A DNA stretch of 64,000 bases from Thalia democratica (Eukaryota), in the NCBI GenBank assembly GCA_965202585.1, contig OZ241829.1:33232001-33296000 (forward strand), given 5' to 3'. Shown piece after piece: positions 1 to 64,000 of this stretch (its first letter is position 1; every line of letters starts with the position of its first letter). A program made the position numbers and the translations under genes. Under the pieces are notes generated by a model. That model saw only the letters and a program-made list of their open reading frames with translations. It was not told the origin of the DNA and searched no databases.

Positions 1-451
1 AGCAGTGTGAAGTCAGTCCAGCTTTTCGCTGCACTAAAATTTTAATGGTTTTAATCTTGTTGTTGTAATGGTTGATTTCGACTTTAGAACACTTTTTGAG
101 TTTGGTTTAAACATTTAGTTTTTAGTTTCTTTTATTCGAGTATTGTCGTCTTTTAAAAGAATTGATAATTTGTTTTATTAGTGTAATGTTGTGCAGTTTT
201 TTATCATCTTTTCGTTTCGCAAATTCATTGTAAATATAATCATTATCACAGATTCGAACTCAGTTAAAATTAGTATAAGTAACTGATTTATCAAACATTT
301 AGTAAATAGTAAGTAGTTCATATTAGTTTATTTAAGTCAACTATAATTTAAGCGTTATCTTGGGGCATCTACTTTATAAGTTAGAGCGCACGTTGCGTTA
401 TAAACCAGGCCCCTAAAGTGTATAAGTAGAAATCCTTTGTTGATAGCGACA
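1..451. repeat. Direct repeat copy 1 (left end outside window), identical to 2756-3206 except for about 4 substitutions
   Basis: Sequence from agcagtgtgaagtcagtcc to ...ttgttgatagcgaca recurs at offset 2755; 4 mismatches seen in 451 bp. Confidence 0.95.
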
Positions 452-1946
452 TGATGACCCGAACGTCCAGTTATTTATAGCTGGAATTGAACACAGATAC
501 CTTCATTAAAATTTCTACGCTTTTTAGATGGTGAATGGGGACAGAGTGGAATAAACCTAATTTAATAATAGTATAAATTCGATAAACTTTATGGCATTTA
601 TTTAACCTAGTCATCAGGTCTGTAAAATTTATAAAAATGAGTTTAAAATTTCTAGATGGAAAAACAACTAAGTAGTTCGAGTTTGTGATAGATTTGAGTT
701 GTTTTTTTCTAATGGTAATTAGTTTTATTGTGTTTAATTTTATGTTAAAGTGGTTTGGGGAAAGGCTAATCGACATGTGTTAGAACTAAAATGTATTTGT
801 TGTGTAGATATTATTGCAATTCATTGTTGAAGCGTTTTTCAAAATGAGTTTTAAACTTGTACGAGCAAGTTTAAACAAAAGTTAGCCTTGTTTTCAAGTT
901 GTTCCGCGTTTTGTCAAATTAATTAAATATCGTTCAATCGTTTTAAACATTTTATTAAAAATTAAAATGAAATTAAAGGCTTCTAATAATAAAACTTTCT
1001 TATAACAAAAAGAGTTTTAAACGTCTATAAAAGTTAGCAACTGTAAAGTTTAATTGTTTTGTTTTCAAACAATCGTTTTAATTTGAACTATAATGGATAA
1101 TAAACTTTTTAAACTGCATGTAAAATCATTGTTGTTTTTCGTTCGTCCTTGTAAAAATTTGTATGAGGTTATTAAAACTTGTTTTCGAGTGCATAATCGG
1201 TTATTGAAGTGAAATTTCTTAAATTTATTAAACTTAATTTAGTTTTATATTTAACAACAATGTCATGTTCAAACTTTAAACTATAATATTTAAAGTTTTT
1301 TTTTTACAATGACCTTGTTAATTGCTTGTAACAAACTTTATTGGCATGTTTTTTGTTTTTTTAAATCTAGCCGTACTTACAAAAAATAATTTTTAACGAG
1401 GTCATTCGAGCTATCAAATGTCGTACCCGGTATTTAAAATCTGAAAATAAAAAACAATTTTGTTTAAAATTTGTTAGAATATTAAAGTTTTCAAAATCAG
1501 TACAAGTTCACTGGCTATATTTTTACGAAAAGAAGTTTAAACTTTTGAGACGCATGTGAACGCTTGTTTTGTCAACTAATTCGTGTAAAATGTGAAATGT
1601 TTTTTATTTTAAAGCTTGTAGAGAATTACTGTATATTGATTGGAGCCAAAAATGTTTCTCAATTACTTTGAAACTTAACAAACTTTAAAGTTAAAATATA
1701 AATAGACTAATTGATTAATGTAATGTTGTTGCTAACTAGTAGCATATAAGTTTGTAAATTGAATTTTTTTATCTTTTAATGTTTTAACTTGTTTTTAAAA
1801 TTGATATCAAGTAGTGACGTACATTCTAATTGCACTTTCGCACGAACGGCTCGAGAAACGAATCGGCGAGGAGCGGTAGAGGAGACTTATGTACGAGGTG
1901 AGGAACGAGGAGATGAAAGAGGAGATGTATGGAGAGACGGATCAGA

Positions 1947-2334
1947 GGATTCCGTAGCGCCAACAGACCGCTGGGTGAGGCAAGGAGACGGATTCCGTGG
2001 CGCCAACAGACCGCTGGGTGAGGCAAGGAGACGGATTCCATGGCGCCAACAGACCGCTGGGTGAGGCAAGGAGACGGTTCCGTAGCGCCAACAGACCGCT
2101 GGGTGAGGCAAGGAGACGGATTCCGTGGCGCCAACAGACCGCTGGGTGAGGCAAGGAGACGGATTCCGTAGCGCCAACAGACCGCTGGGTGAGGCAAGGA
2201 GACGGATTCCGTAGCGCCAACAGACCGTTTAGGTGAGGCCAGGAGACGGAATCCGTAGCGCCAACAGACCGTTAGGTGAGGCGAGGAGACGGAATCCGTA
2301 GCGCCAACAGACCGTTAGGTGAGGCGAGGAGACG
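1947..2334. repeat. GC-rich minisatellite, 9 x ~43 bp (GGATTCCGTAGCGCCAACAGACCGCTGGGTGAGGCAAGGAGAC)
   Basis: Unit starts at 1947, 1990, 2033, 2076, 2118, 2161, 2204, 2248, 2291; no spacers. Confidence 0.95.
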
Positions 2335-2755
2335 TATCAGCATAATACGGTCAAACGACGTGTAGATGTACAAGGGCGGAGCGAGTTCCAGCAGCGAAGA
2401 AATTTTTTAAACTTTCTACATTTGTCTGTCATTTTGAAAACTGTATCATACTTTTATTAATTTTGTGTATTTTAAATTAATGCTTTTTAAACTAAGGAGA
2501 TAAAAGTCGGCGGTCGTTTTTCAATAATTTTTCTATATAGGGAGTTTTAAGCATTCTTACAAATGTTAATGAATAAAAATTAATGTTTTTTTTTTCGGAA
2601 AACCAAGAATAAATTCTTAAAGTACGAAGGTAAGAGGAGAAAATGTACCGCTTACGCGGTAATTGTCTTTTTTTTACTTTCTTCTTTTTTCTCAAGCGAG
2701 TATAAATTCAACAGTCTCGAGTAATAGTGAGGGCTTTTAGTTTCTACTGCATGGC

Positions 2756-3206
2756 AGCAGTGTGAAGTCAGTCCAGCTTTTCGCTGCACTAAAATTTTAA
2801 TGGTTTCAATCTTGTTGTTGTAATGGTTGATTTCGACTTTAGAACACTTTTTGAGTTTGGTTTAAACATTTAGTTTTTAGTTTCTTTTATTCGAGTATTG
2901 TCGTCTTTTAAAAGAATTGATAATTTGTTTTATTAGTGTAATGTTGTGCAGTTTTTTATCATCTTTTCGTTTCGCAAATTCATTGTAAATATAATCATTA
3001 TCACAGATTCGAACTCAGTTTAAATTAGTATAAGTAACTGATTTATTAAACATTTAGTAAATAGTAAGTAGTTCATATAAGTTTATTTAAGTCAACTATA
3101 ATTTAAGCGTTATCTTGGGGCATCTACTTTATAAGTTAGAGCGCACGTTGCGTTATAAACCAGGCCCCTAAAGTGTATAAGTAGAAATCCTTTGTTGATA
3201 GCGACA
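2756..3206. repeat. Direct repeat copy 2 (LTR-like, ends ...GCGACA)
   Basis: Matches 1-451; identity stops right after GCGACA in both copies. Confidence 0.95.
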
Positions 3207-3310
3207 GGGACAACTCGAGCAGGGACAACTCGAGTAGAGGAAACTCGAGCAGAAGCAGCTCGAGCAGAAGCAAATCGAGTAGGGACAACTCGAGTAGGGG
3301 AAATTCGATC
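3206..3310. repeat. Degenerate 15-bp tandem repeat, 7 units (AGGGACAACTCGAGY)
   Basis: Seven consecutive 15-mers with a TCGA core, starting at the end of the direct repeat. Confidence 0.85.
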
Positions 3311-3384
3311 ACCGGTAACTCGTAATATTTTTATTCTGCACCACCTTAGAAAAATACCACGCGACGCCACTGATATACAGGTTT

Positions 3385-4390
3385 CAACAAGAAAAAGTAG
3401 ATCTATAAACTACCAAAGGTACCATCAACTTAAACTTTATAAATTACATTGTTAATTAAACAATTACCTTTTGATGGGCAGTTACCTTTATTTATTTTAC
3501 GGCAATTACAAGTTTTAGGCATATTACTTAACTTATCACTATTAGGCTTAGTTGGTTTTGAATATTTATTTATAGTATTATTGTTATGCATTTTACTTAT
3601 ACTTTTGGCACGATTATCACTACTTGTTCTAAGTTTTCTTTTATCATTTTAGCAATACTTCTAGTTATACGTTGAATATTATAATCTACACTATTTTTAG
3701 TCTTATTGGTATCAATATTTTCATTACTATTAAAGTTATCATTATAGCTTATATCTTTTACGTTTAAATTTTTTTGGTTGTGTGCCTTAATGATATTCTC
3801 TAAATTTGCCGTACACGAATAACTTATTCGCATATTATGTTTGTTGAAAAGTTTTGTTAGCGGATTTAGTTTGTTGAAGTGTTTTTTGACTAAATTTATA
3901 AACTTTCTTCCAATATTAGTTTTTACTGAATTACTAAAAGGAGGATTTTACCAGATTACATTTCTTTTTTTTTTTTCATGTTTTTGATTAGTTTTAGGTT
4001 GTTGTTAATATATACATATATATTAAAGATTTTATTAAAAGTAAAAGTTCTGCTCGATAGTTCTCGACAAATTGAATTGGAGCTAGATATTTATTTGATT
4101 ATAAAAAAAGTTTAGACGATCGTTTCGTATATGAGGTATAAAATCCCATATACTCCTCAGTAAGCTAAAGTTTATTACAATAGTAAACAAAAATTTAGAT
4201 TTTGAACGTTTTTATAACAGTTATGACGTAGTAATAATAGATAGAGTTTATTGTATAGTAAGCTGAGTTTGAAAAAATACGCTGAACTTGTTAATTTATG
4301 CATTTTGGAAAGTATTGGAAAGGTTATATTAGAAAATTTTTTAAACTATTCGTGTTTGCGGCTTAATTTTACTTTGTTTTAATATTTACT
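3385..4390 (-). mobile_element. Degenerate Penelope-like retroelement: 3'UTR/pseudo-LTR copy, hammerhead, then RT-thumb/linker/GIY-YIG fragment
   Basis: Minus strand reads KRNVIW*NPPFSNSVKTNIGRKFINLVKKHF...MRISYSCTANLENIIKAHNQK...CNCRKINKGNCPSKGNCLINNVIYK, the typical PLE linker, with stops and frameshifts. 4168-4390 is homologous to the 3'UTR of the PLE at 16990-17245. Confidence 0.9.
4110..4165 (-). ncRNA. Minimal type I hammerhead ribozyme (PLE-type), core intact
   Basis: Minus strand: GCTTA-CTGAGGA-GTATATG..CATATAC-GAAA-CGATCG-TC-TAAAC. 7-bp stem II, palindromic stem III ACGATCGT, GUC cleavage triplet, short stem I. Confidence 0.85.
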
Positions 4391-4531
4391 TAGTTTAAGT
4401 TTTGGCTAAAAAAATATTTTTGGTATAAATTGCAACCAGTTTCTAATCTCATACATAATAATATGTTTCATGGCATACAAAATGTTTGAAAAAGAAAGAT
4501 TAACAAATGACACGGGTTTTTAGTTTTACAC

Positions 4532-7500
4532 TTAGCTTTGTATGCCATGAAACTGTGACCAAACGGAATATCTGCTGTGAACAGTCGAAGGACCGTGCGT
4601 CTCGTACTCTTCTTTCGTCACGCACATGCTTTTGAAGGACGGATGGCAAGCCAGAAGGGATCCTCCGTTCCAAACTGAGTACTTGTCTTTGGTTGGAGCG
4701 AGGATGGTGACCTTCGGCTGATCCCGAGCTAAAAATTCAAGCTCTTTCTGCAGGCGTTCGAAGAATCCTGTTGTTAAAAGTGTTTTAAACTTTGAGAGTA
4801 AAACAGTTATGATCAGAGTAACTGGTTGTTTTTATTACTTTCAAAACTAGCTATAATTTATTGAAATGCACAATTAAGAGGTATTGTTAAGTTCAACAAC
4901 TTAAACTTTATAAGTTGTCTTACGTAATTATGTAAGAAACTATTTTGAAAAAAAAATTAAACACCATTACCGATTACAATTTACGAGCTTTTCTTGGCTA
5001 AAACACATCAACAAACATATAAAGACTCACCGGGAAACATGGTGGATCCTCCTGACAGAATAATGTTGCCAAAAAGTTTATTTCTTTTGTCTTCATCACA
5101 TCTCATCAAGGAATCGAACATAGCTTGATGAACGCCCTTGGACTGCATGCCCATCAATGATGGTTTGAAAAGAGCTTCTGGACACTTAAACATTTCAACA
5201 TCCACGTTTATTTTCTAAAAAAAATATTTAGATCAGTATGTAGCTTCATTATTTGTGATAAGTTTTATTTTAAAATTCAATAAGTTTAAAGACAGTTTAA
5301 AAGCTTTTTCGAAAATCAGTCTAGCTGTGGATATTTTCAAACTGACTCATAATAGTTATTGTCAACAAACGTTTTTTTTTAGTTTTTTAATTCTTAAGTA
5401 TATTTGTTCACTTATTTTTAACAACAAACAAATTCAACTTCCATGGTAGGTAGCCTAAACTGTTTGTAGTCTCTACAGCTTTCTTTGTGTTTTTTAAGTT
5501 CTTCCTCATAATTCAAAGCAACATAGCACGCCCTTTCCTTTATTTGCTGAGCGGCTTTATGTTCTTCTTAAATATATGCTTGGTTATTATTTGAAAAACT
5601 AAACTTTTTTATTTGAATCTAAATTAAAAAAATAAATTACAAATGAGTATATTCAAAGTCAAGCTTATATTAATAGCTTTACCAGTACAAGCAAAACAAA
5701 CTTTGCAGTTTTGTTTTATCAAAAAACTCGAATCTAATAACACAAAACAAAACTAAACTTTTTGCAGTTAGATTTTAAATAGTTTGTACCTAAAACATGT
5801 CCTTTCTGACGAAGCATTTTCATCAGGTACACATTCAAATCATGGCCGCCGAAGTCAAGTCTTGTTGTGGCATGTTGCAGTATGGAACCCTCCCAAACTG
5901 CAACTGTGCTGCACACGCCATCACCGCAATCGACTATGACACCTTTATTAGGTTATATTGAGTTAAAATATTTCTTTAATAAAATATATGTTATGATACT
6001 TCAAGAGATGATTCATTTACCTTTTTTAAGTTCTATTGAAGTTTAAGCGAAATAAAAATAAAACCTACACTTAATAACTGAACAGAATTAAAACTTAAAA
6101 CTAGAGTTAGATAAAAAATAGCTGTATAAATTGTATTTTAGCAGTATGTTCTTATAAGTTCCTACACTTTTTAGAATTTGCAAGAAAATTTTTGAAACTT
6201 AGGCCGCAAAAATAATCAATAAGTAGTTACAGATTTCCTTAAAGTTTCAAAAGTATTTTCAAAATAAGTCCACAAGTGTTTATAGTAACAAAAAAAATTA
6301 GTTTACATTCGTACCGCGTAATAATATTTATAAAGTTTAAGAACTCAATAATGTGAAAATGAAACACTTTTTTTAAGTTTATTATTTATTCCACTAAACT
6401 GTGAAATTAAAGACTATAACATAAATCTGAGTGTAAATTTATAAAAACTACAGCTAAAAATAGTTTCAACTGATCTTGTTTTAAGCTGCTAATACTTTAA
6501 ATTGCTGATAGCTTTTTACAAGAGATTTTAAATCTAACCGCTGCTTTTTCCAGAATTTTTTAGAGCCAATACAGCGTCGATGACAAAAGAAACTTCTTTA
6601 ACATTAAAATTTTCAAACAAAATTTTCGCAATTCCTTCACGATTTGGTTTTGGGTTGAGCGGAGTTTCTGCGAGCAGTACCGACTGGTTTTCAGGTGCAA
6701 CTTTGAGCCCCTTGTGGAAAGCGTGGTCCAAGATCTTTCGCAAGTCATCCCAAGAGGTCACAACTCCGTGCGCGATGGGAAATGCAATTTTGTGTGTTTT
6801 TAGTTTTGCCAGAGCTCCGTCACCAACGCAGGGCTCGTATGAACCCTTGAGTAAATTTCAGTTCAGTTATAAGCGTGCTAATAAACATGAAAGAGTTATC
6901 TCAGCACAAAAAAAAACAGAAGCGAGGGACAAACAGTTAGGTGTTGTAAACAAGTGGGGCACAAATAACTTGTGGTAAAACGAAGTTTATTGAAATAAAA
7001 ATTAAACATATCATTTGTCAGTTTTTATATTGAATTTAAACTTAAAAAACATATATTAAGTTTAAAAATGGTGATACTAACAATTTTTTTTTATAATACT
7101 TTCTATATCAAACAATTTAACATACTAAACAAAAAGTAAAGAGAGCTCATTAAATTTTATAGCAAGTAACTAGATGAAAATTTTAAATAAGCCTTATCTT
7201 TGTTTTGTACTAAATGTAAAGTTTAGTTGTACAATAAATTCAATTAAGATAGACTTAAACATATCAGCTTAAACATTAAAATATATCAATTAACTCCGTA
7301 AAAGGTAATAAATATTTCGGCTCAAAAACTAAAAAAAGAAAAAAATAGTGAATAAAAATTGTGCTAAGAAAATATGAAAAAAAGAATTATCAGTTATGTA
7401 CTATTAATACTTCGTACATAATAAAAATTAAAAGTAGAAAATAATAACTTGCTTGTTTACCTCCAATGAAGACCTTCCAAAAGCTGAACTAAACACACAT

Positions 7501-7571
7501 CGTGGACTGTAGTCTCCTGCAAAACCAACTTTACATGTTTCTGAACCTAAATCGAAAACCAGAGGTTTCAT
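4532..7571 (-). CDS. Divergent actin-like / actin-related protein, 372 aa, 6 coding exons
   Basis: Exons 7571-7461, 6845-6539, 5942-5790, 5566-5439, 5214-5031, 4767-4532 are phase-consistent, all GT-AG, total 1119 nt. Actin motifs: DLGSETCKVGFAGD, PIAHGVVTSWDD, ETPLNPKPNRE, DCGDGV, LSGGSTMFPG, YSVWNGGSLLA, KEEYETHGP. Confidence 0.93.
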
Positions 7572-10414
7572 TGTTTTTCACTAGAACGCAAAGCTATAGT
7601 TTGTATTCATTTTAACCTATCTAAAACAAAATATTGTAAATTTTGCCAGGTTCTTTGAAAGTAAAATAACTAACATACTAACTACATAGCAGCAAAGTTA
7701 TTTTTTTATAATTTAAAGTAACTTAGTAAGTAATCAAAAGACCGCATTAAATACTTAATAGTTGTTACTAATCGGTAAACGATTAACTTAAAAAAAAAAG
7801 ATAGAGATATAAAAAAACTACTCATTCTTTCTACACGTACTGAATTAAAGATGTTAATTGTTTTATACATTTCGGCTTACTTATAATTTAAACACAAGTG
7901 TAATATTTATCATCTACCCACACAAATTTGTCATCACTTGATATATTTACTTGAACCTGTGTTTTATAAAATTTTCTGCTTTATCATAAGCTACTTAGAA
8001 AATATAATTTAATTTTAGTTATATTACTGAAAATGTATTGCAATGTTTATTAAGTATAAGTTTTTTAATTTTATTACGTTTAAACTTGTATAAATGAATA
8101 GAGAATAAAATACCAATATTTTTTGATTAAGCTAATTCTTTACAGTATGTAAACAAAATACAAATAAAAATCTAAATCTATATATCAAACGTTAATAAAA
8201 TAAAATTCAATAAAAGGTATGCGGTAAAGTTTGTCTTTATGTTTAAACTTTGTTTTGAATATTTACCCATCATATGGCCTTTTTTAAAGTAAACCGTATT
8301 TAAAAACTGAGACCGTTGTTGTTTATTTATAAGAACTAAGCATGGATTTTACAATTACAAAATACTTTTTTTTTTTTGTTAGGGGTTGAAACTTTTTTGT
8401 TTTGTTGGCCTGAGTCATAATAGTTTTCGAGGTTCGCTAGTTTAAAAAAAGTATCGTTTAAAAGTTTAAAAATATCTTTAAGAGGGAAACTGTAATAGAA
8501 TTATCAATTAGTCACAACTGTGTACTGAAAACTGTTAAAAAATCAAAACAAAATATTTGCTACAATAATTAACTCTCAAACTTATTTGTTTTACACAAGT
8601 TATTTTATGGCTAAAGTATATGTCGAGGGATTCTTAGCATGCCGCATTCAGACCAGACGTATTTTAAGATTTAGAAATTCACAAAAACAGTTTTTTTGAA
8701 TTTTTCTTTACAAAATTAATAAAAAAAAGTTAGTGAAAAATTCTGCTTACAAAAAGAAACATTTATTATAAGTATAATAACTTTTAGTTTGATGAAAAAT
8801 ATAGTTGCATAAACTATTTTTCATGAAAATTCAAACAAATACTAAATAAATTTTAGACTTAATAAACTGATCAACTTATAAGTAAAAAAAAATCAAGAGT
8901 TTGAAAGTATAAAACAGTTGAAAACTTTGTTAGTTAAATACTAAAAAAAAACTATCTAATACCCTTTATTTTATACTAAGTATTAAGCACGTTTTAAAAA
9001 TTTATAGTCGGAAACTTTTTAGTCGGCGGGACAAATATACCAGAAAAAGTCTTTTGCAGGCTGGACTGGTCACAAGTAGACTTCGATGATAATGTATTTT
9101 TTTAACACCTTACAATCACAGTTTTTTTAATCACTCTCTAAAAGCACAATAAAATAATTTAAAAAGAGTGTTTATGCAATTACATCGTCAATAAATTTAC
9201 TAAAATATAGATTTAGTAATAATGTTTTTGATAAGCAGAATTTTTTGCTTTTATTTTTACTTAACACCAATTTCGCCGTTACTTATAAAATTTCTGAAGG
9301 ATCATAACTTACAACTTGATCAGTCGGTGGTTTCATTTTTTTTTACTTCTATGTTTTTGAACTAAGCTCTGTCTTGACTGTGATGCCGTTAGTAACTTAT
9401 TATTTGAGTAAGGTTATTAAGGCCAGTAAATTATTAGTTAAGGCGTCCTTGTAAATACTTTCGTCTCATTTAATATTTTTTATTTTGGATCAAAATATCT
9501 ATAGCTTTGGAAATGTTCACTTTAGTTTTTAATTTGGTATGCGAGCTATATAATTTATTTTAAACATAAAAGTTTAGTCACACAAAAAATGTAGGCAACT
9601 ACTTTCCTTTTTAAAATTTTTATTTTTCCTTTTCTCAATAATTAGTACAAGTAATAATTGTACTACCAAAATGGTATATTTTTTACTACACTTGACTTTG
9701 GTAACAAACTTTTTGTATCTTATTGTTTATGGTAGTAAGATTAAACTGTTATAATAATGTAGTAAGACTATATCAGCAATTTATGAAAATTTCAAAGTCT
9801 GTGTACATAAAGTTAAATATTTTATAATTTATAAATTTAAAAAAAGGTTACTTAACAATCTTTTAGTATAAAAAAAAAGGAACTTTTAAAAAACTAAAAA
9901 ACCGTAATTTAAAACTAAATAAAAGATTATTTACTTTATTAAAATTTAATTTAATAAGTCTTAATACTTGCACGATTTTCTGTCTACACTTTACATAATT
10001 GCATAAACACAGGTAAATATTTTAAGAAATTCTGCTACATTTACTTACTAACTAACCAAATAACTGTACAATTTAATTATCACATGGTATTGGTTTAAGA
10101 AAAAAGTCACTTTAAAAACAAAAAGTTTGTAATAGAAGACCGAACGATGCGTTTTTTGAACAAGTTTTTTATAATTAAAACAACTAATAAGATATTAAAG
10201 TATGTATATTTTAAATAATATAGTTTATAATCTAAGTACATTTAAAACACAAAAATATTCACAAGATTTACCTCTAACTTTTAAATGTTTGTTTTATTTA
10301 AAAATAGATTACTTAAGTAAAACTTTTTTGTATGATTTATAATGTTCCACTTATTAAAAGTAAGTAAAGTAGTTTTGATTTTAGAAAAAAAATGTTTAAA
10401 AAATTGAGTTAAAG

Positions 10415-12367
10415 TTAAACATTAAACTTTGATTGTAGATTAGAAAATATGTTGTTGCAAGACTGCATTATAAATGAACGATTCGTTACACCTTTGTAAA
10501 AACAAAATACTGTCAACCCGGCTAAAACAGTACAACTGACTGCCATTTCTCTTTGCATTCTTATGAATAGTGGGTTTGTATCCATCAATTCTTGTGTGAT
10601 GCTACCCTTTTTGTTTTTGTGAGGAAACTCACTTTTGGGAATTGAAACTTTGAGAAATTCGCATAAAGGTTCCCAGCCTTCTTTTATGTTGAATTCAAGA
10701 AGCTGATCTTTCGGTGCACACTTTAAAGTATTTTTTTTTTAGTTACATGATAATTAAAAGTAAAACTTAGTTACAGTATACTTCATAAACTAAAAAATGC
10801 TTAGTATTCAGTATAAAAAAAAAACCGGCTAACAAGTTTTTTGATGAACTTAAACTACAAAAAACTGACTTTTTTCACATAAGCATTGTGTATTCTGTAG
10901 GAATGTTTCATCAACAGTTCATTAAAAGGTCTCTCTCCAAACAGAGACATACTAGCTTGCATTCCAGTGACAACTTTGACTATAAAACTTTTATATTGTA
11001 AACTTTGATTTTAACTAGTTCTAAATAAAAAAACAACTGATATAAGTGGTATATTGCAAACAGTAGTTACTTACACATTGCCATTGCCCAGACATTTAAT
11101 CTGTAGTTAGTAGGAGACATACAACCAAGGAACCTCATTATAAATCCTTCTCCGGATTCTTTTTGCTTCAGCATACTAGCATACCACTCATCCTCTGGCC
11201 TTTCACAGAAAACTATCTAAAAAAATGTAGTTAGGTTTTTAGCTTATAGTTAAATTCAAGTATTTGAATATTTTACCTTTTTGTACATCACACTAAAGTT
11301 TTTACGAATTAGTATGTGGGTCAGCCTATTTGAAACAAATTCAAAAATTAATTTAACTACTAAGTTAAACACTTTAGTTGCTTATCTTATAATTTGTCCA
11401 AATAATTTTATTTAATGTCTTTAGCTTTTTCTTTTAAAGTATTTATTTTTTCAATTTCAACTGATTATTTGTTAGCTACGAAATTAACTATGCTGCATTT
11501 ACGCTTGAAATAACTTTTTAAGAACTTATGAATAGTATCAAAAATATCGTAACTTAAAGTAGTCATTAAATTTTAACTTTAAAACAGTGTATCTCAAACT
11601 TTTTCAAAAATTCACCAAAAGTATCACTAGATAAAAAGTCTTTTGCACACTAGATTAATGAGTAAAAAAAAAAACATTCAAAATGTTTGTAATTAGTTAC
11701 ATTGTAATTACACTGTCATTGTAATTTGTTGAACTTTGTTTGTATACACACGTTAAAATTAGACTACTAATCTCTAGCTTAATATTTAACTTAAAGTATT
11801 TAATAAAAGTCATTCATACTTTACAATAAGAAAAACTGTTTTATAACATTTTGTTCATATATATTTCGTTCACTATAGATAGAATACAGATAGAATAAAC
11901 TAAAATAGTTTAATGTTTTTAGTGTATGTTTTACTCATTAAAATTATTGAGCACAATAAATCAAACTCTACACACTTGTATTGTGCAAGGGTTTACACTT
12001 TGAGATAGACTGCTTCGAAAACATAGTTCTCGAGCTTAACACATTGCATTAATATACAAGTTTGCTAAAACTGATACTAACATAATTAAATATCTAAATT
12101 AGAACTGAAAATAACTTTTGCATCTGGAAAAGCTTCTAAAATTTGATTCCAAAAGTAAAATGCAGGCATATCTGTCACTGCATCAACATCTTTGTACATT
12201 TCGTAGAAATCCTCTTTAGTTCCTCCTTCTTTGAAAATTTTCATCCATTTGTCACCCAAATACTCGTAATTTTCCATAAAGTCATAAACGTTGTAACCTA
12301 AAATTCTAAGAGCTTCAGCCATTGTTTTTGTACCGCATTTTGAGTAGCCAGCAAATATTACTTTCAT
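10415..12367 (-). CDS. Sulfotransferase (Sulfotransfer_4-like, P-loop fold), 269 aa, 4 coding exons, hydrophobic C-terminal segment
   Basis: Exons 12367-12116, 11216-11075, 10979-10870, 10720-10415 join in frame (810 nt). Family motifs KVIFAGYSKCGTKTMAEALRILGYNVYD, DAVTDMPA, FPDAKIV, APKDQLLEFNIKEGWEPLCEFL, FPHKN. Confidence 0.9.
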
Positions 12368-15300
12368 TTTATACTAATCTATTAGTTTAAAAAAAAAATT
12401 TAAGATAAGATAGACAAAAATCTTCAAGTTATTAATTACTATATTTGTGTAGTTTAAAGTTGTATAGTTTAACAAACTAGTTTTATTCAATAATTCTAAA
12501 AGTACTTTTTTATGTATTTATTTTTCTTTTTAAAATGACTGTTAAAATTCTGTAACAGTTCACGAACAACAAAATTCACTTAATTAATAAAAAAAAAGGC
12601 TTGGTTATCTAAAAAATGTTTTCAAATTAAAAAAAAACTATTACAGATAATTAACAAAAAGTTCTGCCCCCAAGTTACTAGACAAATATTGTTAAAAGTA
12701 GAAAATAGTATTATTATTTTTTGTTTCAATTTTAGTTATATAAATATTTAAACGTGTATAATAATTGCATTGTTTTTAAATACAAAAATATTATAAGATA
12801 AGGTAAAAAAAAACATTTTTAACAAAAGCAAAATTAGCAAATTGAAATCACTACATCTCTCATTACTAAAATAATTTATTTGTTTATTATTTAAAGCTTT
12901 ATATATTACTCAATCCCTTATGAAGAATAAATCAAAATTTAAAATTGTTGCTTAGAAGCCATAATCAAATTAAAGACTTCAATTATATGTCAATTATATG
13001 ACTTCAACTATACAAGGTTTATAAAAAAAATCTATTCAAACTAAAATTCATAAGATAAGTAAACTATTAAACTGTCAACAAAGCTATTTTTGTATTTGCT
13101 GATACCAGTGTGTTTAACTTATCTTTGCTACAAAGCTTTAAAATAGTATTCGAAAGTATACTAGTTTTGTCTTATCCCTAAAGGATAAAATCGATACTAG
13201 ACAAAAGAGAAAAGCGAAAGTTAAATGCACAAGTAGCAGAAAACGGAAAAATAGAACTATTGATAATTTATTATCTAACTTTCCTTTTTAAATTTCTTTT
13301 AATATTTTTTTTATGATATACAATTAAAACAAATCAATTAAAATTTAGATTTTAAAAAGTCTTCTAAACAACAGTTTTAACTTTTATGTTACTTTTTACA
13401 AGGAATTGAGTAATCCTAAAAGCTTTAACTGTTAAAAGTATTTACAAAAATCTTAAAAAGTAGTGATTTTAGGTTGCAAGTGGATTTTATATACAACAAA
13501 ACCTCTTCCGAACTATTGTTTTAATTTTCTTTCAATATCTAAATAAAACAGTAAATAAACTTCGTTCACATTCTGTGCACAGACATAAATTTTGAGATAA
13601 ACTGCTTTATCATACAGCCAGTTTTTTGAACCTAAATGTTTCTTTTTTACTTTTTCACATAAAAACTACATTTTTCAGTTGTGCAAACATTAAACTTACG
13701 CAAGCAACAAATGAACAAAATGTTTTTTGTAAAAAAATATCTTAAAATATAAGTTTACAAAATTCGCCTTTAATGGTTGTATAAATAATGTTTTTGATAT
13801 ATAGCTGAAAAGAGTCGCTGTGTTGGTGATCACGTGGGTAAAACGTCTCAAAGGTTCCACTTACGTATTGACTAGCGTGTGTTGAAAATCCTCAAAAATT
13901 TGAATAAAGAGTCTACCGAAAAAACCAAAAAGAAGTTTTTCTGCGACAGGCCAACACGTTATAGACAATTATGAGTGTGCAGTTCAAAAATGTGAAACTT
14001 TTAGTTTTAATGCAAACTGAAAATTTATTTAAACTAAATATTCTGAAAGCATTTTGTGTACAACTGTTAAAGCCAACTTTGTGTAAACAGAAAAAATTTG
14101 TTTGTAAGAATAGAATTTGAAAATGTTTTTACTAAGACTTAATCAAGTTATGTTTTTCATCAATTGTTTTTGTATAACTTAAATGCTTTATTTTGTCTTG
14201 TTTAAATTTTGCTTATTGTTAGTTCGCTTAAGTATGACTTAAAACTCAAAATTTTGATAATTTTAAATAGAAAAAAGTAATGCTGTTCACATTGTTAGTT
14301 AAGATATAAGTTCAATTTGTACACACAATTAGTATTTTTTTTTTCTACAGCTAAATTAAATCGATTTGCTTAAATATATTTTAGTTTACTTTTATTTTAA
14401 CAAAATATTGTTTTTAGAAGACTTGGTTTAAAGTTCTATATAATAAAAAGATTTATTATTTAGCGTTTTTTGTTAAAATTCAAGCAACGCACCATAAAAA
14501 CTAATTTTAACATACAATAAATAGTAAAGTTGTTCTTACACATCAAACTTACTTTGAAAACAATTCTAAAAAGCTTTTTAAGTCAGATAAGCATCAACTA
14601 ACAGGTATATGAGTTTTACAAATATATATCTTTCAGTAAAAAAAAATAAATCTAAAAAACTCTTACTTAAACAACTTCAGATTCAACTTAGTCCTGATCT
14701 TAAATTAACATTGAAAAAAATTAATATACTTATCATAAAACGTTTTTGAGCAACTAAAAAGTGTCGTGTAATCAGTTATATAATAGCAGAAATCATTGTG
14801 CAAACAAACTTTGTTAGCTTTACTTGTGTTCATTGCTTTTTTTGTGTCTACAACTTTTTATTCATGGTATTTTTATCCTAAATATAAACAATATAATGTT
14901 TTACTGGTGTACTAGTTAAATATAGTTTGTAATCAAGTTAAAGTACGTCTGTCACCTTCTTTATTAAAAAATACAATTATTAGTTTCTACTTATAAATAA
15001 TAGCAAGCTTTTCTTTTACATTTTTTTTTTGAACATTTTTTTTAAGTAAGTTTAACTTCTATAAAATTTACATTTATAATGTTTAACATTTTCATCCGAA
15101 AAAAAGTACTAGTAAAAGAAGTTGTAGTAAAACCACAATAATTAGAAAGAACGTAAACGGTCATGGGCGTAGCAAAAACAATATTTTTTGTAATTCGTGA
15201 AAAAAAACTGCACATTTATTTATTAGTGAATTGGTTTTTTACTTAAATTTTAACCTTTTTTTTATAAGAACTTATTTTTAATTGCATGTCTTAGCTACTT

Positions 15301-16296
15301 GAATTAAAAATTGTATCAGCTTTTACCCCAAATATTAGACTTTCAGAAATTTTAAACATAAGATTTTAAGTCATGTTTTTTTTTAATTTTTGCATATTTT
15401 TTATCTTTATATATATATATACTTTATTTTAATTTACGATACCTTCTATTTATTTAATTCAAACACTTTTTTCTAACTTTTTTAACAACTGAAGTTTTCT
15501 TATAGTCTACTATAGGAGTATACATTGTATTGTTTTTAACATTCTGCAGAAAAGAGTCTAGTTCGTCTCCTTATAGCTACATAAGTTGAGAACCTTTTTG
15601 TTGTTCAACTTTAACAAAATTATAAAATCATATTACTATTGATTTAAGTACTCGAAGTTATAGTGAAAATAAAAAAAACGCTTTTTAAGCTAAAAACTAA
15701 AGCAAAGTATTTAAAAAAAATATATTATTACAAGAGTAATACCATTGTGTTATGAAATAAATGCACAAAGTTAATGCCTATCTTTCATACAAAATTAGAA
15801 ATATGAACATAACAAAGTTATCAAGAAGCGTTAAAAGAATAATGGAGAACTATAAACAATTTAATATAGCACTTTATTTTAAAGACAAAAATTGTTATTA
15901 AGTATAGACTTTGTTAGAAACTAATTTTTTTAACTATAAAGCACTATAAAGTATGAAGTAATAAAAACAAGTTTCTTACTTAAAGCTTAAATATGAATGA
16001 AAATTATCTTCAAGTTGACTCCAGTAATGTTCATAACTAAAAATTTTAAATGTCAATATTTTAGCTACATATGTAAAGTTTCAATAGCTGTTTTAGAAAC
16101 TAGTCAAAAATACATTCTTGATATATTTTTTAATTTTTTTTTTTTAATAAATCAAAAGTAACTTATTCTTTTCAATCATAAATATGTACAAACTTAACTA
16201 AATTTATAATAAATTGATTTTCATACACAATAATTTATGTTATGTTGTATATATATGTTTATATATACGGCATAAAAAAATTATTTATATAGTTTA

Positions 16297-16870
16297 AAAA
16301 ACGGATGTAAATTGTGCAACGCGGAAAAAATCAAAATCTTAAAAGTTAAAAAATCTGAATCTCTAACAAAAGAAACGAATTACAAACTGGCTGTATACAT
16401 TATCGGAAACAATTTATCTAAAAACTCTGTTAGTAATTTTGTCTAAGGTCAACTAGCCATTCTATTATTACGTAATACCTAATTTGTACAATTTTAATGC
16501 TGTACTTACAAATTTGCTTTTCATTGAATAAAACTTAGCTAAGGACGCGTATTAAACGCAGATGCATCTTAATTTTATCTTTATCTCTTTCAATTATCTG
16601 TCCGAATATATAGTTACTCACTGAAGTTATATGAATTTTTGCTAGTTTATCGTCGATTGGTAAATTAATTTTTGCACAAGCCGTTTTGCATGATTTTTGA
16701 TAGTTTCAAAATTACGTCATAATCTATTTATGCAAAAAATTTTTAACTTTCATTAGTGATTTTGTTTTGTGCTTTATTTTAAACTTGTTTTGAAGCTGAT
16801 GAGTGAATAGTCACGAAACTCGAGTCCTTTGAGTTTTGAATTTTTAAATAAACCTTTTTAATAATAAAGC
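16297..16870 (+). mobile_element. 3' end of a Penelope-like element (ORF C-terminus plus 3'UTR with hammerhead)
   Basis: Reads KNGCKLCNAEKIKILKVKKSESL(fs)NKRNELQTGCIHYRKQFI* (stop 16419-16421), the PLE C-terminal CxLC..NKR.E..C.H motif, followed by a sense hammerhead. Confidence 0.85.
16789..16833 (+). ncRNA. Minimal type I hammerhead ribozyme (PLE-type), core intact
   Basis: TTTGAAG-CTGATGA-GTGA atag TCAC-GAAA-CTCGAG-TC-CTTTGAG. Stem II 4 bp, palindromic stem III ACTCGAGT, GUC triplet, stem I 7 bp with wobbles. Confidence 0.9.
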
Positions 16871-16926
16871 CGTCAAGGTGGGCTCAGTGTGAAAAATTTA
16901 ATTTATTAAGTTAAATAACTTAATTC

Positions 16927-16950
16927 TATATATATATATATATATATATA
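16927..16950. repeat. (TA)n microsatellite between two tail-to-tail PLE remnants
   Basis: About 12 TA units. Confidence 0.9.
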
Positions 16951-16989
16951 TTTATCTATTTATATGAAAACTATAATTTAAACAGTTAC

Positions 16990-17990
16990 AGTTTATTTTT
17001 ATAGTGAACAGAAATTTCGATTTTGAAATTTTTATAATAATTGTGACGTTGTAATGGTATAGTTTATTGTATGATTAGCTGAATTTGAAATACGCTGTGA
17101 ATGTTATTTTATGCTTTTTAGGAAAGTTTAAAAAGGTTATTTTGGAAAAATGTTTTAAGCTATTAGAAAGCTTTTTTTAGACTGTTGGGAAAAATGTTAT
17201 AAAATACTCGTGTTTGCCGCTTCGATTTTATTTTGTTTTAGTATTTAGTTGGTTTTAATTTTGTCAAAAAAGTATTTTTGATAATGGATGCATATGTTTT
17301 GTCTTTCGCTTTTCTTGTTTAGTGTTACGTTCTTATCTGATTTTTCGATTTCTATTTTTTCTAAGTTACAAAGTTTGCAGCCGAATTTAGTATTGAATTT
17401 TAATTTTGTCCTGTTTAATACTTCCCATTTAATTTTGTAGTCTGTATTGTTATCTTTTAAGCTCCATGTGTAATTCGCTAGTTCTGTTGTGTGTCTTTTG
17501 TTAATATTGTTGAATGATGATTTGTGGTTTCTGTATCTTTGTTTAAAGGTATTTCCTGTCGATCCTATATACTGCTTTGTTGTTTTATTTGATGTTACTG
17601 TTGCTTTATAAATTATATCTGACACTAGGCATTCGTTATTTAAAGGGCAAGGTTCTTTACGGCAATTACAAAGTTTATCTTTTATGGTGCTTTTATCGTC
17701 TATATTGCTTTTGTTTAATATTTTGTTTTTGTGAGCTATTATTTTACTTCTGAAATTATTTGTGCAACTGTAAGATATTTTGATTGTGTTTCGGTTGAAT
17801 ATTTTATGGAATGGGTGGTTTTCGTCAAATGATGTAGTAATCAGGTTTAAGAATTGTTTGCCTATTTTGGAACTTATATTTAGACTGAATGGTTGGTTGA
17901 AATATATTATGTATCAATATTTTAGTTGTTTAATAGTTTTGGATAAGAACAATATTATTTTTAATGGCAAACTACTTTATTTTTCCAAAA
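16990..17990 (-). mobile_element. 5'-truncated Penelope-like element with GIY-YIG endonuclease domain
   Basis: Minus strand: YIIYFNQPFSLNISSKIGKQFLNLI...KISYSCTNN...CNCRKEPCPLNNECLVSDIIYKATV..KQYIGST..FKQRYRNHKSSF...CKLCNLEK...LNKKSE..CIH. Stop at 17245, then 3'UTR. Confidence 0.93.
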
Positions 17991-18124
17991 CACTAATCCA
18001 AATTAATTTACTTTTATTAGCCAACTAACCTGTTCGTACAATTTTTAAAATCAATAAAGAATTTTAACATATCATCAACTATATCTAGATTATTTTGGTG
18101 TCTTTTTATTTATTTAACAATATG

Positions 18125-18225
18125 AAAGGTATCCGTGGTGTGCTACTCGATAACCAAAATGTCCTTCGTGCATCAGGTCCTAGGGCAAAATGTTTTGAGC
18201 GTTATTCTCTGTCGTTCAATAAAAT
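18125..18225 (+). repeat. Short dispersed repeat family, copy 1
   Basis: GGTATCCGTGGTGTG..CTCGATAACC..GTCCTTCGTGCATC..TCGTTCAATAAA motif shared with five other copies in the window. Confidence 0.85.
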
Positions 18226-18284
18226 AATAATAACACATTTCAAACGAAACTATCGTCTTTATTTCATCACTAAAGTTTCTATAG

Positions 18285-18394
18285 TTTATTAAAAGACAAA
18301 AAAAGACGCTCAAAACATTCGGTCGTAGGGCCTGATGTACGAAGAACTTTTCGGTTTTCGAGTCTACGGATACGTTTTAATGTCTTGTCCAGGA
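18285..18394 (-). repeat. Short dispersed repeat family, copy 2 (inverted)
   Basis: Reverse complement matches copies 1 and 3, including CCTGGACAAGAC. Confidence 0.85.
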
Positions 18395-18661
18395 CTACTT
18401 GTGGCTTAATAGACATTAAATACAAGATTTTTTTTTGTTTTAGTAAAAAAACATTTATTTTATTTTACTTTAGGTAATCTAAAAAAAAAAAATATATAAA
18501 TAAAAAATATAATTATAAAAGTTTCTGCTCATCAAAAACAAAATTCAAGAGTGGTCATACATTTTGTGGTCCTAAAATTTGTATTTAGCCAAACTTTTAA
18601 GTGAATTAAACTTTACTATTTGCTAGTTAAACATTATATGCATTTTCCTTATATATAACCA

Positions 18662-18785
18662 TCCTGGACAAGACTTTAAAAGGTATCCGTGGTGTGCGAC
18701 TCGAGAACCAAAATGTCCTTCGTGCATCGGACCCTACGACCAAACTTTTTTAGCGTCTTTTTTTTGTCGTTTAATAAACAATATT
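18662..18785 (+). repeat. Short dispersed repeat family, copy 3
   Basis: TCCTGGACAAGACTTTAAAAGGTATCCGTGGTGTGCGACTCGAGAACC...GTCGTTTAATAAAC. Confidence 0.85.
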
Positions 18786-18889
18786 TATTTTTCAGTTTCA
18801 ATTAATATCTTAGTCTAATTTAGTCTTATACTTTAAATTTTTATTTTTATTTTGCTTTATCTAAGTTTTGTGCACGTTTTTCTAGAAAC

Positions 18890-19230
18890 GGGTCAAAATT
18901 GCACAAGGTTACTAAATCCATCATTTTAGAACATCCAATCTAGATATAATGAACACAAAGCCTCTTTCCCCAAACCTTTTAAAAGCAAACCCAAAAATTG
19001 TACTAAACTTGAAAATCACCTATGAGATCTTAACAGTAACAATATAAAGTACTCAATTGAATGGAAAACAGTAGAATTAGTAAAATCTAACACAAAGCAT
19101 ACTAACATGCGCACTTTATGTAACCTAGAAAAACTCCATATAGCCCTAGCAGACAAAAGAAAAACCTTAAACAAGAGAAACGAACTGATAACCCAATGCC
19201 CGCATTACTTAAATGAATATTTATAGATTA
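18890..19230 (+). mobile_element. Degenerate Penelope-like element 3' fragment
   Basis: Reads KPKNCTKLENHL*DLNSNNIKYSIEWK...TLCNLEKLHIALADKRKTLNKRNELITQCPHY. Confidence 0.85.
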
Positions 19231-20081
19231 TATCTCATATAGGTATAAATTTTATTAAGATATTAGATTATTTGTGCATGCATTATAACAGTATTTCCAT
19301 TTTCAGTTTTAAATTGTTATGTATATATATATTATCTTTTTTCTAAGTCAGTTTATTAGTAAATTATATTTTATAAAGATTTTAAATAATTTGTGCATAC
19401 TTTATAACATACCCATTTCCAGTTCTAAATTATTATTAAAAAAAAAAATTATAATAATTTTTCAAAGTTAGATTATTAGTAGATTATACTCTCTTTGATT
19501 ATTTCTCAACTTAATATATACATATATTTTTTTATTTAACATCTTAAATCCAATCCTCACTCTATCTTTCGCTTAACAAATACTTTTCACAGAAAGCGAT
19601 TTTATTCTATGTCATCATAATATAACTGTGTTAACAACAACAACAATGCTTCCAAATTTTTTAGTGTTTACCCCCTGGTTTTATTTTAAACATAATTACA
19701 TCATTAATTAATTATAGGAACAATGTGCTTAGTAATATTAATTTACAGCTCTATAATTTCTAACTCTGTAAAGGTTTTTTCTTTAATCCATTAGATATCA
19801 ATTCTCCACTGTATACCATAGTTTAATTGTATATGTTTATGGACTATAATTTAATATTTTTTAAACTAAAGGTTGTTTAGCATCAATATAATTCTTAATT
19901 TATTGTCTTTAATTTTAATTTAGTAAAAAAAGTTAATTCAAACCATTTTTTTTATTTGTAATTTTACCATTACTATTTTACTACAGATTTACAATTTGAA
20001 AATCTGCTCTGCGGTGAAACTTGGTAATTGTTTTCCTCAAAAGTAATAAAACATTAAAAATGATGTTTTGCTCAAAAAAGT

Positions 20082-21412
20082 TTATTTTTTCCCTCTAATA
20101 TCAAGCTTGCCGTTCTGTTGAAAACAAAAAGCAGAAATCGCTGACTTAAAAGCTCGGTAGAATTGCATCGAAAAAAAAAATCCGTTTAAAAGTCAAACTT
20201 TAAAAGTTTAAAATCCAAAATAATTTTTTTTTAAAGACATAAATACAATTTTTAGATATGTAAAAGTTACAACTTGAACAACTTTGTTAAACTGAATTTA
20301 TAATGTCGCACTTTGATTTTTTTAAAGTTTTAATCTTTGATTTTAAAATTGTTGAATTTGAGTTGATATAGTAAATCCTTTTGTCATTCAAACTGTCGGA
20401 ATTTCATTCAAAGTTTAAATGGTCGCGTTTGAATTGTAAAAATCTTAAATTTTGGCATTCAAATTGTCTATATTTGGCTTTAATTTTTTTTTTCATTTAA
20501 ACTTTAATGTATACAATAATTAACGCGAAAAGCTTCAACAATTAAAGCTTGCATATATATACTTCCTACTAAACATATTAATACTCAATTTATAAAAAAT
20601 CTCTTAAAGAAAAACATTTAAAGTAGTAGTTTTTTGTGATTTTGTTTAATTTAATCTATTTCTTGTATAAGTAATAGTAGTTGTACTGCACAATTTTGAT
20701 TAGCTAAAATTTGATTTCTGTTTGCTCCTAAATGTTTGTTTTTACATAAAAAGCGTTCATAAACTAAAAAAAGCCTTTATAATACAAAGATACTTGTTCG
20801 TACCAACTTTAAATCTAACACAACTTTTATAGATATTTTCCACTACTACCTTACATACTCAAATTTCCTTTTAAATTACCTTTAGTTCGTCCATTTGCTC
20901 TTCGATGAAGTTTGATAAGTTTATTGAAAGTGGAAAATTTATTTTACCAAATTCCTCTGTAATTATTCTTTATTAAAAATTATCAGCTCAAGCAGTAAGT
21001 ATAACCCAACTTTTAACACTTTTAAAATAAGTTTGTTATAAACAGACAAATTAAACAGCAGTTTAGATCATTGACTTTTGACCAGTCAAGTAAAACAAAA
21101 AACTGCCTTGTTTTTTACAGTTCCAAAGCAGAAAAAAAAGATTGCAAAAATATGTACTATGCTTTTAAAAGCTGTAATAAAAGCAGCAAATATACTAGAT
21201 AGGCAAAGCTGCAATGATTTAAAAGTGAACAGCTAAAAGTAGACTTAAAATTTGCTAGGAGTTCAGCTGTAAAGTTTTTTTTTGTGTTATGCTAAAAAGT
21301 AACTGGCTGTTTAAGTACTTTGAAGCCAATATTCTTCTGGCAATGCGATCGGCGGTTACCTTGTAGTTGTTTGCAAACTCTTGAAGCTGACCGAGAAAAC
21401 CGTTTCAAACTT
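20082..21412 (-). other. Possible three 3' exons of an unidentified gene
   Basis: 21412-21360, 20956-20880 and 20114-20082 have pyrimidine-AG acceptors and GT donors, and join in phase to ..SLKRFSRSASRVCKQLQEEFGKINFPLSINLSNFIEEQMDELKNGKLDIRGKK*. No recognised homology. Confidence 0.3.
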
Positions 21413-21589
21413 CTGGAAAAATAAGGTTTTCAAAATAAACTTGGACTACATGATAAAATTGTAAAAATTTTTAAATTGAGTAGCATAAGTTTAAGATTTT
21501 TGTTTTTAACACCTTTCGATGGTTTTATTACTCAAAAAAAAAGAAAAGTAAATACATTTTAGTTTTTTATCGATGAGATTATTGTTTGA

Positions 21590-21760
21590 AGTTAACAATT
21601 TTATTTTACTTAAGTTTGATAGAATTGAAATGGGTCTTTAACTTCCTGGTTAAGTTTTTAATTCTGATTAAAACATTGGTATTACTTTTGCAAGTTTTAG
21701 ACTACTTGGATGTAAGTCTTCATAAAATACTTGGTTAATTGTTATAGGTGCATTGCATAT
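21590..21760 (-). mobile_element. Decayed LINE (CR1/L2-like) RT N-terminal fragment
   Basis: Minus strand HPSSLKLAKVIPMF*SELKT*PGS*RPISILSNLSK matches the LINE P..LK.AKV.P.FK.G....NYRPIS.L motif, with stops. Confidence 0.7.
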
Positions 21761-22003
21761 ATACTTTTTCTTTTGTACACAACTTTTATAGTCAACATTA
21801 TTGTTTCAATTTAGAACTTTGTTTTGTTTTTGTATTAATAAAAACTGTTGTTTAAGCTAAAGTCTCGTAATTGATTTATTTAAATATCAAATTGAACACT
21901 GTCTTATCAAAAATAAATGATTTGTAGAATGTATAATTAAAGTAGCGTTATTAAAATTGTTCTGCTGTTTGATTGATATAAAAAATGTGAAATAATACTA
22001 ACT

Positions 22004-22299
22004 TAGGGGTCGGAAAACTGTTGCCCGCGAAGCACTTTTCAGCTAAATACTTAATTTTTTAAATATTTGAAAAGGTTTTGTAGAAAATATTAACAATTAG
22101 CCTCTTAATTTCATGATTATTCGTAACTAGTAATATAGTACTTCATACTTCATAAACATTTTAGTCTAAATTTGTATTTTACTAATGATTACTACAACTG
22201 TTTGAAATAATTAGCGGCCCGCAGAAGAATTTTTTTTCTGTTGCGGCCCGCGGGCATTTGTTCATGTGGCTCGCGACCTACAAAAGGGTGCCGACACTA
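22004..22299. mobile_element. Short, older hAT-type MITE related to 22794-25930
   Basis: Degenerate TIRs TAGGGGTCGGAAAAC ... GGTGCCGACACTA and GCGGCCCGC subterminal motifs. Confidence 0.7.
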
Positions 22300-22793
22300 A
22301 ATGATTTAAATAAATTTTAATACATATTTCAAAAACTACACATTGATTTAAACTGTGAAAAATTAAAAAAGATAACGCCGTTTATTACTTAAGACTACTT
22401 TGGTTTCCAAGTCATTTTATTGCACACGGCTTTGTTTAAATAAGATGTTTACTTCATCTAATAGTTGTTTTTGTTGCAAACAACTTAGATCATTACTTTT
22501 TAAGCTCGTTATTATAAAATAAGTTATAAAAAATAATAATACACCCATTTAAACACTAGAATATAAAGTTTATTGCAATATTCTGCTGTATGACTTGACA
22601 ACTAAAAAATATTAAAAGTTTATGTTTTTATGGTCCATATTTCATAACTAAAGTTAATCAAACAAACTTCTACGATATTCTAAACTCTATGTTCTATGTT
22701 TTTTATGTTTTGCAACTTTTTATAATGATCTTACTTCTGTTTAATTGACTATTCAAAAACCTTACGTTTATATAATTGAACTAATTTCTAAAC

Positions 22794-23784
22794 CAGGGGT
22801 CGGCAAACTGCGGCCCGCGGGCCAAATGCGGCCCGCAAAGGATAAATCTGCGGCCCGCGAGCAAGTTATTTTTTTGAATGAAATGCGGCCCGCGAATAAA
22901 TATTTTGCGGCCCGCGAGCATGTAAATGTGGCCCGCTGAGCAAAAATATATTTTAAGTTAAATTTGTTTGATAAATTTAGTTTTAAGCCCCTGTATAACA
23001 TTTTAAAAAGTTAAAAGACTTTACTGATTTAGCTTTAAAATGTGAAAAAGACAGGTTAGCATTCTACCAGGTTTTTTTTAACTTCATAATTGCTTTCTTC
23101 TTACAAAAGCAAACTGTTTTCAAAAAAAAGAGTATAAAAAGTGCTTCGAATTAGTAACATAGTTATATAATACCTATTTGGTAAAAACTAAATGCAAATG
23201 TTTTTCGTTCTGTACAAAAGTAATGCACAGTAATTAACAAAAATGTCATTTTTAACAGTTTAATTTTTTTACACGTTTTTTATACCTAAGTTTCTATTAC
23301 AGATGTTTTATTTCTGAATGTTATATTCTAGTTCACACAAAAACATTTATAATAAGATAATAATAACAAAAATAATAAATATATTGAAAATAATAATAAC
23401 AAAAATTATAATAATAAAAATAATATTAAGAAGAAATAAAGTTAACTTAATTTTGGTTTTGACACATTTGATTTTTTAGAAGTTTTCTTTGCATTTTAAA
23501 TTAATTCCTATGCACATCAATGAACAAAGATGCTCATATTTCAAACCAATTTTTATTTAATACTTAACGAGATAAAATTTTGTTTATGCATAAATTTATA
23601 ACATTATTGTTTATACATGTAATATCTAACTGTGTACAGACACACTTAAAACAATATATATGATATAAATTAAAAAAAGGTTTTGGTAGTACACTTTTTG
23701 ATTTTTAAAACCTTGTTTTTAGCAAAATAAGTTAACCTTTATGCGTGCATACTAATATAAACAGCTGCTGTTTTTTGGAACTAC

Positions 23785-23821
<37 letters not shown>

Positions 23822-25930
23822 GCTGCCACAGCTCAGATTCGATCAAATAAACAAGTAAAAATTTCCACACAATCAGACTGACTATTTGAAGACTTCAAAT
23901 TTCAAGCCAATTTAGTCACTTTTTAGTTTTTGGCTTGAATTGCTTATTGTATGCTAAAATATCAGGCTAATTTTGGTCACTCGGACTGACTTTTTTTCTT
24001 TAAAGAGTGGCAAATTAAATTTTTGACGTATGTTTTGTTCAATGCAAGTGTTGGTTTGACTTAAAATAAATTTGAAATTTTACGTCTTTCAGCTGATATA
24101 ATTTGAACTATTATTTATACTAATAGTTTACATATAAGTGTGAACATTTAGTGTTGTCAAACAATTCTTGAAAAGCTTGGAATTTGACAATTTATACTTA
24201 AAAAATCTGAAAAAGCCTTGAATTTGAGAATCACACAAAAACCTGTAATTTTAAACAATTTTTACATGTAAAGTAATAAAATTTCGATTTGACACAAAAA
24301 ATCTACCATATAAATATCTTTTTTTTAAACATATTTAAAGTATCTTAACAGTATCTTTTAATTTTTTTTTATTGTTTAAGACAGTTTTTTGTGTACCTTT
24401 AACTTAATTATATACTAAAATTAGAAGCAAAAAGTTTTACTTTTGAAAACATTAATTGGTGCATTGCACCTTTGCTTATAAAATGTACTTATCTACTGTT
24501 GTGCTTTAACTACACAAATATAATATATATATATATATATATTTATATAAATATATAAATCCTTCTAAAATTACAAAATCAGTAATACCACCTGTAAAAA
24601 AAGCTCTAAAATTAGCAATATCTATTGTTTTAGTTCTCGCATCTTAACAGATTGACTTTAGTCCTAATTTGGTTTATGCGGCTTTATAATCTTTAGACAT
24701 TTCCTAAACACGACTTCTTCTTGATATTAAGGAAATAAATTAAAATATTTTACTAATGCAAAAACAACTTATTTAAATAAGTTTTTAACTTTCAATGGTA
24801 TCTTTTTTTAGTAATTACTTTTGCTACTTTATAACTTGTCTAAAAAGTTTTTTCTGATCAGTCTGTAGTAACTAAAAATAATTATGTGCGTTGTTAAAAC
24901 TTTGTTTAAAATGTTTAAAAACTTAATTGTCCATTCAAGCTGAATTACAATAGTTTTTTTAATTATAAAATTAATTCATTGTTAATTAACTTCGGTATTT
25001 CTTTATTTTGTAAACTTTATTTTAAACAGGGTTGCCAAACAATAAGGCTAGTTTAATTCTTTTATTTAAATTTAGACTAGGTTAAAGCTGTTTAAGAAGT
25101 TTTCATAAAACTTAGGTATATCTAAAACTTTTATTTAAAACACTTTGAATAAATCTTCGAATTCTCAGAATAGTTTTTATCACTGTAGTGTAGTTTAATT
25201 ATTGTAATTTTTGTCTATTTAAGTATTGTGCTTTTTATAACAATGATATTTTAGTTATGTATTTAAGCTTGATTTACAGAAAATTGTTAGATTTTCAACT
25301 TTTAGTAAACTTTAAATATAATTTAGACATTTTTTATTTAAAGTCGCAACCGTGTAAAAGACTAATTAATTACTAACAAGGAATTTTATTAAAGTATTCC
25401 AGCATTAATTATGCTATAAATTTTGATTTAGCTTATCTACAGTATAAATAGTTATTAATTTTATTTAATTAACTAATTACTGAATTAATAGTGTAAACTA
25501 TTTAAGGCGCTTTAACAAGTTCTAAAGTTAACATTTTTTTAAATATGAACAGCTGGTTCATAACATAAAAAAAGTATAAAAGTGACCCATAAATGTTTTT
25601 CAAGCTCGGTTTTTATAGAGAGTTAGGTTGTATTTAAAATAATAAAAGTATTTAATTAAGTTTTAATTTAAGTACATATTTTATTAAGACTTGAGTATAT
25701 TAAACAATGTAAATTCCATTACAATAGATATTTATATATAAAATAGGCATTCTATGTGTAGATAAAAGTCATTTGAAGTAACTAAGTGATTAAAAGTAAA
25801 ACTATCTCTGGTGTGACCAAAACTAAAGCCAAAAGATTATTAAAACATCACTAAAACTAAAAATGTGGCCCGCGAAGATTTTGAAAACTTGAAATTTGGC
25901 CCACGAGCACCAACTGCCTGCCGACCCCTG
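22794..25930. mobile_element. Non-autonomous hAT (Buster/Charlie-like) DNA transposon, 3,137 bp
   Basis: TIRs CAGGGGTCGGCA / TGCCGACCCCTG; perfect 8-bp TSD TTCTAAAC at 22786-22793 and 25931-25938 with central TA; clustered subterminal GCGGCCCGC motifs; no transposase ORF. Confidence 0.93.
23789..23818. repeat. (TA)n microsatellite inside the hAT element
   Basis: About 15 TA units. Confidence 0.85.
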
Positions 25931-27479
25931 TTCTAAACTAACATGTTCTTGTCTTGCTGTAAATTTGTATAAACTAAATTTGTACATACAAAAACTAACT
26001 ATTAATTGTACATTGCTAGGAGAGCTTACTATAATTAAAAATATGTAAATAAGAAGAAGCTTATTTTAGCAAGTTACTCTAATAGAATAAACAGCTTTGT
26101 GCATATTTAAATTATTTAAAAATGTGTACAATAAGTAAGTTAATTTATAGTTCATATCATTTTGATATAAACTTTAAATCAGTAATTCTGAATGTAAGTT
26201 TGTACTAATTGAAGCTATGAATTCAAAAACTGACTACTATGTCTGTTGAACATAAAGTTAAAGACCATTTTTGAGCCTGCCACGATCCATCGCACCTGCC
26301 GTTTATGTTCGCATTCTTAATGGGGGTTTAGCGTGCAAAGTTACGCGACAGGCTAACTAGTACACTTTGCTCAACTAATTGTTAATTATTCTGGCTTTTG
26401 CTACTACTTTGTATAAAAGAGTTCAGTTTAGCTTTCTTTTAGTTTCTAATTGTTTAGTTGCATTTTAATAATCTTTAAAAAAGAAGAAGTGCTAGTGCAA
26501 AAACTAGTTTTACTAAATCCTCAGTTCATACAAACAGAGCAGTTTTTATTGTGACGTAACTATTCAGTTCCCTTAAAGGTTTCGCGTTTTATACGAAAAA
26601 CAAAAGCTTATCATTTAATATGCTTCGAAAGACCAAGACTACAACAACTTTAATCATTGAAGAACATTTAAATTTATGTTAGTTTTTTTTTGTTTTTGTT
26701 GATAAGTTAACTTAATATTAAATAACTCTGCTTATACCAACTTTTAAAACTATTGATAACTCTATTCAGTTATGTTATAGTTATAAATTCATGTTAAAAT
26801 ATAAATTAACATTTTAATAACTACTGAAGTTCAAAAGTAAATTTTAATTTAAATGAGAGATTCTAAGGAACAATAAAAAAAAATAAAACACTTTTATAGT
26901 AATTTCCTAACAAACTTTTTAGCTAGCGTTTAACATTATGTAAAATAGCTTTATTTTTGTTTTGTAACATAATTATTTAATGGAATCCATGGTAATTACC
27001 TTTACTAGTTTTGATTTTTTTTTGCTAACTTGTAGTTGTAAATGAGTAGACTTGTTATACTAACCACTGACGTTCTAAGAAAAGCAACTTATGTTAAAAA
27101 TCAAGCTTATAACATAAGATGATTTTAAAAATAAACAAACAACATAAAGTTAGAATAAATAACTAAAATACGCAATTTATATTTTAAAGTAGTAACTCCC
27201 GAAATCTTATAAAGCTGTTCATAGTAGGTAACAAAATAAAAAATCATTATTAAGTGTATTGTTTATTGATTATGTTTTTAATATAAAAACTAATACTTGG
27301 TATCCAAATTTCTTTATAACTAAACAATAAGTTAGAACATGTAAGGAAAAACCAAAAAAAAAACCTTTCTTAAATGAGTTAAAGTTAACTTAAAACCCAT
27401 TCTAATTATTCTAATTGCTCACCAAATATTAAGTAAATAGTAAAATATTCTCAGGTTTTTTACTAGAAAGTATAAATAG

Positions 27480-29250
27480 TTATAAAGATATTTGTATTTT
27501 TGAAGGCATTGATATGACTATTTAAATGAAAAAGTTGCTTCAGTGAAAAGTTACTTAAATCAAGTTAATGGCTTTTGTCTTACAAATCTCATCAAAGTCC
27601 CAACTAGAATTAATACTTCTGGAGGTACATTGATAGACCATTTATATTGGTCAAAACTAGAAAAAATTCTTCATTCCCAAGTTCTTTTGTCAGATTTTCA
27701 GATCACTTTCTCCTTTATATAAAACTAAAAATTGCAATTTAATGAAAAATAACCTCAAAAACATAAACCAATACTTTCAAGACTTTTCAATGCATACTAA
27801 AAAACTTTTAGCAGGTGCTTCAGTTACTTTTAGCTAAAAAAGCTAAAAAATTATTCAATCTGAAGTTCTAATGATACAAAGTTTTTTAACTTAATAGGAA
27901 AATTAAAACAGATAACCTACAAAAATGTTCCAAATAATTTTATAATTGTTTATTAAACGAACAAAAGCGCTCAAATATTTGGTCCAAGGACCTCGTGTAA
28001 GAAAAAACCTTTCGGTTATCGAGTCATACACCAGGATACAGTTTAAAGTCATATCCAGGACAATTACTAATAAAACAATCAGTTAAAAAAAATAAAAAAT
28101 GAAAGAAAACAAAATGAATAAAGTATAACTGAAGGATAAAATACTAAATTATCCAAAGCCTACGGAGTTGAAATCAAAACCTTGAATAACTACAGCAATA
28201 AAACACAAAAAAATATAAAAAATCTCTGAAATAATAATTTTAATAACCCAATTAAAGTTCAAGAGTACAAAAAATAAAGAAACAAATTTACATAAATTAA
28301 AACAATGTCAAAAAATGCATACTATGAAAACATGCCCAAAACCTCTTATATACATCCAAAACTTGGAGATTGATAAATAAAAAAACCAATAGGAAAAACA
28401 CAAGAAAACCAACTCCCACACCAGCTAGATATAATAAAAATTCTTTTACCATACCGATTGAAATAGTTAATAAACTAAATATTCTTTTTGCTAATATTGG
28501 GTTACAAACTTAAACAAAAAAAAAGTGATATTCTAAACTCAGCTAATAAAATAAATATTGCCAGTAACAGTTTTTTCTGATTAGATTTAAGAGAAATAGA
28601 AGTATTAAACATTATAAAAAACTTAGATTCAAACAAGGCCAATAATTATGATAGTATCTCAATTTAGATTCTTTAAAAAGTAAACACTTTTGTCTCTAAA
28701 GTTGTAAGTGAATTTATTAATCAAGCATATTATCAAGGTAAGCATCCAAATAGTCTAAAGATAGCAAAAATTATTACAATATTTAAATCAGGATGAAAAA
28801 AACTACCAGGTAACTATAGGCCAATCTCATAACTATCTAAGTTAAATAAAATAATTTAAAAAGTAATATACTTATTTATATAAAAACAAATTGTACAGTA
28901 ATATTCCTTTATTGTACCAACATATGTTTTTGTGTGTTAACGAGTCAATACACTTCAACTTATTTATATTACAGTTATTTAACTAGGATCTTTTGTTAGC
29001 AAACGATTAAACCTATATTTTGAACAGTTATTTTTATTTATATCGATTTTTTACTGAGGTCCACTCTACCATCATGACTTTATCTGAGATTGTAGAAGGG
29101 GTTCTCAACAGTTTTGATAAGGGAGAAGCAGTATGTGCGGTTTTACTTAATTTAAGTAATGCGTTTGTCAGTATTAATAAGACAAACCTATATATTAATT
29201 TAAAAGACCAAAGCCATCTTTAAAGGTTCCAGGAAAAACTGAAGGATAAT
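27480..29250 (+). mobile_element. Decayed LINE (CR1/L2-like) ORF2: endonuclease end and RT fragments
   Basis: LIKVPTRINTSGGTLIDH; LDSNKANNYDSIS; PNSLKIAKIITIFKSG*KKLPGNYRPIS; HSTIMTLSEIVE..FDKGEAVCAVLLNLSNAF; many stops. Confidence 0.85.
27945..28060 (-). repeat. Short dispersed repeat family, copy 4, inserted in the LINE
   Basis: Reverse complement matches the 18662-18785 copy. Confidence 0.8.
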
Positions 29251-30039
29251 TTATTAAATGATCAACTAATTAAATAAAGATTACATAAGAAGAACAGGGA
29301 TAATATGCTTATATTTATCAGAAGTAGATTAGTATTTGTAGTTCATCTAAGTAGTATTTATATATTTTGAGTCTGTTAATTGGGTTTCAATAGCATTGGT
29401 CCAGTCTAGATTGTAGAAAGTTGTTATATGTTTTTTTAAGGTATTTAGTATGTTAGTGTATAAGTAAATGATTTTATTATATGATCTTTATTTAATCTAT
29501 GTAAAAAAACTTAAAAATCTCTATATACTTTAGTCAAAAAAAATCTGATAGTTTTAAATAAAAGCATATATTTAATTTTTAGTTTTTTTTAGTTTAACCA
29601 TAGTTTTTTTTTGAAGGTTATAGCTTATTTTTACTATTTTTTTTAACATTACTACTTTATTTTGTTTCTTTAAATGTTATAGCTTAATTTCTTTTTTTTT
29701 CACAAGTTGATAGTAGAATCCAAATTCTTAAACATCCAACTCTTACAACCTAAAATTTATTTGTTTTTAAAACATATAAAGTTGATAAAAGGTTAAATTA
29801 TTAGCTAAAATTGTTGATAAGTTTTAAATTTAATAATTTTTCAGATTAAAACTTACCTGTTAACGAGTTCAATATACATTTTACGTTTCAATAACTTTAG
29901 AGTTAGATACTGTTATATACAATTATTTTAGTTTTTTGGATATTTTAATAAGAAAAATTTTTAATGCTTCAATTTTTTCGTTTTAGAGTGTAAATTTTGA
30001 CAGTTAAGTTATTTTATTATAGCTTAATATAATTTTGTT

Positions 30040-30145
30040 TAAAGCTGAGTATGCCAGTTGATAACCGAGAGGTCTTTTTGCGCACCCAGGTCCTTGGACA
30101 AAGTTATTTTTTGAGCATCTTTTTGTTTCGTTCAACAAACATTGT
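30040..30145 (+). repeat. Short dispersed repeat family, copy 5
   Basis: TTGATAACCGAGAGGTC..CAGGTCCTTGGACAAAG..GAGCATC..TTCGTTCAACAAAC. Confidence 0.75.
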
Positions 30146-30221
30146 TCACTAATGAAAAATATATATAATTAAAAAACAATTTATTAAGATAAACAAATCA
30201 TATATTAACAAATATTGCAGA

Positions 30222-33200
30222 ATGAAGTGCTCTCCTTGCCATCTAGTTGATGTTGTTTGGCAAATAATGTTAAGTGAGTAAATTTACAAATTATTAACTG
30301 TTATTTATCAAACGAAAACTTGAAAAATAGTAGAAATCTGACGGCATTGACTCTTAAATTGATGTAACCGCTGTTTTGTTTCTTTAAAATCTTGATGTTA
30401 TTTCTAATTATATTCAATTTTAAAAATAACACGTAAAAACAACATGTAATAATAAATTTAATTTTAACAAAGTGAGTTTAGCATTTGACATACTTTTGTG
30501 AAAAAAAAGTTTTGTTTATTTTGTTTTTTTTAAAGTGTGTAGCACGCCACCACTGCCGTTAAATAACGGAAAAGTGAGCGGCCCGAGCCAGCCAACTGTC
30601 GGGTCAAACTACACTTACAGCTGTGATTCTGGTTATTTGCTGAGCAAGAATTCACCAAACTACGTCGTTTGCACGGTAAACGCTACTTGGAGTTTTCAAA
30701 ATGAAAACAAGCCTGTTTGTGTCCCCAGTTAGTTTAGCTTCAATAAAATTTTCTTTATTTTTTTGCATATTAACTAAGAGCCTACTAAATTTTTGTGTTA
30801 AGGTCGCGTGGAGCATTAGAGCAGATGCTCCACCTATAATAAATTATTATAATGTTATAAAACTTATAAAACTGTATTTCTTAAAAAACTTGTTTTACCA
30901 ACAACTTATTATAACTTTATCTTACTCAAGTTTTACATAAGGTTTGATCTTACCGATTCGATCATCAGACCACAAGCCTTCGGTAGACTGAGGCCGGTTT
31001 CGTCCTTATTAGGACTCATCAGTCAGCCAAAACAGAAAAACTTGCAGTCGTCAATATACAAACGGTTCATCGCGCTTTCGCATCAGTGACGTCAGCATTG
31101 TCTTTTGTCGTGCAACATTTAATACATTGTCCACTAGGCAAGACAGCTGGTACACTCGTATTGAATACGATCAACGAAAACATCGGCCAAAGTATACAGA
31201 GCCTAAGCCTGAACTATTTCACTGCATACGAAAGTCTAGGCTTGGGCACTGTAGACTTTGGCTATATTAGTTTAAAAAAGTACTACAAAAAGGGGTGTTT
31301 TCAAATATTTAAATGTTTCCCACTTCTAAAAAAGTACAACACCTCGCCACTGGTATTACTCACCTCTTTTTTTGTTTGAACTAAATAAAAATGTAAAAAC
31401 TAATAGGTTGCAACGCTCCTCCTGCACTGAACTACGGCAAGTATTTAAATGAGACGTTGAAATTTTATGAAAAGGAAGAAGTTATCAGCTATACATGTGA
31501 TTTTGGCCCTGATAATTTTGTTGGTTTTATTAAGTGTGGTGTTGGTGGCTGGAATAGGATTCCTTTCTGCCCAGAGTATGAGCTAGCAGGTTTGTTTTTT
31601 TTTTTAATTCAGCATTTAAAGATGGCAATCACGTTTCATTGTCATTAAGTATTCAATAAAAAAAAATGTCAATTGAATAATTGAAACTTGACAAGCACAA
31701 AAGATATGTCAAATTATCCGATAAAAATTTTAATAAATGTCTAAATTTAAAAAAAATGTATAATATTGATTGTCACAGTCTAAACAGGATAAATTTCATT
31801 AATTCAAATCATCCTATTTTGTAAGGACTATAATTTTTTAGATACCAGTATGTCCCAAAACGAATCACACTAAAATTTGAAATTTTAAAACAGTTATTTA
31901 AATGCCAAGTGTCAAAAACGATGATAGCTTTATTAAAAACTAAAACGATTTCTGAAAAACTAGTCAAATATAACCACACGCCGCAAATATTTGCAACTAA
32001 ACTTGTTTCAGAATGCAAGTCCCCACCGGAAGGGATTTTTTCGAGCTGGCAAACGGAATATTATTTCGAAGAATTGAAATTTTACAGTGGCATGCAGGTG
32101 ACTTATGAGTGCAACGATGCGTACAAGTTCAAGCCCGACCAGAAAGAAGTTTTGAATTGCCAATCGGACGGCACGTGGAGCTCCTCTTACGCCCCCGAGT
32201 GTGCACAAGGTTTGAGAATATTTTTATGGAGGATACAGTGGGTTACATTTTCATTTTTAAATATCTTGATTTTAGACTTTTGTTTTAGAACTTGGATACT
32301 GTTTTAGAATTTGAGGGTGTGTTCAAAATGAAATTTTGTATAAACGAAAAGTAGAATTTTATTAATAAAAATCTTATTTTAAATTAATCTATTTTCTAAT
32401 TATCATAATCGTTTTAAAACCCAAAAGTTTAAAGTTGAATAATCCCGTACAAAAATAGAAAAAACAGTCTACCTTACTAAATTTCTTTTTCAGCTTTTTA
32501 ACTTATCAATCTCATTCGTTTTCAGTCTGTGAACTGCCGCCGTTTATAGAGAAAGGAGTGTGGAGAATAGACTCGCGTGGAAACTCTATAGCCAACAGCA
32601 TCATTTATCAGAGGCAGGTGTTCTACGTTTGCTACAGCGGCTACTCGTTCCAGGATGGTACTCGCACAACTATTGGATGTTTGTTCGGAGTCGGATGGAA
32701 ATTTAAAGAGTTGCCACAGTGCTTGAAAGGTTAAAAGCTTTAATAATAAGACACAGACATTTGTAAGTATATTTTGTATTTAAACTTGTCCTTAATATTT
32801 TAAATGTTACTTCAAAATGTTTTGATTTAAAATTTTTGAACCGTGTACCTTAGTTTTTTAGATGTAAAATCCTAGTTCTTAAGTCACTGACTTTTAAATA
32901 TATATTACAAAAATGTTGTCTGTAAGTTTTTATGTATGATTTTTTTTGTTTTTTTTTTCGCTATATAAAAATGTAATCAATACATTCAAACTATTTCAAG
33001 TTGTGTAAAAAATATTGGACTGTTTAGGTTAATTGATCATTTAGAAAATATGGTTTCTTTTTGTAGTGTTTTTATTTTGTTTTTGGAAAAAAAAAAGAAA
33101 CTTAGCTTCATATTGGCAAAAAAAAGAAAACATTAGGTTTTATAGTACATAGTACCTGTGTTAATATAATACTTACTCTAAACAAAAAGAATAATGACAT

Positions 33201-36200
33201 TGTTAAAAGTTGTATTGTAGATTACATAAACTTTAACAGGATTTTGACTTGATTATATTAAAGTAAGAAACTAATTTTCCAAATAAGTCTTATAGTAGTA
33301 AAAATATAGTTTTATATATAACATTTTACAAAGTTAACAAAACAGTTTTCTAAATATGGTCTCTTTAAAATTCTAAGAAACAAAATCTGAAATGTAACTG
33401 GTTTTCTTAAAAATTGTTTTTCTTTTAGCAATATGCTGTTGTAGAACATAGTCCAAAAGAAGTTCACATTAATAATGTATAACGAAAACATAATAAACAT
33501 TACAAAGTATTTAATTACCGAATGTGATAGTATTTAGGTATATTTTATAGTTAAACAGTTGTGTATATTTACCTTAAAATTAAGCAATGTACCAAGTTTC
33601 ATCTTTAGACATTATATGTAACTTCTTATACTGACTTGAAAATTTCGCAATCTCCTAAAGTTCTCACAATGGTTTCCAAGTTGTATTAATTAAATGATTG
33701 TAACATAAGTGCAAACTAATATTTATTCTTTACCAGGTTTCGTTGGTTAAAAAATTACGACCTTGTCAAATATAATACAGTAGTAAACTAAACTTATCAA
33801 TGTTGCTTATCTAATTTAGTATTGAGAAATAACATTGTTCCTAAAGCATAATTTACGAAGCAAAATAACTTCAACTTAAAAGTAAGAATGTAACGAAAAC
33901 CCAGAGGTGGCAAGGCAAACTTTTTGTTAAAAAAATATTTATATTTACTTCAAAATTTAGCAATGTACAAAGTTACTTCCATAAAAGATATTAATGTTGT
34001 AAAAGGATAAGTCATCAAACATAGCAACTAAATCAAACTCAAAATTCAGAATGCAACGAAACACCAGAGGTGGCAAACACTTTGGCGCCAGTCAGCTTAA
34101 CCGAAGTCTTCAGTTCAAAATCGCTACGGTTGAGCGGTTCTGCGTTGCAGTACGTTTGTAAGAATAACTACAGACAGGAACATAACGTCACGATTTGTGG
34201 CGACGAAGGAGAATGGACTCCAACTGTTCGATGTTACAGAGGTACAATTTACTAATATAAATAAACCTTACTCAGTTGCTACATTTTTGAATGAAAATAT
34301 GAGTATGAAGTAAATACTTTTTTTAATTGAGACTTGCTGAATTTTTGATGAAGTCTAATGCTTGAGTAATCAAAAATAGTTGATCGAAAATGCTGAATAC
34401 GAATTGTAATTTATACTTTAACAAAAGTTTTTAGAAAATTTCTAACAAGCTTATGAAATCACAAACTATGTTTTAGACTTAGTTGTATAAATTTAATACT
34501 TTAAAACATTGCTAATTTAATTTCCAACTATAAATATAATAAGTTTATTAAAACAATTTTTTTATTTTATTTATTAATTTTTTTTTAATGTTCAACCCAA
34601 TTAAAGATTGTGGCCCTTCTCCGATTGTCCCAAACTCCATTAAAAGGTCAACCGAGTTCATTGGCGAGGGCGGAGTGAATGTGGAGTCTGTAGTTGAATA
34701 CGAGTGTGCCGAAGGTTACTTCAAGTTTCCATACTCGAAATCGAACCCTGCAATCTCTTATGAGTGCCAAGTTGCCGGATCCTGGCCCGCTGTCACGTTC
34801 CAGTGCTTAAAAAGTAAGATGGAAACTTTTCAAAGTAGAGTAAAACAAAAACGCTTGAAAATTTTTTATAAAAAAGCATACTATTCTTGATTTATATAAA
34901 CTCGATCTATTAAAAATAGTTATTACCATTTTGTGATTTTACATCTGCTTATTTAATTAAAATAGTTTTGTGGTGCTCATAAAAGTAGTCATGCATTTAG
35001 ATGTTACTAGGTTTTGTTTCATTTTAATTTTCAATGATACTTAAAAACATACTTGAACCAACGTAACAGAAGAAGATTCAAATGATAAAAAATGTTGTAT
35101 ACAGAATGTCCAGACGTGGAAATGACCACTGCCTTGACGGTAGACACGCACTATCGAGTGGACGAAAACCTCAATTACTTGAGCGGTACGATTTTGAAGC
35201 TTTCATGCGAAGAAGGCTACTCCCTTAACAAACCAGATCTTTCCACTGTGGAGTGTTTGGAAGTTGGAGCGTGGAACTCTTCCTTCCCAATCTGCCTGGA
35301 ACGTTTGTTTTTGCTTTAAAGAGCGCAATAATAATCTTAAAAATTGCTTAATTTAAAAAATATTTGTTTCATGTGTTAAAGTTTATTCTTAACTGTATTT
35401 AAATGTTCGTTTAGTAAGAGACATAAAAAATAAGATTCACAACAAAACAATTACTCAACAATGATAGTAAACTAATAGATAATAACAGTTATTTAAAAGA
35501 CGCTCTAAACAATTTTTTATTTTTAAGAGTGCTCTTCTATTAAAGACCTTTTGAACGGGAAGATTGTGACTGTCAATCAGTTGCGTCCCGGGCTGCTGCT
35601 CGAAAATGACGTCATCAGATACGATTGTGACGTACCATACGTCTTTCATGCGGGCAGCGCTGGTGATTACACTTACAAGTGCCAGGGAGGCAGCTGGAAC
35701 TCAACAACCAGCCCAATATGTATTAAAGGTGTGTCCACTGCAGTTTGTTTTTATCAAATTGTAAAAATCGGAAGCTTTAAAACTCTTTAAAAATGCTTTA
35801 TTGTCAAGCTTAATTTTTTAAGATGTTGACGGAAAATAAAAGCTTTGAGAAGCACTATGTCACATTTATTTAGAAATAAGCTTTATTAAGAAGTTAGTTG
35901 AATTTTTACAATCGAAATCTTCTAATAACAGAATGTCCTCAACCACCCAAAGGCGACTTCGTTACATCAAGCATTGAATTTAGTCACGTGAAAGGCAACT
36001 ACTTCACATACACGAGAGTCAAGTATGCATGCGATGAAGATCACGGATTGGTGTGGTCCGAAGAAGACGTGTTGACTTGCGGGTCAGACGGAAATTGGAA
36101 CTCCGACCGCGCTCCAATATGCGGACCGAGTAAGTTGTTTCTTTGGTATTTGAGTAAAAACAATATTTTTAAAAACACTTAAAATTTGACAGTGACTGCT

Positions 36201-39200
36201 ATACACGCTCTCTCGAATCTCACGCTCGTTTATTAAGACTTTTTATACGTTTTTCATTATATCAAATTAACAAAAAAGTTTTAGATGCGCAAAGCAGTAT
36301 GTTTGACTTTTTAAAAGTTACGCTACAATTTTTTAGTTTGCATATTAATGAAAGCAAAACGAAACTTTTTAGTCTGTGATAACCCCCCATTCTTGGGAAA
36401 TGGATTTTACAATGTAACAAAATACACACTGTTTGCAACTGGAACTACTAAAGAAAGAGCTATTGAGTATTACTGTTTCAAGGGTTACTACTTCAGTGAC
36501 GAGTTTGCGGATGCGAATTATACCTGCAATCTGGGTGCGAAATGGAATCCTAAAAAGCCGCCGACTTGCATCAAAGGTTGTCAATTTTGTCTTTTGCATT
36601 TCGATTTGTAGTTTTTGTATGCTTAAAAAGTATACACTCAAAACTATTTGAAAAATTTATGCCATTATAATTAAGTTTTTTAGGTGTTAGAGTTACTAGT
36701 TTTAGTTATTTATCAAACAAATAACTTAAAGCTGCATACCGTACTTCGGTTTAAAAAGTTTTAAAGTAAATTGGGCGTCAAGTTTACCTTTAAACCTACT
36801 TCTGTATTGTAACATAAAGTATTTAATTTCGAAAAGTGTTTTTTTGTTGTTCTAGATACTCTTTACTAAAGGGTGAAGCAATTTTAAGTAAAAGCTTGGA
36901 CTCAATTACACAACTGGACTTTTTGTTTTGTTATTCAAGACTTTATATTTTGCATAAAGTAAAACCAACAAAACAGGACGTTTAGCTTTAAAATTCTAAA
37001 CTATTTTACTGTTTTACTATTCTTAAAAATACCAATACTTACTATTTATACATAAATTGTTATACTATAAAAATTCAACTAAGCTTTTATTTTAAACTCA
37101 CTTTATTGATAAGTTTTAATAATTTATTTTTAAAGTACATAACTTTTTTTATGCAGTGATTAACAAGAAAACCAAAAAAAAAAGACAAATAACGATTGAC
37201 ATTGCAGAAGGATTATTCAATAAATCTGTTATATTATTATTAAAATTAAAGATATTATTTAACACAGAGTGTGACGCGGTTCCTCAATTCAACAATTCCG
37301 GTTTGCATGCAACTGAAAATGTAAGCAGGGTTGACTCGGGAGGGAAAGAAGTGCTTGTGAACGGCACCCGCCTTACTTTCAAGTGCGAGAATCATTACGT
37401 CACAGACATCAATGTTGTCGAGTGTGACGTAGACGGCAAGTGGGCTCCAAAAGTTCATTGCTATCCAAGTTAGTGTCTTGTGTATGAAATAGATACGAGC
37501 AAACTGACTGTTTTTATTTTACTTGGCCGCGCATTTAAATTCTAAAAACTTTACTAAGCTTGCGAGAGAGTCAAAAGTACAATTTTTGATCTAGAGTTTT
37601 ACGAAAGCTGTATTTAAACCCATGTTTGTTACTTATTTTAACAGTTATTAAAATCTAAAACTAAGTGATGACAAACTGCAGATTGTGGAAAGTCGAGGGA
37701 CGTTTCAAACGCGCTTAAAAACGTGGAAAAACTGAAGATCAACGACTCTTTGACAATCGAACGATCAGCTTCGTTCGATTGTGAGAATGATCATTTCCTG
37801 ATACCTGAAGGTGCTAATACGATTTCCCGTTGCTTGATTGGAGGTACCTGGAACGAATCTAGTTTCCACTGCTTAAGAAGTGAGTTATCAAAAGCTACTT
37901 TAAGTTTGTTTTAGGTTATTAAACTGAAATTTTGAAGAAAAAGTTAGTAAAAAACATTAGTATTTTGACACTTATTGTTTTTAAATAATCTTTTATGCAT
38001 CATCCTGAACGAATTCACTGCTCAAGGAGTGAGCGGTTCAGTAAAAAAAATATTTTATTGCTATTGTGTTTGAGCCATAGAAGATTAACTTAGTATAAAA
38101 GTTTATTCTAGCTTAGTTTTTTGTTTTCATCACAAAAATTCTTTCTTGCTACAAACAAGTTTAGATACGGATAATAATTTAACTTTAAATATAATGGAAA
38201 AAAACTAGAGTCAAACTTTATTTACTATATACAGTAAAACTTTTGGAACCCTGTAGAAGTAAAGAAACATTTTATATACCGATCAAATTATCACATATAA
38301 TAGTTTTATATGACTCCTTAGTATACTAATGCATGCTGTTAACTATCATAAGCAGTTTATATATATAAATTTAAATTTGGTGGTGCACGACTCGATAACC
38401 GAAAGGTTCCTTTGTACACCAGGTCCTTAGATCAAACTTTATGAGCGCTTTTTACTTTTCTATCGTTCAATAAACATTATTTACTTGTATTTTATTTTTA
38501 CAGTTTTTGTTTTTTATAACACAAATTTTTTTATGCAACAGTTTAGTTCAGAAATATTCTGAAATAAATAATAAGTTCATTTAATATCAAAATAAGTTAA
38601 AATGAGGTAAAAGTGTTGAACGATTTTTTGAAACCAATCAAACCATAACGTACAGTGAATTTTTATGAATTGAAAGTTTTTTATGCTGTCATTCAAAATT
38701 ATTCAACTTTTATATTTTTTGCTTTCAGAATGCCCGAATTTTGATAAAACCGAGGGTCGAAGTTTCGATCTAACAAAGCTTATTGCAACTGAAAGGGAGG
38801 GATTTTTCGCCGGTGACGTAGTAAAGTTCAGCTGCGAAAATTACTACGTCATCAGTGATGCGCGAAAATCAACCGCAGAATGCTCAGACGACGGAAATTG
38901 GAACGTGACTTTTCCCCTTTGTTACAAAAGAAAGTTTTTGTTTTATCAGTAAAAACTGAACCTGCGTTTTTTTTATTATGTTAAAATTCTGTTTAACAAA
39001 AACAGTTATGGACATTTTTCTACTTATAAAACTAATCTTCAACTCGATTAATTCTTAATATTCAAAACTGTTAAAGAGACTACTATGTAAAAAAGTCGCT
39101 TAATTTAAATTGTAATATAGATTGCGGCACCCCTGAAACCATCGACGACGGAAGCTTTAACACCACGTACCGGAAGGCGACCGACGCGTCCGGAGGCGAG

Positions 39201-42200
39201 TTCAAAGTTCATCAGCAGGTCAGGTATTCGTGCAATCAGGGTCACGTGATAAAGTCGGATTCCATTTCCACGCTGGATTGCGACTCGACCAGCGGAAATT
39301 TCCAACCTCAGCTGCCTGAGTGCGTCATAAGTAAGTATGATGTTTGAAAAATATTTTCTTTTACTAAGAAGTTCAATAACGTGCTGTAAAAAGAGGTGTG
39401 CTACGCTTCAAACTATATAAAAATATGTGTTTAAAATATCAGAGTGCGTCACAAGTAAGTGCTGAAGAAATAAATAAAATTTTCCCGTTTTTATTTTTAA
39501 CCAATTTAAAAACTGACTAAAAACAAAAGTAATAAGTGTGAAATTAAATAACCTGATTTTCAGTTTTGCAAAAGAAAGAAACATTATGTACGTTACATCG
39601 TATTTATTTTACCATATGACTTAGTGAATTTAATTACTTAATTTTTCAATACAAAAAATAAATAAAAACATGTTTCAAAGTTATTAGTACAAAAATACTT
39701 GTTTAAATCAAGTGTGCACAATTTCACCACTGTTTCAAACAAACAATTTATCAAGACTGCGGAGCACCCCCCGAGTTTGCGAACACAAGCGCCCCGGCAT
39801 CCGGGTCTGTCCATTTGAACGGGAGCGTTGTGAGTTACGCATGCGAGAACGAAGGGTTCGAGATACTGCCTGAAGAAAATTACAAAGTCAGGTGCGTTGA
39901 GAACGGAACTTGGCAAGGAGAAGTCGGAAGATGCTACACAAGTATTTTTTTTATATATTGTTTTATACAAACAAAATAGTGATTAAATTTCAAATGTTTG
40001 TAACATTTATTAGCGTGGAACAATTCTTAGAAAAAAAAAATCACAATTAGAAAAATTATGTTTTCATACAAGGTTTTTTTTATATTGTAGTAACTATCCA
40101 AATTAATACCAAGTGGCAAAAGTTGTAATAATAAACTCCCAAACTCACAAACAGTGACGCGATGCAGCGAAGACGTGATCCCGACGATAGACAACTCGAA
40201 CCACGAAGTCACGGTATGGATTTTCAAAGGCGTTTACCTGCCCCGCACCCTCGTAGAGTACACGTGCAGGTCGGACTACACGATGGTGCCCGACAATTTC
40301 AGGGGCGCCGAGTGCGGTTTACACGGATCTTGGTCGTTCAAGCCAACAGGGGTTGCTGGAAAGTGCGTCAGATGTTAGTTTTCAGTTTGTATGGATGTTT
40401 TCACTAAAAAGCATGATGAGATAATGCCATCAATCCTTTATACTTATAACTAAAAAGAAAGGTAAAATTGAACATGGAAGTTTTACTCAATTTATTATCA
40501 ATATGCCATTAACTCTTTGGACTTATTTAAGTAAAAAAGCATGATAAAGTTTAAGATGTAAGTTTTACTTAACATTTGTTATTAAAAAATTCTCCCCTTA
40601 GATTTATTTAAGTAAAAAACATGGTAAAGGTAAAGGTAAAGTTAAGTTTTTTTTTATCAAAGTTTGACAACGAGTAAAAATATATATAATATGAAGTTTT
40701 CTCCAAGCTGAAATAAACTATAAAAAAGTTTTACTTTGAGTGAAAAAATTGACTTAAACCTAGAAGCAAACTTTTGTTGAAATATAAATTTTCAATTATT
40801 TTTCTACAACTTATACCAGCTTGCGGCAAGTTCCCTGCTATATCAAACGGCAAGAAAACAATTTTGGCAAGCGAAACGGTGAATTCAACAGCAATAATCG
40901 AAACCAAAGTGAAATACGAATGCGAAAGCGGAAGGACTTACACTGAAGAAGTGGCAATTGTGCAGTGCGACCTTGAAACCGGTTTGATTGATGGTAAAGT
41001 GGGAGATTGCGTGAAAGGTAAATTGATAATTTGTATACTGTTTGTTTTTATTGTGACACAAACATTATAAAACCTGCTTGGTTGATGGCAGGGTGGGGAA
41101 GAGTGTTGAAATTGATATTTCATTAAATTTATACATTTTCAGGTGATTGATTGTTAAATTTGAGCCCAGTTTAGAGTTGCTGCATATTATTATTTTGGTA
41201 ATGATTAACGTAAAATAAAACTGCCTTATAATTTAATTTTTCTTCATCACGTCTAGAGGTGAATTGTTTTTTGAAATGTCCAACAGAGTGTCCGCGAGTG
41301 AATACGACTATAAACAACGGAAAAGTGTATACTTTGCAAAAACGACCTGGTTACTTTCTTCCCGGCGACATAGTCACTTTCAAATGCGACAGCGAACACG
41401 CACTTTCAAGCGGTAACGATTCTCTCCTGTGTAGACCAGATGGTAGCTGGAACGGTGAAGACGTTGCACCCAAGTGCTATCCACGTAAGTTGTTTAAATT
41501 AACTATAATAAAATATCAGGTGTTGTGGAAATACGATTTTGCTACTTACAGACATTTAACATAAACTGAAAACAACTATTAATACAAAATTTTATTTTGA
41601 ATAAACATAAGATATTTAACTAGCAAATTACTAAATTCGGTGATAAAGGTGTTTTATGGGCATTATTTTTGCTTTTATTGCCGTTGTTTTTGTTTTCCAT
41701 TACTAATTGTAAGACAACCACTTAATAATAAGTTAATTTTAACTCTTTGTTGTTACTGATAAAAATTGAACTAAATAAAATTCTTTCCAAGCTTAAATAT
41801 TGTATACCTTAAAACACATTTTATAAAACATTGAATTTTTAATTACCTTAGAGTTATGGTCAATTTAGTAGAAAGTTTCAACGAAATACGTGTAAAAGTA
41901 TAAAAAATAGTTTGAAATTTACTTGAAGTTTTAACCTTCGATCATTATAGTTCAATTAATTTAAAATGATCTTCAATCATTAGTATTGTTCTACACGTTC
42001 AAATAACAGTTCAAATAACAAACCACAACTTTTAACTTAGCTTTGAATTAAAAATAAATATATAAAATTTGCTATCTAGATTGTCCAAAAGATTCCTTTA
42101 CTCTTCTAAATGGAAATGCTTCAAAAACTCAACAACATAGCGCTTGGAATCAGACATCTATTTACAAATGTAGTGACAAGTATACACTTGATCCAGCAGA

Positions 42201-45200
42201 TAACAACAAGAGAGATTGTGTTGAGAACGGCTTGTGGGTAGGAGATGTAGGAACTTGTTATCCTGGTGAGAAAATCGATTCTAAAAAATTGTGAAATTTA
42301 ACTGAATAAATCATATATATCAACACTTTTAAATTTATGATAAAACACGTATAAGTAGAAAAAAGATTACATGTTTTGTGAATATACAAAGTTTTATTTA
42401 CAAATAATGCCCATTTTGTGCAATAATGTATTAGAAACAAATCATGTTATGTCCAAAAACCTACATTATTTTCTTTACCATTTAAAAAAAAAATGTTTTC
42501 ACTGTAGACTTTAAATAGTCTGACATTATGATTGTTTTTTATTACGTTAAGATTAGAATGAAAATGTTTGAAAATGATTGTTTAAAACTGTAGGAGAAAT
42601 TGTATGTTTTATTAAAAATCTTTTCACAGATTGCGAATATATGAAAGTGATTAATGCCAAAACATATATAAAAGGCGAAAGTGAAATCATTACTCGTTCT
42701 GTACCTTACAAAACCGAATTGACTTACATTTGCAACAGTGGTTACAGTCCTACCGATGCTCAAGAGGTCAATTGTGGCAATGATGGTAATATTGACATTT
42801 CTGGCGTTAGATGCTACCCAGGTACATTTTAACTTTTTGATTGTTTTGGTATTTTATTAAAACAAGTGTGGAATAGATAAGTATTGCGCTGAAGTATTAC
42901 TATTTTTAGTTATAACTTCTAAATAAGTTAATTTTAACTTTTTATTGTTAGTGGTTAAAATTTAACTAAATTGAATTCTTTCTAAAAAGATCTCCTTCAT
43001 GTTTTTACAACTAAAACTTATTTTGTCCTTAATTTTCAATAACTTTTTTTATATTATTAGAAAATGTACTATGCACTATTTGCAAAACTCTTTCAATTAT
43101 ATATGACATAAGTACAAAATACAAACGATAGTTTATATATTCTTAAGATTAAAGATAATTTAATGGAAATTAAGAAAAAATTACATTACCATTGCTTTTT
43201 ACTAAGTTAGAAATAGACTTATAATATTCAAAAACGTTTTTTTTTAACTTTAGCAGAAGATCTTTTTAAAAAAAGTAACTTTGTTAACCTTTGTCAGTTA
43301 GTTTTACATAATAAAACCTGATGAACTCTGTACTTTGAAACTTTACATCTCAAAAAGTAGTTTGAGATTTACTCGAAGTTTTAACCTTCGATCCTTATGG
43401 TTCAATTAATTTAAAATGATCTTCTATCATTAGTATTGTTTAGATAAAAAAGTACAAATAAAAAACCACAACATTTAACTTCGCTTTGAATTAAAAATAA
43501 ATATATAAAATTTGCTATCTAGATTGTCCAAAAGATTCCTTTACTCTTCCAAATGGAAATGCTTCAAAAACTCAACAACATAGCGCTTGGAATCAGACAT
43601 CTATTTACAAATGTAGTGATAAGTATACACTTGATCCAGCAGATAACAACAAGAGAGATTGTGTTGAGAACGGCTTGTGGGTAGGAGATGTAGGAACTTG
43701 TTATCCTGGTGAGAAAATCGATTCTAAAAAATTGTCAAATTTAACTGAATAAATCATATATATCAACACTTTTAAATTTAAGATAAAACACGTATAAGTA
43801 GAAAAAAGATTACATGTTTTGTGAATATACAAAGTTTTATTTACAAATAATGCCCATTTTGTGCAATAATGTATTAGAAACAAATCATGTTATGTCCAAA
43901 AACCTACATTATTTTCTTTACCATTTAAAAAAAAAATGTTTTCACTGTAGACTTTAAATAGTCTGACATTATGATTGTTTTTTATTACGTTAAGATTAGA
44001 ATGAAAATGTTTGAAAATGATTGTTTAAAACTGTAGGAGAAATTGTATGTTTTATTAAAAATCTTTTCACAGATTGCGAATATATGAAAGTGATTAATGC
44101 CAAAACATATATAAAAGGCGAAAGTGAAATCATTACTCGTTCTGTACCTTACAAAACCGAATTGACTTACATTTGCAACAGTGGTTACAGTCCTACCGAT
44201 GCTCAAGAGGTCAATTGTGGCAATGATGGTAATATTGACATTTCTGGCGTTAGATGCTACCCAGGTACATTTTAACTTTTTGATTGTTTTGGTATTTTAT
44301 TAAAACAAGTGTGGAATAGATAAGTATTTCACTGAAGTATTACTATTTTTAGTTATAACTTTTAAATAAGTTAATTTTAACTTTTTATTGTTAATGGTTA
44401 AAATTTAACTAAATTAAATTCTTTCTAAAAACATCTCTTTCATGTTTTTACAACTAAAACTTACTTTGTCCTTAATTTTCAATAACTTGTTTCATATTTT
44501 TAGGAAATGTAGTATGCACTATTTGCAAAACTCTTTCAATTATATATGACATAAGTACAAAATACAAACTTTTCGTTTATATATTCTTAAGATTAAAGAT
44601 AGTTTCATGGAAAATAAGAAAAAAATACATTACCATTGCTTTTTATTAGGTTAGAAATAGACTTATAATATTCAAAAATGTTTTTTTTTAACTTTAGCAG
44701 AAGATCTATTTAAAAAAAGTGACTTTGTTAACCGTTGTCAGTTAGTTTTACATAATAAAACCTGATGAACTCTATAATTTGAAACTTTACATCTCAAAAA
44801 GTAGTTTGAGATTTACTCGAAGTTTTAACCTTCGATCCTTATGGTTCAATTAATTTAAAATGATCTTCTATCATTAGTATTGTTTAGATAAAAAAGTACA
44901 AATAAAAAACCACAACATTTAACTTCGCTTTGAATTAAAAATAAATATATAAAATTTGCAATCTAGATTGTCCAAAAGATTCCTTTACTCTTCTAAATGG
45001 AAATGCTTCAAAAACTCAACAACATAGCGCTTGGAATCAGACATCTATTTACAAATGTAGTGACAAGTATACACTTGATCCAGCAGATAACAACAAGAGA
45101 GATTGTGTTGAGAACGGCTTGTGGGTAGGAGATGTAGGAACTTGTTATCCTGGTGAGAAAATCGATTCTAAAAAATTGTGAAATTTAACTGAATAAATCA

Positions 45201-48200
45201 TATATATCAACACTTTTAAATTTATGATAAAACACGTATAAGTAGAAAAAAGATTACATGTTTTGTGAATATACAAAGTTTTATTTACAAATAATGCCCA
45301 TTTTGTGCAATAATGTATTAGAAACAAATCATATTATGTCCAAAAACCTACATTATTTTCTTTACCATTTAAAAAAAAAATGTTTTCACTGTAGACTTTA
45401 AATAGTCTGACATTATGATTGTTTTTTATTACGTTAAGATTAGAATGAAAATGTTTGAAAATGATTGTTTAAAACTGTAGGAGAAATTGTATGTTTTATT
45501 AAAAATCTTTTCACAGATTGCGAATATATGAAAGTGATTAATGCCAAAACATATATAAAAGGCGAAAGTGAAATCATTACTCGTTCTGTACCTTACAAAA
45601 CCGAATTGACTTACATTTGCAACAGTGGTTACAGTCCTACCGATGCTCAAGAGGTCAATTGTGGCAATGATGGTAATATTGACATTTCTGGCGTTAGATG
45701 CTACCCAGGTACATTTTAACTTTTTGATTGTTTTGGTATTTTATTAAAACAAGTGTGGAATAGATAAGTATTTCACTGAAGTATTACTATTTTTAGTTAT
45801 AACTTTTAAATAAGTTAATTTTAACTTTTTATTGTTAATGTTTAAAATTTAACTAAATTAAATTCTTTCTAAAAACATCTCCTTCATGTTTTTACAACTA
45901 AAACTTATTTTGTCCTTAATTTTTAATATATTTTTTCATATATTTAGGAAATGTACTATGCACTATTTGCAAAACTCTTTCAATTATATATGACATAAGT
46001 ACAAAATACAAACGTTTCGTTTATATATTCTTAAGATTAAAGATAATTTCATGGAAAATAAGAAAAAAATACATTACCATTGCTTTTTATTAGGTTAGAA
46101 ATAGACTTATAATATTCAAAAACGTTTTTTTTATATTTAGCAGAAGATCTATTTAAAAAAAGTGACTTTGTTAACCGTTGTCAGTTAGTTTTACATAATA
46201 AAACCTGATGAACTCTATAATTTGAAACTTTACATCTCAAAAAGTAGTTTGAGATTTACTCGAAGTTTTAACCTTCGATCCTTATGGTTCAATTAATTTA
46301 AAATGATCTTCTATCATTAGTATTGTTTAGATAAAAAAGTACAAATAAAAAACCACAACATTTAACTTCGCTTTGAATTAAAAATAAATATATAAAATTT
46401 GCAATCTAGATTGTCCAAAAGATTCCTTTACTCTTCTAAATGGAAATGCTTCAAAAACTCAACAACATAGCGCTTGGAATCAGACATCTATTTACAAATG
46501 TAGTGACAAGTATACACTTGATCCAGCAGATAACAACAAGAGAGATTGTGTTGAGAACGGCTTGTGGGTAGGAGATGTAGGAACTTGTTATCCTGGTGAG
46601 AAAATCGATTCTAAAAAATTGTGAAATTTAACTGAATAAATCATATATATCAACACTTTTAAATTTATGATAAAACACGTATAAGTAGAAAAAAGATTAC
46701 ATGTTTTGTGAATATACAAAGTTTTATTTACAAATAATGCCCATTTTGTGCAATAATGTATTAGAAACAAATCATGTTATGTCCAAAAACCTACATTATT
46801 TTCTTTACCATTTAAAAAAAAAATGTTTTCACTGTAGACTTTAAATAGTCTGACATTATGATTGTTTTTTATTACGTTAAGATTAGAATGAAAATGTTTG
46901 AAAATGATTGTTTAAAACTGTAGGAGAAATTGTATGTTTTATTAAAAATCTTTTCACAGATTGCGAATATATGAAAGTGATTAATGCCAAAACATATATA
47001 AAAGGCGAAAGTGAAATCATTACTCGTTCTGTACCTTACAAAACCGAATTGACTTACATTTGCAACAGTGGTTACAGTCCTACCGATGCTCAAGAGGTCA
47101 ATTGTGGCAATGATGGTAATATTGACATTTCTGGCGTTAGATGCTACCCAGGTACATTTTAACTTTTTGATTGTTTTGGTATTTTATTAAAACAAGTGTG
47201 GAATAGATAAGTATTTCACTGAAGTATTACTATTTTTAGTTATAACTTTTAAATAAGTTAATTTTAACTTTTTATTGTTAATGGTTAAAATTTAACTAAA
47301 TTAAATTCTTTCTAAAAAGATCTCCTTCATGTTTTTACAACTAAAACTTATTTTGTCCTTAATTTTTAATATATTTTTTCATATATTTAGGAAATGTACT
47401 ATGCACTATTTGCAAAACTCTTTCAATTATATATGACATAAGTACAAAATACAAACGTTTCGTTTATATATTCTTAAGATTAAAGATAATTTCATGGAAA
47501 ATAAGAAAAAAATACATTACCATTGCTTTTTATTAGGTTAGAAATAGACTTATAATATTCAAAAACGTTTTTTTTATATTTAGCAGAAGATCTATTTAAA
47601 AAAAGTGACTTTGTTAACCGTTGTCAGTTAGTTTTACATAATAAAACCTGATGAACTCTATAATTTGAAACTTTACATCTCAAAAAGTAGTTTGAGATTT
47701 ACTCGAAGTTTTAACCTTCGATCCTTATGGTTCAATTAATTTAAAATGATCTTCTATCATTAGTATTGTTTAAGTACAAATAACAAACCACAACATTTAA
47801 CTTCGCTTTGAATTAAAAATAAATATATAAAATTTGCTATCTAGATTGTCCAAAAGATTCCTTTACTCTTCTAAATGGAAATGCTTCAAAAACTCAACAA
47901 CATAGCGCTTGGAATCAGACATCTATTTACAAATGTAGTGACAAGTATACACTTGATCCAGCAGATAACAACAAGAGAGATTGTGTTGAGAACGGCTTGT
48001 GGGTAGGAGATGTAGGAACTTGTTATCCTGGTGAGAAAATCGATTCTAAAAAATTGTGAAATTTAACTGAATAAATCATATATATCAACACTTTTAAATT
48101 TAAGATAAAACACGTATAAGTAGAAAAAAGATTACATGTTTTGTGAATATACAAAGTTTTATTTACAAATAATGCCCATTTTGTGCAATAATGTATTAGA

Positions 48201-51200
48201 AACAAATCATGTTATGTCCAAAAACCTACATTATTTTCTTTACCATTTAAAAAAAAAATGTTTTCACTGTAGACTTTAAATAGTCTGACATTATGATTGT
48301 TTTTTATTACGTTAAGATTAGAATGAAAATGTTTGAAAATGATTGTTTAAAACTGTAGGAGAAATTGTATGTTTTATTAAAAATCTTTTCACAGATTGCG
48401 AATATATGAAAGTGATTAATGCCAAAACATATATAAAAGGCGAAAGTGAAATCATTACTCGTTCTGTACCTTACAAAACCGAATTGACTTACATTTGCAA
48501 CAGTGGTTACAGTCCTACCGATGCTCAAGAGGTCAATTGTGGCAATGATGGTAATATTGACATTTCTGGCGTTAGATGCTACCCAGGTACATTTTAACTT
48601 TTTGATTGTTTTGGTATTTTATTAAAACAAGTGTGGAATAGATAAGTATTTCACTGAAGTATTACTATTTTTAGTTATAACTTTTAAATAAGTTAATTTT
48701 AACTTTTTATTGTTAATGGTTAAAATTTAACTAAATTAAATTCTTTCTAAAAACATCTCTTTCATGTTTTTACAACTAAAACTTACTTTGTCCTTAATTT
48801 TCAATAACTTGTTTCATATTTTTAGGAAATGTAGTATGCACTATTTGCAAAACTCTTTCAATTATATATGACATAAGTACAAAATATAAACTTTTCGTTT
48901 ATATATTCTTAAGATTAAAGATAATTTCATGGAAATTAAGAAAAAAATACATTACCATTGCTTTTTATTAGGTTAGAAATAGACTTATAATATTCAAAAA
49001 TGTTTTTTTTTTAATTTAGCAGAAGATCTATTTAAAAAAAGTGACTTTGTTAACCGTTGTCAGTTAGTTTTACATAATAAAACCTGATGAACTCTATAAT
49101 TTGAAACTTTACATCTCAAAAAGTAGTTTGAGATTTACTCGAAGTTTTAACCTTCGATCCTTATGGTTCAATTAATTTAAAATGATCTTCTATCATTAGT
49201 ATTGTTTAGATAAAAAAGTACAAATAAAAAACCACAACATTTAACTTCGCTTTGAATTAAAAATAAATATATAAAATTTGCTATCTAGATTGTCCAAAAG
49301 ATTCCTTTACTCTTCTAAATGGAAATGCTTCAAAAACTCAACAACATAGCGCTTGGAATCAGACATCTATTTACAAATGTAGTGACAAGTATACACTTGA
49401 TCCAGCAGATAACAACAAGAGAGATTGTGTTGAGAACGGCTTGTGGGTAGGAGATGTAGGAACTTGTTATCCTGGTGAGAAAATCGATTCTAAAAAATTG
49501 TGAAATTTAACTGAATAAATCATATATATCAACACTTTTAAATTTAAGATAAAACACGTATAAGTAGAAAAAAGATTACATGTTTTGTGAATATACAAAG
49601 TTTTATTTACAAATAATGCCCATTTTGTGCAATAATGTATTAGAAACAAATCATGTTATGTCCAAAAACCTACATTATTTTCTTTACCATTTAAAAAAAA
49701 AATGTTTTCACTGTAGACTTTAAATAGTCTGACATTATGATTGTTTTTTATTACGTTAAGATTAGAATGAAAATGTTTGAAAATGATTGTTTAAAACTGT
49801 AGGAGAAATTGTATGTTTTATTAAAAATCTTTTCACAGATTGCGAATATATGAAAGTGATTAATGCCAAAACATATATAAAAGGCGAAAGTGAAATCATT
49901 ACTCGTTCTGTACCTTACAAAACCGAATTGACTTACATTTGCAACAGTGGTTACAGTCCTACCGATGCTCAAGAGGTCAATTGTGGCAATGATGGTAATA
50001 TTGACATTTCTGGCGTTAGATGCTACCCAGGTACATTTTAACTTTTTGATTGTTTTGGTATTTTATTAAAACAAGTGTGGAATAGATAAGTATTTCACTG
50101 AAGTATTACTATTTTTAGTTATAACTTTTAAATAAGTTAATTTTAACTTTTTATTGTTAATGGTTAAAATTTAACTAAATTAAATTCTTTCTAAAAACAT
50201 CTCTTTCATGTTTTTACAACTAAAACTTACTTTGTCCTTAATTTTCAATAACTTGTTTCATATTTTTAGGAAATGTAGTATGCACTATTTGCAAAACTCT
50301 TTCAATTATATATGACATAAGTACAAAATATAAACTTTTCGTTTATATATTCTTAAGATTAAAGATAATTTCATGGAAATTAAGAAAAAAATACATTACC
50401 ATTGCTTTTTATTAGGTTAGAAATAGACTTATAATATTCAAAAATGTTTTTTTTTTAATTTAGCAGAAGATCTATTTAAAAAAAGTGACTTTGTTAACCG
50501 TTGTCAGTTAGTTTTACATAATAAAACCTGATGAACTCTATAATTTGAAACTTTACATCTCAAAAAGTAGTTTGAGATTTACTCGAAGTTTTAACCTTCG
50601 ATCCTTATGGTTCAATTAATTTAAAATGATCTTCTATCATTAGTATTGTTTAGATAAAAAAGTACAAATAAAAAACCACAACATTTAACTTCGCTTTGAA
50701 TTAAAAATAAATATATAAAATTTGCTATCTAGATTGTCCAAAAGATTCCTTTACTCTTCTAAATGGAAATGCTTCAAAAACTCAACAACATAGCGCTTGG
50801 AATCAGACATCTATTTACAAATGTAGTGACAAGTATACACTTGATCCAGCAGATAACAACAAGAGAGATTGTGTTGAGAACGGCTTGTGGGTAGGAGATG
50901 TAGGAACTTGTTATCCTGGTGAGAAAATCGATTCTAAAAAATTGTGAAATTTAACTGAATAAATCATATATATCAACACTTTTAAATTTAAGATAAAACA
51001 CGTATAAGTAGAAAAAAGATTACATGTTTTGTGAATATACAAAGTTTTATTTACAAATAATGCCCATTTTGTGCAATAATGTATTAGAAACAAATCATGT
51101 TATGTCCAAAAACCTACATTATTTTCTTTACCATTTAAAAAAAAAATGTTTTCACTGTAGACTTTAAATAGTCTGACATTATGATTGTTTTTTATTACGT

Positions 51201-54200
51201 TAAGATTAGAATGAAAATGTTTGAAAATGATTGTTTAAAACTGTAGGAGAAATTGTATGTTTTATTAAAAATCTTTTCACAGATTGCGAATATATGAAAG
51301 TGATTAATGCTAAAACATATATAAAAGGCGAAAGTGAAATCATTACTCGTTCTGTACCTTACAAAACCGAATTGACTTACATTTGCAACAGTGGTTACAG
51401 TCCTACCGATGCTCAAGAGGTCAATTGTGGCAATGATGGTAATATTGACATTTCTGGCGTTAGATGCTACCCAGGTACATTTTAACTTTTTGATTGTTTT
51501 GGTATTTTATTAAAACAAGTGTGGAATAGATAAGTATTTCACTGAAGTATTACTATTTTTAGTTATAACTTTTAAATAAGTTAATTTTAACTTTTTATTG
51601 TTAATGTTTAAAATTTAACTAAATTAAATTCTTTCTAAAAACATCTCCTTCATGTTTTTACAACTAAAACTTATTTTGTCCTTAATTTTTAATATATTTT
51701 TTCATATATTTAGGAAATGTACTATGCACTATTTGCAAAACTCTTTCAATTATATATGACATAAGTACAAAATACAAACGTTTCGTTTATATATTCTTAA
51801 GATTAAAGATAATTTCATGGAAAATAAGAAAAAAATACATTACCATTGCTTTTTATTAGGTTAGAAATAGACTTATAATATTCAAAAACGTTTTTTTTAT
51901 ATTTAGCAGAAGATCTATTTAAAAAAAGTGACTTTGTTAACCGTTGTCAGTTAGTTTTACATAATAAAACCTGATGAACTCTATAATTTGAAACTTTACA
52001 TCTCAAAAAGTAGTTTGAGATTTACTCGAAGTTTTAACCTTCGATCCTTATGGTTCAATTAATTTAAAATGATCTTCTATCATTAGTATTGTTTAGATAA
52101 AAAAGTACAAATAACAAACCACAACATTTAACTTCGCTTTGAATTAAAAATAAATATATAAAATTTGCTATCTAGATTGTCCAAAAGATTCCTTTACTCT
52201 TCTAAATGGAAATGCTTCAAAAACTCAACAACATAGCGCTTGGAATCAGACATCTATTTACAAATGTAGTGACAAGTATACACTTGATCCAGCAGATAAC
52301 AACAAGAGAGATTGTGTTGAGAACGGCTTGTGGGTAGGAGATGTAGGAACTTGTTATCCTGGTGAGAAAATCGATTCTAAAAAATTGTGAAATTTAACTG
52401 AATAAACCATATATATCAACACTTTTAAATTTAAGATAAAACACGTATAAGTAGAAAAAAGATTACATGTTTTGTGAATATACAAAGTTTTATTTACAAA
52501 TAATGCCCATTTTGTGCAATAATGTATTAGAAACAAATCATGTTATGTCCAAAAACCTACATTATTTTCTTTACCATTTAAAAAAAAATGTTTTCACTGT
52601 AGACTTTAAATAGTCTGACATTATGATTGTTTTTTATTACGTTAAGATTAGAATGAAAATGTTTGAAAATGATTGTTTAAAACTGTAGGAGAAATTGTAT
52701 GTTTTATTAAAAATCTTTTCACAGATTGCGAATATATGAAAGTGATTAATGCCAAAACATATATAAAAGGCGAAAGTGAAATCATTACTCGTTCTGTACC
52801 TTACAAAACCGAATTGACTTACATTTGCAACAGTGGTTACAGTCCTACCGATGCTCAAGAGGTCAATTGTGGCAATGATGGTAATATTGACATTTCTGGC
52901 GTTAGATGCTACCCAGGTACATTTTAACTTTTTGATTGTTTTGGTATTTTATTAAAACAAGTGTGGAATAGATAAGTATTTCACTGAAGTATTACTATTT
53001 TTAGTTATAACTTTTAAATAAGTTAATTTTAACTTTTTATTGTTAATGGTTAAAATTTAACTAAATTAAATTCTTTCTAAAAAGATCTCCTTCATGTTTT
53101 TACAACTAAAACTTATTTTGTCCTTAATTTTTAATATATTTTTTCATATATTTAGGAAATGTACTATGCACTATTTGCAAAACTCTTTCAATTATATATG
53201 ACATAAGTACAAAATACAAACGTTTCGTTTATATATTCTTAAGATTAAAGATAATTTCATGGAAAATAAGAAAAAAATACATTACCATTGCTTTTTATTA
53301 GGTTAGAAATAGACTTATAATATTCAAAAACGTTTTTTTTATATTTAGCAGAAGATCTATTTAAAAAAAGTGACTTTGTTAACCGTTGTCAGTTAGTTTT
53401 ACATAATAAAACCTGATGAACTCTATAATTTGAAACTTTACATCTCAAAAAGTAGTTTGAGATTTACTCGAAGTTTTAACCTTCGATCCTTATGGTTCAA
53501 TTAATTTAAAATGATCTTCTATCATTAGTATTGTTTAGATAAAAAAGTACAAATAACAAACCACAACATTTAACTTCGCTTTGAATTAAAAATAAATATA
53601 TAAAATTTGCTATCTAGATTGTCCAAAAGATTCCTTTACTCTTCTAAATGGAAATGCTTCAAAAACTCAACAACATAGCGCTTGGAATCAGACATCTATT
53701 TACAAATGTAGTGACAAGTATACACTTGATCCAGCAGATAACAACAAGAGAGATTGTGTTGAGAACGGCTTGTGGGTAGGAGATGTAGGAACTTGTTATC
53801 CTGGTGAGAAAATCGATTCTAAAAAATTGTGAAATTTAACTGAATAAATCATATATATCAACACTTTTAAATTTAAGATAAAACACGTATAAGTAGAAAA
53901 AAGATTACATGTTTTGTGAATATACAAAGTTTTATTTACAAATAATGCCCATTTTGTGCAATAATGTATTAGAAACAAATCATGTTATGTCCAAAAACCT
54001 ACATTATTTTCTTTACCATTTAAAAAAAAAATGTTTTCACTGTAGACTTTAAATAGTCTGACATTATGATTGTTTTTTATTACGTTAAGATTAGAATGAA
54101 AATGTTTGAAAATGATTGTTTAAAACTGTAGGAGAAATTGTATGTTTTATTAAAAATCTTTTCACAGATTGCGAATATATGAAAGTGATTAATGCCAAAA

Positions 54201-57200
54201 CATATATAAAAGGCGAAAGTGAAATCATTACTCGTTCTGTACCTTACAAAACCGAATTGACTTACATTTGCAACAGTGGTTACAGTCCTACCGATGCTCA
54301 AGAGGTCAATTGTGGCAATGATGGTAATATTGACATTTCTGGCGTTAGATGCTACCCAGGTACATTTTAACTTTTTGATTGTTTTGGTATTTTATTAAAA
54401 CAAGTGTGGAATAGATAAGTATTTCACTGAAGTATTACTATTTTTAGTTATAACTTTTAAATAAGTTAATTTTAACTTTTTATTGTTAATGGTTAAAATT
54501 TAACTAAATTAAATTCTTTCTAAAAACATCTCTTTCATGTTTTTACAACTAAAACTTACTTTGTCCTTAATTTTCAATAACTTGTTTCATATTTTTAGGA
54601 AATGTAGTATGCACTATTTGCAAAACTCTTTCAATTATATATGACATAAGTACAAAATATAAACTTTTCGTTTATATATTCTTAAGATTAAAGATAATTT
54701 CATGGAAATTAAGAAAAAAATACATTACCATTGCTTTTTATTAGGTTAGAAATAGACTTATAATATTCAAAAATGTTTTTTTTTTAATTTAGCAGAAGAT
54801 CTATTTAAAAAAAGTGACTTTGTTAACCGTTGTCAGTTAGTTTTACATAATAAAACCTGATGAACTCTATAATTTGAAACTTTACATCTCAAAAAGTAGT
54901 TTGAGATTTACTCGAAGTTTTAACCTTCGATCCTTATGGTTCAATTAATTTAAAATGATCTTCTATCATTAGTATTGTTTAGATAAAAAAGTACAAATAA
55001 AAAACCACAACATTTAACTTCGCTTTGAATTAAAAATAAATATATAAAATTTGCTATCTAGATTGTCCAAAAGATTCCTTTACTCTTCTAAATGGAAATG
55101 CTTCAAAAACTCAACAACATAGCGCTTGGAATCAGACATCTATTTACAAATGTAGTGACAAGTATACACTTGATCCAGCAGATAACAACAAGAGAGATTG
55201 TGTTGAGAACGGCTTGTGGGTAGGAGATGTAGGAACTTGTTATCCTGGTGAGAAAATCGATTCTAAAAAATTGTCAAATTTAACTGAATAAATCATATAT
55301 ATCAACACTTTTAAATTTAAGATAAAACACGTATAAGTAGAAAAATGATTACATGTTTTGTGAATATACAAAGTTTTATTTACAAATAATGCCCATTTTG
55401 TGCAATAATGTATTAGAAACAAATCATGTTATGTCCAAAAACCTACATTATTTTCTTTACCATTTAAAAAAAAAATGTTTTCACTGTAGACTTTAAATAG
55501 TCTGACATTATGATTGTTTTTTATTACGTTAAGATTAGAATGAAAATGTTTGAAAATGATTGTTTAAAACTGTAGGAGAAATTGTATGTTTTATTAAAAA
55601 TCTTTTCACAGATTGCGAATATATGAAAGTGATTAATGCCAAAACATATATAAAAGGCGAAAGTGAAATCATTACTCGTTCTGTACCTTACAAAACCGAA
55701 TTGACTTACATTTGCAACAGTGGTTACAGTCCTACCGATGCTCAAGAGGTCAATTGTGGCAATGATGGTAATATTGACATTTCTGGCGTTAGATGCTACC
55801 CAGGTACATTTTAACTTTTTGATTGTTTTGGTATTTTATTAAAACAAGTGTGGAATAGATAAGTATTTCACTGAAGTATTACTATTTTTAGTTATAACTT
55901 TTAAATAAGTTAATTTTAACTTTTTATTGTTAATGGTTAAAATTTAACTAAATTAAATTCTTTCTAAAAACATCTCTTTCATGTTTTTACAACTAAAACT
56001 TACTTTGTCCTTAATTTTCAATAACTTGTTTCATATTTTTAGGAAATGTAGTATGCACTATTTGCAAAACTCTTTCAATTATATATGACATAAGTACAAA
56101 ATATAAACTTTTCGTTTATATATTCTTAAGATTAAAGATAATTTCATGGAAATTAAGAAAAAAATACATTACCATTGCTTTTTATTAGGTTAGAAATAGA
56201 CTTATAATATTCAAAAATGTTTTTTTTTTAATTTAGCAGAAGATCTATTTAAAAAAAGTGACTTTGTTAACCGTTGTCAGTTAGTTTTACATAATAAAAC
56301 CTGATGAACTCTATAATTTGAAACTTTACATCTCAAAAAGTAGTTTGAGATTTACTCGAAGTTTTAACCTTCGATCCTTATGGTTCAATTAATTTAAAAT
56401 GATCTTCTATCATTAGTATTGTTTAGATAAAAAAGTACAAATAACAAACCACAACATTTAACTTCGCTTTGAATTAAAAATAAATATATAAAATTTGCTA
56501 TCTAGATTGTCCAAAAGATTCCTTTACTCTTCTAAATGGAAATGCTTCAAAAACTCAACAACATAGCGCTTGGAATCAGACATCTATTTACAAATGTAGT
56601 GACAAGTATACACTTGATCCAGCAGATAACAACAAGAGAGATTGTGTTGAGAACGGCTTGTGGGTAGGAGATGTAGGAACTTGTTATCCTGGTGAGAAAA
56701 TCGATTCTAAAAAATTGTGAAATTTAACTGAATAAATCATATATATCAACACTTTTAAATTTAAGATAAAACACGTATAAGTAGAAAAAAGATTACATGT
56801 TTTGTGAATATACAAAGTTTTATTTACAAATAATGCCCATTTTGTGCAATAATGTATTAGAAACAAATCATGTTATGTCCAAAAACCTACATTATTTTCT
56901 TTACCATTTAAAAAAAAAATGTTTTCACTGTAGACTTTAAATAGTCTGACATTATGATTGTTTTTTATTACGTTAAGATTAGAATGAAAATGTTTGAAAA
57001 TGATTGTTTAAAACTGTAGGAGAAATTGTATGTTTTATTAAAAATCTTTTCACAGATTGCGAATATATGAAAGTGATTAATGCCAAAACATATATAAAAG
57101 GCGAAAGTGAAATCATTACTCGTTCTGTACCTTACAAAACCGAATTGACTTACATTTGCAACAGTGGTTACAGTCCTACCGATGCTCAAGAGGTCAATTG

Positions 57201-60200
57201 TGGCAATGATGGTAATATTGACATTTCTGGCGTTAGATGCTACCCAGGTACATTTTAACTTTTTGATTGTTTTGGTATTTTATTAAAACAAGTGTGGAAT
57301 AGATAAGTATTTCACTGAAGTATTACTATTTTTAGTTATAACTTTTAAATAAGTTAATTTTAACTTTTTATTGTTAATGTTTAAAATTTAACTAAATTAA
57401 ATTCTTTCTAAAAACATCTCCTTCATGTTTTTACAACTAAAACTTATTTTGTCCTTAATTTTTAATATATTTTTTCATATATTTAGGAAATGTACTATGC
57501 ACTATTTGCAAAACTCTTTCAATTATATATGACATAAGTACAAAATACAAACGTTTCGTTTATATATTCTTAAGATTAAAGATAATTTCATGGAAAATAA
57601 GAAAAAAATACATTACCATTGCTTTTTATTAGGTTAGAAATAGACTTATAATATTCAAAAACGTTTTTTTTATATTTAGCAGAAGATCTATTTAAAAAAA
57701 GTGACTTTGTTAACCGTTGTCAGTTAGTTTTACATAATAAAACCTGATGAACTCTATAATTTGAAACTTTACATCTCAAAAAGTAGTTTGAGATTTACTC
57801 GAAGTTTTAACCTTCGATCCTTATGGTTCAATTAATTTAAAATGATCTTCTATCATTAGTATTGTTTAGATAAAAAAGTACAAATAACAAACCACAACAT
57901 TTAACTTCGCTTTGAATTAAAAATAAATATATAAAATTTGCTATCTAGATTGTCCAAAAGATTCCTTTACTCTTCTAAATGGAAATGCTTCAAAAACTCA
58001 ACAACATAGCGCTTGGAATCAGACATCTATTTACAAATGTAGTGACAAGTATACACTTGATCCAGCAGATAACAACAAGAGAGATTGTGTTGAGAACGGC
58101 TTGTGGGTAGGAGATGTAGGAACTTGTTATCCTGGTGAGAAAATCGATTCTAAAAAATTGTGAAATTTAACTGAATAAATCATATATATCAACACTTTTA
58201 AATTTAAGATAAAACACGTATAAGTAGAAAAAAGATTACATGTTTTGTGAATATACAAAGTTTTATTTACAAATAATGCCCATTTTGTGCAATAATGTAT
58301 TAGAAACAAATCATGTTATGTCCAAAAACCTACATTATTTTCTTTACCATTTAAAAAAAAAATGTTTTCACTGTAGACTTTAAATAGTCTGACATTATGA
58401 TTGTTTTTTATTACGTTAAGATTAGAATGAAAATGTTTGAAAATGATTGTTTAAAACTGTAGGAGAAATTGTATGTTTTATTAAAAATCTTTTCACAGAT
58501 TGCGAATATATGAAAGTGATTAATGCCAAAACATATATAAAAGGCGAAAGTGAAATCATTACTCGTTCTGTACCTTACAAAACCGAATTGACTTACATTT
58601 GCAACAGTGGTTACAGTCCTACCGATGCTCAAGAGGTCAATTGTGGCAATGATGGTAATATTGACATTTCTGGCGTTAGATGCTACCCAGGTACATTTTA
58701 ACTTTTTGATTGTTTTGGTATTTTATTAAAACAAGTGTGGAATAGATAAGTATTTCACTGAAGTATTACTATTTTTAGTTATAACTTTTAAATAAGTTAA
58801 TTTTAACTTTTTATTGTTAATGTTTAAAATTTAACTAAATTAAATTCTTTCTAAAAACATCTCCTTCATGTTTTTACAACTAAAACTTATTTTGTCCTTA
58901 ATTTTTAATATATTTTTTCATATATTTAGGAAATGTACTATGCACTATTTGCAAAACTCTTTCAATTATATATGACATAAGTACAAAATACAAACGTTTC
59001 GTTTATATATTCTTAAGATTAAAGATAATTTCATGGAAAATAAGAAAAAAATACATTACCATTGCTTTTTATTAGGTTAGAAATAGACTTATAATATTCA
59101 AAAACTTTTTTTTTATATTTAGCAGAAGATCTATTTAAAAAAAGTGACTTTGTTAACCGTTGTCAGTTAGTTTTACATAATAAAACCTGATGAACTCTAT
59201 AATTTGAAACTTTACATCTCAAAAAGTAGTTTGAGATTTACTCGAAGTTTTAACCTTCGATCCTTATGGTTCAATTAATTTAAAATGATCTTCTATCATT
59301 AGTATTGTTTAGATAAAAAAGTACAAATAACAAACCACAACATTTAACTTCGCTTTGAATTAAAAATAAATATATAAAATTTGCTATCTAGATTGTCCAA
59401 AAGATTCCTTTACTCTTCTAAATGGAAATGCTTCAAAAACTCAACAACATAGCGCTTGGAATCAGACATCTATTTACAAATGTAGTGACAAGTATACACT
59501 TGATCCAGCAGATAACAACAAGAGAGATTGTGTTGAGAACGGCTTGTGGGTAGGAGATGTAGGAACTTGTTATCCTGGTGAGAAAATCGATTCTAAAAAA
59601 TTGTGAAATTTAACTGAATAAACCATATATATCAACACTTTTAAATTTAAGATAAAACACGTATAAGTAGAAAAAAGATTACATGTTTTGTGAATATACA
59701 AAGTTTTATTTACAAATAATGCCCATTTTGTGCAATAATGTATTAGAAACAAATCATGTTATGTCCAAAAACCTACATTATTTTCTTTACCATTTAAAAA
59801 AAAATGTTTTCACTGTAGACTTTAAATAGTCTGACATTATGATTGTTTTTTATTACGTTAAGATTAGAATGAAAATGTTTGAAAATGATTGTTTAAAACT
59901 GTAGGAGAAATTGTATGTTTTATTAAAAATCTTTTCACAGATTGCGAATATATGAAAGTGATTAATGCCAAAACATATATAAAAGGCGAAAGTGAAATCA
60001 TTACTCGTTCTGTACCTTACAAAACCGAATTGACTTACATTTGCAACAGTGGTTACAGTCCTACCGATGCTCAAGAGGTCAATTGTGGCAATGATGGTAA
60101 TATTGACATTTCTGGCGTTAGATGCTACCCAGGTACATTTTAACTTTTTGATTGTTTTGGTATTTTATTAAAACAAGTGTGGAATAGATAAGTATTTCAC

Positions 60201-63018
60201 TGAAGTATTACTATTTTTAGTTATAACTTTTAAATAAGTTAATTTTAACTTTTTATTGTTAATGGTTAAAATTTAACTAAATTAAATTCTTTCTAAAAAG
60301 ATCTCCTTCATGTTTTTACAACTAAAACTTACTTTGTCCTTAATTTTCAATAACTTGTTTCATATTTTTAGGAAATGTAGTATGCACTATTTGCAAAACT
60401 CTTTCAATTATATATGACATAAGTACAAAATACAAACTTTTCGTTTATATATTCTTAAGATTAAAGATAATTTAATGGAAATTAAGAAAAAACTACATTA
60501 TAATTGCTTTTTATTAGGTTAGAAATAGACTTATAATATTCAAAAACGTTTTTTTTTTAATTTAGCAGAAGATTTATTTAAAAAAAGTAACTTTGTTAAC
60601 CTTTGTCAGTTAGTTTTACATAATAAAACATGATGAACTCTATAATTTGAAACTTTACATCTCAAAAAGTAGTTTGAGATTTACTCGAAGTTTTAACCTT
60701 CGATCCTTATGGTTCAATTAATTTAAAATGATCTTCTATCATTAGTATTGTTTAGATAAAAAAGTACAAATAACAAACCACAACATTTAACTTCGCTTTG
60801 AATTAAAAATAAATATATAAAATTTGCTATCTAGATTGTCCAAAAGATTCCTTTACTCTTCTAAATGGAAATGCTTCAAAAACTCAACAACATAGCGCTT
60901 GGAATCAGACATCTATTTACAAATGTAGTGACAAGTATACACTTGATCCAGCAGATAACAACAAGAGAGATTGTGTTGAGAACGGCTTGTGGGTAGGAGA
61001 TGTAGGAACTTGTTATCCTGGTGAGAAAATCGATTCTAAAAAATTGTGAAATTTAACTGAATAAATCATATATATCAACACTTTTAAATTTAAGATAAAA
61101 CACGTATAAGTAGAAAAAATATTACATGTTTTGTGAATATACAAAGTTTTATTTACAAATAATGCCCATTTTGTGCAATAATGTATTAGAAACAAATCAT
61201 GTTATGTCCAAAAACCTACATTATTTTCTTTACCATTTAAAAAAAAATGTTTTCACTGTAGACTTTAAATAGTCTGACATTATGATTGTTTTTTATTACG
61301 TTAAGATTAGAATGAAAATGTTTGAAAATGATTGTTTAAAACTGTAGGAGAAATTGTATGTTTTATTAAAAATCTTTTCACAGATTGCGAATATATGAAA
61401 GTGATTAATGCCAAAACATATATAAAAGGCGAAAGTGAAATCATTACTCGTTCTGTACCTTACAAAACCGAATTGACTTACATTTGCAACAGTGGTTACA
61501 GTCCTACCGATGCTCAAGAGGTCAATTGTGGCAATGATGGTAATATTGACATTTCTGGCGTTAGATGCTACCCAGGTACATTTTAACTTTTTGATTGTTT
61601 TGGCATTTTATTAAAACAAGTGTGGAATAGATAAGTATTTCACTGAAGTATTACTATTTTTAGTTATAACTTTTAAATAAGTTAATTTTAACTTTTTATT
61701 GTTAATGTTTAAAATTTAACTAAATTAAATTCTTTCTAAAAACATCTCCTTCATGTTTTTACAACTAAAACTTATTTTGTCCTTAATTTTTAATATATTT
61801 TTTCATATATTTAGGAAATGTACTATGCACTATTTGCAAAACTCTTTCAATTATATATGACATAAGTACAAAATACAAACGTTTCGTTTATATATTCTTA
61901 AGATTAAAGATAATTTCATGGAAAATAAGAAAAAAATACATTACCATTGCTTTTTATTAGGTTAGAAATAGACTTATAATATTCAAAAACGTTTTTTTTA
62001 AATTTAGCAGAAGATCTATTTAAAAAAAGTGACTTTGTTAACCGTTGTCAGTTAGTTTTACATAATAAAACCTGATGAACTCTATAATTTGAAACTTTAC
62101 ATCTCAAAAAGTAGTTTGAGATTTACTCGAAGTTTTAACCTTCGATCCTTATGGTTCAATTAATTTAAAATGATCTTCTATCATTAGTATTGTTTAGATA
62201 AAAAAGTACAAATAACAAACCACAACATTTAACTTCGCTTTGAATTAAAAATAAATATATAAAATTTGCTATCTAGATTGTCCAAAAGATTCCTTTACTC
62301 TTCTAAATGGAAATGCTTCAAAAACTCAACAACATAGCGCTTGGAATCAGACATCTATTTACAAATGTAGTGACAAGTATACACTTGATCCAGCAGATAA
62401 CAACAAGAGAGATTGTGTTGAGAACGGCTTGTGGGTAGGAGATGTAGGAACTTGTTATCCTGGTGAGAAAATCGATTCTAAAAAATTGTGAAATTTAACT
62501 GAATAAATCATATATATCAACACTTTTAAATTTAAGATAAAACACGTATAAGTAGAAAAAAGATTACATGTTTTGTGAATATACAAAGTTTTATTTACAA
62601 ATAATGCCCATTTTGTGCAATAATGTATTAGAAACAAATCATGTTATGTCCAAAAACCTACATTATTTTCTTTACCATTTAAAAAAAAAATGTTTTCACT
62701 GTAGACTTTAAATAGTCTGACATTATGATTGTTTTTTATTACGTTAAGATTAGAATGAAAATGTTTGAAAATGATTGTTTAAAACTGTAGGAGAAATTGT
62801 ATGTTTTATTAAAAATCTTTTCACAGATTGCGAATATATGAAAGTGATTAATGCCAAAACATATATAAAAGGCGAAAGTGAAATCATTACTCGTTCTGTA
62901 CCTTACAAAACCGAATTGACTTACATTTGCAACAGTGGTTACAGTCCTACCGATGCTCAAGAGGTCAATTGTGGCAATGATGGTAATATTGACATTTCTG
63001 GCGTTAGATGCTACCCAG
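30222..63018 (+). CDS. Giant multi-Sushi (CCP/SCR) domain protein, at least 48 CCP modules; 3' end not in window
   Basis: Putative first coding exon 30222-30272 (MKCSPCHLVDVVWQIML, low confidence), then 18 unique and 30 tandem CCP exons. All are phase 1-1, 183-219 nt, each with 4 Cys. No terminal exon or TM segment seen. Confidence 0.9.
30536..41484 (+). CDS. 18 unique Sushi/CCP exons (S1-S18)
   Basis: 30536-30727, 31407-31589, 32012-32209, 32526-32729, 34050-34241, 34607-34813, 35105-35302, 35528-35728, 35932-36129, 36373-36576, 37268-37468, 37682-37879, 38729-38929, 39121-39330, 39756-39941, 40155-40373, 40820-41017, 41287-41484. Each is open in frame with the C..C..C..(W)..C pattern. Confidence 0.92.
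30986..31028 (-). ncRNA. Minimal type I hammerhead ribozyme, antisense in the S1-S2 intron, U16.1 replaced by C (probably inactive)
   Basis: Minus strand: GGCTGA-CTGATGA-GTCCT aata AGGAC-GAAA-CCGG-C-C-TCAGTC. Stems I and II are well paired; stem III would be palindromic ACCGGT but reads ACCGGC. Confidence 0.8.
33883..33920 (+). pseudogene. Truncated relic copy of the 5' end of exon S5
   Basis: TAAGAATGTAACGAAAACCCAGAGGTGGCAA vs CAGAATGCAACGAAACACCAGAGGTGGCAA at 34047; the upstream intron sequence is also similar. Confidence 0.75.
38379..38480 (+). repeat. Short dispersed repeat family, copy 6 (intronic)
   Basis: GGTGGTGCACGACTCGATAACCGAAAGG..CAGGTCCTTAG..GAGCGC..TCGTTCAATAAAC. Confidence 0.8.
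42080..63018 (+). CDS. 30 tandem Sushi exons: 15 x exon A (186 nt) and 15 x exon B (192 nt)
   Basis: A starts: 42080, 43523, 44967, 46410, 47845, 49289, 50733, 52176, 53618, 55062, 56506, 57949, 59392, 60835, 62277 (DCPKDSFTLLNGNASKTQQHSAWNQTSIYKCSDKYTLDPADNNKRDCVENGLWVGDVGTCYP). B starts: 42630, 44073, 45517, 46960, 48395, 49839, 51283, 52725, 54168, 55612, 57056, 58499, 59941, 61384, 62827 (DCEYMKVINAKTYIKGESEIITRSVPYKTELTYICNSGYSPTDAQEVNCGNDGNIDISGVRCYP). All AG/GT sites appear intact. Confidence 0.93.
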
Positions 63019-63880
63019 GTACATTTTAACTTTTTGATTGTTTTGGTATTTTATTAAAACAAGTGTGGAATAGATAAGTATTTCACTGAAGTATTACTAT
63101 TTTTAGTTATAACTTTTAAATAAGTTAATTTTAACTTTTTATTGTTAATGATTAAAATTTAACTAAATTAAATTCTTTCTAAAAACATCTCCTTCATGTT
63201 TTTACAAAGTTAGAAACTAGTTTGAAAGCTAAAATATTATATAGTTTAAACCACTTTTTATAAAACATTTAAATTTTAATTACTTTTAGAGTTATAGTCA
63301 GTTTAGTAGAAAGTTTCAAAAATAGACTGACAAAAAATTATTTTCCATTGCCGACTTCCTTAATATGTTGAAATTTTCTTAAAATCGATTTTGTCCTTTT
63401 TTTTTTTTATAACTTAATTCAAATTTTTAGGAAATATACTTTGCATTTTTTGTAAAACTTGTACAATGAAAAAAACTATGACATAAGTTTAAAACACAAC
63501 CGTTTCGTTTATATATTCTTAAGATTAAAGATATTTTCATAGAAAAAAATACATTATCATTGCTTTTTACTAAACTAGAAATAGACTGGTAGTATTTGAA
63601 AACGTTTTTCTTTTAACTTTAGCAGAAAATATATTTTAAAAAAATCTTTTTTAATCTTTATCTGTTAGTCCCTACGTAACAAAACTTGTTGAAATCTATA
63701 CTTTAAAACGTTATATCTCAAATATGCGTTTAAAATTAACTTGAAGTTTTAACCTTCAATGCTTATAGTTCAATTAACTTAACATGACTTTTAAACCTTA
63801 GTATTGTTTAGATGAAAAAGTACACAAAAAAAATTACAACTTTTAACATATTTTTTGATTAAAAAAAATATACAAAATTT

Positions 63881-63900
63881 GCTATCTATATTTTCCATCG
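63881..63900 (+). pseudogene. Dead 16th copy of exon A (acceptor lost, exon truncated)
   Basis: GCTATCTATATTTTCCATCG in place of GCTATCTAGATTGTCCAAAA: AG is AT, the Cys codon TGT is TTT, and homology ends within about 10 nt. Confidence 0.8.
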
Positions 63901-64000
63901 ATTTTAACATTTTTCTTTGTTAATTCTTAAATTTTTATATATTTGATTCATTTTACTTAATTTTTAGTATCACTGTTACCCCTAACTCTTACCCTTGGTC

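Follow-up and report, generated by a model that had tools for sequence, protein, structure and literature searches.

Two human genes illustrate how identical modules can lengthen an extracellular protein: in LPA, the repeated kringle IV-2 (KIV-2) unit is approximately 5.5 kb long and carries two exons, while in CR1, the unit of the long homologous repeats is approximately 18 kb long and specifies seven CCP (Sushi) modules. Both arrays consist of near-identical units, arranged head to tail, which contain whole in-frame exons. Such arrays are further marked by exons that enter the mature mRNA and by a copy number that differs among individuals. Long chains of CCP modules encoded by phase 1-1 exons occur in human factor H (20 CCPs) and in common CR1 (30 CCPs), as well as in SVEP1, CSMD and the Ciona protein XP_026694042.1. 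In the selectins (an N-terminal lectin domain, an EGF domain, two to nine CCPs, a transmembrane anchor and a cytoplasmic tail) and in Drosophila furrowed, a C-type lectin domain and a CCP chain occur in one extracellular protein; in the lecticans, which are secreted into the matrix (aggrecan and versican, G3 region: EGF-CTLD-CCP), a C-terminal lectin domain lies beside a CCP. The Ca2+/sugar site of C-type lectin domains carries the motifs EPN or QPD plus WND.

The locus described here, in the salp Thalia democratica, consists of parts that are individually familiar, and its kind of array is already known from LPA and CR1. It was found in a window of 64,000 nt, the whole stretch of DNA that we have analysed (GCA_965202585.1, OZ241829.1; C5:33,232,001-33,296,000 of the 802-Mb assembly), and extends 4.4 kb beyond the 3′ edge of that window; coordinates above 64,000 keep the window numbering. 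The interval from 30,222 to approximately 68,365 (plus strand) probably constitutes one protein-coding gene of about 38 kb with 55 exons, which reads from a start exon through unique CCP exons and a tandem array of CCP exons into a lectin tail. The model comprises 10,536 coding bases (3,511 codons) with no internal stop when the frame is checked exon by exon; AG/GT borders flank every one of the 55 exons, the phases agree throughout, and the GC content is 47.5% in the exons versus 25.5% in the introns. In total, the model specifies 50 CCP modules: 18 unique ones, 30 in the array and two downstream of it.

Judged by their architecture, LPA KIV-2 and the CR1 long homologous repeats are the closest analogues of the array: the units are near-identical and follow each other head to tail with complete in-frame exons within one predicted gene, there are two exons per unit as in KIV-2, and the repeated modules are CCPs as in CR1. 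The unit here is smaller, at 1.44 kb, the array has a four-unit higher-order structure, and the lengthening of the protein is predicted from genomic DNA. The pairing of C-type lectin domain and CCP chain recalls the selectins and furrowed; in contrast to the selectins, the lectin domains are C-terminal, the CCPs number 50, and neither an EGF domain nor a hydrophobic anchor was found before the stop codon. A C-terminal lectin domain beside a CCP is shared with the lecticans, but no Ig or link domains, GAG region or EGF domain were found here, and the bulk of the predicted product is CCP. Unlike proteins of the factor H/CR1 type, which have CCP modules only, be they anchored in the membrane or not, the model ends in lectin-type domains; with respect to the multi-CCP giants at large, no VWA, pentraxin, CUB, trefoil or EGF domain was seen, and the resemblance is of the generic kind that any CCP fold would give.

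A pattern scan together with a splice-site scan identified 48 CCP-type exons between 30,536 and 63,018 on the plus strand. The length of each is a multiple of three, each is preceded by AG and followed by GT, and all are in phase 1-1 with one module per exon, which is the usual structure of CCP genes; the donor of the thirteenth exon is peculiar (see below). The earlier note on this DNA had proposed a giant protein with at least 48 Sushi modules, all in phase 1-1, and this stands: 48 one-module exons with checked borders follow the start exon. The Pfam scan suggested in the same place bears out the identity of the domain, as 15 of the 18 unique exons, exons A and B of the array and both downstream CCPs score above the gathering threshold of Sushi (PF00084; cut-off 20.7 bits). 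The exons starting at 31,407, 35,528 and 40,820 fall below that threshold and show the four-cysteine pattern only. A CCP typically spans about 60 residues with four spaced cysteines and, in most cases, a tryptophan ahead of the fourth; this tryptophan is absent from exon B and from E17.

The unique exons, all on the plus strand, are located at 30536-30727, 31407-31589, 32012-32209, 32526-32729, 34050-34241 and 34607-34813 (E01-E06), at 35105-35302, 35528-35728, 35932-36129, 36373-36576, 37268-37468 and 37682-37879 (E07-E12), and at 38729-38920, 39121-39330, 39756-39941, 40155-40373, 40820-41017 and 41287-41484 (E13-E18). Their pairwise identity ranges between 13 and 42%. They are preceded by the start exon (30222..30273, plus strand; MKCSPCHLVDVVWQIML), with the ATG at 30,222 and a length of 52 nt, i.e., 17 codons plus one base, in front of a phase-1 donor, GTGAGT. 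It is short and hydrophobic, yet a weak candidate for a signal peptide. The paralogue at C5:16.09 Mb carries a 52-nt exon of equal phase (MVCSPCSVVTAVWFTSI), about 600 bp ahead of its first CCP, and the two share a motif (MKCSPC..V..VW here; MVCSPC..V..VW in the paralogue). Since the paralogue exon matches in length, phase and motif, the start exon is probably real.

The intron between E01 and E02 contains a GC-rich island (window 30960-31380; up to 47% GC versus about 25% around it) with a CRE octamer, TGACGTCA, at 31087-31094; this island might serve as a promoter or enhancer within the locus. Another CRE octamer occurs at 35607, inside coding exon E08.

In E13 (38729..38920, plus strand), the sole in-phase GT splits the codon for the fourth cysteine (T|GTTACA), and no ordinary in-phase GT donor was found past that cysteine. 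The donor site is identical in four paralogues, and GTTA donors are frequent elsewhere within the gene model; T|GTTACA is thus probably the true donor of E13. Joined to the next exon, it yields a tyrosine codon, whereby CCP13 is left with three cysteines and the cysteine count of the mature model is odd, possibly implying a free thiol in CCP13.

The array of CCP exons (41902..63207, plus strand) comprises 14.6 units. They are 1,442-1,444 bp long, apart from one of 1,435 bp, and in each of them exon A (186 nt) is followed by exon B (192 nt). By assembly count, 30 of the 48 CCP modules in the window thus belong to 15 copies of one 1,443-bp two-exon cassette. We have defined the array with BLAST and MAFFT; Tandem Repeats Finder, with a longest period of 500 bp, is blind to it. 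In unit 1, exon A is located at 42080..42265 (Pfam Sushi, 22.6 bits) and exon B, the CCP that lacks the usual tryptophan, at 42630..42821 (23.0 bits). Further copies of exon A start at 43523, 44967, 46410, 47845, 49289, 50733 and 52176 (units 2-8) and at 53618, 55062, 56506, 57949, 59392, 60835 and 62277 (units 9-15); those of exon B start at 44073, 45517, 46960, 48395, 49839, 51283 and 52725 (units 2-8) and at 54168, 55612, 57056, 58499, 59941, 61384 and 62827 (units 9-15), the last one ending at 63018. All of them are on the plus strand.

The units are 97.6-100% identical. Exon A specifies the same 61 residues in 14 of the 15 copies (unit 2 has a leucine-to-proline change), and the exon B peptide is identical in all 15. 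Across the units, three of 378 exonic sites are variable; the A-B intron has seven such sites out of 364, and the B-A intron 55 out of 702. The latter occurs in two versions, in the order Y-Y-X-X, which amounts to a four-unit higher-order repeat: units four apart differ by 0-5 bases, and neighbours of unlike type by 16-20. The array would most likely have grown by unequal crossing-over, by single 1.44-kb units at first and by the four-unit block later.

Three of the units (U05, U06 and U09) are identical, and only a single unit is left of the array in short-read assemblies, so the number of 15 might be an artefact of assembly, the true array being shorter, longer or variable. The units hold private substitutions and one 8-bp deletion, though, and these variants and the ordered four-unit pattern are not what collapse or over-expansion would create. 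We consider a false count quite unlikely; moreover, it would touch the number of units, and the array as such would stand. A 1,542-bp metagenome contig from ENA matches the unit at 99.9% identity and closes on itself, a 99-bp terminal overlap giving a period of 1,443 bp. The unit is present in two independent marine metagenome assemblies; sequences of the locus were found in Tara and other marine metagenome assemblies. Given the private variants, the higher-order pattern and the independently observed period, the array is real DNA.

Downstream of the last unit lies a diverged, older copy of the B-to-A intron (63388..63897, plus strand; about 78% identity to the array intron). In the paralogue at C5:16.03 Mb, this intron is followed by an A exon, which is missing here between the intron copy and the next CCP. 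Unrelated, partly dispersed-repeat DNA (63,897-65,039; 1.1 kb) takes the place of this lost terminal A exon. The dispersed repeat (window 63900-64000 and L004:900-2250, where L004 positions equal window positions minus 63,000) has a translation that includes ITVTPN.YP and occurs in many copies of about 80% identity on several chromosomes; together with a low-complexity stretch rich in asparagine codons, it occupies the site of the lost exon.

The earlier note had described the protein as CCP-only. This does not hold, since two lectin-type domains follow in frame on the same strand past the last array exon, and the terminal one is Pfam-positive. The tail begins 2.2 kb and ends 5.3 kb past the last array exon, with matching phases. 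All of its parts are on the plus strand: the intron that leads into it (2.2 kb in total; 63898..64000 is its start) is followed by a downstream CCP (65247-65435), a lectin-like domain in two exons with an internal phase-2 intron (65793-65916 and 66316-66647), a second downstream CCP (66894-67073) and a C-type lectin domain, again in two exons (67563-67689 and 68083-68365), which ends in CEIKMPEE. The stop codon is at 68,363-68,365, and an AATAAA at 68473 lies 108 nt beyond it. Thus, where an annotation for transmembrane, GPI or terminal exons had been advised, we found the lectin tail, the stop and an AATAAA, and no membrane anchor. Another CCP-like exon was considered at 67,213-67,346 and rejected: its sole in-phase donor gives a stop with the next exon.

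The terminal lectin exon alone scores 26.3 bits with Pfam Lectin_C (PF00059; cut-off 22.6). Its best solved relatives are Mincle, SP-D and langerin (E about 1e-3), and EPS and MDD stand at the positions of the classical EPN and WND. In protein libraries, a word search with the last lectin exon returned genomic metagenome contigs only. The first lectin-like domain has EPN and LND and lacks one disulfide. It displays the motifs WIG.T, W..(G/D)EP(N/S) and (L/M)(N/D)D, and language-model (atlas) features point to Lectin_C (0.90-0.92). No match to it was found in Pfam (E up to 10), in a PDB profile search or with hhalign against the terminal lectin exon, and AlphaFold modelled the exon of its C-terminal half, taken alone, with a pLDDT of 42.5. 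From its motifs and the language-model lead, we call the first domain divergent and lectin-like.

Further downstream, at 9 and 15 kb, we noticed a pair of similar ORFs, both intron-less, about 205 residues long and containing several cysteines (L005:4462-5079, plus strand; L006:310-924, minus strand), neither of which matched Pfam.

The 2.2-kb gap with repeat DNA between the fifteenth exon B and the next CCP invites the question of whether the locus holds two or more genes: one for the CCPs in front, one for the CCP-lectin part behind, and the array as a part of one of them or of neither. The GC-rich island and its CRE octamer could also be cited in favour of a second gene, as they lie inside the locus, although near its 5′ end, between E01 and E02. 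Against such a partition, the stretch from E18 to the lectin tail yielded no stop, no start exon and no poly(A) signal context, and the phases match at every junction. Furthermore, a compact paralogue accommodates both this start exon and this tail in 13 kb, and front and tail likewise occur together in the sister locus (C5:6.14-6.126 Mb). Separate genes are therefore very unlikely, and we continue with the single-gene model.

Paralogues of the gene are located at C5:6.14, C5:16.0-16.1, C6:26.78 and C2:30.58 Mb and on C903. Exons E13-E18 are carried by those on C6, C2 and C903, at C5:16.11 Mb and by the sister at C5:6.14 Mb, and their DNA identity to paralogues on C5, C6, C2 and C903 is 80-92%. 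In the sister locus (C5:6.14-6.126 Mb), E13-E18 are 92% identical in DNA; the downstream CCP shares 82% of its amino acids, the tail DNA has an identity of about 90% (from 66,626 at the latest), and the terminal lectin exon shares 73% of its amino acids. Genome searches found no match to A-type or B-type exons in the sister at C5:6.14 Mb. After E18, an additional, A-related CCP is present in the four paralogues that we have read (C5:6.14 Mb, C6, C2 and C903) and has been lost here. In C6, C2 and C903, it is followed by arrays of A-type exons, of 6-10 copies with a period of about 750 bp and open frames, while the paralogues at C5:16.03 and 16.08 Mb have the order B, A, CCP, lectin-like domain, CCP, as here. 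An array between the conserved CCP segment and the lectin tail is thus a trait of several family members. Most of the paralogues seen have single-exon, A-type units; the unit here has two exons, and its copy number is the highest among the loci examined. Since start exon, E13-E18, array and lectin tail recur in this order among the paralogues, the locus reads as one gene and as a member of a family.

The identities of unit and flanks disagree between loci. The unit here shares about 94% identity with that at C5:16.03 Mb, but the flanks of these two loci share only 78%; conversely, the loci at C5:16.03 and 16.08 Mb have flanks that are 97% alike and units that are only 77-90% alike. This disagreement indicates that sequence has moved between loci.

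Several observations concern the wider family. Copies of the terminal lectin exon lie behind the sister gene at C5:6,093,363, 6,109,681 and 6,126,157 (minus strand), 16.4 kb apart and with 72-73% amino-acid identity. Of these three, only the first was seen with a preceding CCP region in common with the locus here; they may belong to sister genes in tandem or serve as spare lectin heads. In the paralogue at C5:16.08 Mb (L014-L017; 19,534-20,976 on the reverse-complemented concatenation, in gene orientation), a 1.4-kb exon fuses a CCP with a Thr/Ala-rich, mucin-like repeat (TTTAEA...), directly ahead of the B and A exons. Two long exon arrays of another family are found at C5:26,318,000-26,327,600 and 26,393,000-26,406,600 (minus strand), where CCP exons that are 41% identical to exon A recur with a period of about 598 bp, in dozens of copies.

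Between paralogues, indels within exons involve whole codons only. The dN/dS ratio against the paralogues is 0.3-0.5 for exon A (0.35-0.46), both downstream CCPs and the N-terminal half of the lectin-like domain. It is about 1 or higher for the C-terminal half of the latter, and 1.7-2.4 for exon B. Exon B appears to be constrained nonetheless, because it keeps its frame, four cysteines and splice sites at 23% divergence; in an unconstrained simulation, the absence of stops together with four retained cysteines had P = 0.013. This pattern fits a fixed scaffold whose surface is free to change.

Protein-level searches with exon B returned little. A word search found the genomic ORF of the window itself only. 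An exhaustive search retrieved no transcript-derived or annotated protein, but rather genomic ORFs (that of the window and one from a paralogue allele) and generic multi-CCP proteins with at most 39% identity; the best named match was the 'SVEP1-like' protein of Ciona (XP_026694042.1; 35% identity, 31 Sushi). For a role as a complement regulator or in allorecognition, raised in the earlier note, we found no evidence. Binding of C3b/C4b and decay-acceleration or cofactor activity, which define complement regulators, have no signature in sequence; the similarity to named proteins is generic (35% or less), and a complement function is not indicated.

Several points speak against the single-gene model: the search with exon B that retrieved no transcript-derived or annotated protein, the poor signal peptide, the donor of E13, the loss of the terminal A exon, the fast change of exon B and of the C-terminal half of the lectin-like domain, and the failure of Pfam, PDB and profile searches to match the first lectin-like domain. 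Some of these bear on an alternative in which the gene is real, but the array is young, largely neutral and wholly or partly skipped in the mRNA, or the locus is decaying, so that the protein would have far fewer than 50 modules. With differences of 0-2% between units, there would have been no time for selection to act on them; the terminal A exon is gone, exon B has a dN/dS above 1, and its search in the protein libraries yielded nothing derived from a transcript. Skipping of any subset of exons in frame is a formal possibility that follows from phase 1-1, by which any number of them can drop out. Nevertheless, all 30 array exons keep their AG/GT borders and open frames, and the open-frame arrays of A-type exons at the same position in at least four paralogues argue for a maintained part of the gene. 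A skipped array or a decaying locus is, in our estimation, unlikely. We thus retain the single gene with a putative transcript in which all array exons would be included.

We picture the product of the single gene as a rod of 50 beads that would be secreted, carry many glycans and, if extended, measure about 0.15-0.2 micrometre. An extracellular rod is plausible: the short hydrophobic start exon is conserved, sequons for N-glycosylation are many, and no membrane segment was found in the 55-exon model. The array would then act as a spacer that sets the length from the N-terminal segment of diverse CCPs to a C-terminal head of glycan-binding type, with putative sugar binding. The likeliest function of such a protein would be that of a lectin or tether, either soluble or bound to the matrix. 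If expressed as modelled, it would have one of the longest CCP chains described, with 50 modules, and offer a clean non-vertebrate case of a protein lengthened by recent tandem expansion of an exon cassette. Taken with its paralogues, the locus suggests a family of salp genes whose conserved CCP segment is set apart from the lectin heads by a region of varying repeat length.

In the salp genome paper that we consulted (PMC10686999), sushi, lectin and complement go unmentioned. In another pelagic tunicate, filter-house proteins use CCP and C-lectin domains (PMC3390340), for which reason filter feeding or surface defence would be functions worth testing. As a long shot, the A-type array could be a 'length ruler' that is under selection and changes fast, within a family of salp CCP rods with lectin tips; rod length would then differ between paralogues and perhaps between individuals. 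Such rods could help to build the mucous net used for feeding or select particles in it, or they could mark self and non-self in the colonial chain stage, and the conserved three-cysteine CCP13 could provide a free thiol for the covalent pairing of rods.

Rfam and tRNA scans of the window gave no matches. Upstream of the gene, the minus strand carries actin-like exons (window 4500-6900) and sulfotransferase-like exons (window 10400-12400). Closer to the start exon, an ORF of 222 residues with a GIY-YIG-type motif (window 17248-17913, minus strand) looks like the remnant of a mobile element, and a relative of this ORF is present in both of the 16-Mb paralogue regions.

Follow-up and report, generated by a model that had tools for sequence, protein, structure and literature searches.

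A tandem array of paired Sushi/CCP exons in a probable giant-protein gene of the pelagic tunicate Thalia democratica

The window analysed here is a stretch of 64,000 nucleotides from the genome of Thalia democratica (GCA_965202585.1, contig OZ241829.1, positions 33,232,001 to 33,296,000). It contains a tandem array on the plus strand, which extends over 21.3 kb (41902-63207) and amounts to 14.8 units of 1,443-1,444 bp, one unit being 1,435 bp long. The array was detected by autocorrelation, with the maximum at lag 1443 and a second peak at 5773, that is, four units, as well as by self-BLAST against the unit at 50001-51443, which returned 14 full units and two partial ones with 97.3-100% identity over 41902-63207. 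TRF, with a longest period of 500, missed it. The layout of the unit, repeated 15 times, is an A exon of 186 nt, an intron of 363 or 364 nt, a B exon of 192 nt and an intron of 693-702 nt. A preliminary description of this DNA had placed 15 near-identical Sushi pairs at 42080-63018, and these coordinates proved correct to the base. Its account of two-exon units of 1,443 bp with all exons and splice sites intact could also be retained, although the span is slightly below the 21.6 kb that it had given. At the 5' edge, the pieces of the B-to-A intron comprise a decayed one (41727-41790, 87.5%) and an intact one (41902-42079). The coordinates of the features are listed in Table 1.

Table 1. Positions in the window of the Sushi/CCP exons, the array edges and the adjacent candidate features
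Feature	Position	Strand	Description
Candidate first coding exon, unconfirmed	30222..30274	+	ATG, 17 codons + 1 base, GTGAGT donor in phase 1
Upstream Sushi exons 1-6	30536-30727, 31407-31589, 32012-32209, 32526-32729, 34050-34241, 34607-34813	+	Open segments, splice phases
Upstream Sushi exons 7-12	35105-35302, 35528-35728, 35932-36129, 36373-36576, 37268-37468, 37682-37879	+	Open segments, splice phases
Upstream Sushi exons 13-18	38729-38948 (uncertain), 39121-39330, 39756-39941, 40155-40373, 40820-41017, 41287-41484	+	Open segments, splice phases
Array 5' edge	41727..42079	+	B-to-A intron pieces before the first A exon (self-BLAST)
Array coding span	42080..63018	+	30 putative CCP modules, 1,890 residues
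A exon starts (15, 186 nt each)	42080, 43523, 44967, 46410, 47845, 49289, 50733, 52176	+	
A exon starts, continued	53618, 55062, 56506, 57949, 59392, 60835, 62277	+	
B exon starts (15, 192 nt each)	42630, 44073, 45517, 46960, 48395, 49839, 51283, 52725	+	
B exon starts, continued	54168, 55612, 57056, 58499, 59941, 61384, 62827 (last ends at 63018)	+	
Representative A exon	50733..50918	+	CCP, 4 Cys, conserved Trp, sequons NAS and NQT
Representative B exon	51283..51474	+	CCP, 4 Cys, Ile replacing the usual Trp, no sequon
Array 3' edge	63019..63207	+	16th B-to-A intron, first 189 bases
Diverged B-to-A intron copy (78%)	63390..63897	+	A-exon acceptor ag changed to at; no A exon after it
Possible next-exon start after tttttag, unconfirmed	63967..64000	+	Read from the sequence; cut by the window end

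All of the 60 splice sites in the array conform to ag...gt, and each array exon is in phase 1-1 and comprises a multiple of 3 nucleotides. The spliced array exons make up 1,890 codons with zero stops, in agreement with the (A-B)x15 stretch of about 1,890 residues proposed earlier. The exons added by one unit amount to 186 + 192 = 378 nt, or 126 codons, and consequently the frame is kept at any copy number. Variable bases among the exon copies number 3 in 5,670, and they correspond to one Leu-to-Pro replacement and two silent changes. The frequency of stops in the introns is 0.083 per codon, from which the chance of one open stretch of 62-64 codons is about 0.4%, and the GC content of the array is 37% in exons against 21-22% in introns. 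Therefore, a chance origin of the open exons is excluded. A search against Rfam gave no match in the window or in one unit, so that the introns contain no small RNA belonging to a known family.

The array belongs to a larger gene, of which it forms the 3' portion; the gene also contains 18 diverged one-exon Sushi modules (plus strand, 30536-41484), and its 3' end is beyond the window. The 18 upstream exons all have ag acceptors in phase 1, and 15 of the 18 modules pass the Pfam Sushi cut-off singly. Their GC content is 47%, and that of their introns is 25.5%. The candidate first coding exon has weak signal-peptide character, and the hydrophobicity-based scans for a first exon or signal peptide yielded no convincing candidate.

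The assignment of the modules is based on profile comparison and structure prediction. Against Pfam Sushi (PF00084, cut-off 20.7 bits), A alone scores 22.6 bits and B alone 23.0 bits, while an A-B-A stretch is matched in three stretches with an E-value of 1.8e-12. In an alignment of 20 modules, which combines A and B with the 18 upstream ones, C1, C34, C48 and C61 are invariant. A Trp between Cys3 and Cys4 is frequent in CCPs, though not obligatory; A has it (NGLWVG), and Ile occurs instead both in B (DGNIDIS) and in the upstream module at 40822-41016. The NAS and NQT sequons were found in every A module, as the preliminary description had it, and B modules have none. Neighbouring array modules are joined by 3-residue YPD linkers. 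For B, AlphaFold2 was uninformative from the single sequence (pLDDT 46), and on the 20-module alignment it gave a model with a pLDDT of 88. The best PDB matches of this model are CCPs of CD46, CD55, E-selectin, factor H, CR2 and beta2-GPI with TM-scores of 0.6-0.72. It should be noted, however, that the modelling started from a CCP alignment and that, with a query of 63 residues, Foldseek E-values do not fall below 6e-3. Nearly all of the top 50 PDB matches are CCP modules. A and B are thus assigned to the Sushi/CCP domains by their sequences, and the CCP beta-sandwich is the predicted fold of B.

The units show a 4-unit higher-order repeat across the array, in the order alpha-alpha-beta-beta. 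The blocks u5-u8 and u9-u12 are 0-0.3% apart, and the edge unit u1 differs from the others by 2.0-2.3%. These three features support the suggestion, made earlier, that the array has turned over recently. Most of the variation falls within about 460 bp of the B-to-A intron, and there are 11 indel columns in the introns and none in the 30 array exons. When the diverged downstream copy was used to polarise the alpha and beta intron types, the result was a tie (6 to 7). The near-identity of the exons was considered as a proof of purifying selection, and this argument was rejected, since the exons, variable at 3 of 378 positions, are not significantly more uniform than the A-to-B intron, variable at 6 of 364 (p = 0.33).

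The array was also recovered outside the assembly. The independent metagenome contig L003 has a terminal overlap of 99 bp and closes at 1,443 bp with 99.87% identity, which confirms the head-to-tail tandem arrangement independently of the assembly. In the runs X1 and X3, the word depth is 880-1,540 for array contigs and 65-125 for flank contigs; the array-to-flank ratio is about 10-20 for single contigs and differs between the two runs, and such word depths (Logan contigs) indicate an order of magnitude only, not a copy count. An in-frame variant of the A exon, SDKY -> STEY, accounts for 61% of the depth in X1, and is absent from X3 and from all 15 A exons of the window; this difference is a further sign of recent turnover. 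Furthermore, a plankton RNA contig from run X12 joins 42819/42821 to 42078/42080, so that A starts exactly at the splice site where B ends, the GT..AG intron between them having been spliced out. At a low depth of 3.8, this contig shows no junction other than B-to-A, and 4 of the 98 bases in its B part do not match the window. At least part of the array thus appears to be transcribed and spliced.

Then, could the array be real, while the count of 15 copies and the order of the units are products of the assembly, through expansion, collapse or haplotype mixing? The copy count is that of the assembly, and the reads were represented by Logan contigs, whose depth does not give copy number. Moreover, since the X1 variant is missing from the window, at least one other version of the array must exist, which could have been mixed in. 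However, the presence of this variant in none of the 15 A exons argues against such mixing, and ordered diagnostic variants, a regular 4-unit pattern and a diverged edge unit are not expected of collapse or arbitrary expansion. The depth ratio is likewise of the right order. We therefore regard an assembly origin of the count and order as improbable.

An equally improbable alternative concerns the upstream exon 13, where, in the assembly, every GT donor breaks the frame, the three of them giving lengths of 205, 211 and 220, all 1 mod 3. In a non-functional allele or a decaying gene, the frame would be lost at this exon and the array would be untranslated from this haplotype. With no frame-keeping donor in exon 13, the allele on this haplotype may indeed be null, provided that the exon is included and its T-run has been assembled correctly. 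If the T-run at 38935-38939 were one base shorter, exon 13 would have 210 or 219 nt and phase 1-1. Contigs of both X1 and X3 omit one base at 38935, at about the depth of one haplotype, which suggests a polymorphic frameshift, and the array exons are more AT-rich than the upstream exons. However, all 30 array exons are intact, without indel or stop, in contrast to the indel columns of the introns, and spliced RNA was found in X12. In addition, skipping of a phase 1-1 exon would keep the frame, and in a homopolymer of 5 T an assembly error is plausible. Finally, that the array is non-coding satellite DNA, seeded by chance from a Sushi exon pair, is hardly credible, because 18 Sushi exons of the same strand immediately precede it with matching frame and phase, all its splice sites and reading frames are kept, and a B-to-A junction occurs in spliced RNA.

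The locus is probably a genuine tandem array of coding exons within a gene (a coding macrosatellite), the gene being that of a giant multi-CCP extracellular protein in a pelagic tunicate. Because both exons are in phase 1-1 and divisible by 3, unequal exchange inside the introns would be frame-neutral, and modules could be gained or lost with the reading frame unbroken. Repeated unequal crossing-over or gene conversion, latest in 4-unit steps, probably built the array and kept its copies near-identical. The predicted product would be a chain in which 30 A and B modules alternate, separated by very short linkers of 3 residues, and with two N-glycan sites on each A. Following the 18 diverged CCPs, such a chain could have an extension on the order of 100 nm, and its role might be that of a long glycosylated stalk, or it might present one binding surface in multivalent form.

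Two human genes offer the closest comparison in architecture. In LPA, the kringle IV type 2 unit is about 5.6 kb long with exons of 160 and 182 bp and occurs in up to 40 copies, and one kringle is encoded by two exons (PMC11201333). The analogy with LPA, drawn in the preliminary description, holds in that the tandem unit consists of two short exons and two introns, is near-identical among copies and preserves the frame; the array can likewise make up most of the coding sequence. However, the relation of exon to domain is different, since two exons constitute one kringle in LPA, whereas in Thalia one exon constitutes one whole CCP and the unit comprises two domains. The Thalia unit is also four times smaller (1.44 kb), and neither the domain family nor the organism is related. 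LPA has a documented copy-number polymorphism, while the Thalia array is known from one assembled copy count.

The C3b/C4b-binding domain of CR1 is composed of CCP modules. In human CR1 (CD35), a tandem unit of 18 kb and 8 exons, present in 1-4 copies, encodes this domain, and the copies were generated by non-allelic homologous recombination (PMC5937907). CR1 is thus a described equivalent based on CCP modules, where the preliminary description had named none. As in Thalia, intragenic tandem duplication of exons alters the length of a CCP-module protein with the frame kept. The scale is different, with 15 copies of a two-CCP unit, 97.7-100% identical, in Thalia, and each CR1 copy carries a defined C3b/C4b-binding domain, whereas the Thalia array has no known ligand. 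The likeness to CR1 and the RCA genes is that of generic CCPs only, and orthology is not implied. Among tunicates, the CCP receptors Ciona vCRL1 and the CCP-containing proteins of Botryllus are described, in a passage of PMC5465252 citing Kurn 2007 and Sommer 2012, as highly variable between individuals and as proposed markers of individuality. They share with the predicted Thalia protein the CCP domains and the tunicate host; however, they are short, contain few CCPs, and owe their variation to sequence and splicing, not to a homogenised tandem array.

The Thalia array thus adds a further case to a class of repeats that human LPA and CR1 already exemplify, which means that coding arrays of this type exist outside vertebrates. 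With near-identical and frame-neutral units of exons plus introns, protein length becomes changeable by unequal exchange. Such loci are easily collapsed or mis-annotated, and this one could be used as a test case when tunicate genomes are assembled and annotated. Should individuals differ in copy number or module type, the locus would provide a tractable model in an invertebrate chordate for repeat number tuning reach or avidity. It is conceivable, though the chance is slight, that this tunicate has repeatedly built giant CCP proteins from homogenised exon-intron arrays, with haplotypes having private module variants (such as SDKY and STEY) and unit numbers. Array length and module type might then label the individual, or might adjust a multivalent binder, and the protein could function in self/non-self, gamete or particle recognition, as part of a system diversified by concerted evolution of tandem exons, not by point polymorphism.

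Relatives of the modules were sought in other data. A HMMER search of 1.84 billion representatives, with the A module as query, found no close relative; the matches were generic multi-Sushi proteins, about 30-35% identical, together with a few short ORFs of the A type, at 39-61%. A word-indexed search with the A-B pair returned an unspliced B-exon ORF only, and two exact-pattern scans of JGI metagenome contigs, with A-exon and B-exon words, found none. The A-B pair aligns with factor H CCP2-3 with an E-value of 2.9e-5, and its best matches among solved structures are generic. The marine metagenome contigs that carry the A-type ORFs are not longer than 1.2 kb, and a B-type exon or an array is absent from all of them. 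These ORFs have the motif H-x-S-W-N-Q-T-A-V-Y-K-C in common with the A exon. The similarity is confined to the A exon, where the positions of Cys, Trp and NxT have been conserved, and the flanking introns do not align.

The array at 42080-63018 belongs to a known class, namely the exon-containing coding macrosatellites. In the AT-rich window (GC about 25%), the autocorrelation over 38001-64000 peaks mainly at lag 1443 and secondly at 5773. With the unit at 50001-51443 as query, self-BLAST identified 14 complete copies and two partial ones, arranged head to tail at 41902-63207, all on the + strand with 97.3-100% identity, while the region goes unreported by TRF because only periods of up to 500 are seen by that program. 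Each unit contains two open segments with the Sushi (CCP) cysteine pattern, the A and B exons of the table, together with an A-to-B intron of 363/364 nt and a B-to-A intron of 693-702 nt. The spliced array frame comprises 1,890 codons with 0 stops. This exon structure agrees exactly with the preliminary description, which had claimed 15 copies of a two-exon unit with intact exons and splice sites, and the two N-glycosylation sequons that it had assigned to each A (NAS and NQT) are indeed present in every A module, and in none of the B modules. Given one stop per 12 codons in intron-like sequence, chance would leave 62-64 codons open in about 0.4% of cases, and the GC content is 37% in the array exons versus 21-22% in the introns. 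Only 3 of 5,670 exon bases differ, that is, one Leu-to-Pro and one silent change in A of unit 2, and one silent change in B of unit 7. The same three-residue linker, YPD, joins A to B and B to A.

Features of the array and its gene in the window
Feature	Number and length	Position	Strand	Remarks
A exons	15, 186 nt each	within 42080-63018	+	ag acceptor, gt donor, phase 1-1
B exons	15, 192 nt each	within 42080-63018	+	ag acceptor, gt donor, phase 1-1
Candidate first exon		30222-30274	+	ATG, GTGAGT donor in phase 1; signal peptide not convincing
Continuation of B-to-A intron after the last B exon (B15)		to 63207	+	self-BLAST
78% copy of B-to-A intron		63390-63897	+	acceptor ag changed to at; no A exon behind
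Possible next exon		starts 63967	+	truncated by window end

Both modules pass the Pfam Sushi cut-off (PF00084, 20.7 bits) alone, A with 22.6 bits and B with 23.0 bits, and A-B-A matches the profile in three stretches (E 1.8e-12). Complement factor H CCP2-3 aligns over the length of the A-B pair (E 2.9e-5), and CD55 and beta2-glycoprotein I align more weakly. Note that B has Ile at the position of the usual Trp. The single-sequence AlphaFold2 model of B is poor (pLDDT 46); the model based on the 20 module types of the window, aligned with one another, reaches pLDDT 88, guided by CCP sequences. Nearly all of the best PDB matches of the latter in Foldseek are CCP modules (among them CD46, CD55, E-selectin, factor H and CR2), at TM-scores of 0.6-0.72; the E-values are weak owing to the shortness of the query.

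Then, could the array be an artefact of assembly? The variable columns among the copies number 2/186 in A, 6/364 in the A-to-B intron, 1/192 in B and 45/702 in the B-to-A intron, where they are accompanied by 10 indel columns and clustered between unit positions of roughly 800 and 1260. By these columns the units fall into two types, arranged alpha-alpha-beta-beta; between blocks u5-u8 and u9-u12 the difference is 0-0.3%, and the first unit differs from the others by 2.0-2.3%. The array thus has a higher-order repeat of 4 units and a diverged edge, a structure that mis-assembly would hardly produce and that is classically left by homogenisation through unequal exchange.

Independent assemblies and runs provide further evidence. 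Among database proteins, only one comes close to A-B, an ORF called across the unspliced B exon of two ENA metagenome contigs. One of these two contigs (L003, 1,542 bp) begins and ends with the same 99 bp, so that it closes into a period of 1,443 bp, with 99.87% identity to a window unit and 100% identical A and B peptides; therefore, a head-to-tail repeat of the same period exists in another assembly from another sample. The sequence is also present in marine plankton runs. In the Logan contigs of two 2025 sequencing runs, X1 and X3, the word depth is 65-125 for single flank contigs, 880-1,540 for array contigs and 2,600-3,200 for A-exon bins. The preliminary description would have been undermined by depth supporting far fewer copies; these values have the magnitude that an array of many copies should give, although word depth is no copy count.

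It had also left room for the exons being unexpressed. In a 258-nt contig of the plankton RNA run X12, 42722-42819 (B) runs straight into 42078-42237 (A). The join, where two letters are ambiguous, corresponds to the B exon end (42821) and the A exon start (42080) with the GT..AG intron gone. It is impossible from unspliced genomic DNA, and therefore at least two adjacent exons of the array are joined by splicing in vivo. The support is this single low-depth contig, which matches the window perfectly in A and differs from it at 4/98 bases in B.

With regard to variation between samples, a one-base omission compensated by a one-base insertion at 42175-42178 changes SDKY to STEY in frame and accounts for 61% of the A-exon word depth in X1. 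This variant occurs in none of the 15 window A exons and is absent from X3. Therefore, at least one other version of an A-type array, allelic or paralogous, exists, and the finding points to internal homogenisation of that version to another module variant. The array/flank depth ratios are also unlike between X1 and X3, ratios being unreliable as counts. Together with the STEY variant they hint that the array may be variable. The interpretation in the preliminary description, a length-polymorphic protein under active expansion or contraction, is partly supported.

The exons contain fewer variable columns than the introns (3/378 versus 51/1066, p = 1e-4). However, their variability is not lower than that of the A-to-B intron (p = 0.33), and therefore the uniformity within the array reflects homogenisation and is no proof of constraint. 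Constraint is better supported by the comparison across relatives. A-type modules with 39-61% identity are found on short ORFs of AT-rich marine metagenome contigs, sharing the motif H-x-S-W-N-Q-T-A-V-Y-K-C, NxT sequon included, and the nucleotide similarity is restricted to the exon. Contigs L001, L002 and L005-L009, several of them from Tara Oceans samples, carry no fewer than five diverged versions of the A-type CCP. These relatives suggest that the module subtype may be confined to a plankton lineage.

In architecture, the closest match is LPA KIV-2, also a two-exon tandem unit (about 5.6 kb, up to 40 copies; PMC11201333), but the likeness drawn in the preliminary description is inexact. 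There, two exons encode one kringle, whereas here each exon encodes one CCP module. In domain type, the closest match is human CR1, whose C3b/C4b-binding domain is built of CCP modules. Since this domain is encoded by a copy-variable tandem unit (18 kb, 8 exons, 1-4 copies; PMC5937907), the accompanying remark that no described equivalent was known does not hold. Tunicate CCP receptors that vary between individuals, for example Ciona vCRL1 (PMC5465252), offer a functional lead only, and our literature search found no description of Sushi-domain arrays in thaliaceans. The units are frame-neutral, their introns are near-identical and exchange-competent, and the array has a higher-order structure and is at least partly transcribed and spliced. 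Unequal crossing-over or gene conversion may expand, contract and homogenise it. In the predicted product, 30 CCPs, alternately A and B, would form a rod with minimal linkers that carries 30 N-glycan sites. With a module length of about 3.5-4 nm, the 30 modules would thus extend on the order of 100 nm, possibly as a stalk or multivalent display.

Upstream, 30536-41484 (+) contains 18 further one-exon modules with four invariant Cys and phase-1 ag acceptors, 17 of them with phase-1 gt donors (one exception) and 15 passing the Pfam Sushi cut-off individually. Counting the array, the part of the gene within the window thus codes for no fewer than 48 CCP modules, about 3,090 residues. The nearest in-window relative of A is the module at 39756-39941, also of 186 nt (41% identity over the whole module, 47% in the C-terminal half), and that of B is the module at 40820-41017 (30% identity), likewise without Trp. 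GC is markedly lower in the array exons (37%) than in these 18 unique exons (47%). Exon 13 of the upstream series (38729-38948), as assembled, has three possible GT donors, every one giving a length of 1 mod 3; one T fewer in the run 38935-38939 would restore 210 or 219 nt and phase 1-1. A one-base omission at 38935 is present in X1 and X3 contigs at about one haplotype's depth, and skipping the exon would preserve the reading frame. The defect may be a homopolymer error, a polymorphic frameshift allele or a skipped exon.

Farther upstream, unrelated genes are represented by minus-strand exons of the sulfotransferase (12086-12367, PF17784, E 5.6e-26) and actin (6534-6761, PF00022, E 3.6e-15) families. 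A 126-residue ORF at 17245-17625 (-), with a Y-I-G-S-T...R-N-H motif reminiscent of GIY-YIG nucleases, had no supporting match in Pfam. At 1947-2334, a GC-rich 43-bp tandem repeat (9 copies, 95% matches, 128-bp higher-order period) lies in AT-rich surroundings, and the long ORFs found there on either strand are artefacts of the repeat.
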